DNA of 64,000 nt from an uncultured Nitrososphaerota archaeon (GCA_963703285.1 OY969807.1:1888001-1952000); one strand, 5' to 3'. Shown: positions 1-64,000, counted from the first letter of the stretch. Numbers and translations are program-made. The notes: generated by a model not told the origin, from the sequence alone.

Positions 1-9
1 AGATTTACG

Positions 10-180
10 ATGCCCGGAAAGAAGCACGTCAGGGGTGTTGGCGCAAAGGAGCAGCGAGAGTACGAGCATATCAAGGAGAGCGCGGAGAAATCGGGGCGCT
101 ACGGCGACCGAGCGGCCGAGGTGGCGGCGCGCACAGTGCTCAACCAGCACAGAGAAAAGGGGCACAGGAAGGGGCAGTAG
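10..180 (+). CDS. Small basic protein, 56 aa (ChaB-like/'plasmid stabilization' type hypothetical family)
   Basis: Hand-translated, below ORF-track cutoff: MPGKKHVRGVGAKEQREYEHIKESAEKSGRYGDRAAEVAARTVLNQHREKG; REYEHIKES...AARTV motif resembles a conserved small-protein family. Confidence 0.65.
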   Translation: MPGKKHVRGVGAKEQREYEHIKESAEKSGRYGDRAAEVAARTVLNQHREKGHRKGQ

Positions 181-372
181 AGCCTCTGGACGATCCCGGC
201 AAAGTCTACCGCGTCAGGCAAATTCTCGCCCTCTCTATCGACGCGGGACCTGAGGGCTGCCGTCCGGCGTGGCCAGAGTGACATCTGGAAGTCCATCGCC
301 GAGATTCGCACAATAACGAGGTCGAGGAGGACCTTCGTGAGGCTAATAAGTCGCCTCAGCAACCGAGTCCCC

Positions 373-927
373 ATGCCTGTGGGCAGGTTCCAAGTGATGG
401 CGTTGTTGCAGGCGGCCCGCGCTTACTCCCTGGGTCTCCCCCTCGAGTCAGCCTACTCATGGGGCCTGAACCGAGCCATCTTCTACGCGGCCGCGAAGCG
501 CGGCTTCAGGGGAGGGAGAGGAAGGACCACCGAGAGAGGCACCGGAGGACCACATCGCCCGCCCGTTGCGAACGAATCGCCGGCAGAGTTCCACCTCGGA
601 GACGACCTGGCGTTCAAGGACAGGAACAGCAGCGCTTCCAGGCCGATATTTGAAATCGGAGGGCAGCGCCAGACGACGGAGGGTTTCAAGCGACAGGTGG
701 AGGCGAGGTTCGAGGGCTCTACGTTCGAGGAAGCCTGGAAAGATGCCCTGGACTACGTGCAGCACTTCGACAAGAGAACCCTCGAGTCCCAGAGCGGCTT
801 TTACTCCGACGTCTACCGGCCGAAGAGGGACGAGTTCGCCAAGAAGTGGACCGAGCTGGGTGGCAAGTCGGGTCAGGCAGGCGGCACGAGGGGAAGGGCC
901 GCGAAACCGGAAAGAACGCGGGGTTAA
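373..927 (+). CDS. Conserved archaeal hypothetical protein
   Basis: ATG at 373; GRFQVMALLQAARAY...SWGLNRAIFYAAAKRGF motif resembles a TACK hypothetical family; host-like codon usage. Confidence 0.65.
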   Translation: MPVGRFQVMALLQAARAYSLGLPLESAYSWGLNRAIFYAAAKRGFRGGRGRTTERGTGGPHRPPVANESPAEFHLGDDLAFKDRNSSASRPIFEIGGQRQTTEGFKRQVEARFEGSTFEEAWKDALDYVQHFDKRTLESQSGFYSDVYRPKRDEFAKKWTELGGKSGQAGGTRGRAAKPERTRG

Positions 928-1050
928 GCTGCGAGACCGGTCCGGGCCCACCCCGCGACCGCCTCTGCGAGCTCCTCGCTCGGCGACCACCACTCCGATC
1001 CTCCGCCAGATGATGCTCCGGCAAAGGGCAGCCGGACGCTTGGGCCGACC

Positions 1051-1200
1051 TTACTTCGGGTGGCCGTACCTGTGTGGGTCCTTGTCGAAGGCGGTCTTGC
1101 AGGCCGACGAACAGAAGTAGAACGCCTTCCCCTCGTGCTCAGACTTCAGCTTCGCAGTCCTCTCGTCCACCATCATTCCGCACACAGGGTCTTTCATCAT
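1051..1200 (-). CDS. YHS/TRASH-domain copper metallochaperone (CopM-like), 49 aa
   Basis: Hand-translated: MMKDPVCGMMVDERTAKLKSEHEGKAFYFCSSACKTAFDKDPHRYGHPK; DPVCGM...YFCSxxC signature; divergent from the cop regulator. Confidence 0.9.
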   Translation of the reverse strand: MMKDPVCGMMVDERTAKLKSEHEGKAFYFCSSACKTAFDKDPHRYGHPK

Positions 1201-1246
1201 CGTTGTCTCAACGGGGTGTGGGTTTCCTTCCTATATCAAAACTCGC

Positions 1247-1263
1247 CTTTACGAATGTTAAGC
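1247..1263 (-). promoter_or_regulatory. Putative CopR/CopT operator upstream of the chaperone gene
   Basis: Minus strand reads GCTTAACATTCGTAAAG, 15/17 identical to the motif before copA; semi-palindromic; just upstream of an AT-rich TATA-like element. Confidence 0.6.
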
Positions 1264-1292
1264 TTTTATGGTAGGAGGAGTCCGAACCATTC

Positions 1293-1916
1293 GTGATCCC
1301 CGACGCTGTAGACACCAAGATACTCGAGGTTCTAATGTCTGACGGAAGGGCATCCTTCAGGCAGATCGCACAACGGACCTCCCTCACCACCCCGACAGTG
1401 TCCTCTCGATTAGCGAGGATGACGAAGGCCGGCCTCATCAAGAAGTTCGTGCCGATACTATCTGCGGACTCGGTCAATCGTGGCGTCATGGCCCTCGTGA
1501 CGCTGAGGGTGAGCTTAGCTTCAGCCCAGAAGATTGCGGACGGCCTCGCAGAACTGCGGGAGGTAGAAGCCGTCTACATGACGACGGGACAAAGCATCAC
1601 CCTGAAAGTTACTCTTGACTCCGCCCAAGAGGTTCAATCATTCCTGGCGAAGAACTTGCTCAATAGAAAGGGAGTAGAGGTGACGTCCAGCCAGATCATC
1701 ACAAGCACCGTCAAAGAGGAGCCTGCCTCGCTTCTTCCGGGGAATCTCGTAATGAACCTGAAGTGCGACCACTGTGGAGGGAAAGTGACGAGCGGCAGGC
1801 CGTACACCCTCGCGGCCGGCTCCTCTCACTACTACTTCTGCTGCAAGACCTGCAGGAAAGACTACCTTGAAGAGCACGGCAAGAGGCTTGCGAAGATGAG
1901 CGAATCCGACAAATGA
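1293..1916 (+). CDS. Lrp/AsnC-type copper-responsive regulator with C-terminal TRASH domain (CopR/CopT)
   Basis: N-terminal AsnC HTH (DTKILEVLMSDGRASFRQIA); C-terminal CDHCG...YYFCCKTC; adjacent to copA. Confidence 0.85.
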   Translation: MIPDAVDTKILEVLMSDGRASFRQIAQRTSLTTPTVSSRLARMTKAGLIKKFVPILSADSVNRGVMALVTLRVSLASAQKIADGLAELREVEAVYMTTGQSITLKVTLDSAQEVQSFLAKNLLNRKGVEVTSSQIITSTVKEEPASLLPGNLVMNLKCDHCGGKVTSGRPYTLAAGSSHYYFCCKTCRKDYLEEHGKRLAKMSESDK

Positions 1917-1919
1917 CAG

Positions 1920-1936
1920 GCTTGACGTTCGTAAAG
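1920..1936 (+). promoter_or_regulatory. Putative CopR/CopT operator upstream of copA
   Basis: GCTTGACGTTCGTAAAG followed by TTTAAG TATA-like box; matches the motif at 1247-1263. Confidence 0.6.
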
Positions 1937-1976
1937 ACGCTGATTTAAGAAAAGGGAAAGGTCGCCTGCATTCCGA

Positions 1977-4076
1977 ATGGCAACCGACCCTGTTTGTGGA
2001 ATGTACGTCGACGAAGCCACCGCCGAGCTGAAGGCGGAGGTCAGGGGCGTCACGTACTACTTCTGCAGCGAGTCGTGCATGCAAGAGTTCCTGACCCCAG
2101 AGAAGGAGCTCAGAGAGCTCAAGATTGAGGTCCTCGCTTCGGCTTTGCTCTCAATCCCGATACTGATCTTCACCTACGTCTCTCCTCTGACCGCGCGGCC
2201 TTCCGACTACGTCCTCTTCGCGCTCGACACACCCATCCAGTTCGTCGTCGGATGGAGATTCTACAGAGGGACCTACGACAGTCTCAAAAACCGGATGGGG
2301 AACATGGACGTGCTAATAGCGCTCGGCACGTCGGCGGCGTGGGCGTACTCGACGGTCGTCACCTTCGCCCCCGGCCTCTTCCCCTCCTCGGGGGTCTACT
2401 TCGACACGTCGGCGGTCATAATCACGCTGATACTGACGGGCCGGTATCTGGAGCACGTGACGAAGAGCAGGGCCTCCGCGGCGGTGAGGGAGCTCGTCGA
2501 CCTTCAGCCAACAGTCGCTCACAGGATAGATGAGAAGGGCACGGAGGTCGACGTCCCCATCGAGCGTGTAGAGGTCGGAGACGTCCTCGTCGTCAGGCCG
2601 GGGGAGAAGATACCAGTGGACTCGATTGTCCTAGAGGGCAGGTCGGCCGTCGACGAATCGATGATCACCGGAGAGAGCATCCCGGCGGAGAAGTCGCCGG
2701 GTGACGAGGTGATAGGCGCGACTATCAACAAGTCCGGACTCCTCAAGCTCAAAGCGGACAAGGTGGGCCAGGACACGGCCCTCTCCCAGATAGTCAAGCT
2801 CGTCGAGGAGGCGCAGGCTGGAAAAGCGCCCATACAGAGGCTCGCAGACAGGATCGCGTCCTACTTCGTTCCGATCGTCATCACTGCGGCTGCCGTCGCC
2901 AGCCTGTCCTGGTACTCCTTCGGGCACATAGGGTTCGGGTTCTCCGTGCTCGTCTTCGTCTCGGTCGTGGTGATATCGTGCCCCTGCGCATTGGGCATCG
3001 CCACACCAGCGGCGCTCCTCGTCGGCACTAGCAAGGGAGCTCAGAGCGGGGTGCTGATCAAGGGAGGCGAGTACCTCGAGCTTGCCAGCAAAGTGGACAC
3101 AGTGGTGTTCGACAAAACGGGGACTCTCACCTCCGGAAGACCCTCGGTCACAGACATCGTCCCAATGGACGGCCTCAGTTCCGAGCAGCTTCTGCATCTT
3201 GCGGCGTCTGTCGAGAGAGGTTCCGAGCATCCGTTGGGCGAGGCCATAGTCAACGAGGCGAAGAGTCGCTCCATCCGTCTTTCCGACCCGCAGGAGTTTG
3301 AGGCGATACCGGGAGAGGGCGTCAGTGCCACGGTCGACGGCGGGGCTGTCCTGCTCGGAAACAGGCGACTCATGGCAGAGAGCGGCGACGACCTGTCCGT
3401 AGCGGAGGCTGAGATCGGCAAGCTGGAAGACGAAGGCAAGACTGCGATGATTGTCTCCCTCGACGGGAAGGTCGCAGGAGTGATTGCCGTCGCGGATACC
3501 GTGAAGCCCTCTGCCAAGGCGACCGTCGAGGCCCTGAAGGGGATGGGAGTTCAGGTGGTCATGCTGACCGGAGACAACGCTCGAACCGCTCGAACCATCG
3601 CACGGAAGATCGGCATCGACAAGTTCCTAGCCGAAGTCGTTCCGCAGCAGAAAGAGGAGAAGATAGAGGCTCTGCAAAAGGAGGGAAGAGTCGTCGCCAT
3701 GGTTGGGGACGGAATCAACGACGCACCGGCGCTGGCCAAGGCAGACGTCGGCATAGCCATTGGAAGCGGAACCGACATTGCGAAGGAGACGGGCGGGATT
3801 GTGCTGATAAGGGACGACCTCCGGAACGTTGCGACGGCTCTCAAGCTCAGCCGGAAGACTCTCGCGAAGATCAAGCAGAACCTGTTCTGGGCGTTCGCCT
3901 ACAACGTGGTCCTGATCCCCGTGGCCGCAGGAGCACTCGTACCGGCCTTCGGTGCCCATGTCTACACCGTCCTCCCCTTCCTGGCGGCTGGCGCGATGGC
4001 CATCAGCTCGGTCACGGTCCTCAGCAACTCGCTGCTCCTCTTCAGGTTCAGGACCGACTACGGTGAGAAAGCTTGA
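1977..4076 (+). CDS. copA: Copper-exporting P1B-type ATPase with N-terminal YHS/TRASH domain
   Basis: [26 protein letters not shown] and MAISS motifs; N-terminal DPVCGM...YFCS. Confidence 0.95.
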
Positions 4077-4339
4077 GTGAGAAGAAAGAGAAAGGGAGAA
4101 GAGCGGTATTCTCGGTGAGAAACATGGATTGCGCGACCTGCGGCCTCGCCTTAGAGAAGAGGCTGAGAAAGATGGAGGGCATCGAAGGGGTAGGAAGCGC
4201 CATCATGCTGAACAAGGTCTTCGTCGACTACGACGAGACCAAGATCGGCGTCCCACAGATAATGAGAGCGATCAAGGACGCCGGATACTCGAACTTCGTG
4301 ACGGCGTCGGAGACGCGAGAATCACCGCGACACCCATGA
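4073..4339 (+). CDS. HMA-domain metal chaperone (CopZ-like)
   Basis: MDCATC metal-binding motif; overlaps the copA stop codon. Confidence 0.8.
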
Positions 4340-4342
4340 CGG

Positions 4343-6058
4343 TTAGGCCTTCGAGCCTGCCGCATTCGCCTCCGGAGCCGGAATCGGTTGCACTTGCACC
4401 TTCTCTCGATACATGTACATCTTGCCCCTCAGAAGCGACGCCACGGCCGCGGCAATGGAGAGCGCTGCCCCGATGTAGAATGCCAGGTCCAAGGCCGAGA
4501 TGAACGCAGGAGCTATCGCGTTCGGGAAGAAGATCTTGCCCTCTAGGGTTGTCACCACCGTCTGGGGAATCTGGGCGACCACTGAAGACAGCTGCGGCAT
4601 GGAAAGTATCTGCTGCATCGGGTTGTAACCCAGAAAGGCCGAGAAGAGCGCGCTCGTCGGCGAGATTGATGTGAACGCACCTGCGAGCTGCGGGACTCCG
4701 GCGTTGGTCATCGCCGTCGAAAGTGCGTTCGGCAGACTGCTGGACAGCCCGGTGATTATCACGGTGAAGAAGATCGCTAGGCTCACCGTCTGCCCCGTGT
4801 TCTGGAGCGTCGCCCGCATCCCGGAGGCTGCCCCCCTGTCCTGCGGGGGGACCGAGTTCATGATCGAGGCTGTGTTTGGAGCCGCGAACATCCCTCCTCC
4901 GAGCCCCATGATGAAGATGATTGCCGCAAACGTCGGGTAGCTGAAGTTGTAAGGAAGGAAAGAAAGGGCGAGAAAGGTGCTAGCGGTGACAATGCATCCG
5001 AGGGTCGCGAACGTCCTGGCCCCGTACTTGTCAGAGAGGAATCCGCTCAGCGGACCCATCACTACGAACCCGAGAATCATCGGGATCATGTAGACCCCAG
5101 CCCAGAAGGGCGTGGACTGGTAGCTGACTCCGTGCAGGGGGAGCCATATCCCTTGGAGGAGGATGATGAGCATTATCTGCACCCCGCCTCTCCCCATCGA
5201 CGCTAGAAATCCGGCGATGTTCGCGGCGGTGAACATCCGGTTCCCGAAAAGCTCCATACGAAACATCGGGTCAGGCACCCTGCGCTCTATGAAAGGGAAG
5301 ACCACGAGCAGAGCGAACCCTGAAGCCAGCGAGGCTATGACCCATGGATCACCCCATCCCATCGAGGAACTCCCGAACGGAATCAGGGCGTAGGTGACAC
5401 CTACGAGCAACAGGGTCAGCCCTCCCCCGAAGGCGGCATTCCCCAAGATGTCGATTCTCTGATTCAATCTTCGTGTGGCGACTTCCTTGAGCTTCGTGTA
5501 CGACCAGACGGTGCCCACCGCTCCCACGGGCACGCTCACCAGGAAGATGTAGCGCCAGTCGTAGAGCGCTAGAATCCCGCCCAGCACCAGGCCGATGACG
5601 GAGCCGGCGATGACGGCGGTTATGTTTATCCCGAGCGCCCTTCCCCTCTCGTTCTCGGGAAAAGCGTCGGTCAGAATCGCAGCGCTGTTGGCGAACAGGA
5701 AAGCGCCTCCGACTCCCTGAATGATCCTGAACGCGATGAGCTCCGTCGCCCCAAGATCACCGGTGCTGGGCGTAATGGCGCAGAGAAGCGAACCTGCGGT
5801 GAAGATTACGAAGCCCAGGTTGAACAGCCTGACCCTGCCAAATATGTCCGAGATGCGGCCGAAGGACACGAGAAGGACAGATGTCACCAGGCTGTAACCG
5901 AAGAGGATCCACAGGAGGTACTGGAAAGAAGTGAGGGGGTCAATCGAGAGTCCCCGGAATATCGCGGGGAGGGAGATCAGGACGATGGTTCCGTCGATGC
6001 CTGCCATCAGCGTCCCGATCGTTGTGTTGGAGAGCGCGACCCACTTGTACTCGACCGT
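4343..6058 (-). CDS. MFS drug:H+ antiporter (DHA2-like, ~14 TM); probable ACG start
   Basis: GRISDIFGR motif A; frame extends upstream to ACG-GTC-GAG-TAC-AAG-TGG ([13 protein letters not shown]) directly after an in-frame TGA, with GGTGA 7 nt upstream. Confidence 0.9.
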
Positions 6059-6246
6059 TCAGGCTTCACCCTTGCCCGTTGTAACGGGCCCAGTAGCCCG
6101 AGCATCCGTCAGCCGACCAATCAAACTGTGAGGGCGTCTAGGACTGCTCACAAAAAGGTATCTGTCGGCCCTCGGGTCGCGGTCCGTCTGTATCCTGCGG
6201 CTCTTCGTGAATTAGGTCGACCCTGCACGGAGGATCTGCCCGGCAG

Positions 6247-7323
6247 CTACCCGAGCACTTCCTTGAAGACGCGCAGGAAGTTCCCACCAAGGATTTTTCC
6301 CACCTCGCCTTCCGAGTACCCCTTCTCGATCAGGGCGCACGTCAGGTTAGGGACCTTGGTCACGTCCTCCAGACCTGCGACCTTCAGGTCCTCCACCTTC
6401 CTGCCCCATCCGTCGGCCTGGCTCTCGCCGAGCCAAGCCATCCGCGCGGGCGTGCAGTAGTCCATGAAGTCGAATCCCAACCCCACGTGGTCGATCCCAA
6501 CGAGTCCGATCACGTGCTCCACGTGGCGCACACAGTCATCCACGGTAGCCTGCTTCTCGGTCAGGAAGTAGCTCAACCCCGCGATGCCCACGACGCCCCC
6601 CCTGTCGGCTACGGCCTGGATCTGCCTGTCCGTCACATTCCTCCAAGGGACGTCGGCCGATCTGAAGGGAGAGAGGTCCCTGCATCCGGTGTGCGAGACG
6701 ATGGGGACGTTCTTCGCGATCTCGATTGCCTCGAAGAAGCAGCGCTCGGAAATGTGAGCCAGGTCGAGCATGACGTGCAGCCTTTCCATCTCGTCGATGA
6801 CACGTCTACCGAGATTGGTTAGGCCGCCGCTATCGCGTATCCCGGCTCCGTCTGCAAGCTGGTTCCTCACGTTGTGGGTCAGCGAAATCGATCTGACGCC
6901 AAGGCGGTGCAGACTCCTCAGGACCGCAAGGCTGCCTTCGAGCGGCTTTGCTCCCTCCAGGGCCAGAAGCATGGAGAACTTCCCCTCGGCCCTGGCCTTC
7001 TCCATCTCAGAGCCGCTGAGGGCGACGGTCATCCGCCCCTCCGTCTCGCCGGCCTCCTGGAAAGTATCATCCACGATTTCGATGGTCTGTCTCGCAGCCC
7101 CCTCGAAGTATGTCTCCCACCTCGCCCAGTCCCCACCGACTGTGGAGACCGCGCCGTGCACCCCGCCTTGTCGGAGGCGAGGCAGGTGAATCCTCTGCAT
7201 GACCATCCCCTCGCCGTCTGCCCTCCTCGGGTAGACGTCCGCCATGGGGATGTCGGAGTGCGCGTCGAGCACGAAGCTCTTGGAGTGAATCTTCCTTGCT
7301 GCATCGTACGTAGAGGGAATCAT
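6247..7323 (-). CDS. Membrane dipeptidase (peptidase M19, amidohydrolase fold)
   Basis: DAHSD, LEGA, DLAH, SHT, GLGFDF, ILGGNFLRV motifs. Confidence 0.9.
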   Translation of the reverse strand: MIPSTYDAARKIHSKSFVLDAHSDIPMADVYPRRADGEGMVMQRIHLPRLRQGGVHGAVSTVGGDWARWETYFEGAARQTIEIVDDTFQEAGETEGRMTVALSGSEMEKARAEGKFSMLLALEGAKPLEGSLAVLRSLHRLGVRSISLTHNVRNQLADGAGIRDSGGLTNLGRRVIDEMERLHVMLDLAHISERCFFEAIEIAKNVPIVSHTGCRDLSPFRSADVPWRNVTDRQIQAVADRGGVVGIAGLSYFLTEKQATVDDCVRHVEHVIGLVGIDHVGLGFDFMDYCTPARMAWLGESQADGWGRKVEDLKVAGLEDVTKVPNLTCALIEKGYSEGEVGKILGGNFLRVFKEVLG

Positions 7324-7476
7324 GGACGCAGTTCTTCACCGCGTCACTCGAGAAGTCTGCATCATATCCGTTTCCATCTCAGCAATGCGGGTTCAAGCTG
7401 AGCTACCGTCCCGTCGAGCAACTGACGCCGCCTATCGCGTCCTGATGGTCGCACAACTTGCTCGCATTGAACTCGG

Positions 7477-8880
7477 CTATCTCTCCGGCTTGATATTCTG
7501 GTTCATGTGAAAGAAGTTGGTGGGGTCGTACTTCGCCTTGAGAGCGGCGAGTCTTCTGTATTTCTCTTCGCCGTAGGCGGACTTCACCCTCTCCTCGCCT
7601 TCCTCGCCCAGGAAGTTCACGTAGGCCCCCGTGGTGAACCCTTTCATCTCCTCGAAGAAGTCTCTCGTCCACTCGATGTTCTTCTCGTCGTCCTTCGGGT
7701 CCGTCCACGCCGATACCATGTTCAGGACGAAGGAAGCGTCGCGATTGCCGAACGCCGTGGCGTCGTCTCCGAACCTCCGCATCGCTCCGCCCAGGTGATG
7801 GAGGTGGACTGCCGTCAGGGGTGAAGGCGCTCTCTCCACGTTTTCAAGGATCGTCTCTATCGCTTCATCGTCCAGACCTTTGAGGTACGCCGATTTCCAG
7901 TAGTTCTGGATGCCAGACGGCGCGCTTTCGTCGAAAAGCGACTGGAGGACGGCGTAGGGCATCGGGCCGATCAGGTCCGCAACCGGCTGACCGAACTTCT
8001 TCAGAGGCGCGAGCAATCGCTCTCCCTCTGCGACCGGACCCGAGTAGCATGCGACCACGGCTACGAGATGTGTGCCGACGACCTCCTGCGGGAGGAAGGG
8101 AAGCGGTGGGGCGGTCAGGAAGACGACCAGCGTCGTCAGTTCGTCCGGAATCGCCTTCACGAACTCCCTGTGGAACCTCAGGAGCGCCTCGGCATCCTTT
8201 GCCCGGTGCATCACGGGGCCTCCCACGATGATCGGTCCAACGGGGTGCAGCTGAAACTCGAAGCATGTCACAATGCCGAAGTTTCCTCCCCCACCCCTGA
8301 CTCCCCAGAATAGGTCCGGATTCTCGCTCACGCTCGCTGAGACGAGCCTGCCGTCCGCCGTGACGAGGTCCACCGAGATCAGGTTGTCCATCGCCAGCCC
8401 ATGCTTGCGGACCAGCCACCCTATCCCTCCCCCGAGTGTGAAGCCCGCCACCCCAGTCGAGGAGACCAGCCCGCCTGTCGTGGCCAGTCCGAAGGCCTGA
8501 GCCTCGAGGTCGAACTGCCGCCAGGTGGCGCCCGGCTCGACCCTGGCTGTGCGGCGAACGGGGTCGACCCTCACGCTCTTCATGGGCGAGAGGTCAATCA
8601 TCAATCCGCCCTCGCACACCGCATTTCCTGCGATGTTGTGTCCTCCTCCCCTGATCGAGACCGTCTTCAACCCTTGGTCGTGCGCAAACTTGACCGCCTT
8701 CATTACGTCGCTGGTTCCGGCGCACCTCACGATGACTGCGGGATGCCTGTCGATCATCCCGTTCCAGACCTTCCTCGTCTGGTCGTACATCTCATCCCCG
8801 GGTACGACAACCTCTCCCCTGACATCGGCCCTCAGCGCTTTCAGACTTTCAGACATCTCCCCCCTCTTCGATTCTGGCAT
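7477..8880 (-). CDS. FAD-binding oxidoreductase, berberine-bridge-enzyme-like
   Basis: IRGGGHN covalent-FAD motif, LFWGVRGGGGNFG, YVNF, KYDPTNFFHMNQNI. Confidence 0.9.
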   Translation of the reverse strand: MPESKRGEMSESLKALRADVRGEVVVPGDEMYDQTRKVWNGMIDRHPAVIVRCAGTSDVMKAVKFAHDQGLKTVSIRGGGHNIAGNAVCEGGLMIDLSPMKSVRVDPVRRTARVEPGATWRQFDLEAQAFGLATTGGLVSSTGVAGFTLGGGIGWLVRKHGLAMDNLISVDLVTADGRLVSASVSENPDLFWGVRGGGGNFGIVTCFEFQLHPVGPIIVGGPVMHRAKDAEALLRFHREFVKAIPDELTTLVVFLTAPPLPFLPQEVVGTHLVAVVACYSGPVAEGERLLAPLKKFGQPVADLIGPMPYAVLQSLFDESAPSGIQNYWKSAYLKGLDDEAIETILENVERAPSPLTAVHLHHLGGAMRRFGDDATAFGNRDASFVLNMVSAWTDPKDDEKNIEWTRDFFEEMKGFTTGAYVNFLGEEGEERVKSAYGEEKYRRLAALKAKYDPTNFFHMNQNIKPER

Positions 8881-8987
8881 GACTTCCAACCTGTGCTCTA
8901 GGGACTAGTTCCTCCGAGGTTTCTATTTAGGCGGGACGTTGACAACGTAATACTTATTCACACACGGGCGAATTCGGAAGGAGAAAC

Positions 8988-9539
8988 TTGCCAACAGAGA
9001 GCGGCGAAAGCAAGAAGACCGTGATCAGGAGCATACGTCTGAGCGCGGAGCACGATAAACTGCTGGAGGAAGAGGCAAGGAGGAAGGGCCTCAGCGTCAA
9101 TTCGCTGCTGGTTACGATGATTACCAAGTACGTCGAGTGGGACCGTTTCGCCGAGAAGTTCGGAATCGTCTCCCTCGGAAGACAGGGATTCAGGAGTTCC
9201 TTTGAGTTCCTCAGCGACGAAGCACTTGTGGCCCATGGGAAGGATGTTGGGGCCAGGAGCGCACCTGAGATCACCAGGTTCTGGTTCGGGAAGCTCAACC
9301 TCGAGACGTTCCTCTCCTTCATCGCCCTCCAATCGAAGTACAGCGGAATCTACCACTATGAAGTGGCGGCGCGGGGACGTTCATATTCGATAACCTTCCA
9401 TCACGAACTCGGCCCCCGCTACAACGTGGTCCTGGTGAACTACTTCGACCAGGCCATCAGGAACATCGTGGGGGTCGCCCCCAGGATCGAGAGAGGGGAG
9501 AACACCTTCGTTGTATCTTTTGAGGAACCGCGTCCATGA
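8988..9539 (+). CDS. Ribbon-helix-helix-like transcription regulator with C-terminal ligand-binding-like domain
   Basis: N-terminal TVIRSIRLSAEHDKLLEEEARRKGLSVNSLL fits beta-alpha-alpha RHH; directly upstream of the tail operon. Confidence 0.65.
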   Translation: MPTESGESKKTVIRSIRLSAEHDKLLEEEARRKGLSVNSLLVTMITKYVEWDRFAEKFGIVSLGRQGFRSSFEFLSDEALVAHGKDVGARSAPEITRFWFGKLNLETFLSFIALQSKYSGIYHYEVAARGRSYSITFHHELGPRYNVVLVNYFDQAIRNIVGVAPRIERGENTFVVSFEEPRP

Positions 9540-9634
9540 GCGTAGGCCGCCTCCATCCGCGCCCTCGCCGCGGCTTCGCTGGTGTCGGTGAGGGCTCGCG
9601 CCGCCCGACGGGGCCGTGAGCACCACGGCACACA

Positions 9635-9676
9635 ACATAACATAAGATTATATACAAAACGTGACAAAACGCCTGC
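9635..9676 (+). promoter_or_regulatory. Promoter of the contractile tail operon (probably leaderless)
   Basis: TTATATA at 9648-9654, 22 nt before ATG 9677; direct repeat ACAAAACG at 9654-9661 and 9664-9671; ACATA repeats upstream. Confidence 0.65.
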
Positions 9677-11026
9677 ATGGCAAGGGTCATCCCAGGCGTA
9701 GAGATCAAGGTCGTCAAGGAAATCGTCCCGCAGCAGCTGTATCCGTCGGGCGTTGTGGGCATGATTGGCACGGCGGACGACGGGCCCGTCAACAAGCCGA
9801 CGGGTGTGACGAGCTACAGGGAGCTCGTCTCGATATTCGGGAGCGAGGGTTCGCTCGTCCGAGACGCCAAGCTGGCCTTCCTCAACGGCGTCTTCCAGGT
9901 GTTCGCGACGAGAATCGAAGGGTCGGGCGGCGCCAAGGCGTCCACCACCCTTAAGGGTGCCAAGAACAGGAACACCTTGAGGATAAGCGTCAAGTCGGCG
10001 GGCGAGAGGGGCAACTCGACACAGGTCGTAGTGCTACAGGGACAGCAGGAGAACACGGTCAGGTTCGAGATAACCGACGGTAAGTCCCAGGAGACATTCG
10101 ACAACCTGTCGATGGAGCCCGGCAAGGAGTTCTTCTTGGTGGACTACCTCAACAATAACTCCAAACTTGTGATGGCGGAGAACCTCAACGCCAACCTCGA
10201 GTTCCCCGATAACAACCCCGTCGCGGTCGAGGCCACGCTCTCGGGCGGCATGTCAGCCCCGCCCACCAAGGATGACTACGACGCCGCCCTGCAGATGCTC
10301 GAGATGGAGGCGGAGGTCGACTCGGTCTACGCATGCGATTGCTGGGACCCGGCCGTCCACGCCCTCATTGACGCCCACTGCAAGAACATGAGCACCGACG
10401 CGAAGAACAGGATTGGCTTCGGCACGGTGGGACCCAACGAGAGCGTCGACGACATCATGAAGAGGACCGAGGTCCTGGCGAGCGACAGGTTCGTGGTCGT
10501 GGCGCCCTACGGAGTTGGTGGAGCGGTCGCAGGGCTGATCAGCAAGCTCAGCTACTGGGAGTCGCCCACCTTCAAGGCTCTCACGGGCATCGCGGACATC
10601 GAGAGGCGGTACACACCCTCAGAACAGATGAAGCTGCTCACGTCCGGTATCCTGCCGGTCGACGCCGTTAGGGGACGGGGCATCATCGTCGTCAAGGGAA
10701 TCACCACGAGCAGGGAGCAGATTAGCGTCATGAGGGTCGCCGACCACGCGGTGAGGGGCGTCAAGAACGTCTCGGAAAACTTCATCGGGACACTCAACAA
10801 CGAGCGGGGGAGGGTTGCCTTGAGGGAGGCGATGACCGGCTTCCTGCTCGGCATGTCCAAGGAGGGCTCCCTGGTTCCGTCCGTCGACAACACGAGCCCG
10901 CCGTTCCTCGTTGACGTCTACTCATCCCAACTCGACTTCGCCCAGGGCATAGTGAGGGCAGACGTCGCGGTGAGGCCGGTGCGAGCCATGGACTACATCT
11001 ACGCTACACTGACGGTCGAGGCATAG
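9677..11026 (+). CDS. Contractile tail sheath protein
   Basis: N-terminal PGVEIKVV...GVVGMIGTADDGPVNKP...FG; C-terminal RVADHAVRGVKNVSENFIG.LNN...VAVRPVRAMDYIYATL typical of sheath proteins. Confidence 0.93.
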   Translation: MARVIPGVEIKVVKEIVPQQLYPSGVVGMIGTADDGPVNKPTGVTSYRELVSIFGSEGSLVRDAKLAFLNGVFQVFATRIEGSGGAKASTTLKGAKNRNTLRISVKSAGERGNSTQVVVLQGQQENTVRFEITDGKSQETFDNLSMEPGKEFFLVDYLNNNSKLVMAENLNANLEFPDNNPVAVEATLSGGMSAPPTKDDYDAALQMLEMEAEVDSVYACDCWDPAVHALIDAHCKNMSTDAKNRIGFGTVGPNESVDDIMKRTEVLASDRFVVVAPYGVGGAVAGLISKLSYWESPTFKALTGIADIERRYTPSEQMKLLTSGILPVDAVRGRGIIVVKGITTSREQISVMRVADHAVRGVKNVSENFIGTLNNERGRVALREAMTGFLLGMSKEGSLVPSVDNTSPPFLVDVYSSQLDFAQGIVRADVAVRPVRAMDYIYATLTVEA

Positions 11027-11042
11027 GAGGGGGTGAAGACAA

Positions 11043-11444
11043 GTGTCAATGCTAATTGCGGCAAACGCCAGCCAGATAACCATTGACGGAAAGGTCGTCC
11101 CTGGGATTCAGTCCATCGACTTCAAAATAACTAGGAACCGCCAGAACATCCACGCCATAAGCACCGAGGAGAGGCTCGGGGCCTACTACGGCGCGCTCTT
11201 CGTCCAGGGCTCGGTCAAGATAAAGTCAGGATACGACGCCCTCGACAAGAAGATGTACGAGACGATCCCCACACTGAAGTTCTTCCAAATCGTCGTCCAG
11301 CTCCAGCCTCAGTCGGTCGACAAGCCGGTCAAGAAGATCACCTTCGACGAGTGCATCCTGGAGGACAAGACGTTCGCTATGGACGCGACCGGCGTCGCAA
11401 CGACGACCTACAACTTCACAGCGACCAGAATACGCGAAGAGTAG
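11043..11444 (+). CDS. Tail tube protein
   Basis: 133 aa beta-rich protein immediately after the sheath; tube-like pattern VPGIQSIDF...ITFDECILEDKTF.MDATG...YNFTAT. Confidence 0.8.
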   Translation: MSMLIAANASQITIDGKVVPGIQSIDFKITRNRQNIHAISTEERLGAYYGALFVQGSVKIKSGYDALDKKMYETIPTLKFFQIVVQLQPQSVDKPVKKITFDECILEDKTFAMDATGVATTTYNFTATRIREE

Positions 11445-11451
11445 AGGCGCC

Positions 11452-11820
11452 ACGACGCGCAGGCTAACGAAGGAGGACATCATTGAGGGGTCTCGCGTCC
11501 GCGAGACCGTCTTCCTCAAGGAGTATGGCTCAGAGGTGGTCGTGAGGCCCCTGACCGACGGTGAGCTCTCGCGGATATTCTCGATAGTAGGCCCCATCCC
11601 GCTCCGGCCGGACGGGACTCCCGACCTCGCCAGGGTCGAGGTAGACAAGAACTTCGACGCCCTTCGCCTGGCCGCCTCGATAGGGATGGTCGAGCCGCAG
11701 CTCGACACCAAGGAGGTCGCCGAGATGAAGTTCGGAGTCCCCGAGGCTATAGGGATGAAGATTCTCGAGATAAGCGGCGTCGCTCCTCCGGAGCAGGCTA
11801 AAAAAAAAGACGCGAGATAG
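11452..11820 (+). CDS. Tail assembly chaperone (gpG-like); probable ACG start at 11452 or 11455
   Basis: In-frame N-terminus RLTKEDIIEG...EYGSEVVVRPLTDGE upstream of the track's GTG; lies between tube and tape-measure-position gene; ends just after an A9 run. Confidence 0.75.
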   Translation, partial: TTRRLTKEDIIEGSRVRETVFLKEYGSEVVVRPLTDGELSRIFSIVGPIPLRPDGTPDLARVEVDKNFDALRLAASIGMVEPQLDTKEVAEMKFGVPEAIGMKILEISGVAPPEQAKKKDAR

Positions 11821-12038
11821 AGGGATTCGCGAGGAGCCCTGAGGGCCAGGAGCTGGCGACTCTCTGCCTAGACCTAGGGTACAAGCTCGCCCCGGAGGCG
11901 CGCGACCTCACCAGGCTCCAGATCGGGTTCCTCATGGCTGCCCTCTCGCTGAGGGCCGAGGCCGCCTCCGTCGCGGAGCTTGCGGAGCAGGGAGTGACCC
12001 GCATCGTCGTAAGGGATGACCTCGGAGGAGAGGGATGA
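11808..12038 (+). CDS. Chaperone -1 frame extension (gpT-like part of a gpGT fusion)
   Basis: The -1 frame after A9 (11800-11808) is open: RREIEGFARSPEGQELATLCLDLGYKLAPEARDLTRLQIGFLMAAL...DLGGEG*; its stop overlaps the next ATG (ATGA); no ATG/GTG/TTG near its 5' end. Confidence 0.75.
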   Translation, partial: RREIEGFARSPEGQELATLCLDLGYKLAPEARDLTRLQIGFLMAALSLRAEAASVAELAEQGVTRIVVRDDLGGEG

Positions 12039-15000
12039 GCAGCCCAAGAGACTCCGGGCGCCTGGCCTCGCTGGCGTCGAGGTTCGCCGCCTTCCTTAAG
12101 GGCCCGAGGGTAGGCCCGGTCGTCGAGAGCACCACCGCCTCTCTGTCCTCCCTGGTGGATCTCGGCGCCCGCCTGGCCTCGCGGGTGTCGAGGAGCGTCG
12201 CGGTGGTGGTCACCGGCCCTCCCTACACGCCGAAGGTGCGGCGAAGGGCCGCTGCCAGAGGTGTCGGCCCGGAGGAAGCCGCTCCGGACATCGAGCTTCA
12301 AACCGTGCCTTCTCAGCAGGAGTCTCCGTCGGGCGGCCCAGGCGGAGAGGATCGCGCCCTCTTCCCCTCCCTGACGAGCCCGATGCAGGCTGCATTTCGT
12401 TCGTTCTCCCAGCGGGGAGGCGGGCCAGCGCCCTCCACAACCGCGTTCCAGCCCGTGCCCGCAGCGGGGTCCTCATCCTCCGCCGCTCAGGGGCCTTCGT
12501 CAACCGGCGAGACCGCTTTTCACGACCTCTCGGCCGACTCAGGCTCGAGCTACCCCTCCTCGCCCGCCGCTACCCTGCTCTCCTTCCAGGGGGCGATGAC
12601 AGGAGCGGCCTCGGCAGCGGCTTCCGTCCTCCAGCAGGCGGTCGCGCCCTCGCCGGTGGGTTACGCGACCGGGGGTGCGGCGATGCCTGCCGTCTCCAAC
12701 GCCGCGGCCCGAGGCGAATCACAGCCGTCGTCGGGCACCGGGGGGCCACCGGCGGGAAGCACCCAGTTCCAGACCAGCCCTCCTGCGCCACAGCCGGGCT
12801 ATCAGGCGTCGACGGCAGTCCAAGCCCCTCCCCCTCCTCCGGCGGGAACCGCGGGCCCGCCCGCCGTACTCAGCACCGCAGCCTTCCGGAGCGTCTCTAC
12901 GGGGACCAGGGCCGTCGCCCCCGAAGCCTCGGGCAGCGCGGCGGAGAAGAGCGCGACGTCCCCGCAGCCGGGCGGTCCCGAACCGCAGAGCCCTCCGCAG
13001 GTCGCGGCGCAGCCCATGCCAAACCCGGCAGCCCCTCCTCCCTCGGGCTTCCCCGGCCAGCCCGCGCAGCAGGAGCAAGCCGTCTCACCGGCGAGCCCCT
13101 CTCTCTCGTCCTCTGCGCTGATCCCTTCGCTCGCTGCAGCCGCGTCGACAAGCTCCGCAGCGGCATATCTGGGGGTCCCTCCCCCGCCAAGCGCCGGACC
13201 CTCCGCTCTCGTCCTTGGGCCCGCGTCTGCCTCGAGTCGCCCGGGCGGAGGGGGGCCGATGCCTCCCAAACCCACGGGGCCGTCCCAGTCCCTTGAACCT
13301 GGCCCTGCCTCTCAGGCCGTCACGACGGAGTCGGCGTTGCGAGAGGCTTCGCAGACCCAGCCGAACCCTCCGCCCGCGCCCGCCACCGAAGAGGGAACCC
13401 CACCGACCATCGAGCGCGGCCCCCCATCCGACGTTGCCCGCTCGCCGGAGGAGCAGCCCGCCGCGGAGTCGGTCCCGGGATTGTCGCCCGCGCCTCGAGC
13501 CCCTCCCATCGGGCTCGAAGCTGCCTCGTCTCGCCATGCCGGTACGGAACCCGTCGCTCTCGAGCTCGGGCCCGCTCCACCTCTGCCGGGTGTATCCGCC
13601 CAACCCTCCCCCGAGCAACAGGGGACCGCTCCGGCTTCTCCAGGGGGTGGCACCACAAGCACAGTCCCCTTCTCCATGGATTGGCGGTGGTCCGCCGCGA
13701 TCGTGCGCATGGCGGCCACGCAGGCACTTCTCTCCTCGTACTTGGGGGGCACCGGTGTATCTCAGGTCCCCCTCGCGCCGCCCGGAGTCCCCCGCGCTGC
13801 CAATGCGAGTTCAGCGGTCCAACCTGAGCCCGCAGCCCCCGCGCCTCCGAGCGACATCGGACCCTCTGCCCCGCCGGGTCCGACTGGTGGGCCGCCTTCT
13901 ACCGAGTCGCCGAGGGGGCCTGAAGAGAGCCCGACCACCCCGCCGATGCCGCAAGCCTCTCCAGCGGTTCCCGAGGCGAGCGGTAGCGAAGTGCTCACGC
14001 CCTTCGGCATCGTCGCCTCCATGCAATCTGCATTCGCCGGTTCGAGAGTCGCTGAGGTGCTCGGAACCTCTGCTGCGGCTCCCCCGTCCCCGCCACCTCC
14101 CGCCGCTCGAATCGTCCCCCCGAGCGCTCCGCCTCCAACGGCGGGGCTTCCATCAGAGGGGTACGGTCCGAGAGCAGCGCCCTTGCCCGCAGAGCTGGCG
14201 GGTGGCAATGCTCCATCAGCGGGCGAATTGGAATTGGGGCTGCGACCCGCTCCACCGCCTAGCGGGTCGGTCCCCTTCCCCTCCCAGTCACGAGAGGCAG
14301 AATCGAGGGCGGCTCCTCCGGCTCCATCGGCTCCGTCGGTCGCGGCCGTCTCCGTCCCCCCTCTCCCAGCGGCCACCCGGGCACCGGTGCCGCCGCAGGT
14401 CCCTTCTGCGACCCCAGCCGCTCCTACAGTTCCCAGCCAGCGGGCGCGGGCCCCCGTCTCTACCGGTGGAGGAGTCGAGCCAGCGGGCGCTCCCGTCGCG
14501 GTGCCTGAGACCCCGGGAGGGCTCGCCTCCCTCTCACGCGTCGAGGTGCCTCCTCCAGCTCCCCCGTCGCCCCGCGGGCCTCCTTCGCCTACGCCAATGG
14601 GGACCACCGTTGTCTTCAGCCCCGCGGCCTTTGAGAGCGCCATTAGGGGAGTGAGGCCCGGAGTTCCGGAGGCGGAGGGGGCGCGTCTGAGGGTGCTGTG
14701 GAAGCTCCGGCGCAGCCGGGACCCGCGCCTCCGCCAGCGCCTCCCGCAGCACCCTCTGGCTTGCCTGGCGCCGGCCCGAGCGGTGCCCTGGTGACTCCTT
14801 CAGCCGCCCAGGCTGTCGCGTATGCGACCAGTCTCGGATTGATGCGCGGATCTCTCGTCTCTCCGCTTCCGCCTCCGGTTCCGCGTGGTTCGTTGGCCCC
14901 GGCGGCGCCCAGGCCGGCCGCCCCTGCCGGCCAGCAGTTGGTTACCGGGGAGAGCCGTGCGCCCGGGGAGCGTGAAGGGTCAGAGAGCGTCTTTGAGCTC

Positions 15001-15153
15001 CCGACGGGCGAGGAGGCACCTCTGGCCGAGGAAGAGCGGCAGCCGGAGTCGAGGGAAGAGAACGGGTCGCGTGATCAGGATGAGCTGTCGGCGATGCGCA
15101 AGACAATCGAGAGACTTTTGCAGGAGGAGCTCCGGAGGTACGGTATCCAATGA
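12035..15153 (+). CDS. Pro/Ala/Ser-rich low-complexity protein at the tape-measure position; interrupted by a -1 frameshift near 14677-14681 (~1039 aa if joined)
   Basis: ORFs 12035..14794 and 14698..15153 join seamlessly if G5 is G6 (EGGASEGAVEAPAQP); C-terminal helix ELSAMRKTIERLLQEELRRYGIQ resembles ends of CIS tape-measure-like proteins. Confidence 0.6.
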
Positions 15154-15228
15154 CCCGTCCGCCCGGGGCTCGCCATTCTATCACACACAAGTGGCTCGGG
15201 CGAACGCCTTGGGAGGGAGGCTTCAAAG

Positions 15229-15978
15229 TTGGACATTAAGCTCGACGACATAGACCTCGTCAAGAGGGTGCAGCCGTCCGCCGCCGGGCCATACACCGAA
15301 ATTCGTAGCGTCACGACTGTCGACGTCGATGACAGGAGAGATGTGGTCGAGATCAGGGTACCAGGGGCCGAAGGGAACGCGCTGCAGGACATGGGGCGCG
15401 AAGCCATCAGGATTAGGGTGGTGGGCGAGATATGGGGCAAGAGCGCCAAGACCACCCTGGAGTCCCTCAAGGACAAGTCGGACGGCGGGGAGGCGGTCTC
15501 GTTCACGTCGGACCTCCTCTCAGCGGCCAAGGTCAGCAACGTGGTCATCGAGAGGCTGCTCATAGACCAGTCGGCGGGAGTCCCGGACCGCTTCAAGTAC
15601 ACCCTCTTCCTGAGGGAGTACAAGGGGGAGACGGAGGAGGAAGGGGTCGAGGAGGGCGAGGAGGAAGAAGAGGCGGAGGAGCCCCCAGACCAGACCGAGG
15701 AGGCGGAGGAGGAGGCCGAGAAGGAGACAGAGGTGGACGACATAAGCGGACAGGTCCTCGACGCAGAGGGCAATCCGGCGCCCCACGTCGCGGTGAAGAT
15801 AGTGGGGCCGGACGGGGAGCGCATCATCATGACCGACGAGGACGGCAAGTACCAAGTCCTAGACGCGCCGGACGGAGAGTACACGGTCTCGGTTGACGAG
15901 GAGGGGTACGAGGAGGAGTCGAAGGTCACGGTCAAGAAGGGGGCCGGCGGGGAGGAGGCACCCCCGGGCGGAGCCTGA
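15229..15978 (+). CDS. Baseplate tube-initiator-like protein (DNA-circulation N-terminal-like domain) fused by an acidic linker to a carboxypeptidase-regulatory-like beta-sandwich
   Basis: VPGAEGNALQDMGREAIRIRVVG...VVIERL...YTLFLREY; Glu-rich linker; ISGQVLDAEGNP...TDEDGKY...GEYTVSV..EGY. Confidence 0.65.
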   Translation: MDIKLDDIDLVKRVQPSAAGPYTEIRSVTTVDVDDRRDVVEIRVPGAEGNALQDMGREAIRIRVVGEIWGKSAKTTLESLKDKSDGGEAVSFTSDLLSAAKVSNVVIERLLIDQSAGVPDRFKYTLFLREYKGETEEEGVEEGEEEEEAEEPPDQTEEAEEEAEKETEVDDISGQVLDAEGNPAPHVAVKIVGPDGERIIMTDEDGKYQVLDAPDGEYTVSVDEEGYEEESKVTVKKGAGGEEAPPGGA

Positions 15979-15983
15979 CGTGA

Positions 15984-17516
15984 ATGTCGGCGTCGAAGCA
16001 GGTCCAGGCAGATCCGCTGAAGGAGGAGAAGGCCCGGCTCTCTATCCAAATCTCGGAAACCGACCCCAACTGGATTCCCGACGCACGCAACGGTCTGCTC
16101 AAGTTCACAGCGAGGATCTACGCCTTCGTCAACGGCCAGTGGGTTCCCGCGAAGAGGGCGAACCAGATGAAGAAGATTGTCTTTATGTTCGCGGATGTCT
16201 CCAAGGAGAAGGGGGTATGCATGAACTATCCGAAGGATGCGAACACCAACCCCGACCTGTTCTTTGCATGCCCGTGCCCGGACTGCTACAAGAATCAGGA
16301 TCCGAAGATGTCCGAATTCGACTTCGAGGAGGACAAGACCTCGGACCCGGCCTGTGTCGAGAAGATAGTAGACGCGGGCGACAATCCAAAGCACAAGCAC
16401 CATTACCAAAAGGCCACAACGAAGGAGGCGGTCTTCGAGGCCACGGCGGTGGTCCGCTGCGAGGACTTCGGGGCCAACGGCGTCCTGACCGTCACAGCCG
16501 ATGACACCGAAGCAATGACGAGAGGCGACACAGGGAAACCCGCTCACATCGTGACCATCCCGGTCGACGAGAACCAGAACAAGATAGCCGACTCGGCCCC
16601 TCAAGACAAGGACGAGTCTGGGAATGCGGCCAAGGCAGGAGACGACAACGACTCCACCCCCGTCGGGGACGGGACCAAGGGAGACGGGTTCACCAACTAT
16701 GAGGAGTATCGCGGCTTCATCATCTCGGACGAGAGCAGAGGCTCAGGAAAGCTGAGGCACTTCAGGACCGACACCTCGAAGAAGGACCTCTTCATCTACA
16801 ATCCCGACGGCCTCCAGATCAGTCTCTTCCGCAGCGCGTCCGCCCTGGAGATCTGCCTCCTACCGGACCCAGACCTCTTCAACGGCGCCTCGGCCGACAA
16901 CGACACGGGCCCGACCGGGAAGACGCAAATCGTGAACTTCAACCGCGGCTACGCGTCCGGCGGCGACCAGCACGGTCTCAGGCTCGTCAAGGAGACCTCG
17001 GATCCGAATCTCTTCGGTGTCTCCCGGGGCGGTGGTCCGGGCACTCCCAAGGTCGTGAACAGGGTGGCGGTCAACACAGACAACACGCGCGACGCGAACG
17101 AGCCTCCGAACCGGGAGCTGCGCACGGTTGCGCACGAGCTCGGTCACTCCGTGGGGCTGTGGCACCACGGTGAGAAGGAGAAACACGACCACACAGTAAC
17201 GTTCACCGACGGCACCACGGCAACCTACTCGTCCGAGCCCACGGGGGGTCAGACCAGCGGCATTGTAAACTGCATCATGAGGTACGCGAACTTCGCTTCC
17301 CTCTGGTGCCACCCAGACGATAACAACCGTGCATCGCACCACCCTCACTACGTCCCCCGCGTGAACCCGCTGCCGGGCGATAACTACTGCACCGGGACCG
17401 AGGGGACCGAGGTCAACGCGGGGAACGATTTCAAGAACGACGCCACCTCCAACGGGGGATACGGCCGCAGGAGCCGCGGCAAGTGCAGGGAACAGCTGAA
17501 GGTGAAGGACTGGTGA
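15984..17516 (+). CDS. Metzincin-type zinc metalloprotease domain protein, candidate CIS effector
   Basis: HELGHSVGLWH (HExxHxxGxxH) plus Met-turn NCIMRY; Asp-rich Ca-binding-like segment DENQNKIADS...GDGFTNYEEYRGF; no signal peptide evident. Confidence 0.75.
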   Translation: MSASKQVQADPLKEEKARLSIQISETDPNWIPDARNGLLKFTARIYAFVNGQWVPAKRANQMKKIVFMFADVSKEKGVCMNYPKDANTNPDLFFACPCPDCYKNQDPKMSEFDFEEDKTSDPACVEKIVDAGDNPKHKHHYQKATTKEAVFEATAVVRCEDFGANGVLTVTADDTEAMTRGDTGKPAHIVTIPVDENQNKIADSAPQDKDESGNAAKAGDDNDSTPVGDGTKGDGFTNYEEYRGFIISDESRGSGKLRHFRTDTSKKDLFIYNPDGLQISLFRSASALEICLLPDPDLFNGASADNDTGPTGKTQIVNFNRGYASGGDQHGLRLVKETSDPNLFGVSRGGGPGTPKVVNRVAVNTDNTRDANEPPNRELRTVAHELGHSVGLWHHGEKEKHDHTVTFTDGTTATYSSEPTGGQTSGIVNCIMRYANFASLWCHPDDNNRASHHPHYVPRVNPLPGDNYCTGTEGTEVNAGNDFKNDATSNGGYGRRSRGKCREQLKVKDW

Positions 17517-18403
17517 CCCCTGCGAACCGAGAAGAGGAACCTCCGATTGACGTCTCCTTCAGCATCAATGGGAGCAGGGCTGCATCGGTCAACAGAGACG
17601 AGTCCCTCATCATGTATGTCTCGTTGACCAACTATGAAGCCACATCGGCCGTCCTCAACAACGAGTCCATCAACGCGCGCATCGAAGATTTCAGGAAGGA
17701 GGCCAAGGAGAGGGACATCGACCGAGACGACCTGAACAAGCGGGTGAAGGCGCTCTCGGCGGGCCTGAAGCCGGTCAGGACGTTCAGGTTCGGAGGCAGA
17801 GAGAACTGGACAGCGTTTCTGAAGATTGAGATAAAGAACGGGGAGAGTTGGGTCCCATCTGTTTGGTCCACAAGACTCCTATCCTGGGCTCCGAGGACCT
17901 CCGTGGCGGAGCTGGACTCGGACCGGATCTGCTTCGCGGAGTTGGGCATCGACCCAGAAGAAGTGGAAAAAATCCCGAAGGGTCTCCACGAGGTCAGGGT
18001 CGCTCTCGAGCTCGTCAAGGGATTCAAGACGGTCTCCAACACCGCAATGCTCGAGTTCACAGGCAAGGACACGCCCGCCGAGACAAGGTCCGGAGAGGGC
18101 TTCCTCTTCGCGCTGGGCACCTACTACATGAAGCGCGGTCCGAGGGACCGAGCCATGACCTTCCTCCGGGACGTCAACGCAGCACACCCCGACTACGACC
18201 GGATCGTCGTGTTGTTGGGGGACGTCCTCGAAGCGGATGGGGACCTTAACGGCGCGCTTGAGCTCTACAGGCAGGCGCTCGCATCTTACAGGAAGCGGGA
18301 GCACAACAGGACAGAGGAGCCCGAGGCTCTAGTCGCCCGGATAAACCGGATACAGCTGCGCATAACGGGACGGACGGATGGCGTGGGTCTGGGTGTAAAA
18401 TAA
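17513..18403 (+). CDS. Beta-domain plus TPR protein, candidate immunity/chaperone partner
   Basis: GTG overlaps the protease stop (GTGA); TPR-like helices ALGTYYMKRG...LLGDVLEADGDLNGALELYRQAL. Confidence 0.6.
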   Translation: MTPANREEEPPIDVSFSINGSRAASVNRDESLIMYVSLTNYEATSAVLNNESINARIEDFRKEAKERDIDRDDLNKRVKALSAGLKPVRTFRFGGRENWTAFLKIEIKNGESWVPSVWSTRLLSWAPRTSVAELDSDRICFAELGIDPEEVEKIPKGLHEVRVALELVKGFKTVSNTAMLEFTGKDTPAETRSGEGFLFALGTYYMKRGPRDRAMTFLRDVNAAHPDYDRIVVLLGDVLEADGDLNGALELYRQALASYRKREHNRTEEPEALVARINRIQLRITGRTDGVGLGVK

Positions 18404-18407
18404 ATAG
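18396..18407 (+). promoter_or_regulatory. Possible internal promoter for the baseplate genes
   Basis: A-rich BRE-like run then TAAATA at 18401-18406, 25 nt before ATG 18432. Confidence 0.4.
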
Positions 18408-18431
18408 CCTCGAGATGAGATTGTCGTGGTT

Positions 18432-19406
18432 ATGTCGCGTCCTTCGTATCAGATAAATTTGGGGTCTGCTGCCGTGGAACGCGGGGGCGCAGGTGATCTC
18501 GTTTCTGTACGCGTCTCTACCGACCTGGAGGGCAGGGCCGGCCTCTGCGAACTGGTCGTGAGGGCGAACGACTCGAACCTCGATTTTTCCGTCGGCGATT
18601 CCATGGACGCCTCGTTGGGGTACGTCGACGACACGACCAAGGTATTCACCGGTACGATAGACAGCGTATTCAGGGAGCTCGACTACGACCGCATCGTCTC
18701 TCTGAACTCCGTGGCGAAGCTCCAGAGGTACCGCACGGACAAGTTGTTCGAGAATCAGACCTGCGGCGCCATAGTCACCGACCTTGCGGCCTCTGCGAAC
18801 GCCTCCACCGGAGACGTCCAGGATGGACTCCAGCTTCCCTTCTACGCCGTCGATAGCGCGAAGAACGCGCACGAGCACGTGCTCGAGCTCGCGCGGCGCT
18901 GCGGCCACGAGGCCTACGTCGACGCGGACGACGCGCTTGCGTTCGGGCCATACGAGGCGGATTCCCCCAAACAGTTCGAGTACGGGAAGACCATCATCGC
19001 CGTGACGCGCCTCGAAAGGGGCGCGATCTTCGGCTCCGTCCACGTCTACGGCGAGAGCCCTTCGAGCTCGAAGGGGGCCGATTCTGTGCACTGGCTGACG
19101 AAGACGCCGGTCGACTCCACCAGCGGCGACGGCAATGCGCTGCTCGTGAGCGACGCGGCGGTAAGAGACACCGACACTGCGGGGAGCGTCAGCGATGTCC
19201 TGTTGGCCTCTGTCTCTCGTAACACGCTCCTCCGGCTGAAGACGCTCGGCGACGCGACGGTCGCCCTGAACTCCACGGTGCAGATACTGAGCATGACGGA
19301 CGAAGCTCTGAACGGCGATTATCAGGTAAGGGGAGTGGAGCACCTCTTCAGCAAGTCGAGGGGCTTCACCACGACCCTCTTGCTTTCGGGGACGGGTCAA
19401 GAATGA
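18432..19406 (+). CDS. Baseplate hub protein (P2 gpD / T4 gp27 / VgrG N-terminal-like)
   Basis: SLGY...KVFTGTID, FENQTCGAIVTDLA, ELARRCG, LGDATV...LNGDYQVRGVEHLFSKSRGFTTTL. Confidence 0.85.
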   Translation: MSRPSYQINLGSAAVERGGAGDLVSVRVSTDLEGRAGLCELVVRANDSNLDFSVGDSMDASLGYVDDTTKVFTGTIDSVFRELDYDRIVSLNSVAKLQRYRTDKLFENQTCGAIVTDLAASANASTGDVQDGLQLPFYAVDSAKNAHEHVLELARRCGHEAYVDADDALAFGPYEADSPKQFEYGKTIIAVTRLERGAIFGSVHVYGESPSSSKGADSVHWLTKTPVDSTSGDGNALLVSDAAVRDTDTAGSVSDVLLASVSRNTLLRLKTLGDATVALNSTVQILSMTDEALNGDYQVRGVEHLFSKSRGFTTTLLLSGTGQE

Positions 19407-19828
19407 GCGAAGAGAAACCGGTACTCGGCAGAGACCTCAGACTGGTAGAGACGCAGACGGGCGCCGACCTTGCACTCTCCGCGAGCGGAGACCTCGACCT
19501 CGTGGAGGACGAACTGAACCTCGGCCAGGCGATTGTGCACAGGATCAGGACGAGAAGGGGAGAGCTCACCGACATAGGACACAGGAGGTACGGCTCGCGG
19601 CTCTACGACCTGATAGGCGAGCCGAACAACGATACGACGAGGGAGCGCATCAAGGTGCTCGTGAGAGAGGCGCTCGCCCACGAGTCAAGGGTCAAGGAAA
19701 TACTCGGCCTTACGGTGACCCCCTCAAAGGATAGAGCCGACGCAGTGAGCATCGAGATCAGCGTCTCCGCCATCGGCGGCGAGGTCCCACTCAACATAGT
19801 CATGCCCTTCTACCTGGAGGTCGCCTGA
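19403..19828 (+). CDS. Baseplate wedge / sheath initiator (gp25/gpW family)
   Basis: NLGQAIVHRIRTRRGEL...H..YGSRLYDLIGEP...VREALAHESRV. Confidence 0.9.
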   Translation: MSEEKPVLGRDLRLVETQTGADLALSASGDLDLVEDELNLGQAIVHRIRTRRGELTDIGHRRYGSRLYDLIGEPNNDTTRERIKVLVREALAHESRVKEILGLTVTPSKDRADAVSIEISVSAIGGEVPLNIVMPFYLEVA

Positions 19829-19829
19829 T

Positions 19830-21446
19830 ACGTCCTCGCCCTACTCCAGGAAGTCCTTCGCGGAGATTACGGAGTCGATACTCGAACAGCTAACCAAGGG
19901 CGTGGTCGACGAGAAGCACGTGTACGACTCGGCGAAGGTGAGGTACAAGCTTGGGACGGACGAGAGGGTGAGGTCGATAGCCAAGGTCGAGGGGACGGTC
20001 AAGGGCAACAGGCACGTCTTCTCGCCCGAATCCGACTACGCGCTCTCCGACAACATGCTCGAGTGGACCTCCGGCGCCAAGCCCGACCAGATGACGCCCT
20101 TCCGCGTAAGCTACTCCTTCGGTGTCCCGTCTCCGATAACGGACGTCAACACGGGGTCCGTCGTGAGAACGATTGTGGAGGCGATAGGGAGGGAGATGGA
20201 GTACCTATACGTCCAGATGGACTACGTGTACGCTTCGGGATTCATCGACACCGCGACGGGGAGCGCCCTCGACCAGGTCGTCGCCATGCTAGGCGCGAGG
20301 AGGAGACCGGCGCAGAAGGCGCGGGGCGCCGTCGTCTTCGGGAGGAAGAACCCGCCCCAGGAGGGGAGCAGCGTAGAGGAGGTCGTCCTGCACGAGGGAA
20401 GGACCGAGTACCCCCTCAAGCAATCTCCCGTGAAGGAGGTGACCTCGGTGCGCGGGAGGACGGCAGGGGCCCCCGTGCAGTTCAAGAAGGGCGTGGACTA
20501 CCGCCTCTCCGGAAACTCGCTGGTCTGGACCCCCGGGGGGACCTCTCCAGAGCAGGGAACCGAGTTCACCATTAACTACAAGACGTTCCAGCAGGTCACC
20601 ATACCACCCGCTACGAAGGTTTCGACCTTCTCCAAGCGCGGAGAAGACGCGGTCGTCTTCCACACCATTGGCACGGCGGCCTTGGGAAGGACGGAGGACG
20701 GCGCGTGGGAGGCGGAGGTCACGGTCGAGGCCGACGAGCCGGGTCAGCGGGGGAACGTCCTTCCTGGGACCGTGACGCTGATGCCGAAGCCGGTGGAGGG
20801 GGTCGAGTACACGATTAACAGGAGAACCATCAGCGGTGGCTCGCCCATCGAGATGGACGACGAGCTCCGTTCGCGGGCCAGGGGGGAGCTCAAGTCCTTG
20901 GGACGGGCTACCCGGACCGCCCTCAAACAGAGGATAGAGAATGTCGACGGAGTCCTCCGCCCCGTCAAGATAGAGGAGCTCCCGATACCCTTCAGCACGG
21001 AGGTTGGAGGGGCCCCCGTGCAGCTCCCCATCCCTGGAGTGGTCCGCGTGATTGTAGACGGCGGCGACATCGAGGAGATAAGGCGCGTCGTGGAGGAGAC
21101 GCGTGCTGCGGGTGTGCTGGTGGAGGTCGTGAGACCGAGGCAGGTCCTGTTGGGCGTCCAGGCGGTCGTGGAGCTCGAACGCAATGCTCGGCTCGAGAAG
21201 GTCCAGGCGCTCATACGGGAGCAGCTCGAGGGCTATGTCGATTCTCTGCAGACGGGAGACACGGTGATATTCAGTCGAGTAGCCTCGTTCATCCTCTCCG
21301 CCGAGGGAGTCCGCGACGTGAAGAGCATCCAGGTCCAGGCGTACCGGGAGGGACAAGCAGCCAGCTTCAACACCAACGTCAGCCTCGCCCAGGACGAGAA
21401 GGCCCGGCTTAGGGACGTCTCAATCCAGCCGGCAGGAGGCCCTTAG
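19830..21446 (+). CDS. Baseplate J/gp47-family wedge protein with two inserted beta domains; probable ACG start
   Basis: DVNTGSVVRTIVEA, FIDTATGSALD, A.EPGQRGNV, GGS..EMDDELRSR, TRAAGV; N-terminal RKSFAEITESILEQLT lies upstream of the track GTG; GGAGGT 8 nt before ACG 19830. Confidence 0.9.
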   Translation, partial: TSSPYSRKSFAEITESILEQLTKGVVDEKHVYDSAKVRYKLGTDERVRSIAKVEGTVKGNRHVFSPESDYALSDNMLEWTSGAKPDQMTPFRVSYSFGVPSPITDVNTGSVVRTIVEAIGREMEYLYVQMDYVYASGFIDTATGSALDQVVAMLGARRRPAQKARGAVVFGRKNPPQEGSSVEEVVLHEGRTEYPLKQSPVKEVTSVRGRTAGAPVQFKKGVDYRLSGNSLVWTPGGTSPEQGTEFTINYKTFQQVTIPPATKVSTFSKRGEDAVVFHTIGTAALGRTEDGAWEAEVTVEADEPGQRGNVLPGTVTLMPKPVEGVEYTINRRTISGGSPIEMDDELRSRARGELKSLGRATRTALKQRIENVDGVLRPVKIEELPIPFSTEVGGAPVQLPIPGVVRVIVDGGDIEEIRRVVEETRAAGVLVEVVRPRQVLLGVQAVVELERNARLEKVQALIREQLEGYVDSLQTGDTVIFSRVASFILSAEGVRDVKSIQVQAYREGQAASFNTNVSLAQDEKARLRDVSIQPAGGP

Positions 21447-21448
21447 AC

Positions 21449-22360
21449 TTGCAGCGGACCGCGCGGGTCGCCGAGAGGCTCCCAGAGTTCTATCGCTCCT
21501 GGGACCCAGATAGCGTCCTCTACGGGCTCATCAACGCCTTCGCCAGGTCGCTGAACGAGCAGCAACGGGACCTCTTCCGGATTCCGAGGACCCACTGGGT
21601 AGAGACGGCCCACCTCGCCGACCTCGACGCAATCGGTGCAATCTTCGACCTCCTGCGCTCTCCGGGAGAGACCGACGAGGACTACAGGATAAGGATCAAG
21701 AACGGCATCCAGCGGTTCAAGGGCGGCGGCACCAGGGAATCCGTGATATCGATGATGGCCGCGTTCCTGAAGACGGAGGGAGCCGAGCTCGAGCTGGTGG
21801 AGAACCCCGCCGCCCCGCTCGTCGTCACGCGTTCTGTCGCGGGCGACAGCGAGTGGACCCTCGGAAGCATGGGCGTGGAGGACGCCCCGCCTAGGATGGA
21901 GCTCTCGGTCGTTGACGAGGGCGAGAGGATAGTCGACCCGACCCTGACAGTCAAGGAGACGGGCGCCAGCGTCAGGTTCAGGGGGACCGTCGCCTACGGC
22001 CAGCGCCTGGTCATCGAGGGTGCGCGTGCGACGCTCGACGAGGAAGACGTCTCGGACAGCCTAGAACGGAAGGGCGAGCCCTCCCTCCTCCGGTCGGGGT
22101 CGACCTGGTCCTTCCACGAGGCGCTCTCCTCCCTGGTGGGGAGCTTCGACCGCTCCGTCTTCGATGGCTCCGTCTTCCAGAAGCCCGTGCCTAGGGTCCG
22201 CGTCAGGTTCGATTGGACCAGCAGGCAGCCCTGCGCCTTCGAGCTGGTCGTTCCCCGCCGCGCCCTGGAGAGGAGCCACTCATCGCCGGAGGAGGTCGAG
22301 GGCCTCCTCAATATTATAAGGGCCCAGGGAGTCAGGGCGACCCTAAGAGTCAAGGAGTAG
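21449..22360 (+). CDS. Baseplate wedge protein (P2 gpI/gp7-like)
   Basis: RLPEFY, LDAIGAIFDLLRSPGETDEDYRIRI, GGGTRES, IRAQGV; follows baseplate J. Confidence 0.75.
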   Translation: MQRTARVAERLPEFYRSWDPDSVLYGLINAFARSLNEQQRDLFRIPRTHWVETAHLADLDAIGAIFDLLRSPGETDEDYRIRIKNGIQRFKGGGTRESVISMMAAFLKTEGAELELVENPAAPLVVTRSVAGDSEWTLGSMGVEDAPPRMELSVVDEGERIVDPTLTVKETGASVRFRGTVAYGQRLVIEGARATLDEEDVSDSLERKGEPSLLRSGSTWSFHEALSSLVGSFDRSVFDGSVFQKPVPRVRVRFDWTSRQPCAFELVVPRRALERSHSSPEEVEGLLNIIRAQGVRATLRVKE

Positions 22361-22372
22361 GTGCATCGTTGG

Positions 22373-23023
22373 ATGACAGAGTTTAAACCGAGACCTGCGC
22401 AGCCGGGCGAGCCGATCAAGTCCGAGGACTGGAACTACGTCCAGCAGGGCCTCCTGGACGAGATCCTCGCGCTGCGGGCGCGGTGCGACGACCTCCGGAA
22501 GTACGTCGACAACATGTCCGTCCTCCACACCATGACCAACCTCGAGAGCGCCGAGGGCAAGTCATACGGGCTCGATGAAACGGTGCCCGGCGAGGTGGGG
22601 AACTACGGTGCCGGCGTCGTTGGGCTGATCTCGCGGCAGTGGGTACCGCCCCTGAAGGGGAACGTCGGAATCTGCAGGTTCACCCTGACGAACGCCTTCG
22701 ACCAGCTCGACTTCTGGGCCGGAGCCGAGGGAGGCAACAGGAGGGCCCTCGAAGTCACGCTGAACTACGCGGACGGGACGACAGAGACCTTTCCTGACCT
22801 TTACGTCCACGACAGAGCAGCGCTTGCGCCAGCCGGAGACGACAATCCGTTCGTCGAGTACATCCTCTCTCCCTCGCAGTGGGTCTGGTACCGGTACAGG
22901 TTAGCCAACCCGCACCCGGAGCGCGAGGTCATCTCCGTCTCCTTCGCGAACGCGAGCCCCGAGGCCCGCGGCAGGATCGGAAACGTGGTTCAGCTCCGAG
23001 TCAAGGTCAGACAGCTAGCGTGA
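22373..23023 (+). CDS. Short tail-fibre / receptor-binding-like protein
   Basis: N-terminal PGEPIKSEDWNYVQ fibre-attachment-like motif, short coiled coil, beta-sandwich C-terminus (NPHPEREVISVSF); position after the wedge genes. Confidence 0.5.
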   Translation: MTEFKPRPAQPGEPIKSEDWNYVQQGLLDEILALRARCDDLRKYVDNMSVLHTMTNLESAEGKSYGLDETVPGEVGNYGAGVVGLISRQWVPPLKGNVGICRFTLTNAFDQLDFWAGAEGGNRRALEVTLNYADGTTETFPDLYVHDRAALAPAGDDNPFVEYILSPSQWVWYRYRLANPHPEREVISVSFANASPEARGRIGNVVQLRVKVRQLA

Positions 23024-23029
23024 TGGTGG

Positions 23030-23740
23030 ATGCACGAACTCTCTGAACGGGTCGTCGACGTCCTGAAGGAGAGGCTGGAGATTGTCCCGGCACAGAGCAT
23101 CGCGGCGAGGACCCCGGGCGGGAAGAAGGTGCCAAAGCTCCCGTTCGTCTTCGTCTACACGCCCGAGTTCACCTTCGAGGATGCGGGCGTAGGAGGAGGA
23201 AGCGTGCAGGTATCCGAGGAGGTCGAGGACACCCGGGAGGGCAACGGCAAGGGTGCGACCTTCAAGCTGTCGCAGAGGGCCCAGAGGCCGCTCAAGTCCG
23301 TCGAGTCTCCCTCCGGCTCGCAGCTCATCGAGGGGTCAGACTTCACGGTGAACTACGGGACGGGGAGGGTCACCTTCGAGAAGCCGCCGAAGGACGGGGC
23401 GGCCGTCGTCTTCCGCTACCTGTCAGCGGCAAGTGCGGGGAGGACGCGTGCGGTGAGGCTCAGCGTTGTCCTGCACGTCGACGTTTGGGGCGAGGACGAG
23501 GCGAGCGTCGACGACATCGTCCTAGACGTGATAAAGGGGATGGTGCTCTCCCAGGAGGCCCTCACGCGGAGAGGACTAAACCTCAAACCCTCGAAGGGCT
23601 TCATCCTGGGCCAGGAGGACGGCCTCCCCGACGAGATCTTCGCGCAGCGGGTCGTCTACACCGCCGAGACAGAGGTGCAGGCCAGGGAGTCGATCCCGAG
23701 GATTGAGAGCATCGAGGTCCGACAGAAGCCCCCGCTGTGA
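23030..23740 (+). CDS. Tail terminator / completion (cap)-like protein with inserted beta domain
   Basis: LPFVFVY...LHVDVWGEDEASVDDI terminator-like pattern; insert DFTVNYGTGRVTFEKPPKDGAAVVFRY. Confidence 0.5.
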   Translation: MHELSERVVDVLKERLEIVPAQSIAARTPGGKKVPKLPFVFVYTPEFTFEDAGVGGGSVQVSEEVEDTREGNGKGATFKLSQRAQRPLKSVESPSGSQLIEGSDFTVNYGTGRVTFEKPPKDGAAVVFRYLSAASAGRTRAVRLSVVLHVDVWGEDEASVDDIVLDVIKGMVLSQEALTRRGLNLKPSKGFILGQEDGLPDEIFAQRVVYTAETEVQARESIPRIESIEVRQKPPL

Positions 23741-23789
23741 GAGAGATGTACACCGCGAGCGCAACCCCGAGCGAAGCCAGGGCGAGAGC

Positions 23790-24419
23790 ATGAGCGGCAT
23801 CGTCGACTCGATGAGGAAGATAGCTCAGGCCGAGGTGAGGAAGCTGCACCTCTCGGAGCTGGGAGTCGTCACCTCCGTCTTCCCGCACTCCGACGAAGGG
23901 GACAACGACAACTATGAATGCAACGTCAAGCTCAGGGACAGGGACATCGAGCTAAGGAAGGTCCCCGTGGCCACCTCGCAGGTGGGCCTCGTCAACCCCC
24001 CTCACGTGGGCGACCTCGTCCTGCTCGCCTTCGTCAACGGGGACTTCAACTCGCCGATAATCATAGGTCGGCTGTACAACGACGAGGACAGGCCCCCCAC
24101 GAGCCAGAGCGAGGAGGTGGTCTACAAGCCGGCCTACGACAAGAACGCCGACCTGCGCAGGGTCCACCTCGAGCTCCCCGAGGGCGACGTGAAGGTCACG
24201 ATCCAGGACGAGCAGCTGATCCTCCACGTCGGCGAGACGGACGTCACCGTCAGCAAGGAGAGCGTGACACTCGAGACGAAGAAGCCGATCACGATCAAGA
24301 CAGAGGATGACCTCTCGATCAAGGCGAAGAACATCAAGTTCGAGAGCGACGCCGCGACGGAGATCACCGCCTCGGGGAAGATGACCTTGAAGGGAGCGAC
24401 TGTGGAGATCAACCCGTAG
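23790..24419 (+). CDS. Baseplate spike protein (gpV/gp5 OB-fold plus beta-helix)
   Basis: LGVVTSV, PPHVGDLVLLAFVNGDFNSPIIIGRLYN; repetitive beta-helix end ...MTLKGATVEIN. Confidence 0.9.
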   Translation: MSGIVDSMRKIAQAEVRKLHLSELGVVTSVFPHSDEGDNDNYECNVKLRDRDIELRKVPVATSQVGLVNPPHVGDLVLLAFVNGDFNSPIIIGRLYNDEDRPPTSQSEEVVYKPAYDKNADLRRVHLELPEGDVKVTIQDEQLILHVGETDVTVSKESVTLETKKPITIKTEDDLSIKAKNIKFESDAATEITASGKMTLKGATVEINP

Positions 24420-24429
24420 GTGCGGATGG

Positions 24430-24747
24430 ATGCCGAGCGCCGCCAGGCAGACCGACCAGGTGCAGGGGAACTGCGCGCACGGGTGCCCGGTCTGCCCCCA
24501 CCCGGTGGCCGGGATGATAGCCTCGGGCTCTCCGGACGTCCTGATCAACAGCCTGCCCGCGGCCCGAAAGGACGACAAGGGGCTGCACGCCGCGTGCTGC
24601 GCCGCCAACAACTTCACCATCTCCAACGGCTCCGCCACGGTGAAGGTGAACGGGAAGCCCATGGCCCGGGCCGGTGACCCGACACAGCACTGCGGCGGCA
24701 GCGGTACGATCTCGGCTGGGAGCCCCACCGTAATCGTGGGTGGGTGA
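24430..24747 (+). CDS. PAAR-repeat spike tip protein
   Basis: PSAAR, GSPDVLINSLPAAR, GSATVKVNGKPMARAGD; His/Cys metal ligands. Confidence 0.95.
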   Translation: MPSAARQTDQVQGNCAHGCPVCPHPVAGMIASGSPDVLINSLPAARKDDKGLHAACCAANNFTISNGSATVKVNGKPMARAGDPTQHCGGSGTISAGSPTVIVGG

Positions 24748-24751
24748 AGGC

Positions 24752-25570
24752 ATGCCGGCCCCCGACGCGAACCTGATGTCTCAGCTCGTCAAGGCCAACT
24801 TCCTCTCCAAGGGCATCAAGGTCCCCTCCTCCTGGGACGCGAGCCTGGAGGACAAGTACAACGGGAAGGTCGATGACTTCAAGCCTGGCGTCCCGCGGCC
24901 CACGAACATCTTCGTCCCTCCCAGCGCGGACAAGATAGCGGTGGACGCCTGCAACAAGGTCAGCGAGGGTTTCGAAGGTTTCATCGACGACGTCTGCGGG
25001 GCGGTCTGCGGTTGCTGGAGCACCTGGCAGAGCACGGTCCAGTTCGTCGGGGTAATCATCAACGCGGGGGTCGGGATACTCCCGCCGGGAGGGATGGTCG
25101 GGGGCGGACTGATGGCTGGTCCGATGATCCTCGCCAGAATGAAGCAGAAGGGTGGCAACTACGCCCTCTACGGCAACGCCATCGCCTCCGCTATAGGTCA
25201 AGCTTGGACCGCGTGGGAGCTTGGCTACACGAACCCGGCCCTCCCGTTCCCCGGAGGGATGGTCTGCTCGACAACCATGCCGCCCTCCCCCAACACGCCC
25301 CTCCCCCTGGTGTCGGGGATGTCGCCGGGCGACGCGTTGATGGACGGGGCGTTGCTGAAGCTCTCTATGCTTGGGATGCTGGGTGCCCCCGGCGAGCACG
25401 CTGAGCCGCTTTGTGACTCGGTCGCCCAGGCGTTCGCCCAGCTCTTCCTGACTTGGAAGGGAACCACGATGATTTCGAATGTCCTGGGGGCGGGCGGCGT
25501 CGCCCCTCCTCCTCCCGCCCCTCCGGGTCCCGTCGCGGGTGCGGTGGGGAACGGGGGTAGCTTGGTGTGA
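24752..25570 (+). CDS. Gly/Pro-rich hydrophobic protein of unknown function, last gene of the tail operon
   Basis: GGTGA RBS, 4 nt after the PAAR stop; three internally similar helical segments each containing a W (CWSTWQ, AWTAWE, FLTWK). Confidence 0.65.
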   Translation: MPAPDANLMSQLVKANFLSKGIKVPSSWDASLEDKYNGKVDDFKPGVPRPTNIFVPPSADKIAVDACNKVSEGFEGFIDDVCGAVCGCWSTWQSTVQFVGVIINAGVGILPPGGMVGGGLMAGPMILARMKQKGGNYALYGNAIASAIGQAWTAWELGYTNPALPFPGGMVCSTTMPPSPNTPLPLVSGMSPGDALMDGALLKLSMLGMLGAPGEHAEPLCDSVAQAFAQLFLTWKGTTMISNVLGAGGVAPPPPAPPGPVAGAVGNGGSLV

Positions 25571-25576
25571 ACGCTG

Positions 25577-26362
25577 TCAGGCGTTCTGCACAGGAGGAGG
25601 GGCTTCCGGCGCGGCGTTCTGGGGCTGCGCCGTTCCGCACGAGTAGCAGAACGAGGCAACCCTCGGGAGCTCGGCCCCGCAAGTCAGGCACTTCTTCGTC
25701 GCGATGCCACTGAAGGCCTCCTGCGGGATGCCGCAGTTCCAGCAGAAGGGAGCCTTGACGGGGATGGTGGTGTCGCAGTTCATGCAGAATTTGGTCTCGC
25801 GTCCGACGCCCTGGATGTTTGCCCTCGGCATCATGACCGAGAGCACCAGCGTCATCTTGCCCATGCTGCTCCTGAGGAAGGCGCCCCGTCCCTTGACTAT
25901 GTAGCTGACCTCGAACGTGTTGATTATCCCCTTGTCGCTTGTCTGGATGTACTGCGTGACGTCGACGTTGTCCTTCTTGATGGACCGCAGCTTCCCGGGA
26001 TCCGACGGCATGTCCTTTATCTCGACCATCTCACCGTTGATTCTTATCGCCCTCACCGGATCGAGGTAGGTGCTCCTCGTGTCTGTAAAATCCGCGAAGA
26101 AGGACATCACAACTCGCTCAGGCTGGTTGTACGCCAGCATCACGCTCTTCCTCGCCGGAGGGTGGCCGATCGTCTCGCCCGCCCAGACGACCTTGATGTA
26201 GTCAGCCTTCGGGAGGGGCCCCTGATCCTTCAGGACCGTCTGCTGGACGGGCATCTTCCTGATTGTCTTGACCACGCCCTCCCAGAAGACGACGACGAAG
26301 GTCGCGACTACCCCCGCGACGATCAGCCCTATCACGAGCCACTCCCAGGGTTCGAGGGCCAT
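25577..26362 (-). CDS. Membrane-anchored double zinc ribbon protein
   Basis: N-terminal TM helix; four CxxC pairs (CMNC, CWNC, CLTC, CYSC). Confidence 0.75.
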   Translation of the reverse strand: MALEPWEWLVIGLIVAGVVATFVVVFWEGVVKTIRKMPVQQTVLKDQGPLPKADYIKVVWAGETIGHPPARKSVMLAYNQPERVVMSFFADFTDTRSTYLDPVRAIRINGEMVEIKDMPSDPGKLRSIKKDNVDVTQYIQTSDKGIINTFEVSYIVKGRGAFLRSSMGKMTLVLSVMMPRANIQGVGRETKFCMNCDTTIPVKAPFCWNCGIPQEAFSGIATKKCLTCGAELPRVASFCYSCGTAQPQNAAPEAPPPVQNA

Positions 26363-26418
26363 CGGGAATCGGCAAGAAAGCCGCGCGAACCGTATTTAAG
26401 GCTTGGACGTGACCGCGC

Positions 26419-27585
26419 TCACAGGATGGGTACAGAGCAAATCCTCGTCTGGCAGACGGAGTAGAATAGCCACCAGATGAGGATCGTCGAGGCGACTGGG
26501 ATGACGATCAACGTTACCCTGTCCACCCAGCGGATGAGCCCCGCGTGCTTCTCCGGGCTCAGCCACTTCTGCACAACCGTTATGCCCAGCCCGTACATGA
26601 GCACGACGTAGAGCACCATGACGGTCCTGTCCGCCAGTGTGAACGTCCCCGTCGCTGGTATGTTCTGGTCGAAGTTGATCTGGAGCAGCACCGCCGACAG
26701 AACCGCCGTGACGAGGAGCGCGAGCCTCTCTTCGAACTTCTCGATTGGGATGAAAAACGAGACGAGAGTCAGCGCGAGGAGGATTGCGATCGGAAGCAGC
26801 AGAGTGCTCACCGTGTTCGCGAACGGTCTCCTGATGGTGAACGACGCGTCAAAGTGCGAGTAGCTCGAGGTCGTGTTCATACCGGGGATCACACCGTACC
26901 CGAAGGCGCTCGCGTAGAGGTGGTTCGTGACGGTGACCGAGAACGAACTCGCGTCGTAGTTCCACCCCGGTATCCCGTTCCCTGACGTGATCGAGGGATC
27001 GATGCTGCTCCCGCTGTCGGGGACGTAGACCAGCGTCGAGTTCGGATAGAAGCTGTCCTCGATTTCGATGGAGAGTGTCTGCACGTCGAGGGGATAGTTC
27101 TGGAGCACGATGGGGTCGTGCATGGACGCGTGCACCCTGTATTCGAGGAAGTTGTAGCCGCTTCCGTTGTAATCAGGCTGGGCGGATATCAGAGTCAACC
27201 CCATCACCTGCCCGTTCATCAGCTCGAAGTGGATCGGGAACGCGTACTCGGCGAGCTGAGAGTAGCTCCCGGTCGGGTTCGCCTCCGCCGCGGCGATGTC
27301 GGCCGCCACGGTCGCGTTCACATCCCCCTCCGTCCAGTTCCCCTGCCACCTGAACCATAGGTAGAAGTCGGCGTCGAACGAGCCCGTCGTCTGGTCCAGA
27401 CCCGCCACGTCGTTCAGGTACAATCCCACCGTCACCTGGCGCGGCTGGGGCGCGCTCTGGCTCTGACCCAGTACCGGCGCCGCGCACGAGAGGAGGAGGA
27501 GCACGAGGACGGGGAGCGCCAAAAGCACACCCCAGCCCCGGCGGGACCCGGCCCTCCTCGATGATGGGTACAACGGATTCACCAA
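26419..27585 (-). CDS. Pentameric ligand-gated ion channel subunit (GLIC/ELIC-like), copy B
   Basis: Signal peptide; VTVGLYLNDV, FDADFYLWFRW, Pro-loop NYPLDVQTL, GW, LLLP in M1, four TM helices. Confidence 0.85.
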   Translation of the reverse strand: MVNPLYPSSRRAGSRRGWGVLLALPVLVLLLLSCAAPVLGQSQSAPQPRQVTVGLYLNDVAGLDQTTGSFDADFYLWFRWQGNWTEGDVNATVAADIAAAEANPTGSYSQLAEYAFPIHFELMNGQVMGLTLISAQPDYNGSGYNFLEYRVHASMHDPIVLQNYPLDVQTLSIEIEDSFYPNSTLVYVPDSGSSIDPSITSGNGIPGWNYDASSFSVTVTNHLYASAFGYGVIPGMNTTSSYSHFDASFTIRRPFANTVSTLLLPIAILLALTLVSFFIPIEKFEERLALLVTAVLSAVLLQINFDQNIPATGTFTLADRTVMVLYVVLMYGLGITVVQKWLSPEKHAGLIRWVDRVTLIVIPVASTILIWWLFYSVCQTRICSVPIL

Positions 27586-27598
27586 CAGCCCTGCCTCG

Positions 27599-28525
27599 TC
27601 AGGCGAAGCCCACCAGCTGGAGACCCAGGAAGATTACCACCACGGCGGGGACGAGCACCGCAGCTTTCAAGTTAATCCTCTCCGCCCTCTCCTTGTCGCC
27701 GTTGACGACCATCCTCGTCAGCAAAATCGAGACACCAATGCTATAGACGAAGAGGAAGAAGACGGTTACCGAGATCTCTTCAGAGAGGGTGAGGTACCCG
27801 ACCGATGGAACCTCCGACATCGTCTGAACCGTCAGCGCGACCGCTGAGAGCAGGGTGGTGACCGAGAGGAACGTCCTCTCGAAGGTCCGCTCGACTGGGA
27901 GCAGAAAGACCATCATTCCGATCAGCGTCACCAGCATAATCGGCAGTACGTTCTCTATGAAGGACTGCGTCGCAAACCTGCTGATCGTGACGGAGAAGAC
28001 CGCACTCGAGAAGACCTGCCCGGGATACGAATGGGTCGTGACGCGCATGGTCCCGTTGGAGAGCTGCCATCCTGATACGCCGGCGTTCGTCTCGAACCCG
28101 CTCGCCGGGTCGGGGGTGAAGACGAGCTGGCTCGCCGTGAGCGTCTTGTCCTCGATGTCTACCGCAAGCTGGTGGCTGTCGAAGGGGAACTTCTGGAAGT
28201 TGAAGGTCGTCTGGAAGGTACCCCAGACCCTGTACTCCTGGTACGCGCTCGTGTTCTGGATGATGTCCATCGAAGTAGCCTGGCCGTTCGTGAACTCATA
28301 GTCGACGTAGTGCGGGTTCCCAGTCGAGTTGAACCAGAGGTAGAAGTCGAGGCTGTAGGTGCCCGCCTGAAGATTCACCGACTGCACGTTCACGAGGTAG
28401 ACCCCCACCTCGACGCTCGACGGGGTCGCCGTCTCGGTCTTCACAGCGGGTGTCAGGGAGAGGCCGAACGCTAACCCGACGAGGAGACCGAGCAGGAGCA
28501 CGGCCTGCGGATGCTTCGGCCTCAT
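27599..28525 (-). CDS. Pentameric ligand-gated ion channel subunit (GLIC/ELIC-like), copy A
   Basis: Signal peptide; VEVGVYLVNV, YSLDFYLWF, Pro-loop KFPFDSHQL, VLP in M1, PSVGYLT loop, four TM helices. Confidence 0.87.
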   Translation of the reverse strand: MRPKHPQAVLLLGLLVGLAFGLSLTPAVKTETATPSSVEVGVYLVNVQSVNLQAGTYSLDFYLWFNSTGNPHYVDYEFTNGQATSMDIIQNTSAYQEYRVWGTFQTTFNFQKFPFDSHQLAVDIEDKTLTASQLVFTPDPASGFETNAGVSGWQLSNGTMRVTTHSYPGQVFSSAVFSVTISRFATQSFIENVLPIMLVTLIGMMVFLLPVERTFERTFLSVTTLLSAVALTVQTMSEVPSVGYLTLSEEISVTVFFLFVYSIGVSILLTRMVVNGDKERAERINLKAAVLVPAVVVIFLGLQLVGFA

Positions 28526-28901
28526 TTCAAGCGCAGCGCATCTTCCACTGCTTGCTTAAGAGAATTTGCCGCAAGAGAAGTCATGGCCGATTATCAGACG
28601 ATTCCAGGGGTTCCCGTAAGAAGGTCCTTCGCTAGAACGGTCAAATAGTGACGGGCGGCAAAATCACATCTGTCTTGAGCACCTTCTTCACGGAGATCCG
28701 CGAGACCCTCTTCCCTCGGCTCGACCCCGGTCAGCCCCGCATGGTCTCCGGTCGCACGCTACAGCGGATGGCGGCCGCCCCGGGCGGCGCCCGCAATGGG
28801 CGGCGGGACCGGCGAGCTCTACTGGTGTGTCTGCCCTCCATGTCTCCGTACGGGTCTCCAGCCAAGCAATGCTTTTAACGAGAAATCGTGCAGCTCGGAC
28901 C

Positions 28902-30199
28902 GTGCCTCCTCTCCATCGAGAGAAGGAAGTCGTGATTGAGGACCGCGAGGAACTCATCTTCTTGCTCTCTGAAGCAGCGACCCTAGAGCACATGGTGATG
29001 TGCGGGTATCTCTATGCGGTCTTCAGCTTGAAGCGCGAGAAGATCAGGGCCTGGACTCCGACGAATTGAAGCTGGTCGAGCGGTGGGACAGAGCCGTCTC
29101 CCAGGTCGCAGTCCAGGAGATGCTTCACCTCTCGCTCGTGAACAACCTGCTCACCTCCATAGGGGCCGCGCCTCACCTCCTGCGCCCAAACTTCCCCGTC
29201 CGGTCGAAGTACTTCTCCTCGACGATGCAGATGGTCCTCCTTCCCTTCGGGGAGCAGGCGCTGCGCCACTTCCTGTACCTCGAACGACCCGAGGGCATGC
29301 CCATGCGGGACGCCAGGTCGCTCTCCAGGCACCTTCAGCGGTCCCAGGTCCGTGACCACATGGAGCTCGTACCCACGGGACAGGAGTTCTCGACGATCGG
29401 CCGCCTCTACCGGGCCGTCGAAAACGGGATCGTCCACCTGGCGGACAAGTACGGAGAGAAGCGCCTCTTCGTGGGTCCGACGCGGACCCAGGCGACCGCG
29501 GAGTCGTTCGGATGGCGGGAGCTGGTGACGGTGCACGACCTGAAATCGGCGAAGAAGGCGGTCGAGACGATAATCGTGGAGGGAGAGGGAGCGAGGGGCG
29601 ACTGGAAGAAGGCGCACTTCGGCAGGTTCCTCGAGGTCCATGACGAGCTGCGCGAGGTCACGTCCGGCAACCCGGCGTTCGAGCCCGCCAACCCAGTCAT
29701 ACCTGCCTACGTCGAGGATCACAGCGACATCACCGAGCCGGTTGCGACCATATCGGACCCCTTCACCCTCAGGGTCGCCGAGCTGTTCAACGCCTCCTAC
29801 GAGGCCGCCATGGAGGTCCTTACGCGTTTCTTCCTGCACGTAGACACCTCGCAGGAGGAGCTCCGGACGCTCTCGGGCTCGGCCGTGGGGCTCATGGAGG
29901 AGGTCTTACGACCGCTCGGTCGGCTCATGACGACGCTCCCGGTCGGTGCGGACCATCCGGGGAAGACGGCCGGTCCCGCGTTCGAGGTCTATCGAAGAAT
30001 CTCGTACGTGCTCCCACACAGGCACGCGGCCTGGGTCATACTTCACGAAAGACTCGTCGAGCTGGCTGACTTCTCGGCCAAGCTGAAAGCCCCGCCGAGC
30101 GCCGAGGGCAGACTTGAGCCCGTCAGCGACTCGCTCAGGACCCTCGCCTCCAGGCTCGAGACCCACGCCCAGGCGGACCACGTCTTCGGCCAAGCCTAG
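28902..30199 (+). CDS. Ferritin-like domain protein (VioB/RebD-associated type), frameshifted near 29040 (pseudogene or assembly error)
   Basis: EAATLEHMVMCGYLYAVFSLK in one frame continues as VAVQEMLHLSLVNNLLTSIG...FLYLERP...EGEG...AHFGRF in the -1 frame. Confidence 0.7.
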
Positions 30200-30217
30200 G
30201 GCGGATCGGGGCCGGCG

Positions 30218-30538
30218 CTAGGTAGACCTCTTCGTCGTCAGGCTCGAGAAGAGTTGGACGATTCGGTAGATCATGAACAGGAAAATGCCCATGGAGATTG
30301 CGTCCACAAGGGGATGGAGCTGCACCGCCGGCCCGGCGGTGACGTAGTATTCTAGAAACAGCGCGACCGACGTGTAGACGGCAAAGACCAGGAAGATCCT
30401 GCCTATCGATGCGAGGTCCCTGATCAGCCTTTCAGGGACCCGCACCCCCTGAGATCCGAGCGACTCTATCAGCGGGAGAAAGGACAGGATTATCGCCGCG
30501 ACCACAACGCCAGAACCCAGGAGGGTGTCAAGAAACAA
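30218..30538 (-). CDS. Small 3-TM membrane protein
   Basis: Three hydrophobic stretches; overlaps the end of the upstream TPR gene. Confidence 0.5.
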   Translation of the reverse strand: MFLDTLLGSGVVVAAIILSFLPLIESLGSQGVRVPERLIRDLASIGRIFLVFAVYTSVALFLEYYVTAGPAVQLHPLVDAISMGIFLFMIYRIVQLFSSLTTKRST

Positions 30539-32420
30539 GTTCGCTCATCTTGTCCGGGTCGGAGACGACATGGAGCGGAAACCTGGCTCCCGAAAGCTTG
30601 TCGGCATATTCCTTCACCTCGTTCGGGGGCTCGCGCTCGGAGAGGAGCACGCCGAACCTGACGTTGTAGTCGAAGTTCGAGCGGGCCAGGAGCTTCAGCT
30701 TGTCGTGGAGCCCCTCCACCGTCGCTTTGGTCGCCTGCTCACAGTAGTCGCATAATATGTACTGCGAGCTCTCCTCGTTGTATGTCGTCAATCTGAAGCT
30801 GACGGTCTCCCCCAACACGACGGGGAGTTTGTCCTCGACCCGACGGTATCCCGACTTCCGGAGGTTCAACGCAAGTCTCTCGGCCTTGCTCTCCCTCGAT
30901 ACAGCCTGGACGCCCTCGGGTACCGTCTCCTTCGCTCCCAGCCCCACCCTGTCCAGCAGCGCGACGAACCTGGGGTCAGCCCTGATGCCGTCGAACCATC
31001 TCTCGACCCTCAGCGAGCAGAGGTAGGGTGAATGTTCCGAGAACGCCACCTCCAACCACTCGATGGCCCTGTCGGTCTCCCCAAGGCAGGCGTGCATGCC
31101 TGCGAGCGCCACGGGGGGGATGTGGACGGCGCTGGTGTTCCGCTGGTCCGACACGACCCGTGACATCACTTCTCTGGCTTCGCGTGACCTCCCGGCGCTC
31201 GCGTAGGCGTAGCAGAGGTCCGTCATGAACATCACGTTGTTCGGGTCGAGCTGCATTGCCTTCTTGATCTCGTCCAAGCCTCCGTCGAACTTGCCTCCTT
31301 TGCAGAGGGCGAGACCAAGATTGTCGTGCGCGAATGCTGCGCCGGGGTCAATCTCTATGGCCCTCCCGAGCCTCTCGATGGCCTCGCCGTTCCTCCCAGC
31401 AATGTAGAGTATCGATCCGGCCACCTGGCTGACGGCCACCGAGAGCGGGTCCAGCTCCTCGGCTGTCTTGATCTCAGCGAGGGCCTCAGCGTTCCTCATC
31501 AGGTTGATCAGGAGCAGCGCGTACCGGTAGTGAGCTTCGGCGCTGTTCGGGCTCATCTCTATGGCGCGCTTGAATTCGGCCTCTGCGCCTGACCAGTCCC
31601 AATCCGCGTCCATCAGCAGCCTCCCCATGAGCATGTGCGCCGCGTCCAGGTGGTCGTCTATCTCGATGGCCCGCCTTAGGAGCGGCCTGGCCTTCTCGAA
31701 CCCTTCACCGGGCGTGACGAAGCCGAAGAAGCCCAAGAGCATCGCGCACTGGGCGGACATCGCATAGGCTGATGCGAACCGTTCATCAAGCTTCGTCGCC
31801 TGTTCGAAGAGTTCAGCGGCCTTCCTGACCTCCGGCTCCGAGTATCTGGTGAGGTGGTACCTCCCCTTCAGGTAGAGATTGTACGCCTCGGGGTTGGATG
31901 TCGGGCTCTTCCTGAGACTCCGTCTCTCGGATTCCAGCAGCTTGACCCTCAGCGCCTCGACGACCTTCTCCGCTATCTCGCTCTGGACGGCAAAGATGTC
32001 GTCGAGCTGTCTGTCGTAGGTCTGCGCCCAGAGATGCCCCTCGTCTCGCCCGTCTATGAGTTGGACAGAGATTCTCACCCTGTTGGTCGCCTTCCTGACG
32101 CTCCCTTCGACCAAGGTGTCCGCGGCCAGTTCCCTCGCTATGTCGAGGACCCCCTTCGCGCTGGCCTTGTACTGCATCGCCGAGGTTCTCGATATGACCT
32201 TGATTCGGTCGATCGTCGAGAGGGCGACTATGAGCTCCTCCGTGATTCCGTCGGCGAAGTACTCGTTTTCGGGGTCGGAACTCATGTTCTTGAAGGGTAG
32301 AATCGCTACGGTCTGTCGGTCGATGACCTGAGGCCCAGTCGACAGGTCTCCCGAGGGCGTCAAGCCGCCGAACTTGGCCCCGCGAATAGTTATGTCTTTG
32401 GTTGCGGCCTCCCTTGCCAC
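30528..32420 (-). CDS. TolB-like (FlgO-type) domain plus TPR repeats plus C-terminal alpha/beta domain
   Basis: VAILPFKNMSSDPENEYFADGITEELI...VISRTS...EGSVRK...LWAQTYDR; multiple TPRs; start reassigned to GTG 32420 to avoid overlap. Confidence 0.8.
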   Translation of the reverse strand: MAREAATKDITIRGAKFGGLTPSGDLSTGPQVIDRQTVAILPFKNMSSDPENEYFADGITEELIVALSTIDRIKVISRTSAMQYKASAKGVLDIARELAADTLVEGSVRKATNRVRISVQLIDGRDEGHLWAQTYDRQLDDIFAVQSEIAEKVVEALRVKLLESERRSLRKSPTSNPEAYNLYLKGRYHLTRYSEPEVRKAAELFEQATKLDERFASAYAMSAQCAMLLGFFGFVTPGEGFEKARPLLRRAIEIDDHLDAAHMLMGRLLMDADWDWSGAEAEFKRAIEMSPNSAEAHYRYALLLINLMRNAEALAEIKTAEELDPLSVAVSQVAGSILYIAGRNGEAIERLGRAIEIDPGAAFAHDNLGLALCKGGKFDGGLDEIKKAMQLDPNNVMFMTDLCYAYASAGRSREAREVMSRVVSDQRNTSAVHIPPVALAGMHACLGETDRAIEWLEVAFSEHSPYLCSLRVERWFDGIRADPRFVALLDRVGLGAKETVPEGVQAVSRESKAERLALNLRKSGYRRVEDKLPVVLGETVSFRLTTYNEESSQYILCDYCEQATKATVEGLHDKLKLLARSNFDYNVRFGVLLSEREPPNEVKEYADKLSGARFPLHVVSDPDKMSELVS

Positions 32421-32491
32421 GGAGCCTTCTCGCCTCCCCGACGCGCCCGAGGCCCGTCTCAGCTGCGAATCGGAGCCTTTGCCGAGCTGCG

Positions 32492-33180
32492 TCAGCGCAC
32501 GCTCAGGGTGCCCGTCATCCAACCTGGGGTCGTCATCGCGCCGGCCGTCCCATCGGGTCCAGACCCGCAAGGCGTCGTGCACATCCAAATGTAGTTCCCG
32601 GGCCCGCCAGTCATAAAGTAGGCGGCCACAGTCGAGTTAGCGGCGACTGGGATGTTGAGGCTGAGCTCAGGTATCGTGAAGGTGTGCGAAATCAGAGAGG
32701 GCGGAAGGCTCGAGACAGACTGGGCTCCCGTTATCACGATTCCTGATTTTCCCTCGCTCGAGTTGACCGCGTTGTTGTTGACGACCCACATGGTCCCGTT
32801 CACTGTCCCGCTGACCTTGTAGTACTGGGGGCTGCTGGGCGTCGCGTTCCCCCTGTATCGTAGTTCTGGATGACGACCTCGATCAAGGTGTGCGCGGGCA
32901 GGGTAATGTTCGCAGAAGACTGGAGGCCGTCCGGGCCGACAACGTAGTATGCAGGTTGCGCGCCAACGGTCGAGTTGAACACGTTGTTCGTGGTGATCAC
33001 GAGCGCGAGGACGTATGGCGAGGCCGAGGAGCTCGAAGAAGCCGTCTCGGTGACCGTGCTGCCCTGCTTAGCAGTCGTTATCGTGCCAAAGTAGTATCCG
33101 AGGCCAGCGGCCAGGCAGAGTGTGATGATCAACAGAACCACGGTCACCTTGGTTTGACTGTCCTTCATGGGACTCGGCAT
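32492..33180 (-). CDS. Membrane-anchored cupredoxin (sulfocyanin-like), frameshifted at the G5 run 32849-32853
   Basis: N-terminal TM; NYDTG(G)NAT joins the two ORFs if G5 is G6; SHTFT...WMCTTPCG...AM...GWMTG. Confidence 0.7.
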
Positions 33181-33581
33181 CCCTCCCCGTGCTGATAAGT
33201 GTGCCGAGGGACGGCCAAGAGGCGACGGGCCCGACCTCTTAGCCGTTCTAAGAGGCTTAGGCTAGGACCGATAGTTGGAAGTGAAAGCTCCAGCAGGATT
33301 GCCATCACCAGTATCTCAGCACAGACATCGAGGACGCGGGGTCTCTGATTCAGGACGGCTACAGGGTTGAAGAGGGGCAGGACAGGAGAAGAACGGCGCT
33401 GAACAAGGCGGTCCACCACTACGGATATGCGGAGACCGTGAGGAAGATCAACCCCTCGGGGACGACTTGGAGTACCTGAAGGCGAAGTTCAAAGACCGTC
33501 TTCCGCGTTCGGCGTGACATCATCTACGGATGTAAGGTAGCGGAACTGTCAGTGAGATTGTGGTCTCGATCTACCGCTCAC

Positions 33582-34130
33582 CTATCTCGATGATTGAGGG
33601 GTACCGTCCCGCTTCGCGTAGTATTCGTCGTCCGAGTTTGTTGCCTTTTTCGCGGGATTCTTTCTCAGCGCGCCCATTATGGCGACGATGATCCCGGCGA
33701 TCACGCAAACGATACCGGCGAGCACCAGCAAGCCCGAGCCGACGGTTTCCGCGAGGCTCCCCGTGACCACAATCTTCGTAGTTGGCTGTACCGACGAGAA
33801 GGCAACGTAGTTGAAATCTCCCCGGAGTCCAATGTAGGTCTCAGACGAAGCAGCGGTCGAGTTCGAGGCAATAGCATACGAATCAATATTCGTGGAGTTC
33901 ACTGCGCTGATATCCTGAGTAGGAACCATCCCGCCGACGCTCGCGGGGGACCTAACAACGACCACGGAGTCGTTGAGGACCAGCTCTGCCGAGACATACT
34001 CCCCCGCAGTGGGTTGAGTAAAGCTCGTTATGCTCGTCGTCGCATTCTTCAGGCTGTACCCGCCCACGGCGGCCAGGGCAATTCCAACTACTAGGATGAT
34101 GAGCCCTATCGCAAGAGTTCGAGTCCTCAC
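33582..34130 (-). CDS. Two-TM membrane protein, unknown function
   Basis: N- and C-terminal hydrophobic helices flanking an extracellular beta domain; TATA-like TTTAAG upstream. Confidence 0.65.
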   Translation of the reverse strand: MRTRTLAIGLIILVVGIALAAVGGYSLKNATTSITSFTQPTAGEYVSAELVLNDSVVVVRSPASVGGMVPTQDISAVNSTNIDSYAIASNSTAASSETYIGLRGDFNYVAFSSVQPTTKIVVTGSLAETVGSGLLVLAGIVCVIAGIIVAIMGALRKNPAKKATNSDDEYYAKRDGTPQSSR

Positions 34131-34436
34131 GCGGCGGTCCCCTCTTAAAATCTCGCGCTGAGCATCGGTGCGTTAGCGATCTCGGTATCGTCTCTTGATC
34201 GAACAACGAACTTTGAACCGAAGTAGAAGGTGGATAGAATCCTGCCGGACAAGTCGCATTGGTATGCCTCCTCTTCGGCTAATAACGGCTTCGGTTGGTA
34301 CAAGAGTTGTACTCAACAGATGTAGTCCCGTTAAGGAGATCCTCGGTAGGAAACGAGGAGTATAACACGCAGCCGCGCCATTGGACAGAACCGCATTTCG
34401 AAATCTGTAAATATCTTCGGCAAGACAACATATGTT

Positions 34437-35258
34437 ATGGCTGCCATTAGGACCAAGGATGGAACGCAAATCTACTACAAGGATTGGGGAACGGGACAGC
34501 CCATAGTCTTCAGCCATGGTTGGCCGCTGAGCGCCGACGCATTTGAAGACCAGATGCTGTTCTTGGCCTCGCACGGATACCGCTGCGTCGCGCACGACCG
34601 CCGCGGTCACGGACGCTCGGATCAGCCATGGAACGGCAACGATATGGACACATACGCCGATGACCTCGCCGAGCTGGTAAAGCACCTCGACCTGAAGGAC
34701 GCAGTCCATGTCGGTCACTCGACCGGGGGCGGCGAGGTCGCGCGCTACATAGGCCGGCACGGGACGAAGCGCGTCGCCAAGGCCGTCCTGATTGGAGCTG
34801 TACCACCGATTATGCTCAAGACGGCCGCAAACCCCGGCGGGCTACCCATCGAGGTGTTCGATCAGATTCGCGCCGGCGTCCTTGCCGACCGGTCGCAGTA
34901 CTGGAAGGACCTCAGCACGCCATTCTACGGGTTCAATAGGCCTGGCGCCAAGGTCTCGCAGGGCCTCCGCGACTCGTTCTGGCTGCAGGGGATGATGGCG
35001 GGGCACAAGGCGGTCTACGACTGCATCAAACAGTTCTCCGAGACCGACTTTACCGAGGACCTCAAGAAGATGGACGTCCCAACTCTCATACTTCACGGCG
35101 ACGACGACCAGATAGTGCCGATAGCGGATTCGGCGATGCTCTCTTCGAAGATAGTGAAGGGTGCTACGCTGAAGGTTATCCCCGGAGCTCCTCACGGAAT
35201 GTGTTCCACCCTCAAAGACATCGTCAACAGCGAACTGCTTTCATTCATCCAAGGATAG
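34437..35258 (+). CDS. cpo: Non-heme haloperoxidase / perhydrolase (alpha/beta hydrolase)
   Basis: [28 protein letters not shown] nucleophile elbow, [12 protein letters not shown]. Confidence 0.9.
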
Positions 35259-35377
35259 CTGAGGAGAGGTACACCTTTCTCTTCAAGAAGGAGTTCCGCC
35301 GCCGCTTGGGCCTGACTCAAGAGGCCACTGGGACTACGTCAACCCCAATATAAGGTGGCTTTGAACAGTAAATAGGA

Positions 35378-35471
35378 TGGGGCCGGTGAGATTTGAACTC
35401 ACGGTCGCCTGCAGTTTGACCCGTCGCCGGGCCCCCAAGCAGGAATCTTGACCAAACTAGACTACGGCCCC
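35378..35471 (-). tRNA. tRNA-Pro(GGG) with 19-nt intron (35414-35432) at position 37/38
   Basis: Acceptor GGGGCCG/CGGCCCC; anticodon stem CCTGC/GCAGG; T arm GTGAG-TTCAAAT-CTCAC; bulge-helix-bulge at the exon-intron junctions; CCA not encoded. Confidence 0.93.
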
Positions 35472-35537
35472 CGAAGCGCCTCGCGGAGGGAACACCATAT
35501 ACATGCTTTTCGAGACGAAGCCTCCAGTCCGTCGGGC

Positions 35538-36314
35538 CTAGATGGAGACGCCGATGGCGCCGAGCAGCCGCACGTAGCTCTCGTCCGACGAGTCCTCCTT
35601 GTACCTTCTCAGCGCCGCCAGGACCGGCTCCCTGCTCCTCATCCCCAAGGTGCGCCTGACGAACGGGGCGCACCTCCCGCCGATGAGCATGTACTGGGCC
35701 GCCGTCGTCACGTTCTTGACCGCCCTCTTCTGGCTGGCGGACTCGAAGTCTATCACGTACGGCGTGTCACCAGCCATTATCACGTGCTTCCTCAGGTCGC
35801 TCAGCTGCCCGTGGTCGAGGCCGATCAGGTCCAGCTTCCTGCACTGATTCAGCAGGCGGTGAAGGACCTCTCGCACCCGCGCCCTGGTTCCCACGCCCCT
35901 TATCGCACGGAGGTGCTCCTCGAGGTCTCCCCCCTCGACGAGTTGCATCAGCATGAAGTCGCTCGTCGCGGCAAACGCGCGCGCCCCCACACCGATCACG
36001 TTCGCCACCTGCGTCAGCCTGTACTCCTCGAGCATGCTCTCCCTGTTGGCGTCCATCCGCCTGATCTTCAGCGCATAGACGTCGCCCCTCACGAACGCCC
36101 GGACCACGACGCTGACGGTCCCAATCCCGACGAGACCGAGCCTCCCGATCTTCGTCCTCCCTTCGAAGACGACCTCCTCGACGCCCAGCTCCCTTAGCTG
36201 CCCGACCCTGGACTGGGCTGCCTTCAAATCCAAGGCCGGATAGGTGAGGACGCCGAGGTATGGTGTCCTGACGAACTCGTCCAGCCTAATCCGTTCCAAT
36301 AGGGTCTGCGACAA
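35538..36314 (-). CDS. Archaeal RIO-like Ser/Thr protein kinase
   Basis: GIGTVSVV, ALKIRR, DHGQLS, VIDFESAS. Confidence 0.8.
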   Translation of the reverse strand: MSQTLLERIRLDEFVRTPYLGVLTYPALDLKAAQSRVGQLRELGVEEVVFEGRTKIGRLGLVGIGTVSVVVRAFVRGDVYALKIRRMDANRESMLEEYRLTQVANVIGVGARAFAATSDFMLMQLVEGGDLEEHLRAIRGVGTRARVREVLHRLLNQCRKLDLIGLDHGQLSDLRKHVIMAGDTPYVIDFESASQKRAVKNVTTAAQYMLIGGRCAPFVRRTLGMRSREPVLAALRRYKEDSSDESYVRLLGAIGVSI

Positions 36315-37620
36315 ACTCCTCTACGCCTTCGCCCAACCACTTCTCCTTCGAGGTCTCCCGAAGGACGTCCCTTCCCGCCACGACCCTTCCGCTCCTCCTG
36401 ATCGGAATCGCCACCTCTCTGGAGGCTCCGACACTTCCGATTTCCGACTCCAGGACCGCCTCGAGCAGTCTCCTGAGGCTCGTCACCTCCCTCCTCTGGA
36501 GCATGTGCACCCTCCCATCGTCCGCGAGCCAGATGAGTTCGGCCTTCTCCCTGTTCTTCGAGACGAACCTCCCGACCTCGGCCGACATCTCGACTGCTGG
36601 ACCGACCCTCTCCTCGAGCTCCGGGATGCTCTCCGTCCCGGGGAGCAGCACGATGGCGCTCTTTGCCGCGTTGTCCGACAACGGCGCCGCCCTGATTATG
36701 ACGAACCCCCGCTCCTCGAGGTACCTCACGAGCTGCCTCGTGCTCTTCTTCAGCTCTCCCCAGAGGGTGTCCTCGCTTATGGGTTTGTGGTCGAACCTGA
36801 TGACGTAGAGCTTCGGCACGAGCCCGCGCCTGACCCTCCGCCTGAGACCTGTGAAGTAGGCGAAGTCGGGCTCGTTCAGGAACGCCCTCGACGCGAGCAC
36901 CATCCTCGCAACCGTCTGCCTTGAGATCGCCTTGGCAAGGTCCCTTTCGTCGTCGATTGGGTCCTTCAGGACGAGGAGCGCCTCGCCGGAGGGCCTGAGG
37001 CTTGCGAAGTAGCGTAGCACGGCCTCGAAGCTACCGTGCTCGTGGACTAGCACCTCCGCCGCGTACCCGCTGAACCCTTCCTTCTCTATCTCCGCCCCAT
37101 AGACGCCGATGGTCCTCATGAAGCGCTTGAGCAGCCTGACCTGGGTGCGCTTCCCGTCGTCCAGGTTCTTGTTCACGAACTCGACGTGGTACGGCGACCT
37201 GTCGGCGGCGCTCTTCCATTCGCCCGGCGGGACGTCGTAGCATGGGACAACGTTGACCTTGATGCCGTCCACGCTCGCCTCCGTGTACGGGTGCTGTGCG
37301 TACTTCTTCCCGTGCTTGTATCCCCTCGAAGCCTGCCTCCCTATCTCGAGCCCGACGGTCTCGAACCTCTCTTCGTCCACGCTGCTTGCGAGCTTCACGA
37401 AGACGTCGATGTCCGTGAGGGCATCGCCCCCGGGAGGGAGCCAGGTCCGCTTGGCGTACGAGCCGCCGAGGATGACCGCGGTCACCTCCTTGTGTGGAAC
37501 CGACGCGGCCTCCACCTTCCCGAGAACCTTCCGGGCGACGGCGTCGAGGCGCGCCTCGTCCGCCGCGGACGGGACCACAATCTTCTCGGCCCTCGCCAGC
37601 ACCCCTTGGAGCTTCGTCAC
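36286..37620 (-). CDS. cca: Archaeal (class I) CCA-adding enzyme
   Basis: GGSYAKRTW...DIDVF, YAQHPY, SAADRSPYH, GVYGAE...GFSGY, DPID. Confidence 0.93.
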   Translation of the reverse strand: MTKLQGVLARAEKIVVPSAADEARLDAVARKVLGKVEAASVPHKEVTAVILGGSYAKRTWLPPGGDALTDIDVFVKLASSVDEERFETVGLEIGRQASRGYKHGKKYAQHPYTEASVDGIKVNVVPCYDVPPGEWKSAADRSPYHVEFVNKNLDDGKRTQVRLLKRFMRTIGVYGAEIEKEGFSGYAAEVLVHEHGSFEAVLRYFASLRPSGEALLVLKDPIDDERDLAKAISRQTVARMVLASRAFLNEPDFAYFTGLRRRVRRGLVPKLYVIRFDHKPISEDTLWGELKKSTRQLVRYLEERGFVIIRAAPLSDNAAKSAIVLLPGTESIPELEERVGPAVEMSAEVGRFVSKNREKAELIWLADDGRVHMLQRREVTSLRRLLEAVLESEIGSVGASREVAIPIRRSGRVVAGRDVLRETSKEKWLGEGVEEFVADPIGTD

Positions 37621-38168
37621 TTGAGAGCGTACTCCCTGATGTCCGTGTAGACGGGACCGCCCGGCGAGAGGACGCTCGACTTGAGCTTCAGACTGGCTAT
37701 CCTCGTAACCCCGAAATCGCGGCGGGAGTTCGCTTGGATGAACGAGGCCAGCTCCCCGGCGTTGAGCGGGCTCCTCACCCTTGCCAAGGTAATGTGGGGC
37801 GAGAACCCGTGGTCATCGGGCCTCCCGACGCCCTCGAGCGCCGAGATGAACGCCGACGCAGCGCGGTTGATCGCCTGCTCGCTCTCGCGGGCGACGCCGG
37901 CCCAGACCACCCTCGGCCGCCTCAGGTCCGGGAACGCTCCCAGACCCCTAACGCCGACCTCGAAGCTCGACAACGCCAGCCCCTGCAGCCTCGCGTCTAC
38001 CTCCTTAATTGTGTCCTCGGGGACCTCTCCCAGGAATTTCACCGTGAAGTGGAGGTTGTCCCTCTCCACCGGCTTCAGGTCGGCACGCGTCCGCCTCAGC
38101 TCCTCCTCCGCCGCGGCGAGGCTCCCGACGACCTCCTGCGAGACCTCGAAAGCGAGAAACGCGCGCGT
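37617..38168 (-). CDS. thpR: RNA 2',3'-cyclic phosphodiesterase (2H family); probable ACG start
   Basis: Two HxT motifs (LHFT, PHITL); frame extends to ACG-CGC-GCG-TTT (xRAFLAF) with GAGGTG 7 nt upstream, giving 183 aa. Confidence 0.9.
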   Translation of the reverse strand, partial: TRAFLAFEVSQEVVGSLAAAEEELRRTRADLKPVERDNLHFTVKFLGEVPEDTIKEVDARLQGLALSSFEVGVRGLGAFPDLRRPRVVWAGVARESEQAINRAASAFISALEGVGRPDDHGFSPHITLARVRSPLNAGELASFIQANSRRDFGVTRIASLKLKSSVLSPGGPVYTDIREYALK

Positions 38169-38272
38169 CTGTCTCCACCTCTGCAGGTTCCCCGCCCTGC
38201 GCGCTAAATAAGGACTGACTTGACCCGAAGGTTCTATTTACTTTGGCCGGGACGGCGGTGGGGCACGCCACG

Positions 38273-38827
38273 ATGTTGATCATAGCCATCACGGGGATGC
38301 CAGGGGCGGGCAAGTCCACGGTGGCGCAGGCTCTCGAGAGGACGGGGCTGCCCCGGATAGCCATGGGCGACATGATTCGGGAGGAGACACTGAGGAGGGG
38401 CCTCCCCCTCGATGACAGGAACATGGGTGCTGTCATGCGGGAGATGAGGGAGAAGTACGGCGCCGGCGCCGTGGCGGAGCTCTGCCTCCGCAGCATCCAG
38501 TCCAGGGGCGGCGACGTCTTCGTGGTCGACGGCATAAGGTCGGTCGCCGAGCTGGTGGTCTTCAGGAGAGCCGGCGAGGTCAGGCTCATCGCGATCATCG
38601 CCTCCCCGAAGAGGAGGTACGAGCTGCTCACCACCAGGGGGCGCACCGACGCCCCGCCTGACCTCGAGTCCTTCAACGCGAGAGACGAGAGGGAGCTCTC
38701 GATTGGGATAGGGAACGCCATAGCGCTCGCGGACGAGGCGATAGTGAACGAGCGGATCGCACCGGACGAGCTGGAGGGCGCTGCGCTCAGGATAGCGACC
38801 GGGTGGATGAAGTCGGTTGGAAGCTAG
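38273..38827 (+). CDS. Archaeal nucleotide-kinase-like P-loop protein (dephospho-CoA kinase family)
   Basis: ITGMPGAGKS, MGDMIREE, VDGIRS, RDEREL. Confidence 0.8.
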   Translation: MLIIAITGMPGAGKSTVAQALERTGLPRIAMGDMIREETLRRGLPLDDRNMGAVMREMREKYGAGAVAELCLRSIQSRGGDVFVVDGIRSVAELVVFRRAGEVRLIAIIASPKRRYELLTTRGRTDAPPDLESFNARDERELSIGIGNAIALADEAIVNERIAPDELEGAALRIATGWMKSVGS

Positions 38828-39215
38828 AGGACCAATAAGCATCTCGCTCCACGCCTCGGTCTCGCCCAGCGAGGACCCGGCCAAGGTGCAGGCGGCCGCC
38901 AAGAACGTCCTCGGCGAGTGCGCCTACGAGGTCGAAGAGGTGCGGGACGGCTTCATTCTGCATTCGGACGAGATGGCCTGCCTCCAGAAGATTCACGACC
39001 AGCTCAGGGGCAGGCACGTGAGGGCCGCGGCGAACCGGCTCCTTCTCAGGATGAGGGACGGCCCCAGGCTGACGGCGCTCCTAAACAGGCAGGCGGCTGC
39101 GGCCGGCGTCGTCGCGCTCTGCACGAGCGCCACCGAGTCGTCCCTGGGGCCCCTCGTCCTGCGGATGGAGTGTGCGAGTCCGGAAGCCGTCGTCGAGTGG
39201 CTCACAGCCTACTGA
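38817..39215 (+). CDS. Conserved archaeal putative RNA-binding protein (UPF0201)
   Basis: PSEDPAKV, LNRQAAAAG, LGPL; usual neighbour of the preceding kinase. Confidence 0.75.
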   Translation: MEARGPISISLHASVSPSEDPAKVQAAAKNVLGECAYEVEEVRDGFILHSDEMACLQKIHDQLRGRHVRAAANRLLLRMRDGPRLTALLNRQAAAAGVVALCTSATESSLGPLVLRMECASPEAVVEWLTAY

Positions 39216-40126
39216 GCCGCTGGGAGCTCCAGGACGAGCCCGTCATGGGCCGCCACGGTGTCGGGAAACACCCTCTGCGCCTCCCTCAGCAGGGAGTCCA
39301 CCCTCCTGTACCTGGCGCTGAAGTGCGTGAGGACGAGCCTCTTCGCCCCCGCCTCCTTTGCAAGCTGGGCCGCCTCGGGAGCCGTGCTGTGCTTCCTCTC
39401 GAAGGCCAGGTCGGCGTGCCTCGACGCAAACGTCGAGTCGAAGATAAGGAGGTCGACCCCGGAGAAGAACCTCGCCAGCCGGCGGGTCGCCCTCGTGTCG
39501 CCGGAGTAGCCTATCGACCTCCCCGGCCTCTTCGGACCGAGCACCTGGTCGGGCCTGACCCTGACCCCTCCGACCGAGACGCTCCTCCCCCGCTGCAGGC
39601 TCGACCACTTCTTCCCCTCGGGGACCCCGAGGGAGATCGCCTTCTTCGGGTCGAAGACTCCTGGGCGGTCCGACTCCTCGAAGACGAAGGACCAAGACTC
39701 TATGGAGTGGCTCGCCCTCGCGGCCCTGACCCTGAAGTCCGCGCCCCTGTAGACGTTCCCGGACCTGACGGGGACGAGGCGGAGGTCGAACGTCAGGCCG
39801 ATGTGCAGGACCTTCATGGTCATCTGCAGCCATGCGAACAGCTCGGGCGGGGCGACTATGGTCAGGGACCGTATCCTCTGGGACATGCTCATGGTCTGGA
39901 GGAGCCCCAGCAACCCGTTGACGTGGTCGCCGTGGAGGTGTGTGATCAGGACGACCATCTCCCTGTTGAGCCCCAGGCCGAACTTGACGAACCTCCCCTG
40001 CGCCCCCTCCCCGCAGTCCATGAGGACGACCTGGCCCTCCCTCCTTATCGCCACCGAGGGGAGGCTCCTGTTCTTCGTCGGCGTCGCGGAGCTCGTACCG
40101 AGAAAGATGACCTCGAGCTTTGCCAG
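39209..40126 (-). CDS. rnz: Ribonuclease Z; probable CTG start
   Basis: FLGTSSATP upstream of the track start; DCGEG, THLHGDH, YSGDT, HST, LTHFSARY. Confidence 0.93.
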   Translation of the reverse strand: MAKLEVIFLGTSSATPTKNRSLPSVAIRREGQVVLMDCGEGAQGRFVKFGLGLNREMVVLITHLHGDHVNGLLGLLQTMSMSQRIRSLTIVAPPELFAWLQMTMKVLHIGLTFDLRLVPVRSGNVYRGADFRVRAARASHSIESWSFVFEESDRPGVFDPKKAISLGVPEGKKWSSLQRGRSVSVGGVRVRPDQVLGPKRPGRSIGYSGDTRATRRLARFFSGVDLLIFDSTFASRHADLAFERKHSTAPEAAQLAKEAGAKRLVLTHFSARYRRVDSLLREAQRVFPDTVAAHDGLVLELPAAQ

Positions 40127-40129
40127 CGG

Positions 40130-41140
40130 TCAGACCCTCCTGAGCACGCTTATGGTCCGCGTGAGCCTCCTATGAATGTAAAGGTCGTGCTCCTCCTCGA
40201 CCTCGAAGTCCCGCCTGCTCCCGACGGCGACCGTCTTTGGGTGCATCACCACGAGCCTCCTCCCCTCTCCGAGGACCTCCGAGGCCGTGCCTCGCAGGCT
40301 CTCCATCAGTTCCGTCGCGTTCGAGCCGGAGGCGCTCGAGGCCCTCCCGTAGGGGATGTCCGTTGCAATCCCGTCGGCCGCTGATATGGGCGTCCTCCCT
40401 ATGTCGGCCCTGACGACCCCCAGCCATTCCTGCCCGAAGCTCGACATGTTCCTCAGCGCTCCCTTCGTCATCCTCGCGTCGCGGTCCGCACCCAGCGCCC
40501 TCGCCCCGAGCTCGTGGGCCTCGAGCAGCAGGCTCCCGGTGCCGCAGAAGGGGTCCAGGAAGACCTCGCCCTCCTCTATCCTCGTCAGGTTCACCAGCGC
40601 CCTGGACAGCTTCGGAAAGATGGCGGCCGGGTGGAAGAACGGCCTAGCCCTGGGCCTCCGCGTTATCCATCCCTGCTTCATTAGCGAAGGCTTGGTGAGC
40701 GCGAAATAATCGTGCACTCCGCGGATGACGGTCAGCTCCCGATCGGGGTCCTCGAGGGCAACCGTGCCGCCAATCTCATCGGCGAGGTCGGAGACCATCT
40801 TCCCCGAGTCCGGCCTCCTCGGGCCCAGCTCGAAGACCGACACCCTGTACGTCCCCTCCCTGAGGGACCTCAGCTGGCCATCGTCGAGCCGTCCCTCCGG
40901 GACCATCTCGCCCACGCGCCTTGCGAAGGCTATGCGCCCGGCGATCCTGTCCGTCTCGGTCCGCGAGGACGCTATGAGCACCCTCCCTTCCGGCGACTCG
41001 AACTCCGCCGAACGGTCCTGCATCCGGACGAGCGCTGCCGCCTCGGCCAGAGGGAGGGTCGTGCTCTCCCCCGAGAGCAGGAAGAGTACCTTACTCCGCG
41101 ACCGTTCTGAGGTACGCGGCGAGCGGCTCCGTTGCGTCAA
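40130..41140 (-). CDS. tRNA G10 N2-methyltransferase (Trm11-like); start uncertain
   Basis: RPFFHP, LSRALVNL, DPFCGTGS, TDIPYG. Confidence 0.85.
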   Translation of the reverse strand: MTQRSRSPRTSERSRSKVLFLLSGESTTLPLAEAAALVRMQDRSAEFESPEGRVLIASSRTETDRIAGRIAFARRVGEMVPEGRLDDGQLRSLREGTYRVSVFELGPRRPDSGKMVSDLADEIGGTVALEDPDRELTVIRGVHDYFALTKPSLMKQGWITRRPRARPFFHPAAIFPKLSRALVNLTRIEEGEVFLDPFCGTGSLLLEAHELGARALGADRDARMTKGALRNMSSFGQEWLGVVRADIGRTPISAADGIATDIPYGRASSASGSNATELMESLRGTASEVLGEGRRLVVMHPKTVAVGSRRDFEVEEEHDLYIHRRLTRTISVLRRV

Positions 41141-41981
41141 CCTTGCTGACCTTGCTCGGGACGGTGTTGGTCCCTATTATCTCGTCCACGCCCGCCTCCA
41201 TGAGCCTTTCGTAGGCGTCGCCGACGAGCAGCGGGTGGACGCACCCCACGACCACCTTGGATGCCTGGGCCCTCCTGAGTATCCCGGCGGCTGCGAGTAT
41301 GGTCCCGCCCGTCGAGATCGTATCGTCGATCACGATGGCGTCCCTCCCCCTGACCTTCAACTCACCCGCGTCCATCTTCACGCTACCCGTGACACGGTCC
41401 CTCTCCTTGGCGAACTGCATATGCTCGGCCCCGTAGAGCGTCGCGAAGGCCTCCGTCCGTTTCGATGACCCAAAGTCCGGAGATATCACGACGGGGTCGG
41501 AGAGCTTCAGGTTCTTCTTGATGTACTGCGCGAGGCTCGGAATCGCCGAGACGCTGTAGGTTGGCATCGCAAATAGGGCGAGCCCCTCCGCCGAGTGGAT
41601 GTCGACGGTCGTGACGCGCATGACCCCGCAGGACCGGAGGAGGTGCGAGATGACCCCCAGGCTCACGACCTCTCCCGGCATGAACTGCTTGTCCTGCCGG
41701 GCGTATCCCATGTAGGGGATCACGGCGTGGACCTTGGCGCCCTCCTGCGTAAGGTGGTGCGCCGCCAGGAAGAGCTGCATGTAGTTCCTGTCCACGGGTG
41801 GATACGTCGACTGGACGAGCAGGACCGTCGTCCCCCTGACCTCTTCTTCGAACTTGAACCTCGTCTCGGTGTCGGAGAACTGCTTGACGGTAACGGAGAG
41901 GAGGGGTAAGCTCAGGCGTCTCGCGAGGGCGTTGCCGAATTCCTCGCTGGCCGGTCCTGAGAAGACGAGCCTGTCGGTCAA
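41091..41981 (-). CDS. prs: Ribose-phosphate pyrophosphokinase
   Basis: PYMGYARQDK, VDIHS, SPDFG, IDDTISTGGT. Confidence 0.95.
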   Translation of the reverse strand: MTDRLVFSGPASEEFGNALARRLSLPLLSVTVKQFSDTETRFKFEEEVRGTTVLLVQSTYPPVDRNYMQLFLAAHHLTQEGAKVHAVIPYMGYARQDKQFMPGEVVSLGVISHLLRSCGVMRVTTVDIHSAEGLALFAMPTYSVSAIPSLAQYIKKNLKLSDPVVISPDFGSSKRTEAFATLYGAEHMQFAKERDRVTGSVKMDAGELKVRGRDAIVIDDTISTGGTILAAAGILRRAQASKVVVGCVHPLLVGDAYERLMEAGVDEIIGTNTVPSKVSKVDATEPLAAYLRTVAE

Positions 41982-42069
41982 CTCGCAAACGAGCTTCTTT
42001 CATAGCTTATTTAACGAATTGTCCCCCGCCGACCAGAACGGTTAGCCAAAAACACCAAAGACTTAATGT

Positions 42070-42318
42070 ATGGGAAGTTCGACGTTGTCATTGAGCGGCT
42101 TGGATCAAATTTGTCCCGAGTGTGGTGGTCCGATTCTCTTTGACGCGGTCAACAAGCGATTCTCCTGCAAGAGCTGCGGCCTCTTCCTTACGAGGGAGCA
42201 GCTCTCCGACCTGAGGTTCAAGCTAAGGAACACCACCCCAGACGACATGCGGAAGAAGCAGAGGCAGCAGGCAGACTACCTCGACTGGTGGCTGAAGGAC
42301 AAGAAGGACAAGAAGTGA
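42070..42318 (+). CDS. Small zinc-finger protein
   Basis: CPECGG...CKSCG; C-terminal DYLDWWL. Confidence 0.7.
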   Translation: MGSSTLSLSGLDQICPECGGPILFDAVNKRFSCKSCGLFLTREQLSDLRFKLRNTTPDDMRKKQRQQADYLDWWLKDKKDKK

Positions 42319-42327
42319 CCGCGCCGC

Positions 42328-42777
42328 TCAGGCGCCCTTACTATCCTTCATGAGATCTGCGTACTTGCGCGCCACCAGCTTCGTGTTCGCGGTCGCGTCC
42401 AGCTTCTCGACCGCGGGGGGGTCGAACCAGGCGAACTCGTAGGACTCGTCGTTCAGGATTACCCTCTCACCAAGAGGCTTCATGAGGTAGTCGATCAGGA
42501 CGAAGTGGAACCTCACCCTTCCCTCCTCGTCCCTGACCACCTCGTTGGCGACCTGCAGCAGCCGCTCGACCTCCACGTCCAGCCCCAGCTCCTCCTTCAC
42601 CTCGCGCATCGCTCCTTCCTGAGGGTCTTCCCCGACCTCGAGTCTCCCTCCGGGCGGTGCCCACTTCCCGCTGTTCGGCTCGAACCTCCTTCTGATGAGG
42701 AGGACCTTGCCGTCCCTGTGGATGAATCCGCCCACCCCCACCATGGGGTGCTCGGGGTACTCCCTCCCGCTCCGCAA
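42328..42777 (-). CDS. NUDIX hydrolase
   Basis: Nudix box GGRLEVGEDPQEGAMREVKEELGL. Confidence 0.9.
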   Translation of the reverse strand: MRSGREYPEHPMVGVGGFIHRDGKVLLIRRRFEPNSGKWAPPGGRLEVGEDPQEGAMREVKEELGLDVEVERLLQVANEVVRDEEGRVRFHFVLIDYLMKPLGERVILNDESYEFAWFDPPAVEKLDATANTKLVARKYADLMKDSKGA

Positions 42778-42833
42778 TTCGTGCTCACGCTGTCGAAGAA
42801 CGTATTTACGTTTCGTCCTGGGTGCGAACCAGG

Positions 42834-43667
42834 ATGGTCTCGGTTTCCAGCCTCTGCGTCGGGAAGGAGCTCCTCATAGGAAAGACGACGAACACAAACG
42901 CCACCTGGATTGGATCGAGGCTCTTCGGGATCGGGACGATGATCGACAGGATCCTGACCGTCACCGATTCGCTGGGGGAGATCTCCTCTGGCCTGCTTGA
43001 ACTCCTGGAGAGGAAGCCCGACTTTGTGATAGTGGTCGGCGGGCTCGGCCCGACTCCCGACGACATGACGCTGAAGGGGGTCGCGCGGGCCCTTGGCAAG
43101 AGGGTGAAGCCCAGCAGCGCGGCGCTCCAGCTCGTCAGGGAACACTACGTCAGGACCGGGAGGGGCGAGATGGAGATGACCCCGGCCCGCAGGAAGATGG
43201 CGACGCTCCCGGAGGGCAGCACCCCCCTGGTCAACGAGGCGGGGACGGCTCCCGGTGTGAGAATCGAGAGCGGTCGTACTGTCATCTTCTGCCTCCCCGG
43301 CGTCCCGCGCGAGATGAAGAACATCTACCTCCACTCCGTCCATCCCGAGATTCTACGGAAGACAGGGCGGCTCTTCACCTCGAAGGTGGTCATGCACGTC
43401 CAGGGCGTCTTCGAGTCGACCATCACGCCCGACATAGCGGAGGCCCTGAGGCAGCACCCCTCGGCCTACATCAAGTCTCACCCGAAGGGCCTCCTGGAGG
43501 GCAAGTCCCACGTCGAGCTCGACCTCGTCGTTGTCGGGCCTGACCGAGCGAAGTCGGAATCCGAGTGTACCGCCATAGCCCAGTACTTTGCGGAGCGAGT
43601 GGCCCGCGCCGGCGGTACGATCCTCCGACAGACGAGGACGAACCTGCATCCGCGCGCCAAGTTATAG
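42834..43667 (+). CDS. CinA N-terminal / MoCF-biosynthesis domain protein
   Basis: GKELLIG..NTNA, GGLGPTPDDMT, GTAPG, LPGVPREM. Confidence 0.85.
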   Translation: MVSVSSLCVGKELLIGKTTNTNATWIGSRLFGIGTMIDRILTVTDSLGEISSGLLELLERKPDFVIVVGGLGPTPDDMTLKGVARALGKRVKPSSAALQLVREHYVRTGRGEMEMTPARRKMATLPEGSTPLVNEAGTAPGVRIESGRTVIFCLPGVPREMKNIYLHSVHPEILRKTGRLFTSKVVMHVQGVFESTITPDIAEALRQHPSAYIKSHPKGLLEGKSHVELDLVVVGPDRAKSESECTAIAQYFAERVARAGGTILRQTRTNLHPRAKL

Positions 43668-43691
43668 GAAGGGAGACCGTCAGGTGCTGCG

Positions 43692-44450
43692 ATGAACATC
43701 GTCTACGTCACCGGCACCGCGGGCTCGGGGAAGTCCCTCCTCACGTCCTCCATCGTGAGCTGGTACAGGGAGAAGTCCCAGGACGCGATTTCGGTAAACC
43801 TCGACCCCGGGGTCCTCGCGCTACCCTACGACCCCGATGTCGACATCAGGAACTACGTCGACATACAGCAGATAATGACGGACTACTCCCTCGGCCCGAA
43901 CGGCGCGCTGATATTCGCCAACGACCTCATCGCGAGCAAGCTGTCAGAGGTCCAGGAAGAGATCGACTCCACCACCGCCGACTTCGTGGTCGTCGACACC
44001 CCCGGACAGATAGAGCTCTTCGCCTTCCGGGAGAGCGGGCCCTTCATCGCCAAGGGCCTCCAGGCCGACTCGAAGGTGCTGCTTTTCCTGATGGACTCCC
44101 TCGTCGCGTCTTCCCCGACCAGCTTCCTGTCCCTGGTGCTCCTCTCGACCTCGGTCCAGCTGAGGATGGGGCTCCCCCAAATCCAAGTGCTCTCCAAGAC
44201 CGACCTTGCGGCGGAGATGGCCCGGGAGGTGGTCAGGTGGTCGAAGGACCCGGTCGCGTTCGAGGAGGCACTATCGAAGCTCAAGTCCGGGGACGACTAC
44301 TCCTTCTACACACAACTCTTTCGAGGTCTGAGGAAGTCTTCCCTCTCGCTCGGGCTCTTCCCCGTCTCCTCCTACACCAGGGACGGGTTCATCGGGCTGA
44401 TAGGCGAGTTCGCCCGGACGTTTGGGGGCGGCGAGGAGTACGAGGAGTGA
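43692..44450 (+). CDS. GPN-loop GTPase
   Basis: GTAGSGKS, NLDPG, LGPNG, DTPGQIE. Confidence 0.92.
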   Translation: MNIVYVTGTAGSGKSLLTSSIVSWYREKSQDAISVNLDPGVLALPYDPDVDIRNYVDIQQIMTDYSLGPNGALIFANDLIASKLSEVQEEIDSTTADFVVVDTPGQIELFAFRESGPFIAKGLQADSKVLLFLMDSLVASSPTSFLSLVLLSTSVQLRMGLPQIQVLSKTDLAAEMAREVVRWSKDPVAFEEALSKLKSGDDYSFYTQLFRGLRKSSLSLGLFPVSSYTRDGFIGLIGEFARTFGGGEEYEE

Positions 44451-44642
44451 ACAGAAGTCGCATGCGATCGTCTCATCCCAGAGCTAGTCGTCCGCGCTCA
44501 GAGATTTTCATCCCCGATCAATGTCGGTGAAGCCTTCATGACGCAATGAGCTCTAGACGGGCACCAGCTCTCGGCAGACCCGCGAAAGCGTCACCCATCC
44601 TCTTCTGCTTCCTGGCGAAGAGTCTTCGCTCCGGTCAGTTCC

Positions 44643-45044
44643 TTACTTGTGGAGCTTCTTGGACGTCCACTGCCCCTTTTTCGCAGGTTCGATTCCCCAG
44701 CTCACCGAAACGCGAGGGGTGATGCGGATGTACTTCCCCTTTCCGAAGATTCCCTCGTGATCCACGACGTCGGCTGTCCCGAGGACCTTCAAGCCGCGCA
44801 CCTTCCACGGGTCCACAGATACCTGGTCGTCCACGACGAGGGAGACGCGCGCGTTCCCTCTTGCGATGTTCTTGTATCTCTGAGTCATGGGGAAGAAGGC
44901 CGGGTCATGGGTTCCTATGTAGAAGTGCTTACCGTCCCACTCGAAGCCCACGGGCGATACCTCGGGCTGACCCTTGGGAGACACCGAAGCGACCCTGGCG
45001 AGACGCTGCGTCTTCAGGTATTCAGTTTCGAGCTTGGATAACAC
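44643..45044 (-). CDS. PPOX-class (F420/FMN-binding split-barrel) oxidoreductase
   Basis: LARVASV...QPEVSPVGF...VSLVVDD...PW..RG. Confidence 0.8.
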   Translation of the reverse strand: MLSKLETEYLKTQRLARVASVSPKGQPEVSPVGFEWDGKHFYIGTHDPAFFPMTQRYKNIARGNARVSLVVDDQVSVDPWKVRGLKVLGTADVVDHEGIFGKGKYIRITPRVSVSWGIEPAKKGQWTSKKLHK

Positions 45045-45109
45045 GTCTTGGCAGAGCTCCAGCAGAGTTCTAAAGCATTTGACAGTGGAGAGAAGCTGAT
45101 GGCGCCCTG

Positions 45110-46549
45110 CTACGACATCGATTGCTCTAGGACGAGCTTGTTGGCCCTCTTGCCCATGACTTCCTGGGCGAAGAGCGAGACCACCAGCGTCACGGCGAAG
45201 CCGGCGACCGCGATGTAGTAGGCATACTGAAATGCCGCCGCCGTAGGAAGCGAGACGGTCTGGCCTCCGATGACGGCTGTGATCGCGAATGTTGACATGA
45301 GCGACCCCGCCACCGGGGCCCCTAGGCTCGAGCCGATGTTCCGGAAGACGGTGTTCAGAGACGTCGTGAGGCCCATCTCCCTCCTCCTGACCGAGAGGAC
45401 CAGGAGGTTCTGGCTAGCCACAAGAAGCATACCCAGCCCGGCCGACGCGATCACCAGATACACGGCTATCAGGTTCGACGAAGACGCCGAGGAGATGAGG
45501 AAGAACCCTAGCGCGCCCAGAACGCACCCGAGATACAGGAAGGGCTTCGTGCCGTACGTCGGCGTCAGTCGACCCACCGGGATTGCGACGACTAGTATGG
45601 CGACGGCCAGCGGGAGAAGATAGATACCGGTGGTCAGGATGTCGTAGCCGAATCCGGCCGGCTTCGGCAGCTCCAGCTTGAAGGTAATCGCCTGGAAGGC
45701 GATGAAGAGGGCCGCCCCGGATGCGACTCCGATGACGTTCGAGACCATGACGTTCCTCACGGCGAGGAGCTTGAGGTTGAGGATTGGTTCGAGAATCCCT
45801 CTCTCGTAGAAGACGAGAGGAATCAGGAGTATCGAGCCGCCGAAGACGAGGCCGAGCACAGAGGGCGACGTCCACCCCCAGGTCGACCCCTCGGAGAGGC
45901 CGAAGACGACCGCCCCGAGCGTCACGCCGAGCCAGACCGCCCCGACGTAGTCGAGCTTCGCGTTGGGGTTCGTGACGGAGGATTCCTTTACGGTGAAGAA
46001 GATCAGAGCCGTCAGGACCACGATGAAGGGGAGCGCAAGGTGGTAGTTCGCCTGCCAGCCGTAGGAGTTCGCGATGAGGGCGCCCAGCGGGAGACCAAAG
46101 GCGGCCCCGGCGCCGAACATCGCGCTGAGTATCCCCTGAGCCCGCGGGACCATCTCCCGGGGAAACTCCTCCCTCACCAGGCTGAAAGCGAGCGGGAAGA
46201 TTCCGAGCCCTATGCCCTGCACGGTCCTCGAGAGGAGGAGGACCGTGAAGTTCGAGGCGAATGACGTGACGGCGACCATGATGCAATAGATGACCAGGAC
46301 GTAGATCAGAATCCGTTTCTTTCCAAGTATGTCGCCCAACTTCCCTATGACGGGGTTCACCGCCGTCCCGAAGACGGTGTAGAGCGAGATCACGAGCGTC
46401 ACTTCAGCGATGCTCACGTTGTACTGGTCTGCTATCTTCGGAAGCGATGGGGTGAGCATTATGTCGACGAAGAGGACGAAAGCTGCCAGAAGTGCGAAAA
46501 GCACTATGACCCTGTTCGCGTACGACTGGTCGAAGGCGGGTTTTTCCAG
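45110..46549 (-). CDS. MFS transporter; probable CTG start
   Basis: GKLGDILGKK motif A; many TM helices; frame extends to CTG 46549 shortly after an in-frame stop. Confidence 0.88.
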   Translation of the reverse strand: MEKPAFDQSYANRVIVLFALLAAFVLFVDIMLTPSLPKIADQYNVSIAEVTLVISLYTVFGTAVNPVIGKLGDILGKKRILIYVLVIYCIMVAVTSFASNFTVLLLSRTVQGIGLGIFPLAFSLVREEFPREMVPRAQGILSAMFGAGAAFGLPLGALIANSYGWQANYHLALPFIVVLTALIFFTVKESSVTNPNAKLDYVGAVWLGVTLGAVVFGLSEGSTWGWTSPSVLGLVFGGSILLIPLVFYERGILEPILNLKLLAVRNVMVSNVIGVASGAALFIAFQAITFKLELPKPAGFGYDILTTGIYLLPLAVAILVVAIPVGRLTPTYGTKPFLYLGCVLGALGFFLISSASSSNLIAVYLVIASAGLGMLLVASQNLLVLSVRRREMGLTTSLNTVFRNIGSSLGAPVAGSLMSTFAITAVIGGQTVSLPTAAAFQYAYYIAVAGFAVTLVVSLFAQEVMGKRANKLVLEQSMS

Positions 46550-46558
46550 GGCCGAGAA

Positions 46559-46801
46559 TCACGCTCCCCCAGGGTGAACGGCCGGGTTCGAAGACAATCC
46601 GCGCGACCCGGAGAACGCGCCGATCATTATCAGTACGAGCCCGAAGGCGACGACCGCGATTCCAACGTAGATGTATGTTGGGTTACCGCTCATCAATGCG
46701 CTTCCTCCTATGATGTTGTCACCCTGGAGCGCGAAGACCGTCCCGATGAGGACGAGGAGAATCCCCAGGATTATCGATACTCGTCTGAGCGCCGACACCA
46801 T
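46559..46801 (-). CDS. Small two-TM membrane protein
   Basis: Two hydrophobic helices, FALQG...GSALMSG; TATA-like TTTATT upstream. Confidence 0.65.
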   Translation of the reverse strand: MVSALRRVSIILGILLVLIGTVFALQGDNIIGGSALMSGNPTYIYVGIAVVAFGLVLIMIGAFSGSRGLSSNPAVHPGGA

Positions 46802-47077
46802 CTCGGGGCGGAGACTTGCTCAATAAAAGACTATCGGACGCCCAATACCCTCGCAGGATTGGAATGAACGTAAAGCGCTCCCTCTATTGTTGCGATTTTT
46901 CCGCATGCAACACCGATAAAACGAGATTTTTGCTCCTCTCGAGGGGTTTTGGGAGCGGAGAAGAGTATGAGCAGTGAACGAGAGCTCCGCGTCAAGGTTG
47001 CATTCCAAGGCGTCTGCGGAGTGGTAACCCGTTAAAGCAAGTGCTGAGGGGGGTCTACCGGGGGAGAGATGTTAGAG

Positions 47078-47389
47078 ATGACGATGTTGGTGGAACCGCC
47101 GAGGCCGACCGGGACGTCCTATTTCACATGCTCGGAGGGTCACAGGTTCAGTCTGCCGATAATCACGTGGGAGAGTACGATTTTCCTTCACTACTTCAAG
47201 TCTCAGCGCGAGAGATTCGCCTGCCCTGTCTGCTGGGGCGGCGGCCATAAGCTTCCTGGCTACGAGATCTTCACCAAGAAACCGAAGACCGTGACGCTCC
47301 TGCCCGAGAACACTCGGGTCGACTGGGTGCACCGCGGTCAGCACTACGATTGCGGCCTGTGCACCTACATCAGCCAGAGCCACGATTGA
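47078..47389 (+). CDS. Putative zinc-binding protein
   Basis: CSEGH, CPVC, HYDCGLC. Confidence 0.5.
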   Translation: MTMLVEPPRPTGTSYFTCSEGHRFSLPIITWESTIFLHYFKSQRERFACPVCWGGGHKLPGYEIFTKKPKTVTLLPENTRVDWVHRGQHYDCGLCTYISQSHD

Positions 47390-47463
47390 ATCTCAAGTCC
47401 TAGCTGAGATTGTGCTGGTTCAGTGCCAGGGTCCTAGGGAGCAGAAAGCTCGGAGGACGGCCA

Positions 47464-47712
47464 CTACCTCGTCTCCCTAGTGTACGTCAGCCCCTCGACC
47501 TGCACGCGGTAGCCCTCTATCTTCGTGATCCTGTTCGCTATGTTCGGCTGCGCCCAGAAGTTCACGGGGTCCATGTAGTCCATGTCCCACTCGACGATGT
47601 TGCCGCACCTGCACCTGTAGCCATAGAGCTTCTCGCCCACACGCCTCGCCTTGAACATCGAGACGGCGAAGAGAGTCAGGCACCTGGGGCACTCGAGGAG
47701 GACGCTGTTCAT
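47464..47712 (-). CDS. Putative zinc-ribbon protein
   Basis: CPRC...CRCG; host-like codon usage. Confidence 0.5.
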   Translation of the reverse strand: MNSVLLECPRCLTLFAVSMFKARRVGEKLYGYRCRCGNIVEWDMDYMDPVNFWAQPNIANRITKIEGYRVQVEGLTYTRETR

Positions 47713-48085
47713 GTGATTGTCACACACTCTGCCAGCGCCTGGGCGGCAGGACCAGCATCGCGGTCGTGCTGTCTCGGTGCATCGCGCAGTCTTCGGGTCT
47801 AGATCTGGAGATGTAATCGCTCTTGGAGTCGGTCAAGGAATTGCGCCGCGCCGCGGTAAGCTATAATCGCGGAGCGGAATGGAGGCATTTTAGCCGGGAG
47901 AGAGTTGGATGAAAGTAATCTGTGGAATCGACAAGTCTTCAGATTGAGAACCATGTGATTCTCGAGCCCGCAGGGCAGCCGCAGGGATAGCTGCGAGGAA
48001 CACGTTACGTGCTGCGAAATTATAGTTGAGCCCTGGGACGATGATAACAGAAGCGCAGCTAAAACTGCGAGCCTAACACTTAAGA

Positions 48086-49156
48086 ATGTCCCAGCGCACA
48101 CCATCGCTGTTGACTTTCCGATTCAGCGGCTGTTACACCGCGACGATTACCCCCTTCGACTCGGGGCGGTCCGTCGACTGGCGCGGCCTCAAGACCCTTG
48201 TCGAATTCCAGAAGTCCCAGGGCATCACCGGGATCGTCCCGGCCGGTACGACGGGGGAGAGCCCGACCCTCACGTGGGAGGAGCACAACAGGGTCATCGA
48301 GACCGTCTTCGACGCTGCGGGGCCGAACTTCGAGACCATCGCGGGCACCGGCTCCAACAGCACCGACGAGGCCCTGGAGGCGACGCGGCACATCGCCCAC
48401 TGGGGCATCAAGACCGCCCTCCTCGTTGATCCGTACTACAACGGCCCGAGCTCGCTCGAGATCAGGCGCGAGTACTACGAACCCATAGCGGAGGCCTTCC
48501 CCGACGTCCAGCTCATCCCCTACATCATCCCCGGGAGGACCGGAGCGCAGCTACTGCCTCAGGACCTCGGGATACTCTCGGCCAACTACCACAACATCAG
48601 CGCCGTGAAGGAGGCCACCGGGAACTTCGACAACGCGAGGCTGACCAGGAACTACTGCGGTCCCGAGTTCTCGATAATCTCGGGCGACGACGACAGGACA
48701 CTCTCCCTGATGAGCGACCAGGCGATAGCCTGTTCCGGCGTTATCTCCGTCGTCTCGAACATCGCACCCAAGGCGGTCCAGGGCATGGTGCAGGCCGCAC
48801 TCAGGAGTGACTGGAACGAGGCCCAGAGGCTCGCCACCGTCCTCCAGCCCCTCTTCGGCCTAGTCACTGTGAAGACCGAGGAGTCCACGAAGTACGGCCC
48901 GGTCACCGTCAAAGCCAGGAACCCCCTCCCCGTGAAGACGATGATGCAGGTCCTCGGCATGACGAGCGGGCCCTGCAGGAGCCCCCTGGGGCGCGCGACG
49001 AAGGGAGCCCTGGACATCATGCTCCGTTCGCTGAGGGCCGTCTGGGCCTCGAACCCGGAGGTGCTCGAACCCATCGAGGGGTTCTTCGACGTCTCACTGG
49101 GCGACCGCCTTCAGATGCCCCAGTACTGGGAGAGCCTGACCTATGCCGGATACTAA
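48086..49156 (+). CDS. dapA: 4-hydroxy-tetrahydrodipicolinate synthase
   Basis: GTTGESPTL, GTGSNST, PYYN, YIIPGRT, VKEATG, SGDD; coupled to dapB. Confidence 0.88.
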   Translation: MSQRTPSLLTFRFSGCYTATITPFDSGRSVDWRGLKTLVEFQKSQGITGIVPAGTTGESPTLTWEEHNRVIETVFDAAGPNFETIAGTGSNSTDEALEATRHIAHWGIKTALLVDPYYNGPSSLEIRREYYEPIAEAFPDVQLIPYIIPGRTGAQLLPQDLGILSANYHNISAVKEATGNFDNARLTRNYCGPEFSIISGDDDRTLSLMSDQAIACSGVISVVSNIAPKAVQGMVQAALRSDWNEAQRLATVLQPLFGLVTVKTEESTKYGPVTVKARNPLPVKTMMQVLGMTSGPCRSPLGRATKGALDIMLRSLRAVWASNPEVLEPIEGFFDVSLGDRLQMPQYWESLTYAGY

Positions 49157-49955
49157 CCCCCTCAGGCTCTGCGTCATCGGGGCGACCGGGCGCATGGGGA
49201 GCACGATCGTGAGGGAAGCTCCCGCGAGTCGGTTCAAGATCACCGGCGCAGTCGCAGCGGAGGGCGAACCAGCGGTAGGCAAGACCCTGAGGGAGCTCGG
49301 CATCGCCGACATCGACCTCAGGGTGGTCGGTCCCACCTCTCTCAGCGAGACCCTCAGGTCGGCCGACGTCTGCCTCTCTTTCACGAGCCCTGCTGCGGAG
49401 GTCTCGAACATCCTGATGGTGGTCGCCTCGGTCAGACCCTTGATTCTCGGCACGACGGGCTTCTCCGAGTCCCAGCAGGGATACGTACTCGACGCGCTGC
49501 GAGGGGAGATCCCGTGCGTCATGTCGTCGAACTTCTCCATAGGCGCGAACGTCCTCTTCGCGATGGCATCCAGCCTGAAGAACCTCCCCCCAGACTTCGA
49601 CGTCAGCGTCCTCGAGATGCATCACTCCGGCAAGGCCGACGCCCCCAGCGGGACCGCGAAGACCATTGCAGAACTGGTGTCGAAGGCGAGGGGCTACTCC
49701 ACCACGGTCCACGGGAGGTCCGGCCTCTCCAAGCGCGCGAAGGGCGAGCTGGAGGTCGCCTCATTCAGGGGCGGCGGGATGCCGGGCGAGCACGCGATAT
49801 ACGCGTTCGGGCCCAACGAGATGCTGAAGTTCGAGCACCTGGCCTTCTCGAGGTCGGCCTTCGCGCAGGGAGCGCTCCTCGCCGCGAGCTGGATAACCCA
49901 GAAGCGGGAGCCGAGGGTCTACAGCATGATGGACGTCCTCGGTTTCACTGCCTGA
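49143..49955 (+). CDS. dapB: 4-hydroxy-tetrahydrodipicolinate reductase
   Basis: GATGRMG, GTTG, NFSIG, EMHHSGKADAPSGTA, FAQGA. Confidence 0.92.
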   Translation: MPDTNPLRLCVIGATGRMGSTIVREAPASRFKITGAVAAEGEPAVGKTLRELGIADIDLRVVGPTSLSETLRSADVCLSFTSPAAEVSNILMVVASVRPLILGTTGFSESQQGYVLDALRGEIPCVMSSNFSIGANVLFAMASSLKNLPPDFDVSVLEMHHSGKADAPSGTAKTIAELVSKARGYSTTVHGRSGLSKRAKGELEVASFRGGGMPGEHAIYAFGPNEMLKFEHLAFSRSAFAQGALLAASWITQKREPRVYSMMDVLGFTA

Positions 49956-49958
49956 AAC

Positions 49959-51137
49959 TTAGTTTTCGTAGAGAGCTTCGTGCGTCTCCGGCCTCCCGTC
50001 CGTCATCAGCCTGTATCCTGTCTCCGTGACGAGCAGCGTCTCGCCAATCCTGCTGCCGCCCGTCTTCAGGTCGTCATAGAGAGTGATGGCCGGCTCGATG
50101 GCGAGGACGTGACCGGGCTTGAGCCTCTGTGACGGCGCCCTCCTCCCGGGTTCTGGAGAGAAGGGGGGTTCGTACACGTTCATGCCCACTCCGTGGAGTA
50201 TGGGCTGTATCCTGCTGAACGAGTAGTCCGCGTACCCTCTCTCTGTTATCACCCTCTCGGCAGCCTCGTGGACCTCCAGGGTGGTGGCGCCCGGCTTCGT
50301 GGCCCTCAGCGCGGCCCTGAACGAGTCGTAGGTCGCAGAGTAGATGTCCCGCTGGCGCTGGCTTGGCTTGCCGATGACCGTCGTGGTCGTGATGTCCGTG
50401 TTGTATCCCTTGAAAATCGTGGCGTATCCCAGGATCAGCAGCTCTCCCGACCGCACTATCTTGTCTGAGTCGTGCCTCAGCATCAGGCCCGTGTTCAGCC
50501 CGGAGAACGTGGCGAGACTCCATGACATGCCCTCGGCTCCCATCCTCCGAGCGGCATACTCACCCTCGGCCGCTATCTCGTATTCCCTCACCCCGGGCCT
50601 GGCAAAGGCGAGAGCTGCCCTTATCGAGGCCCCTGTCGCCTTCGCCGCCTCTCGCATCAGCGCCACCTCCTCCTCGAGCTTGACGGCCCGCTCCTCGGCA
50701 ACATCGCCCCCGACGTTGAGCAGTTCGACGCCCTTCGAGGCGGTCTCCAGCGCCCGTCGCTCCTCGAAGCCGAGCTGGTCGTAGCCCACCCTCTTGCACC
50801 CGTAGTCGCGGAAGACCGCCGAGACCTCTTCAGCCCTGCCGAGCGTGTGCATGATTCGCATGTCGTTGATCCAGGTCAGGTAGTGCTTCGAGTGCATGTA
50901 GTCCCCGGCGACGGTGAGGAGGACCACGTCTCCGGCCACCGTCACGACCGAGGAGTAGCTGTTCTGGAACCACATGCTCACGACGGGGCGGAGGTCCGTC
51001 GAGTACCGCACGTTCTCGATCCTGTTGAGGTAGAGCGCGTCAAGACCCTCCCTCTTCATGAGTCCGACGAGCTTCTTGAGCTTCTTCCTCCTGAAGGAGT
51101 CCCAGTCGATCTTGTTCGAGGCCCTGCTTCTCTGCAC
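49959..51137 (-). CDS. M24 family (Xaa-Pro peptidase/creatinase-like) protein
   Basis: NVRYST, ARPGVREYE, GYNTDIT, HGVGMNVYEPP, AIEP, RIGET. Confidence 0.85.
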   Translation of the reverse strand: MQRSRASNKIDWDSFRRKKLKKLVGLMKREGLDALYLNRIENVRYSTDLRPVVSMWFQNSYSSVVTVAGDVVLLTVAGDYMHSKHYLTWINDMRIMHTLGRAEEVSAVFRDYGCKRVGYDQLGFEERRALETASKGVELLNVGGDVAEERAVKLEEEVALMREAAKATGASIRAALAFARPGVREYEIAAEGEYAARRMGAEGMSWSLATFSGLNTGLMLRHDSDKIVRSGELLILGYATIFKGYNTDITTTTVIGKPSQRQRDIYSATYDSFRAALRATKPGATTLEVHEAAERVITERGYADYSFSRIQPILHGVGMNVYEPPFSPEPGRRAPSQRLKPGHVLAIEPAITLYDDLKTGGSRIGETLLVTETGYRLMTDGRPETHEALYEN

Positions 51138-51281
51138 GACGAATACGCAGGCCTGGGGAGTTTTTTAACCCTTAGCGACACGCACGGCGCAGGTTTCAGG
51201 GAATTCAGCTTCTGACCCAGAACTTTTCTCCTGAACCCTTTAGAATATGGAATTTTCTTCCCGCTCAGAGATACCCTAGAC

Positions 51282-52832
51282 GTGAAAACCAAGATTCTCG
51301 CGACCGCCCTAGTGGTCGCCATCATTCTCTTTCTCCCCATGGTGGCGAGCACCTCCAGCACGCTGACCTTCACGAGCCCCGCCTCGGGCGCCTCGCTGAG
51401 CGGCACCGAAGCTTACGTGATTAAGGGGACGATCACCCCGACACCGGCGCCCCCCGACAACGTCTTCATCTCCGTCTCCCCCCAGGGATCGAACAACGTG
51501 CTCGACGCCCAGCAGGTGACCCTCGCCAGCAACGGTACCTTCTCCTACTCGACGAACGTCGGAGGGAACAGTGCCTGGACGCCGGGCACCTACGTCATAA
51601 CGGCGTTCGACTCCTACGGCACAAAGGGCAGCACGACCTTCACCTATGACATGAACACCACTACCACCTCGACGAGCACCTCCACGTCTACCTCGACGAG
51701 CACGTCCACAACCGCGTCGACCTCGGCGTCAGTGAACTGCTCCCCGTCTTCCGTGAGCGTGGGATCCCCCTCGATTTGCACCGCCGCCGTAACCGGTTCT
51801 GCGCCCACAGGCACAGTAAGTTGGAGTCAGAGCACCCTCCTCGCCGGACCCCAGGGATCCGTGACCTTCTCGTCTGCGTCGTGCAGCCTTTCGGACGGAA
51901 CCTGCTCTGTCGAAGCGACGGGAGCTTCCATAGGCTCGGTTCAGGTGCAGGCCTCCTACGGCGGGGACGCGAACAACCTGGGGAGCTCGAACACCTTCTC
52001 GCTTGCCGTGACGACACCAACGCTTGCAGTCAGCCCGAACCAGGGACCCGCGGGAGTCTCCACGAAGCTCTCCGGCTCGGGATACTCCTTCTCCTCCACC
52101 TACGACTACTGCTATGAGGCGGACTCGCCGAGCGCTACAGCATGCTCCCCAGCCCATACGTTCACGACGAGCGCCTCCGGCTCCATACCTGCGGGGGAAT
52201 CCGTCACCACCAGCGAATCCAGCAATGGCCTCGTTGTTGTGAGTGACCCGGTGTCTGGCAGCGTGGTTAGCTCGGCCGGATTCACCATAACCTCGCCGGC
52301 GATAACCCTCGACCCCTCTTCTGGTTTCGTGGGCTCTTCGGTCACCGTCTCAGGTTCAGGCTTCTCCGTGAACACAACGATCGGGACGTTCACCTATGCC
52401 GGGACCAGTCCTTCCAATCAGACCTGCACCTCGCAGACCACATCCTCGACGGGCGGGTTCTCCTGCACGTTCACCGTGCCCGCCTCGAGCGGTACCAACA
52501 CGATAGTGGCGTCGGGCAGTGATATCGCCTCCCTGTCAGCAGATACCGCGTCTTCACCCTTCACAGTCCTCGTCCTCACCACGACGTCTACGACCTCATC
52601 AACCACGTCCACGACGTCTTCTACGACCTCGACGTTCTCGCAGTCGTTCCCGACCACCAGCACCACCTCAACCACGACGACCTCATCCTCGGCGGCAAGC
52701 AGCACGAGCCTCTCGCCCGCTTTCGGCATCGGAGTGACGGTAGTCCTGCTGGTCGTCTCGCTCTCCCTCCTTACGGGAGCCCGTAGGGCCGGCAAGCCCG
52801 CGCCGGTCGCCCGTCCGTCATTGACGTCTTAA
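51282..52832 (+). CDS. Secreted Ser/Thr-rich cell-surface protein with Ig-like domains and C-terminal TM anchor
   Basis: Signal peptide; poly-TS linkers; YGGDANN Ig-like motif; paired Cys; C-terminal hydrophobic helix followed by RR. Confidence 0.8.
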   Translation: MKTKILATALVVAIILFLPMVASTSSTLTFTSPASGASLSGTEAYVIKGTITPTPAPPDNVFISVSPQGSNNVLDAQQVTLASNGTFSYSTNVGGNSAWTPGTYVITAFDSYGTKGSTTFTYDMNTTTTSTSTSTSTSTSTSTTASTSASVNCSPSSVSVGSPSICTAAVTGSAPTGTVSWSQSTLLAGPQGSVTFSSASCSLSDGTCSVEATGASIGSVQVQASYGGDANNLGSSNTFSLAVTTPTLAVSPNQGPAGVSTKLSGSGYSFSSTYDYCYEADSPSATACSPAHTFTTSASGSIPAGESVTTSESSNGLVVVSDPVSGSVVSSAGFTITSPAITLDPSSGFVGSSVTVSGSGFSVNTTIGTFTYAGTSPSNQTCTSQTTSSTGGFSCTFTVPASSGTNTIVASGSDIASLSADTASSPFTVLVLTTTSTTSSTTSTTSSTTSTFSQSFPTTSTTSTTTTSSSAASSTSLSPAFGIGVTVVLLVVSLSLLTGARRAGKPAPVARPSLTS

Positions 52833-52874
52833 TCATTCTTAAGGCGGGTCCGCCCAACTTCGCCGGCATACTCG

Positions 52875-53774
52875 TTGAGCACAAGTCCGCGCGGAGGGGC
52901 GTCCAGACTCAGGCGGCTGATCAAGAGGGATGGGTGCACGCCCGTGCCGGGCGTCTTCAGCCCATCCGTGGGACTCCTCGCCGCCAGGGCCGGGTTCGAG
53001 GCGCTCTACTTCTCGGGGGCCGCATTCTCCGGCTTGCTCGGCCTCCCCGACCTCGGCGTGACGACCCTGACCGAGGTGGCGACGGCCGTCGCCCAGATAA
53101 CCTCGAGGGTCGACCTGCCCCTGATAGTCGACGCCGACACCGGTTTCGGCGAGACCGTCAACGTCGCCCGGACGGCGGCCGAGATGGTGAAGGCTGGGGC
53201 CGCGGCCATACAGGTCGAGGACCAGGTCATGCCGAAGAGGTGCGGCCACCTCGAGGGAAAGCGGCTCGTCAGCGAGGAGGAGATGGCGGAGAAGCTCATC
53301 GCGGCCAGGGAGGCCGCGGGAATTGGGCTCGTGTTAGTGGCTCGGACCGACGCCGCCTCCGTCGAGGGCATCGACGCCGCCGTCAGCAGGGCGAGGCTCT
53401 ACCTCAGAGCGGGGGCTGACGTGATCTTCCCGGAGGCGCTCCGCGACGCCGGCGAATTCCGGGAAGTCGCCAGGAAGGTGCCCGGCCCCCTCCTCGCGAA
53501 CATGACCGAGTTCGGAAGGACCGAGTACATCTCTGTCTCTCAGTTCGAGAAGCTGGGCTACAGGCTCGTGATTTTCCCGGTCACGACCTTCAGGGTGATG
53601 ATGAGGTCCGTCGAGGAGGCGCTCGGAGAGCTCGCCTCGAGGGGGACGCAGAGGCGGCTTCTGAAGCGGATGATGGGCAGAGAGGAGTTCTACGACCTCA
53701 TAGGCTACCGCGCGTACGAGGCCCTGGACGGAAAGGTTTCGACCAGAGCGAAACGATTGATGGATACCAATTAA
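52875..53774 (+). CDS. prpB: 2-methylisocitrate lyase
   Basis: GLPDLG, VDADTGFG, EDQVMPKRCGH, ARTDA, LANMTEFG. Confidence 0.92.
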   Translation: MSTSPRGGASRLRRLIKRDGCTPVPGVFSPSVGLLAARAGFEALYFSGAAFSGLLGLPDLGVTTLTEVATAVAQITSRVDLPLIVDADTGFGETVNVARTAAEMVKAGAAAIQVEDQVMPKRCGHLEGKRLVSEEEMAEKLIAAREAAGIGLVLVARTDAASVEGIDAAVSRARLYLRAGADVIFPEALRDAGEFREVARKVPGPLLANMTEFGRTEYISVSQFEKLGYRLVIFPVTTFRVMMRSVEEALGELASRGTQRRLLKRMMGREEFYDLIGYRAYEALDGKVSTRAKRLMDTN

Positions 53775-53783
53775 TAGTGGCGA

Positions 53784-54923
53784 ATGGAAATCAACGCTGA
53801 AATATCTGCGATGCCAGAGACGATTCGCGCGCCCGACGGTCTCTACGGAGTGGCTGTCGCGGAGACGAGCGTCTCAAGGGGCAGCCCCGACGGTAAGCTC
53901 ACGTTCAGGGGCTACCCGGTCGAGGAACTCTTCGAGAAGGCCTCGTACGAGGAGTGCGCGTTCCTCATCATGGAGGGGAGGCTCCCGCGGAAGGCCGAGC
54001 TCGACGCGTTCGAAGAAAGGCTCCGGCTCCATGCCAGGGTTCCGGACAACGTCTACGAAGTCGTGCGCGCTCTCCCCAGGGACGGCCACCTCATGGACCT
54101 GCTCAGGACCGCCGTCTCGGCCCTCGGAGCGAGCGAGGCGTCGCTCGGAGCGAAGGACCAGCAGTACTCGCTGGTCGCGAAGATGCCCACGCTGGCGGCG
54201 AACTGCTACAGGATATCCAAGGGGTTGCCGACCGTCGAGCCCGACCCTCTGCTGGGCCACGCTGCCAACCTGCTCTACATGATCAGTGGGAGCCGCCCGG
54301 AGAAGTTCGACGCGTGGGCCTTCGAGCGCGAGCTGATACTCTACCTCGAGCACGACATGAACGCGTCGACGTTCACGGTGAGGGTCGTCGCCTCCACCCT
54401 CGCCGACATCTACGCCGCATCCACGGCGGGCCTGGCCTCGCTCAAGGGCCCCCTGCACGGCGGGGCGAACGAGGGGGCGATGGAGATGCTCTTGGAGATA
54501 GGCTCTCCGGACAGGGCGGTCCCCTACGTGAAGGAGGCGCTCTCACAGGGGAGGAAGCTCCTGGGCTTCGGCCACAGGGTCTACAAGAAGGTGGACCCGA
54601 GGGCCGCCCTGAGCAAAGGAATGCTCAAGCGGCTCCTGGACGAGAGGGGCAAGGGCGACGACCTCTACGTGCTCTGCGAGGCTGTCTCCTCCGCCATGTG
54701 GGACGCGAAGAAGATTCCGGCGAACCTCGACTTCTACGCGGCGCCGATCTTCTACACGCTCTCGATACCGATACCCCTCTACACGCCGATATTCGCCTCG
54801 AGCAGGATCGTCGGGTGGACGGCGCACTACAACGAGCAGATAGCACGGAACAAGCTCTTCAGGCCCGACTCGACCTACGTCGGCTCGAAGGACCTCGCCT
54901 ACGTGCCACTGGACAAGCGATGA
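53784..54923 (+). CDS. prpC: Citrate / 2-methylcitrate synthase
   Basis: EHDMNAST, GPLHGGANE, GFGHRVYK..DPR, NLDFY; follows prpB. Confidence 0.8.
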   Translation: MEINAEISAMPETIRAPDGLYGVAVAETSVSRGSPDGKLTFRGYPVEELFEKASYEECAFLIMEGRLPRKAELDAFEERLRLHARVPDNVYEVVRALPRDGHLMDLLRTAVSALGASEASLGAKDQQYSLVAKMPTLAANCYRISKGLPTVEPDPLLGHAANLLYMISGSRPEKFDAWAFERELILYLEHDMNASTFTVRVVASTLADIYAASTAGLASLKGPLHGGANEGAMEMLLEIGSPDRAVPYVKEALSQGRKLLGFGHRVYKKVDPRAALSKGMLKRLLDERGKGDDLYVLCEAVSSAMWDAKKIPANLDFYAAPIFYTLSIPIPLYTPIFASSRIVGWTAHYNEQIARNKLFRPDSTYVGSKDLAYVPLDKR

Positions 54924-56285
54924 CTAGAGCGCGCAGAGCTCGGCGAGGGAGGCCGCTCGGTCCCGCTTCTCGAGGCTCCAGGCGAAGTCGGCCACCTCGC
55001 GGGCCTGCGACTCATCGAAGAACCTCTTCGTGAGCAGTCTGAACTTCGCATCCACCTCCTCCTGCGTCATCGGGTTGTTCGGATGGCCCTTCGGGTCGTC
55101 GACCTGCACCGTCACCGTCCTCCCGCCCCTGAGCCTGAGGGTGACGCGGTTGGCGACGTGCGCGGGATAGGACTCCGTGAGCGACCTGTCCTCCATCACC
55201 TTGATCCTCTTCATGAAGGAGAGGACGCGGCGGTCGGAGAGGTACCTCGCAGAGTAGGTGGAGTTGTCGACCCTGCCATGAAGAAGCGCCATCCCCACCA
55301 TGTAGGGCATGCTGTGGTCGGCGGTCTCCCTTGTGGAGGGGGCCCACTTCTCCCTGTCCTTCCCGAGTATCGTGTAGCCGGCCTCTTGGGTCTCGACCTC
55401 GACGGAGACGATCTCCTCGGGGTCCCCGGCCTCCTCGCGAGCCTGCAGGGCTGCCCAGATCGCGCTCTGCGCGTGGTACTCGGCGGGGAAGTACTTGATG
55501 TACGTCTCGCCGAGCTTGAAGCGTCTCCTCGCGCCGCCGAAGCTCCCGGTCTCGAGCTCGAACGGACCGGAGACCTGCCTGAAGAATCCCATCTCTCCCT
55601 CGAAGATCGGGGAGGGGCCCGTCATCCCGTTGGCCGCGAGCATCGCTGCGAAGACCGCGTTCCTCGCCGCGTTGGCGAAGGACGCGCCCTTCCATTCCGA
55701 GAGCTCCCCCGCCCGCACCTGCCGCATCGCGATGTGGGAGTTGAGGGAGATGTTGACCGCGTGTGTGAGCTGCTCCCTCGAGAGGCCCATGATCCTCCCC
55801 GCAGCCAGGGCGGTGGAGACGAGCCCATAGCAGACGTGGTCCCACCCCCTGTGCCTGATGTCGGCGGCGTCGCACAGCCTGCACTGGATCTCGTAGGCCA
55901 GGACGATGGCCGCGAGGAGGTCCTTCCCGGTGGCCTTCTCCCGCTCCCCGACCGCCAGGCAGGCCGGGATGTTGTCGCTCGGGTGGCCGGGTTCCCTCGA
56001 CAGGTAGGTGTCGTTGTAGTCGAAGTACCTCACCATCAAGCCGTTCACGAAAGCGGCCACGTCCGCGCTCGTCCTGGAGGTGGTGCCCAGGATCGTCGAT
56101 GCCCCGCCGCGATGCTCGGACCTGGCGACCTTCCTCGCGATCCTCACCGGCGACTCGGCGTAGGCGCCGATGGCGCACCCTATGCTGTCGACGATCCTCT
56201 TCTTGGCCTCAGCGAGAACGTCCTCCCCGATGTCCGCGTACTCCAGTCCCAGAGCGTACTCGCTCAGCCTTTCTGCTAGGTTCAT
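54924..56285 (-). CDS. prpD: 2-methylcitrate dehydratase (MmgE/PrpD)
   Basis: RYFDYNDT...GHPSDN, GWDH, RAGELSEWKG, PAEYHAQ, ETADHS, PKGHP. Confidence 0.92.
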   Translation of the reverse strand: MNLAERLSEYALGLEYADIGEDVLAEAKKRIVDSIGCAIGAYAESPVRIARKVARSEHRGGASTILGTTSRTSADVAAFVNGLMVRYFDYNDTYLSREPGHPSDNIPACLAVGEREKATGKDLLAAIVLAYEIQCRLCDAADIRHRGWDHVCYGLVSTALAAGRIMGLSREQLTHAVNISLNSHIAMRQVRAGELSEWKGASFANAARNAVFAAMLAANGMTGPSPIFEGEMGFFRQVSGPFELETGSFGGARRRFKLGETYIKYFPAEYHAQSAIWAALQAREEAGDPEEIVSVEVETQEAGYTILGKDREKWAPSTRETADHSMPYMVGMALLHGRVDNSTYSARYLSDRRVLSFMKRIKVMEDRSLTESYPAHVANRVTLRLRGGRTVTVQVDDPKGHPNNPMTQEEVDAKFRLLTKRFFDESQAREVADFAWSLEKRDRAASLAELCAL

Positions 56286-57246
56286 CTTGACGCTTCGGGA
56301 GACCGGGCGCGCCCCGATATCTCCGTTGGCTCTCCGCCAGGGCCTCCGCCGCCTGACGGAAGGTGACCGACCCGTCCGAGACCTTCCTCGCGAGCTCGAG
56401 CGACTCCTCCCGGGCCCTGCCCTCGAACCCACGGAGCAGCCTCTTCTTCGCCAGCTCCATGATCATCCCCCCTGCGCTCCTGAGCCTCATCTCCTCCCCG
56501 CCCGGAGAGAGGAACCTACCCCTCAGCGCCTCGATGGCGTCGAGGAAGTCATCGACCCCCTCCCCGCCCAGCGCCGAGACCTTGAGCACTGGCGGGCTCC
56601 TGCCCTTCATGTCGCGGACCATGGAGAGCAGATTAACCACCATCGCGTCGGCGCCGGCCAGGTCCGACTTGTTCACGACGTAGACGTCCCCAATCTCCAT
56701 GAGGCCCGCCTTCGAGACCTGGACGTCGTCGCCCAGTCCCGGCATCGTGACCACCGCCACCGCGTGGACGATCTTCATCACCTCTATGTCTGACTGGCCT
56801 ATCCCGACCGTCTCCACGATCACCACGTCCATCCCCGCGGCGTCCAGAATCTGAATCGCTTCGGAGACCGCCCCCGACAGCCCGCCGCTCCAGCCGCGGG
56901 AGGCCATGCTCCTGATGAAGACGCCCCCGTCCAGGGTGTGCCGGACCATCCTCACCCTGTCCCCCAGCAGGGCGCCACCCGTGATCGGGCTGGTCGGGTC
57001 CACCGCTATGACCCCGACCTTCTTGCCCTTCTTCCTGTAACCGGTTATGATGCGGTCGACGAGGGTGCTCTTCCCGGTCCCCGGGGGGCCGGTGACGCCG
57101 AGGATGAACGCCCTCCCGAGGCTTCCCCCTAACCCGTCCAGCAGGTCCGCCGAATCGTCGCCGTTCTCCACGAGCGTTATCGCCCTGGCGACGGCTCCCC
57201 TCTCTCCCTTCAGGACACGGCTGGCCAGAGTGCCCGTTCTCAACAC
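56209..57246 (-). CDS. meaB: Acyl-CoA mutase chaperone GTPase (MeaB/ArgK)
   Basis: GVTGPPGTGKST, VDPTSP..GGALLGDRVRM, ETVGIGQ, KAGLME, NKSD; start reassigned to GTG 57246. Confidence 0.9.
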   Translation of the reverse strand: MLRTGTLASRVLKGERGAVARAITLVENGDDSADLLDGLGGSLGRAFILGVTGPPGTGKSTLVDRIITGYRKKGKKVGVIAVDPTSPITGGALLGDRVRMVRHTLDGGVFIRSMASRGWSGGLSGAVSEAIQILDAAGMDVVIVETVGIGQSDIEVMKIVHAVAVVTMPGLGDDVQVSKAGLMEIGDVYVVNKSDLAGADAMVVNLLSMVRDMKGRSPPVLKVSALGGEGVDDFLDAIEALRGRFLSPGGEEMRLRSAGGMIMELAKKRLLRGFEGRAREESLELARKVSDGSVTFRQAAEALAESQRRYRGAPGLPKRQDEPSRKAERVRSGTGVRGHRGGRSR

Positions 57247-57329
57247 GCGACCGGTCGCGTCGACCTCCCCGTCTTCAATTAAAGGTAGCCCTCCCTTATT
57301 ATCCGGGACCGGAAGACCCGGCCTCACCC

Positions 57330-58004
57330 TTGTCGCTCGTCGAGTGGACCAGGAGGAGGACGCGGCTGGATCCCCGGGCCCTGGCGGTCGAGATGTGCTC
57401 CCGCCGCGCGCCAGAAGGGATGGTGGTCCAGGGGACCTCGGCTCGGGAAGGCCTGTCGTTCTCGGTGATCCTAAGACCCGAGCGCACCCCCCACGCGGGC
57501 CTCCTCCCAATCATCGCGACCTTCTGCGCCTCCGAAGGGACGAGGAAGGACACCGGCATGATTACTTGGATACGGTGGCCGGACGAGGTCGTGGTCGGAG
57601 GACTCGCGCTCGCCGTCACCTCGGTGACGCGGGGGGCGTCGGGGAGCTCCCCCTGGGCGGTCCTGAACTTCCGCTTCAACCTCGGGAGCGTCGGCATCCC
57701 GGGCTCGACCTCCCTCAGGGCCCTCCTCGGGGTGGACGTTGACCCCGACATGCTTGTCGGGAAGGTCCTCGACTCGCTCGCCTGGATGCATTCGGGCTGG
57801 GTGAAGGGCATGACGACGCAGGTCCTCGCCCGCATCACCTGGATGCTCGAGAGCCCTGGCGAGAGGGTCGCCGTCGAAGTGGAGGGAAGGGTGGTCCCGG
57901 GGGTCGCCAGGGGAGTGGACGAGGAAGGCAGGCTCATCGTCGAGCTGGACGGCACCGGCGCCCGCGTCGCCATCGAGGAGAAATCGCGGCTCCGCGCGCC
58001 CTGA
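57330..58004 (+). CDS. Degenerate biotin-protein ligase (BirA-like)
   Basis: GLSFSVILRP, IRWPDE (cf. KWPND), C-terminal GVARGVDEEGRLIV; GRGRxGR loop absent. Confidence 0.6.
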   Translation: MSLVEWTRRRTRLDPRALAVEMCSRRAPEGMVVQGTSAREGLSFSVILRPERTPHAGLLPIIATFCASEGTRKDTGMITWIRWPDEVVVGGLALAVTSVTRGASGSSPWAVLNFRFNLGSVGIPGSTSLRALLGVDVDPDMLVGKVLDSLAWMHSGWVKGMTTQVLARITWMLESPGERVAVEVEGRVVPGVARGVDEEGRLIVELDGTGARVAIEEKSRLRAP

Positions 58005-58043
58005 GGATATCGTTTATCAGTAGGCCGGTTGGTTCCGGGACCG

Positions 58044-59792
58044 ATGCTGAACTCGGGCGGAGACGCCTACTGGCCGAGGAAGGCGAGGTCCCTCGAGGTG
58101 AGGCGGAAGCAGAACGGGAAGGTCTTCGACGAGGCCGCCCTCAGGGACATCCGCCGCGGGATGAAGAAGTGGCAGGAGGAGGTCCTCGGCCCATCCCTCG
58201 GTGCGAAGGTGAGGGAGTACGAGACCGCCTCCGGGATACCCCTCGAACCGATATACACCCCAGGCGACGCGGGCGACATCCCCTTCTCGGAGGAGACGTT
58301 CCCGGGCGTCTACCCGTACACGAGGGGCGTCTATCCCTCCATGTACCGCGGGAGGCCCTGGACCATGAGGATGTTCTCGGGCTTCGGGGTGCCCGAGGAC
58401 ACCAACAGGCGGCTCAAGCTCCTGTTGGCGCACGGGGAGACCGGCCTGAGCATAGCGTTCGACATGCCCACCCTCTATGGCTACGACGCGGACCACGAGA
58501 AGGCGCACGGGGAGGTCGGCAGGTGCGGCGTCAACGTCTCGTCCCTCAGGGACATGGAGGTCATCTTCAAGGGGATACCGCTCGACAAGGTCAGCACGTC
58601 GATGACGATCAACGCGCCGGCCTCGGTCCTCACCTGCATGTACGCCGGCGTGGGAAGGACGACCGGCGTCCCCGCCGAGGCGCTGAAGGGGACGGTGCAG
58701 GCGGACATGCTCAAGGAGTACATAGCTCAGAAGGAGTGGGCGTACCCGCCCGAGGCCCACCTGCGCCTGGTGAGGGACATGATGGTCTACTGCACCAAGA
58801 ACATGCCCCTCTGGAACTACGTCAGCGTCAGCGGTTACCACATTCGCGAGGCGGGCTCGAGCGCGGTCCAGGAGCTGGCGTTCACCCTGGCCGACGGCTT
58901 CGGATACGTCGAGCTGGGGCTCGAGGCGGGTCTCAAGGTCGACGACTTCGCCCCGAGGCTGTCCTTCTTCTTCAACTCGACGATGGATTTCTTCGAGGAG
59001 ATAGCGAAGTTCAGGGCCGCTAGGAGGATCTGGGCGACCGTCCTGCGCGAGAAGTACGGAGCCAAGAGCCCCAGGAGCCTCCTCATGAGGTTCCACACCC
59101 AGACCTCGGGCGCCTCTCTCACCTGGCAGCAGCCCTACAACAACATCATCAGGACCGCCATAGAGGCGCTCGCGGCTGTCTTGGGGGGAACCCAGTCGCT
59201 TCACACCAACTCCTTCGACGAGGCGTGGGCGCTCCCGACGGAGGAGGCGGTCCAGGTCGCGCTCAGGACGCAGCAGATCATCGCCGAGGAGACAGGGGTG
59301 CCAAGCGTCATCGACCCCCTCGGAGGCTCATACTACGTCGAGTGGCTCACGGAGACGCTCGAGCGGGAGGCCTACAGGTACTTCGACAGGATCGACTCCG
59401 CAGGAGGCCTGCTCAAGGCCATAGAGTCGGGATACCTGCAGCGGGAGATAGCCGAGAACTCCTACAGGCTCTCCAAGCGCCTGGAGAGGGGGGAGGACGC
59501 GGTCGTGGGCGTCAACAAGTACCCCGTCAAGGAGGAGGCGCCCATCAACACGCTCAAGATCGATTTCAAGGCCCAGAGGCGGCAGATAGGCCGCCTGCGC
59601 AGGCTCAGGGCCGAGAGGGACAACGCCAGGGTCGAGTCCCTCCTCCAGAAGCTCGGGAAAGCCTACTCGGACCCGGACGCCAACGCGATCTACCCGATGA
59701 TGGAGGCCGTGATGGCCTACGCCACGCTCGGCGAGGTCATGCAGGTCGGTAGGGACGTGTGGGGCACGTGGAAGGAGCCCATAATCATCTAG
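58044..59792 (+). CDS. B12-dependent acyl-CoA mutase, large subunit (methylmalonyl-/isobutyryl-CoA mutase family)
   Basis: PGVYPYTRG, WTMRMFSGFG, SMTINA, SGYHIREAG, FHTQT, SLHTNSFDEA, DPLGGSYYVE. Confidence 0.95.
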   Translation: MLNSGGDAYWPRKARSLEVRRKQNGKVFDEAALRDIRRGMKKWQEEVLGPSLGAKVREYETASGIPLEPIYTPGDAGDIPFSEETFPGVYPYTRGVYPSMYRGRPWTMRMFSGFGVPEDTNRRLKLLLAHGETGLSIAFDMPTLYGYDADHEKAHGEVGRCGVNVSSLRDMEVIFKGIPLDKVSTSMTINAPASVLTCMYAGVGRTTGVPAEALKGTVQADMLKEYIAQKEWAYPPEAHLRLVRDMMVYCTKNMPLWNYVSVSGYHIREAGSSAVQELAFTLADGFGYVELGLEAGLKVDDFAPRLSFFFNSTMDFFEEIAKFRAARRIWATVLREKYGAKSPRSLLMRFHTQTSGASLTWQQPYNNIIRTAIEALAAVLGGTQSLHTNSFDEAWALPTEEAVQVALRTQQIIAEETGVPSVIDPLGGSYYVEWLTETLEREAYRYFDRIDSAGGLLKAIESGYLQREIAENSYRLSKRLERGEDAVVGVNKYPVKEEAPINTLKIDFKAQRRQIGRLRRLRAERDNARVESLLQKLGKAYSDPDANAIYPMMEAVMAYATLGEVMQVGRDVWGTWKEPIII

Positions 59793-59804
59793 CGCTGATC
59801 AAGA

Positions 59805-60245
59805 ATGAAGGCGAAGACAAAGCGGTCCGCGACGGAGGCGGCGAGGAAGATCAGGATACTGGTCGCAAAGCCGGGGCTCGACGGCCACGACCGCGGTGTC
59901 CTAGTCCTGGCCCGGACCTTCAGGGACGCAGGGATGGAGGTGATCTACAGCGGCCTTCTCCCCACCCCCGAGGAGGTCGCGCAGATGGCCGTAGACGAGG
60001 ACGTCGACGTCGTGGCCCTCTCGCTGCTGAACGGCGCGCACCTCACGGCCTTCCCGAGGGTGAAGAGGGCCCTCGACAGGAAGGGGGGAAGGGACATCGT
60101 GGTAGTCGGGGGCGGGATCATCCCCAACGAGGACAAGCCCGCCCTCCTCAAGCTGGGGATAACTGGGCTCTACGGGCCCGGGACGTCCATGGAGGAGATA
60201 ATCGAGCACATCAGGGGGAGGGTTAAGAAAGAAAGGTGGTCCTGA
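59805..60245 (+). CDS. B12-binding small subunit of acyl-CoA mutase
   Basis: KPGLDGHDRG (DxHxxG), GGIIP, GPGT. Confidence 0.95.
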   Translation: MKAKTKRSATEAARKIRILVAKPGLDGHDRGVLVLARTFRDAGMEVIYSGLLPTPEEVAQMAVDEDVDVVALSLLNGAHLTAFPRVKRALDRKGGRDIVVVGGGIIPNEDKPALLKLGITGLYGPGTSMEEIIEHIRGRVKKERWS

Positions 60246-60276
60246 GCTGTCCGGGGACTTCGCCAGCCTCTCCCGC

Positions 60277-61458
60277 ATGGACCTGGAGCTGACCGAGATG
60301 CAGGCCCTCCTGCTCCAGCAGGTGGACAGGGTCTGCAGAGAAATCCGCCCCATAGAGGACAGGTGCTATCTGGAACACCGATTCGACGCGCAGGTCCGCA
60401 GGCTCTTCGCGGAGGCGCACCTGCTGGGCCTCCCCATCTCGAGGAGGTACGGGGACGGCCAGGGGACCGACATGGTCACCTACGCCCTTGCCATCGAGAG
60501 GATTGGAAGGGAGGGGACGGGGGTGAGGACGTTCTTCTCCGTCCACACCTCGCTCGGGATGCTGACGGTCCAGAGGTGGGGCGACGAAAGGCAGAAGGAG
60601 CGGTACCTGACGCCGGGGACGAAGGGTGAGAAGGTCCTCGCGTTCGGTCTCACGGAGCCCGAGGCCGGGAGCGACCCTGGCTCCCTGAGGACGGGTTTCG
60701 AGGAGAGAGGCGGCAGTTTCGTGATAAGCGGCCAGAAGATGTGGATCTCGAATGGCTCCATAGCGGACGCCGTCATCGTCTTTGCGAACTCCAGAGGGAA
60801 GCAGGGGATTTCCGCCTTCCTGGTGGATAAGGGCACGCCCGGCTTCTCCGCGGAACCCATAACGAACAAGATGGGGCTCTACTCGTCCGATACTGCAGCG
60901 ATCTTCCTGGACGAATGCGAGGTCCCGAGGGAGAACCTGCTCGGTCCGGCGGGGAAGGGGCTCTCCGTCGCTTACTCCGCCCTCATGAGCGGGAGGCTGA
61001 GCGTAGCGGCGGGGTGCGTGGGCGTCATCCAGGACTGTCTCGACGAGGCGGTCCGCTACTCGGGAGTCCGGGTGCAGCACGGGAAACTGATAGGCAAGCA
61101 CCAGCTGGTCCAGAGGCACATCGGCATAATGGCCGTGAACCTCGAGGCGTCAAGGTGGCTCACGATCCGCGCGGCCGTCCTCCGCCAGAAGCACCAGGAC
61201 CAGCCGAACGACGTCGCCGTCAGGGCCGCCGCCGACGCGGCCATCGCCAAGGCGAAGTACTTCGCAGCTAACGCGTCCTTCGACGCGGCCGACAGGGCCG
61301 TGCAAGTCTTCGGGGCCAACGGCTACTCCATCGAGAACAGGCCAGCGCGGCACCTGCTCGACAGCCGCGTCTGCAGGATCTACGAGGGGACGGACGAGGT
61401 CCTCGAGCAGAAGATAGCGGTCTCCGTCCTCGGGAAGGACTTCGAGGCCTATGCCTGA
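60277..61458 (+). CDS. Acyl-CoA dehydrogenase
   Basis: FGLTEPEAGSD, GQKMWISN, KMGL, QVFGANGY, IYEGTDE. Confidence 0.92.
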   Translation: MDLELTEMQALLLQQVDRVCREIRPIEDRCYLEHRFDAQVRRLFAEAHLLGLPISRRYGDGQGTDMVTYALAIERIGREGTGVRTFFSVHTSLGMLTVQRWGDERQKERYLTPGTKGEKVLAFGLTEPEAGSDPGSLRTGFEERGGSFVISGQKMWISNGSIADAVIVFANSRGKQGISAFLVDKGTPGFSAEPITNKMGLYSSDTAAIFLDECEVPRENLLGPAGKGLSVAYSALMSGRLSVAAGCVGVIQDCLDEAVRYSGVRVQHGKLIGKHQLVQRHIGIMAVNLEASRWLTIRAAVLRQKHQDQPNDVAVRAAADAAIAKAKYFAANASFDAADRAVQVFGANGYSIENRPARHLLDSRVCRIYEGTDEVLEQKIAVSVLGKDFEAYA

Positions 61459-61729
61459 GGGCGGACCCGTGACGGTCTATCTGTGCTACAAGGACTTCCC
61501 GAGGGAGTTCATGATGTTCAAGCTAGTCGGGACGACGCCGGAGGCCTTCGAGAAGTACTCTCTCGAGCTCGCCCGCGAGAACGGAGTCGACCCTTCGAGC
61601 ACGCACTTCGAGCGCCTCGACGGGATGACGAGCCGACAGGTCGAGGACCTGATACGCGAACTGGGCCTGATAACGGCGCAGAACGAGGGTGAGGTCCTGA
61701 AGGACATAGGGGCCCTCGGCCTGCCCTAG
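61451..61729 (+). CDS. Hypothetical protein
   Basis: Overlaps the upstream stop; host-like codon usage. Confidence 0.55.
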   Translation: MPEGGPVTVYLCYKDFPREFMMFKLVGTTPEAFEKYSLELARENGVDPSSTHFERLDGMTSRQVEDLIRELGLITAQNEGEVLKDIGALGLP

Positions 61730-61753
61730 GCCCCAAGGACGGTGTCGCCCCGC

Positions 61754-62173
61754 CTACTTCTTTGTGTTGAGGAGCTCTTCCTTCGTCTTCCTCGCCCTCT
61801 CCAGAAGTATGTCTGTGGCAGCCTCGAGAAGCTTGCACTTGTTCTTCTCCGCCAGGAGCGCGCTCTCGAGTTCCTCGACCTTGCTCACCGCGCTGTCAAG
61901 GTCACGGCTTATCTGCCCCAGGGGCACGTAGTCCACCCTGCGCGGCATCGACGAGAAAAGTTCCCTTTGGGCGGAGTTGATCTCGCTCATCTTGGCGGTG
62001 TCCGTGGCCGCAAGCCACGACACCTCCCTGGCTGTCTTTATGCTCTCGTAGAGTTGGTTCTGCAGGTCGACGTAGGCGTCCCAGTAGGTCATCCATGACC
62101 TGTTGAACTCTTCGAACACCTTCTCGATTGGGGTGCCGGCCGTGTCCCTTGAATCTGCGGTCAACTGGTTCAA
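61754..62173 (-). CDS. Hypothetical coiled-coil protein
   Basis: Helical, Glu/Lys-rich C-terminus; TTTTAAG TATA-like box upstream. Confidence 0.6.
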   Translation of the reverse strand: MNQLTADSRDTAGTPIEKVFEEFNRSWMTYWDAYVDLQNQLYESIKTAREVSWLAATDTAKMSEINSAQRELFSSMPRRVDYVPLGQISRDLDSAVSKVEELESALLAEKNKCKLLEAATDILLERARKTKEELLNTKK

Positions 62174-62217
62174 CTACCGCTCAGCGACTTAAAAGGTTTG
62201 GAAGACCCCGGCGACCA

Positions 62218-63259
62218 TCTGTTATCCTGAAATTGGTTCACCCCCTTGCCATCAAGATTAGAGCGAGGTGGGTATGGAACAGGGGAAGACGCTTCTACGT
62301 CTACATGAAGCTCGATCCCATCAAAGTAGCGTGGATCGTCAGGCAGAAGGAGGACGGGATGAGGAACTCCGCGATAGCGAGCTCGATGGGGGTCTCGGTG
62401 AGGAGGGTCCAGGAGCTCTACGCGTCCTATCGCACGACAGGTGCGATACCAGAGCTGAAGAGGCCGGGAAGGAAGCGCGTCGAGGCGACTGAACAAGAGT
62501 CGAAGGTCGTCGCAGAGGCCTACGCAAGGCACAGGGCGGGAGCGGTCGTCCTCGAGCGCGTCATCGAGGTTAACTACGCGACGCACATACCTCACAACCG
62601 CATCCACAGGGTGATGAGGTCGATGGGACTCGCGAGGGACGAACCGAGGAAGCAGAGGAGGAGGAAGTGGGTACGATACGAGAGGAAGTACTCGAACTCG
62701 CTCTGGCACACGGACTGGACCCTCATCGAGGGTATGGGATGGCTCATCGCATACCTTGACGATGCCTCAAGGTTCATCGTCGGGTACGGGTTGTTCCCCG
62801 AGGCGACGTCGGAGCACGCCGTGGAGGTGCTGAAGGAAGCCATCAAGAAGCACGGGAAGCCCGCCTCGATCCTCACGGACAGGGGAATACAGTTCTACGC
62901 CGTGGAGGCTGGCGACAGGCTGAGGGGGCTGACGGCGTTCGAGAAGTACCTCATCGAGAGCGAGATCAGGCAGGTCCTATCGAGGGTGTCACACCCGCAG
63001 ACCAACGGGAAGGTGGAACGTTTCTTCAGGACGGTCAAGGACAAGCGCCGATTCTTCGGCAGCATCGACGAGCTGATGGAGTGGTACAACGTGACGAGAC
63101 CGCACATGTCGCTGAACCTGGACGTCATCGAGACCCCTTACCAGGCATACCTGAGGAAGATGCCCGACAAGGAAGGGATGGTGACGGACGAGGAATCGGG
63201 AGAGACATACCATGCCCAGAAGAGCTAAGAAAGGGGCGAACTCATTTCGGGATAGCACA
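62218..63259 (+). mobile_element. IS481-family-like insertion sequence, 1042 bp
   Basis: Imperfect terminal IRs (TCTGTTATCCTGAAATTGGTTCACCCCTT vs TGTGCTATCCCGAAATGAGTTCGCCCCTT); perfect flanking 15-bp direct repeat AGACCCCGGCGACCA at 62203-62217 and 63260-63274. Confidence 0.9.
62305..63228 (+). CDS. DDE transposase (rve integrase core, IS481-like)
   Basis: N-terminal HTH; LWHTD, YLDDASR, ILTDRG, HPQTNGKVERF, YN..RPH. Confidence 0.92.
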   Translation: MKLDPIKVAWIVRQKEDGMRNSAIASSMGVSVRRVQELYASYRTTGAIPELKRPGRKRVEATEQESKVVAEAYARHRAGAVVLERVIEVNYATHIPHNRIHRVMRSMGLARDEPRKQRRRKWVRYERKYSNSLWHTDWTLIEGMGWLIAYLDDASRFIVGYGLFPEATSEHAVEVLKEAIKKHGKPASILTDRGIQFYAVEAGDRLRGLTAFEKYLIESEIRQVLSRVSHPQTNGKVERFFRTVKDKRRFFGSIDELMEWYNVTRPHMSLNLDVIETPYQAYLRKMPDKEGMVTDEESGETYHAQKS

Positions 63260-63325
63260 AGACCCCGGCGACCAAGCCGAGGTCTCACGTACTGGAGGTA
63301 GATGCCTCGATCTGGCGCGCGTCGC

Positions 63326-64000
63326 TCACACGAGAGCTCCTCGGCTCTTCAGGTACATCTGGATGCCTTCGGCGGCGACGTAGGCGGTGCAGCCTGCCAT
63401 GTGCGTCCCGGCGGTGACGTTGTCGCCCGTCGTGTTCGTGATCTCTCCACCTGCGAACACGTTGAGCGGGTTGTTCCACACCTGGTGGTACTTGTTCAGC
63501 ACCGAGGTGCTCGAGTCCGTTCCAATCCTCATCCCACCTCTGTGATGGGGCTCGTAAGACTCAAGGTGCAGTGTACCGGGGGGCACGCCCTTGCTCGTGG
63601 TTATGTTCGACGCGCCCATCTTCTGGAGCATGGCCGTCGCCTGCGGCAGGAGGTCCAGCGCGCCGTTATAGGGGTTCGCGGTCCAGTCGAGGGTAATCCT
63701 CACGAGGGGGTCGCCGTAGATGTCGTTGTAGTGCGGGTCGAGGTCAACGTTCCATCTCGTGTCCGGAAGCTCTGGCGCGGACGGCGTGAACGACACGGCC
63801 TGGCTCTTCAGCAGGTAGTACCCTTTGAGGGCGCCCTTGTACGCGCTGCCCATGGCGGCAGATGATACGCCTCCCGCCAGGATCGTGACGTTACTAGGCC
63901 CCCCGCCAGGGTAGCCTCCCGGCCCTTCCTCTGCGAGACCACCCCAGCCGCCGATGTAGTTCTTACCCGTGTGGCTGTAGTTGTCATCGGCGAGGTCGTA
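63326..64000 (-). CDS. GMC-family flavoprotein oxidoreductase, C-terminal part (gluconate 2-dehydrogenase-like); runs off the window
   Basis: VDLDPHYNDIYGDPLVRIT, HHRGGMRIG.D..TSVLNKYHQVW..NVF. Confidence 0.75.
   Translation of the reverse strand, partial: YDLADDNYSHTGKNYIGGWGGLAEEGPGGYPGGGPSNVTILAGGVSSAAMGSAYKGALKGYYLLKSQAVSFTPSAPELPDTRWNVDLDPHYNDIYGDPLVRITLDWTANPYNGALDLLPQATAMLQKMGASNITTSKGVPPGTLHLESYEPHHRGGMRIGTDSSTSVLNKYHQVWNNPLNVFAGGEITNTTGDNVTAGTHMAGCTAYVAAEGIQMYLKSRGALV

What the first reader, a model, noticed from the sequence alone, without database searches (positions are those of the whole stretch)
9677..25570. Complete stand-alone contractile injection system operon in a TACK/Nitrososphaerota-like archaeon
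Seen: about 16 co-oriented, coupled genes with motifs of sheath, tube, chaperones, hub, gp25, baseplate J/I, fibre-like protein, terminator, gp5-type spike and PAAR. They follow one archaeal TATA promoter and are flanked by ordinary cell genes. No capsid, portal, terminase, integrase, replication or lysis gene was recognised. Known: headless tails act as tailocins, eCIS (Afp/PVC/MAC) or T6SS-like machines, and archaeal examples are mostly described from halophiles and methanogens. Unusual here: single sheath and single tube; no Afp15-like AAA+ ATPase or ClpV; no membrane complex; no LysM recognised; hub and spike are separate genes split by the wedge genes. Inference: a minimal, possibly undescribed archaeal CIS subtype delivering its own cargo.
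Basis: partly seen in the sequence, partly recalled or inferred. Interest (0 to 1): 0.92.

Follow-up and report, generated by a model that had tools for sequence, protein, structure and literature searches.

The report
Headless contractile injection system in archaea
This soil archaeon carries a complete phage-tail-like "syringe" gene cluster with no virus head, one member of a widespread archaeal family that carries swappable enzyme genes and may be a weapon against neighbouring microbes.

Summary
Window 9677-25570 holds 16 co-oriented, tightly spaced genes: sheath, tube, a 94-aa protein, a tape-measure-like protein, a DNA_circ_N protein, hub, gp25, Baseplate_J, I-like wedge, a beta-sandwich protein, a tail-terminator fold, gp5-type spike, PAAR and a 276-aa protein. 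A metzincin protease and a TPR protein sit inside the cluster.

Seven head or packaging Pfam families found nothing in the 2.25-Mb single-contig genome. The flanks are cell genes.

The cluster is not unique. I fetched 66 related loci from Nitrososphaerota, Bathyarchaeia, Methanosuratincola, Methanocella, Methanoperedens and others. None of the 36 with 5.5 kb or more fetched upstream has a shared head module there. Sheath and tube dN/dS is about 0.03.

The slot between the DNA_circ_N gene and the hub carries different enzymes in different lineages: metzincin+TPR, subtilase+phospholipase D, or phospholipase D plus a PG_binding_1 protein. A fold model supports metzincin-TPR binding (0.63; best control 0.00).

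It fails the tested features of Afp/PVC-type eCIS and of T6SS. Its baseplate is nearest to a solved chain named CD1371.

The apparent split of the tape-measure gene is a one-base G-run difference. The one short-read contig covering it does not share it.

No paper found describes this family. Verdict: a new variant of a known kind; interest 0.72.

The parts
8988..9539 (+). 183-aa protein, possibly a regulator. Membership in the system is uncertain.
   Evidence: No Pfam or NCBIfam hit. The ribbon-helix-helix look of its N-terminus is my reading of the sequence. A 25%-identical homologue (E 1.2e-16) lies divergently next to the sheath gene in L041. It was not found in the other 67 loci.
9642..9659 (+). 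AT-rich TATA-like element ending 18 nt before the sheath start codon
   Evidence: Sequence read directly. It is one of 8 AT-rich patches in 8800-26500. Promoter function is inferred.
9677..11026 (+). Contractile sheath protein (449 aa)
   Evidence: PF04984 2.1e-17 and PF22671 4.7e-7. It is the only sheath in the genome. 970 homologues were found. dN/dS is 0.028.
11043..11444 (+). Tail tube protein (133 aa)
   Evidence: Weak PF18906 (0.0043) and PHROG 365 tail protein (0.0016). It follows the sheath in 54 of 69 sources. dN/dS is 0.027.
11536..11820 (+). Conserved 94-aa protein in the tail-assembly-chaperone position
   Evidence: No family hit. It is 47-84% identical across the related loci and present in 47 of 69 sources. 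The role is inferred from position only.
12035..15153 (+). Tape-measure-like A/S/P-rich protein, about 1039 aa. The assembly splits it into 12035-14794 and 14698-15153 by one base in the G5 run 14677-14681.
   Evidence: In 13 of the 14 related loci examined, one ORF of 457-1124 aa fills this position and ends in a shared motif (..L[RK][DE]LE[RK]KI..I..E..RRYG); in the 14th, L044, the gene is in pieces and the last piece carries the motif. The same motif ends the window's 151-aa ORF. The relative L017 matches the N-terminus in one frame and the C-terminus in another. The one short-read contig covering the site (run X1, depth 5.7) has an extra G there, which gives one open frame.
15229..15978 (+). 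DNA_circ_N baseplate/hub-associated protein with a C-terminal CarboxypepD_reg Ig-like domain
   Evidence: PF07157 2.6e-5, PF19512 1.6e-4, PF13620 2.7e-12. Present in 51 of 69 sources. dN/dS is 0.054.
15984..17516 (+). Metzincin-type zinc metalloprotease (510 aa, HELGHSVGLWHH motif, no hydrophobic leader). Candidate cargo.
   Evidence: Reprolysin_5 1.3e-5 and Astacin 1.5e-3, both below cut-off. 376 homologues, 7 of the 120 listed fused to PG_binding_1. H384, E385, H388, H394 and H395 are invariant in 29 sequences. No hydrophobic segment. dN/dS is 0.138.
17513..18403 (+). TPR protein, predicted partner of the metzincin (inhibitor, immunity protein or chaperone). The ORF opens at 17483; the likely start is GTG 17513, overlapping the protease stop codon.
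   Evidence: TPR Pfam hits. Full-length relatives of about 280 aa exist. It is paired with the protease in L055 and L061. Complex model: score 0.63, best control 0.00. GTGA overlap read.
18426..19406 (+). gp27-like baseplate hub (326 aa)
   Evidence: PHROG 196 baseplate hub 1e-6. NCBIfam VgrG_rel positions 74-182, 5.9e-9, below cut-off. Present in 42 of 69 sources.
19403..19828 (+). gp25-like sheath initiator
   Evidence: PF10934 3.7e-8 and PF04965 1e-4. PDB matches 2ia7 3.8e-4 and 8v3w_L, named 'Sheath initiator (CD1370)', 1.7e-3.
19902..21446 (+). Baseplate J wedge protein
   Evidence: PF04865 2.3e-23. Nearest solved chain 8v3w_E, named 'TRI-2 (CD1371)', 1.5e-11.
21449..22360 (+). gpI-like baseplate wedge protein
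   Evidence: PHROG 1160 baseplate protein 9.6e-14. Present in 26 of 69 sources.
22361..23023 (+). 220-aa protein with a long N-terminal helix and a C-terminal beta-sandwich. Candidate short fibre or receptor-binding protein.
   Evidence: AF2 pLDDT 87.4. Foldseek matches are weak and generic: CBM29, tailspike and minor tail proteins, E 1e-4 to 3e-3, TM <= 0.4. It is 41-57% identical across phyla.
23030..23740 (+). Tail terminator / cap protein with an inserted beta domain
   Evidence: AF2 pLDDT 79.3. Foldseek PDB: phage 812 neck 8qkh_G E 1.8e-9; T5 p142, lambda gpU, pyocin R2 collar, PVC cap 9qgn_A (7.3e-3), Mu terminator 9khy_1.
23790..24419 (+). gp5/V-type spike. The ORF opens at 23703; homologues align from about residue 24-33, so the likely start is M30.
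   Evidence: PF04717 2.1e-7. NCBIfam VgrG_rel positions 416-538, 4e-10, and phage_P2_V 3.3e-5. Alignment starts seen.
24430..24747 (+). PAAR tip protein
   Evidence: PF05488 4.5e-23. NCBIfam T6SS_PAAR_dom 7e-15, below cut-off.
24740..25570 (+). Glycine-rich 276-aa protein with one hydrophobic segment (about residues 96-131). It overlaps the PAAR stop codon by 8 nt. Function unknown.
   Evidence: No family hit. 58 homologues of uniform length, about 270 aa. Hydrophobic segment and overlap.
25577..26362 (-). 261-aa protein with an N-terminal membrane helix and a C-terminal double zinc ribbon. It is a recurrent neighbour of these clusters. Candidate anchor or regulator.
   Evidence: DZR 1.4e-8. 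Hydrophobic residues 5-34. tblastn hits in 16 of 68 related loci, some over the zinc-ribbon part only. Ten other loci plus the window pass clustering at >= 50% coverage.

Best explanation
The cluster encodes a headless, phage-tail-derived contractile injection particle of a so far undescribed archaeal lineage.

Inferred assembly: a baseplate forms from the hub, the spike tipped by PAAR, the DNA_circ_N protein, the gp25/J/I wedges and a peripheral beta-sandwich protein. The tape-measure-like protein sets the length. Tube and sheath polymerise on the baseplate, and the terminator caps them.

Inferred action: on a trigger the sheath contracts and drives tube and spike into a neighbouring cell's envelope. 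With them go exchangeable enzymes encoded inside the cluster. Here the enzyme is a metzincin protease, held by its TPR partner until delivery. In relatives it is a phospholipase D, a subtilase or a PG_binding_1 protein.

Shown: the gene content, the lack of head genes, conservation under purifying selection, and the variable enzyme slot.

Inferred: that particles form, that the enzymes are delivered, and what the target is. The recurrent PG_binding_1 domains point to bacteria.

Open: whether the particle is released (tailocin/eCIS mode) or fires from the cell membrane (T6SS mode).
For: 1. Complete structural set, including a terminator fold.

2. Operon-like spacing.

3. No head or packaging genes. 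PF03354, PF03237, PF05065, PF04860, PF17289, PF04466 and PF04586 gave 0 matches in the 2,252,123-bp single contig, which is 96% complete. Controls rang in 2-5 of 14 known genomes. TerL (2 families) was also not found in 3 of 5 other carrier genomes, two of them complete. In the other two it is not beside the cluster.

4. The upstream regions of 36 related loci share no head module, only cell genes.

5. Purifying selection against the 95%-identical relative: sheath 0.028, tube 0.027, 94-aa protein 0.075, DNA_circ_N protein 0.054, metzincin 0.138.

6. The core order is conserved across archaeal classes.

7. The slot between the DNA_circ_N gene and the hub holds metzincin+TPR here and in L061. 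Same-genus genomes hold subtilase+PLD there, and L029 holds PLD+PG_binding_1.

8. PG_binding_1 proteins lie in 8 related loci. The domain is fused to 7 of the 120 listed metzincin homologues.

9. The complex model supports metzincin-TPR binding. The median score is 0.63 (runs 0.63, 0.75, 0.36) and the best of 3 controls is 0.00. That mark was reached by 58 of 80 solved complexes and 2 of 110 mismatched pairs. Run-to-run contact agreement is >= 39% and partner pLDDT >= 78. The interface includes residues 364-373, 379 and 394, beside the HExxH site.
Against: There is no evidence of particles and none on expression.

No release (lysis) genes and no proven membrane anchor were recognised.

Loading of the enzymes onto or into the particle is not shown, and they carry no known loading signal.

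The enzymes could instead be tail-tip lysins, or unrelated passengers in a permissive slot.

PG_binding_1 proteins might play a structural role, like LysM proteins in other baseplates.

The 'fibre' candidate is unusually conserved for a receptor binder (41-57% identity across phyla).

Pfam head models may miss very divergent archaeal head proteins.

The assembly as given has a frameshift in the tape-measure-like gene. Only one short-read contig covers the site.
Confidence: 0.68

Rival explanations
1. It is an R-type tailocin in the strict sense: a released, headless tail that kills by punching and depolarising the target membrane. The internal enzyme genes are tail-associated envelope-degrading enzymes that help penetration (cell wall or S-layer), not injected effectors.
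For: The baseplate J and sheath initiator are nearest in sequence to the solved chains named CD1371 and CD1370 (1.5e-11 and 1.7e-3), which I recall are diffocin components. Hub and spike are separate genes, as in phages. There is no Afp15-type ATPase and no Pvc16_N match. The enzymes sit among the baseplate genes, between the DNA_circ_N gene and the hub.
Against: Phospholipase D and a protease paired with an active-site-covering partner look like effector-immunity logic rather than structural lysins. PAAR is present. No holin or lysis cassette was recognised. The enzyme genes lie on the opposite strand in L061, so they are not a fixed structural part.
Confidence: 0.17
2. It is the tail module of a virus or split provirus. 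The head, packaging and replication genes lie elsewhere in the genome, or are too divergent to recognise. A gene-transfer-agent-like arrangement is a variant of this.
For: The gene order of the wider family follows what I recall as the phage Mu tail module, and several Pfam hits are phage families. Thaumarchaeal proviruses with heads, and possibly domesticated ones, are known (PMC6563490, passages read). Two IMG/VR contigs carry the cluster. The cluster is patchy within the genus: 6 of 22 other genomes.
Against: Seven head or packaging families gave nothing in a nearly complete single-contig genome. Two complete carrier genomes lack TerL. No head module lies upstream in 36 loci. The fetched parts of the two IMG/VR contigs show only cluster genes and the zinc-ribbon gene. 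No phage among 50,697 records has a sheath above 29% identity. The sheath tree follows host classes.
Confidence: 0.08
3. It is a decaying provirus remnant without function.
For: The assembly shows a frameshift in the tape-measure-like gene. No integrase or att sites mark it as a recent arrival.
Against: dN/dS is 0.03-0.14. All other genes are intact. The frameshift is absent from the one short-read contig that covers it. The same gene set is kept across archaeal classes.
Confidence: 0.03

Closest known systems
R-type tailocins of Firmicutes and phage-proximal type (diffocin of Clostridioides difficile; PBSX-like elements; pyocin R2)
   Same: Both are headless contractile tails encoded in the chromosome, with one sheath, one tube and separate hub and spike genes. 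Baseplate J and sheath initiator are nearest in sequence to the solved chains named CD1371 and CD1370. The terminator fold matches the pyocin R2 collar and the monocin cap. Sheath_initiator (PF10934) and a weak YQBQ-like hit are the best Pfam matches. That CD1370/CD1371 are diffocin components is recalled, not from a call.
   Different: The host is archaeal. There is no recognised lysis cassette. A PAAR gene and a variable slot with protease, phospholipase D and PG-binding genes lie inside the cluster. The tape-measure-like protein is A/S/P-rich. Sequence identity to any solved or deposited phage protein is low.
Phage Mu tail module (sheath L, tube M, chaperone, tape measure, gp43 DNA_circ_N, hub gp44, spike gp45, gp46, gp47, gp48)
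   Same: The order in most related loci is sheath, tube, small protein, tape-measure-like protein, DNA_circ_N protein, hub, spike, gp25-like, J, I. This matches the Mu order as I recall it. Pfam DNA_circ_N and GP46 match, and the Mu terminator appears among the fold matches.
   Different: There are no head, portal, terminase or transposase genes. In this genus the spike and PAAR genes have moved to the end. The terminator gene lies after the wedge genes. Enzyme cargo genes are present.
Afp/PVC/MAC-type extracellular contractile injection systems (cis1-16), including the haloarchaeal T6SS of Halogeometricum borinquense and the ANME 'PLTS'
   Same: Both are headless contractile devices with PAAR and associated toxins, scattered among microbes. 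The haloarchaeal one is shown to kill other archaea on contact (PMC11566945, abstract and passages read). The nearest solved sheath by sequence is Streptomyces Cis2 (8BKY/8BL4), but only over the N-terminal part, at 8e-8.
   Different: There is no T4-gp19-type tube hit, no AAA+ ATPase, no Pvc16_N hit and no fused VgrG. Afp3 matches the sheath only at 1.5e-3 and Pvc3 at 0.32. The PVC and Anabaena caps rank below phage terminators. Surveys of eCIS report a single archaeal phylum (PMC8213781, passages read).
Type VI secretion system
   Same: Both have a PAAR-tipped spike and phospholipase D and protease-type enzymes with cognate binding partners, which is a T6SS-like effector logic. A conserved membrane-anchored neighbour (the zinc-ribbon protein) could tether the device.
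   Different: There are no TssB/C, Hcp, ClpV or TssJLM hits. The sheath is a single phage-type protein. A tape-measure-like protein and a terminator are present.

Membership tests
Afp/PVC-type eCIS (cis1-16) | Tube proteins of the T4 gp19 / Afp1-5 family | tested here: not met
   The tube matched only PF18906 (0.0043) and PHROG 365 (0.0016). There was no T4-gp19-type family at E <= 0.01, and no PDB match at E <= 10.
Afp/PVC-type eCIS (cis1-16) | Afp15-type AAA+ ATPase in the cluster | tested here: not met
   None of the 18 cluster ORFs scanned matched an AAA family at E <= 0.01. None appeared among the recurrent gene families of the 68 related loci.
Afp/PVC-type eCIS (cis1-16) | Afp16/Pvc16-type cap (Pvc16_N, DUF4255) | tested here: inconclusive
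   PF14065 gave no match in the genome, but its control rang in 0 of 14 genomes. The terminator model matches the PVC cap 9qgn_A only at E 7.3e-3, below many phage terminators.
Afp/PVC-type eCIS (cis1-16) | Fused VgrG (gp27+gp5) spike | tested here: not met
   The hub matches positions 74-182 of NCBIfam VgrG_rel, and the spike matches positions 416-538. They are two genes 4.4 kb apart.
Type VI secretion system | TssB/TssC sheath, Hcp tube, ClpV, TssJLM membrane complex | tested here: not met
   No such Pfam or NCBIfam family was hit by any cluster protein. Only VgrG and PAAR models hit, and below their cut-offs.
R-type tailocin (headless phage tail) | Full contractile tail gene set without head, packaging or replication genes | tested here: met
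   Structural set. Seven head or packaging families are absent from the genome. Flanks are cell genes.
R-type tailocin (headless phage tail) | Dedicated lysis cassette for release (holin / endolysin) | tested here: not met
   No lysis-type family was hit among the cluster and flank proteins. Archaeal release factors are unknown, so this is weak evidence.
R-type tailocin (headless phage tail) | Particles are produced and kill related strains | not testable with these tools
   This needs culture, EM and killing assays.
Tailed provirus (Caudoviricetes) | Terminase large subunit, portal, HK97 capsid, prohead protease | tested here: not met
   PF03354, PF03237, PF17289, PF04466, PF04860, PF05065 and PF04586 gave 0 matches in G000.
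Contractile injection systems in the broad sense | Sheath, tube, gp25, gp6/J, gp27 hub, gp5 spike, terminator | tested here: met

The most novel reading that the evidence does not exclude
This is the founding example of a third, archaea-specific lineage of contractile injection systems. It is distinct from Afp/PVC-type eCIS and from T6SS. It spans Thermoproteota (Nitrososphaeria, Bathyarchaeia, Methanosuratincolia) and methanogens or methanotrophs (Methanocella, Methanoregula, Methanothrix, Methanoperedens). Archaea use it as a weapon against bacteria: it delivers exchangeable wall- and membrane-degrading enzymes (metzincin, subtilase, phospholipase D, PG_binding_1 proteins), each held in check by a cognate partner such as the TPR protein.
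Probability: 0.35. Interest if true: 0.88.

Novelty: new variant of a known kind. Interest (0 to 1): 0.72.

Why it matters
The only archaeal contractile injection system with experimental work that my searches found is the haloarchaeal, Afp-type one (PMC11566945). This family would extend such devices to soil Nitrososphaerota, Bathyarchaeia and methane-cycling archaea, with a different, phage-proximal ancestry.

Peptidoglycan-binding domains, phospholipase D and proteases are physically linked to the cluster. This gives a concrete, testable mechanism for the recent proposal that archaea attack bacteria. PMC12352652 (passages read) noted only a weak statistical link between PF04984 and leaderless peptidoglycan hydrolases.

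The family occurs in a Methanocella record that is not labelled as a MAG and in a complete Methanosuratincola genome. Experiments are therefore within reach.

Tried and rejected

Sequence-only PDB searches gave nothing useful for the tube, the hub, the DNA_circ_N protein and the two unknown proteins.

The protein Atlas gave no usable hit for the zinc-ribbon protein. For the 276-aa protein it gave only unnamed bacterial clusters, with low recognition. I draw nothing from these.

The sigma-70 promoter and intrinsic-terminator scan was at chance level and does not apply to archaea.

The direct-repeat search found only 16-32-nt chance-like matches and no att-like pair flanking the cluster.

Expression: no RNA holder was listed for the stretch, so nothing can be said about expression. 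Runs X2-X4 do not cover the G-run site, so only one contig speaks to the frameshift.

dN/dS against the 80%-identical relative L012 gave 0.13-0.59, but dS is saturated. I do not use those values as evidence.

PF14065 (Pvc16_N): its control rang nowhere, so the blank is uninformative.

Literature. Searches found no paper describing this family. One search was too broad to be useful. The 2019 mBio survey of archaeal toxin systems by Makarova and co-workers is not held. I recall that it covers some phage-tail-like delivery systems in archaea, so it may already describe part of this family. Supplementary tables of the eCIS surveys (PMC8213781, PMC6899500) were not seen and may list archaeal loci. 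I did not build a joint sheath or J tree with eCIS, T6SS, pyocin and phage references, because reference sequences were not at hand. Placement against known classes therefore rests on E-values and fold ranks only.

I considered folding the zinc-ribbon protein with a baseplate protein. I dropped it because no specific partner could be named.

Full report
WHAT IS THERE. The window is positions 1,888,001-1,952,000 of a 2,252,123-bp single-contig genome rated 96% complete.

Between 9677 and 25570 the + strand carries a run of closely spaced ORFs. Gaps between them run from -34 to 91 nt, apart from 214 nt before the tape-measure-like gene.

Pfam, PHROGs and NCBIfam name most of them:
- sheath: PF04984, 2.1e-17
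- tube: weak matches only
- a DNA_circ_N protein with a CarboxypepD_reg domain
- a gp27-like hub
- a gp25-like sheath initiator: PF10934, 3.7e-8
- Baseplate_J: 2.3e-23
- an I-like wedge protein: PHROG 1160, 9.6e-14
- a gp5/V-type spike: PF04717, 2.1e-7
- PAAR: 4.5e-23

[quoted passage not shown] The VgrG equivalent is therefore split into two genes, as in phages. No NCBIfam model reaches its cut-off.

Two proteins had no sequence match, so I modelled them from alignments of homologues taken from related loci.
- The 236-aa protein (23030-23740; pLDDT 79) has a tail-terminator fold. Its best match is the phage 812 neck chain at E 1.8e-9. T5 p142, lambda gpU, the pyocin R2 collar, the PVC cap and the Mu terminator follow.
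- The 220-aa protein (22361-23023; pLDDT 87) is a long helix followed by a beta-sandwich. It resembles carbohydrate-binding modules and minor tail proteins only weakly: E 1e-4 to 3e-3, TM <= 0.4.

An AT-rich TATA-like element ends 18 nt before the sheath ATG.

The flanks are ordinary archaeal genes. A 94-nt tRNA-Pro, longer than the 71-position model, lies 10 kb downstream.

A SPLIT GENE THAT IS PROBABLY NOT SPLIT. The 72%-GC stretch holds a 919-aa A/S/P-rich ORF (12035-14794). A 151-aa ORF in another frame overlaps its end.

In 13 of the 14 related loci examined, one ORF of 457-1124 aa fills this position and ends in a shared motif. In the 14th, L044, the gene is in pieces and the last piece carries the motif. 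The same motif ends the window's 151-aa ORF. The closest relative matches the N-terminus in one frame and the C-terminus in the other.

The frames meet at a G5 run, 14677-14681. The only short-read contig covering that site (run X1, depth 5.7) has one more G. Reading through with X at the break gives one ORF of about 1039 aa.

I take this gene as the tape-measure equivalent, on position and the conserved C-terminus. I take the frameshift as an assembly error or a minor variant.

HEADLESS. Seven head or packaging families (TerL_ATPase, Terminase_6N, Terminase_6C, Terminase_3, Phage_portal, Phage_capsid, Peptidase_S78) gave no match in the genome. The controls rang in 2-5 of 14 known genomes.

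The one tyrosine integrase is 270 kb away. No att-like repeats flank the cluster.

In five other carrier genomes, two TerL families were not found in three, two of which are complete chromosomes. In the other two they are not beside the cluster.

A LARGE ARCHAEAL FAMILY. The sheath has 970 homologues at E <= 1e-3 among the 8000 candidates scored. The 120 listed are 59-100% identical.

A scan of species-representative genomes returned 66 loci: Nitrososphaerota, Nitrososphaera, Bathyarchaeia, Methanosuratincola/Methanomethylicia, Hadarchaeota, a Thermococci bin, Thermoprotei, Methanoperedens, Methanocella, Methanoregula, Methanothrix and three bacterial bins. IMG/VR gave only 2 contigs.

The cluster is patchy:
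- same genus: 6 of 22 other genomes;
- other genera of the family and order: 0 of 18;
- a sample of 401 genomes of the phylum: 12, counting this one.

I clustered the ORFs of the 68 related loci plus the window, 69 sources in all. The recurrent families, as sources holding each, are: sheath 66, tube 54, DNA_circ_N 51, the 94-aa protein 47, hub 42, spike 32, gp25 32, J 30, I 26, the 220-aa protein 22, the terminator 20. Many loci are cut by contig ends or by the 10-kb flank.

The usual order is sheath, tube, 94-aa protein, tape-measure-like protein, DNA_circ_N protein, hub, spike, gp25, J, I, 220-aa protein, terminator. I recall this as the order of the phage Mu tail module. In the window's genus, spike and PAAR have moved to the end.

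The upstream regions of 36 loci (335 ORFs) share no head module. The commonest shared neighbour is a homologue of the zinc-ribbon membrane protein that lies just downstream in the window. The ten representative upstream proteins I scanned are transporters, a nitroreductase, a chemoreceptor and the like, plus one PG_binding_1 protein and one with no Pfam hit.

A sheath tree of 63 rows follows host classes. It was a quick IQ-TREE search. L074, L075, L079, L080, L081 and L082 were left out because their matches were under 400 residues. Methanomicrobia form one side of a branch (99*). The class labels need 8 changes, against 22 in shuffles. The Krumholzibacteria contig sits inside a tight Bathyarchaeia group, which suggests a binning error.

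SELECTION. Against the 95%-identical relative, dN/dS is 0.028 (sheath), 0.027 (tube), 0.075 (94-aa protein), 0.054 (DNA_circ_N protein) and 0.138 (metzincin). dS is near 1. These are functional genes.

THE VARIABLE ENZYME SLOT. In the window, a 510-aa metzincin and a TPR protein lie between the DNA_circ_N gene and the hub. The metzincin has the motif HELGHSVGLWHH, no hydrophobic leader, and Reprolysin/Astacin hits below cut-off.

The same pair sits in the same slot, on the other strand, in a Bathyarchaeia locus (L061). It lies near the cluster in a Methanomicrobiales locus (L055).

Other lineages hold other enzymes in this slot:
- Same-genus genomes hold a 755-aa subtilase and an 894-aa phospholipase D.
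- A Nitrososphaerales locus (L029) holds a phospholipase D and a PG_binding_1 protein.
- L061 adds a PG_binding_1 protein.

PG_binding_1 proteins occur in 8 of the loci held. Of the 120 listed homologues of the metzincin, 7 are fused to PG_binding_1.

The metzincin and TPR families were aligned (29 and 25 rows) and folded together. The score was 0.63 (runs 0.63, 0.75, 0.36), with the best of three controls at 0.00. That mark was reached by 58 of 80 solved complexes and 2 of 110 mismatched pairs. The runs agree in at least 39% of contacts, and partner pLDDT is at least 78. My own alignments were used, so the calibration holds only roughly.

The predicted interface covers residues next to the invariant H384/E385/H388/H394. 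This fits an inhibitor, immunity protein or holding chaperone. It is a model's support, not proof.

The last gene, after PAAR, is a glycine-rich 276-aa protein with one hydrophobic segment. It has 58 homologues of uniform length and its function is unknown.

WHAT IT IS NOT.
- It is not an Afp/PVC-type eCIS by the features tested. It has no gp19-type tube, no AAA+ ATPase and no fused VgrG. The PVC and Anabaena caps rank below phage terminators.
- It is not a T6SS. It has no TssB/C, Hcp, ClpV or membrane-complex hits.
- It is not close to any deposited phage. The best sheath identity is 27-29% over half the protein, among 50,697 records.

Among solved structures, the sheath is about equally far from Streptomyces Cis2 (8e-8, N-terminal part only), a phage FI sheath (3e-7) and Afp3 (1.5e-3). 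Baseplate J and the sheath initiator are nearest to chains named CD1371 and CD1370 (1.5e-11 and 1.7e-3). I recall these as components of the diffocin tailocin of Clostridioides difficile.

LITERATURE. The haloarchaeal T6SS (PMC11566945: abstract, outline and passages read) and the ANME 'PLTS' (PMC9012536: passages read) are Afp-type clusters with cis1-16 or ATPase/LysM genes.

The eCIS survey PMC8213781 (passages read) reports a single archaeal phylum.

A sheath-evolution study (PMC9230969, passages read) lists sheath homologues in Thaumarchaeota, Bathyarchaeota and other archaeal assemblies. It leaves their nature open.

PMC6563490 (passages read) describes thaumarchaeal proviruses that do have heads.

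PMC12352652 (passages read) notes a weak enrichment of leaderless peptidoglycan hydrolases in archaeal genomes with PF04984.

None of my searches found a description of this family. One relevant survey (mBio 2019) is not held, and supplements were closed.

READING. The best explanation is a headless contractile injection particle of a phage-proximal, archaea-specific lineage that carries exchangeable enzymes (confidence 0.68).

The main rival keeps the headless tail but treats the enzymes as penetration aids of a classical tailocin (0.17). A split provirus (0.08) and a dead remnant (0.03) are unlikely.

Three things are not decided here: whether the device is released or membrane-bound, whether the enzymes are injected, and whether the targets are bacteria. 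The PG_binding_1 domains hint at bacteria. The zinc-ribbon membrane protein is found in 16 of 68 loci by tblastn, and in 10 other loci plus the window at >= 50% coverage. It is a candidate anchor or regulator, on neighbourhood alone.

Noticed in passing
window 26419-27585 and 27599-28525 (- strand): Two adjacent genes for pentameric ligand-gated ion-channel-like membrane proteins (NCBIfam LIC 2.2e-13 and LGIC_1 5.7e-11, both below cut-off). Homologues at 53-56% identity lie upstream of the sheath gene in two same-genus genomes (L013, L015).
   Followed up: partly
window 14677-14681: A G5 homopolymer where the assembly differs by one base from a short-read contig of the same study. Other homopolymer errors may exist elsewhere in this single-contig genome.
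   Followed up: partly
window 35378-35471 (- strand): A tRNA-Pro (GGG) of 94 nt, longer than the 71-position model, which would fit an archaeal intron.
   Followed up: no
window 1293-4076: An Lrp/AsnC-type regulator with a TRASH domain lies next to a P-type ATPase with a YHS domain. This is a likely copper-handling pair.
   Followed up: no
L011 5750-7930 (also L012, L014, L019, L020, L022): Same-genus relatives carry a second, 726-aa DNA_circ_N paralogue with a long helical, apolipoprotein-like extension ahead of the normal copy. The window lacks it.
   Followed up: partly
L069 (Krumholzibacteriaceae bin, 7140-nt contig): Its sheath sits inside a tight Bathyarchaeia group with a very short branch. 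This is probably an archaeal contig binned with a bacterium. The Archangiaceae contigs (L079, L080; 46-47% identity) look like true bacterial relatives.
   Followed up: partly
L044 17670-19155 and L041 12861-13731: In these loci the Baseplate_J gene and the I-like gene each match as two adjacent pieces. These are possible frameshifts or assembly errors in those records.
   Followed up: no
L062 12145-12375, L039 8585-8788, L037 12116-12346: A second small ORF of about 70 aa follows the 94-aa gene. Clustering found such a family in 6 loci. It is reminiscent of the two-part tail chaperones of phages. It was not seen in the window.
   Followed up: no
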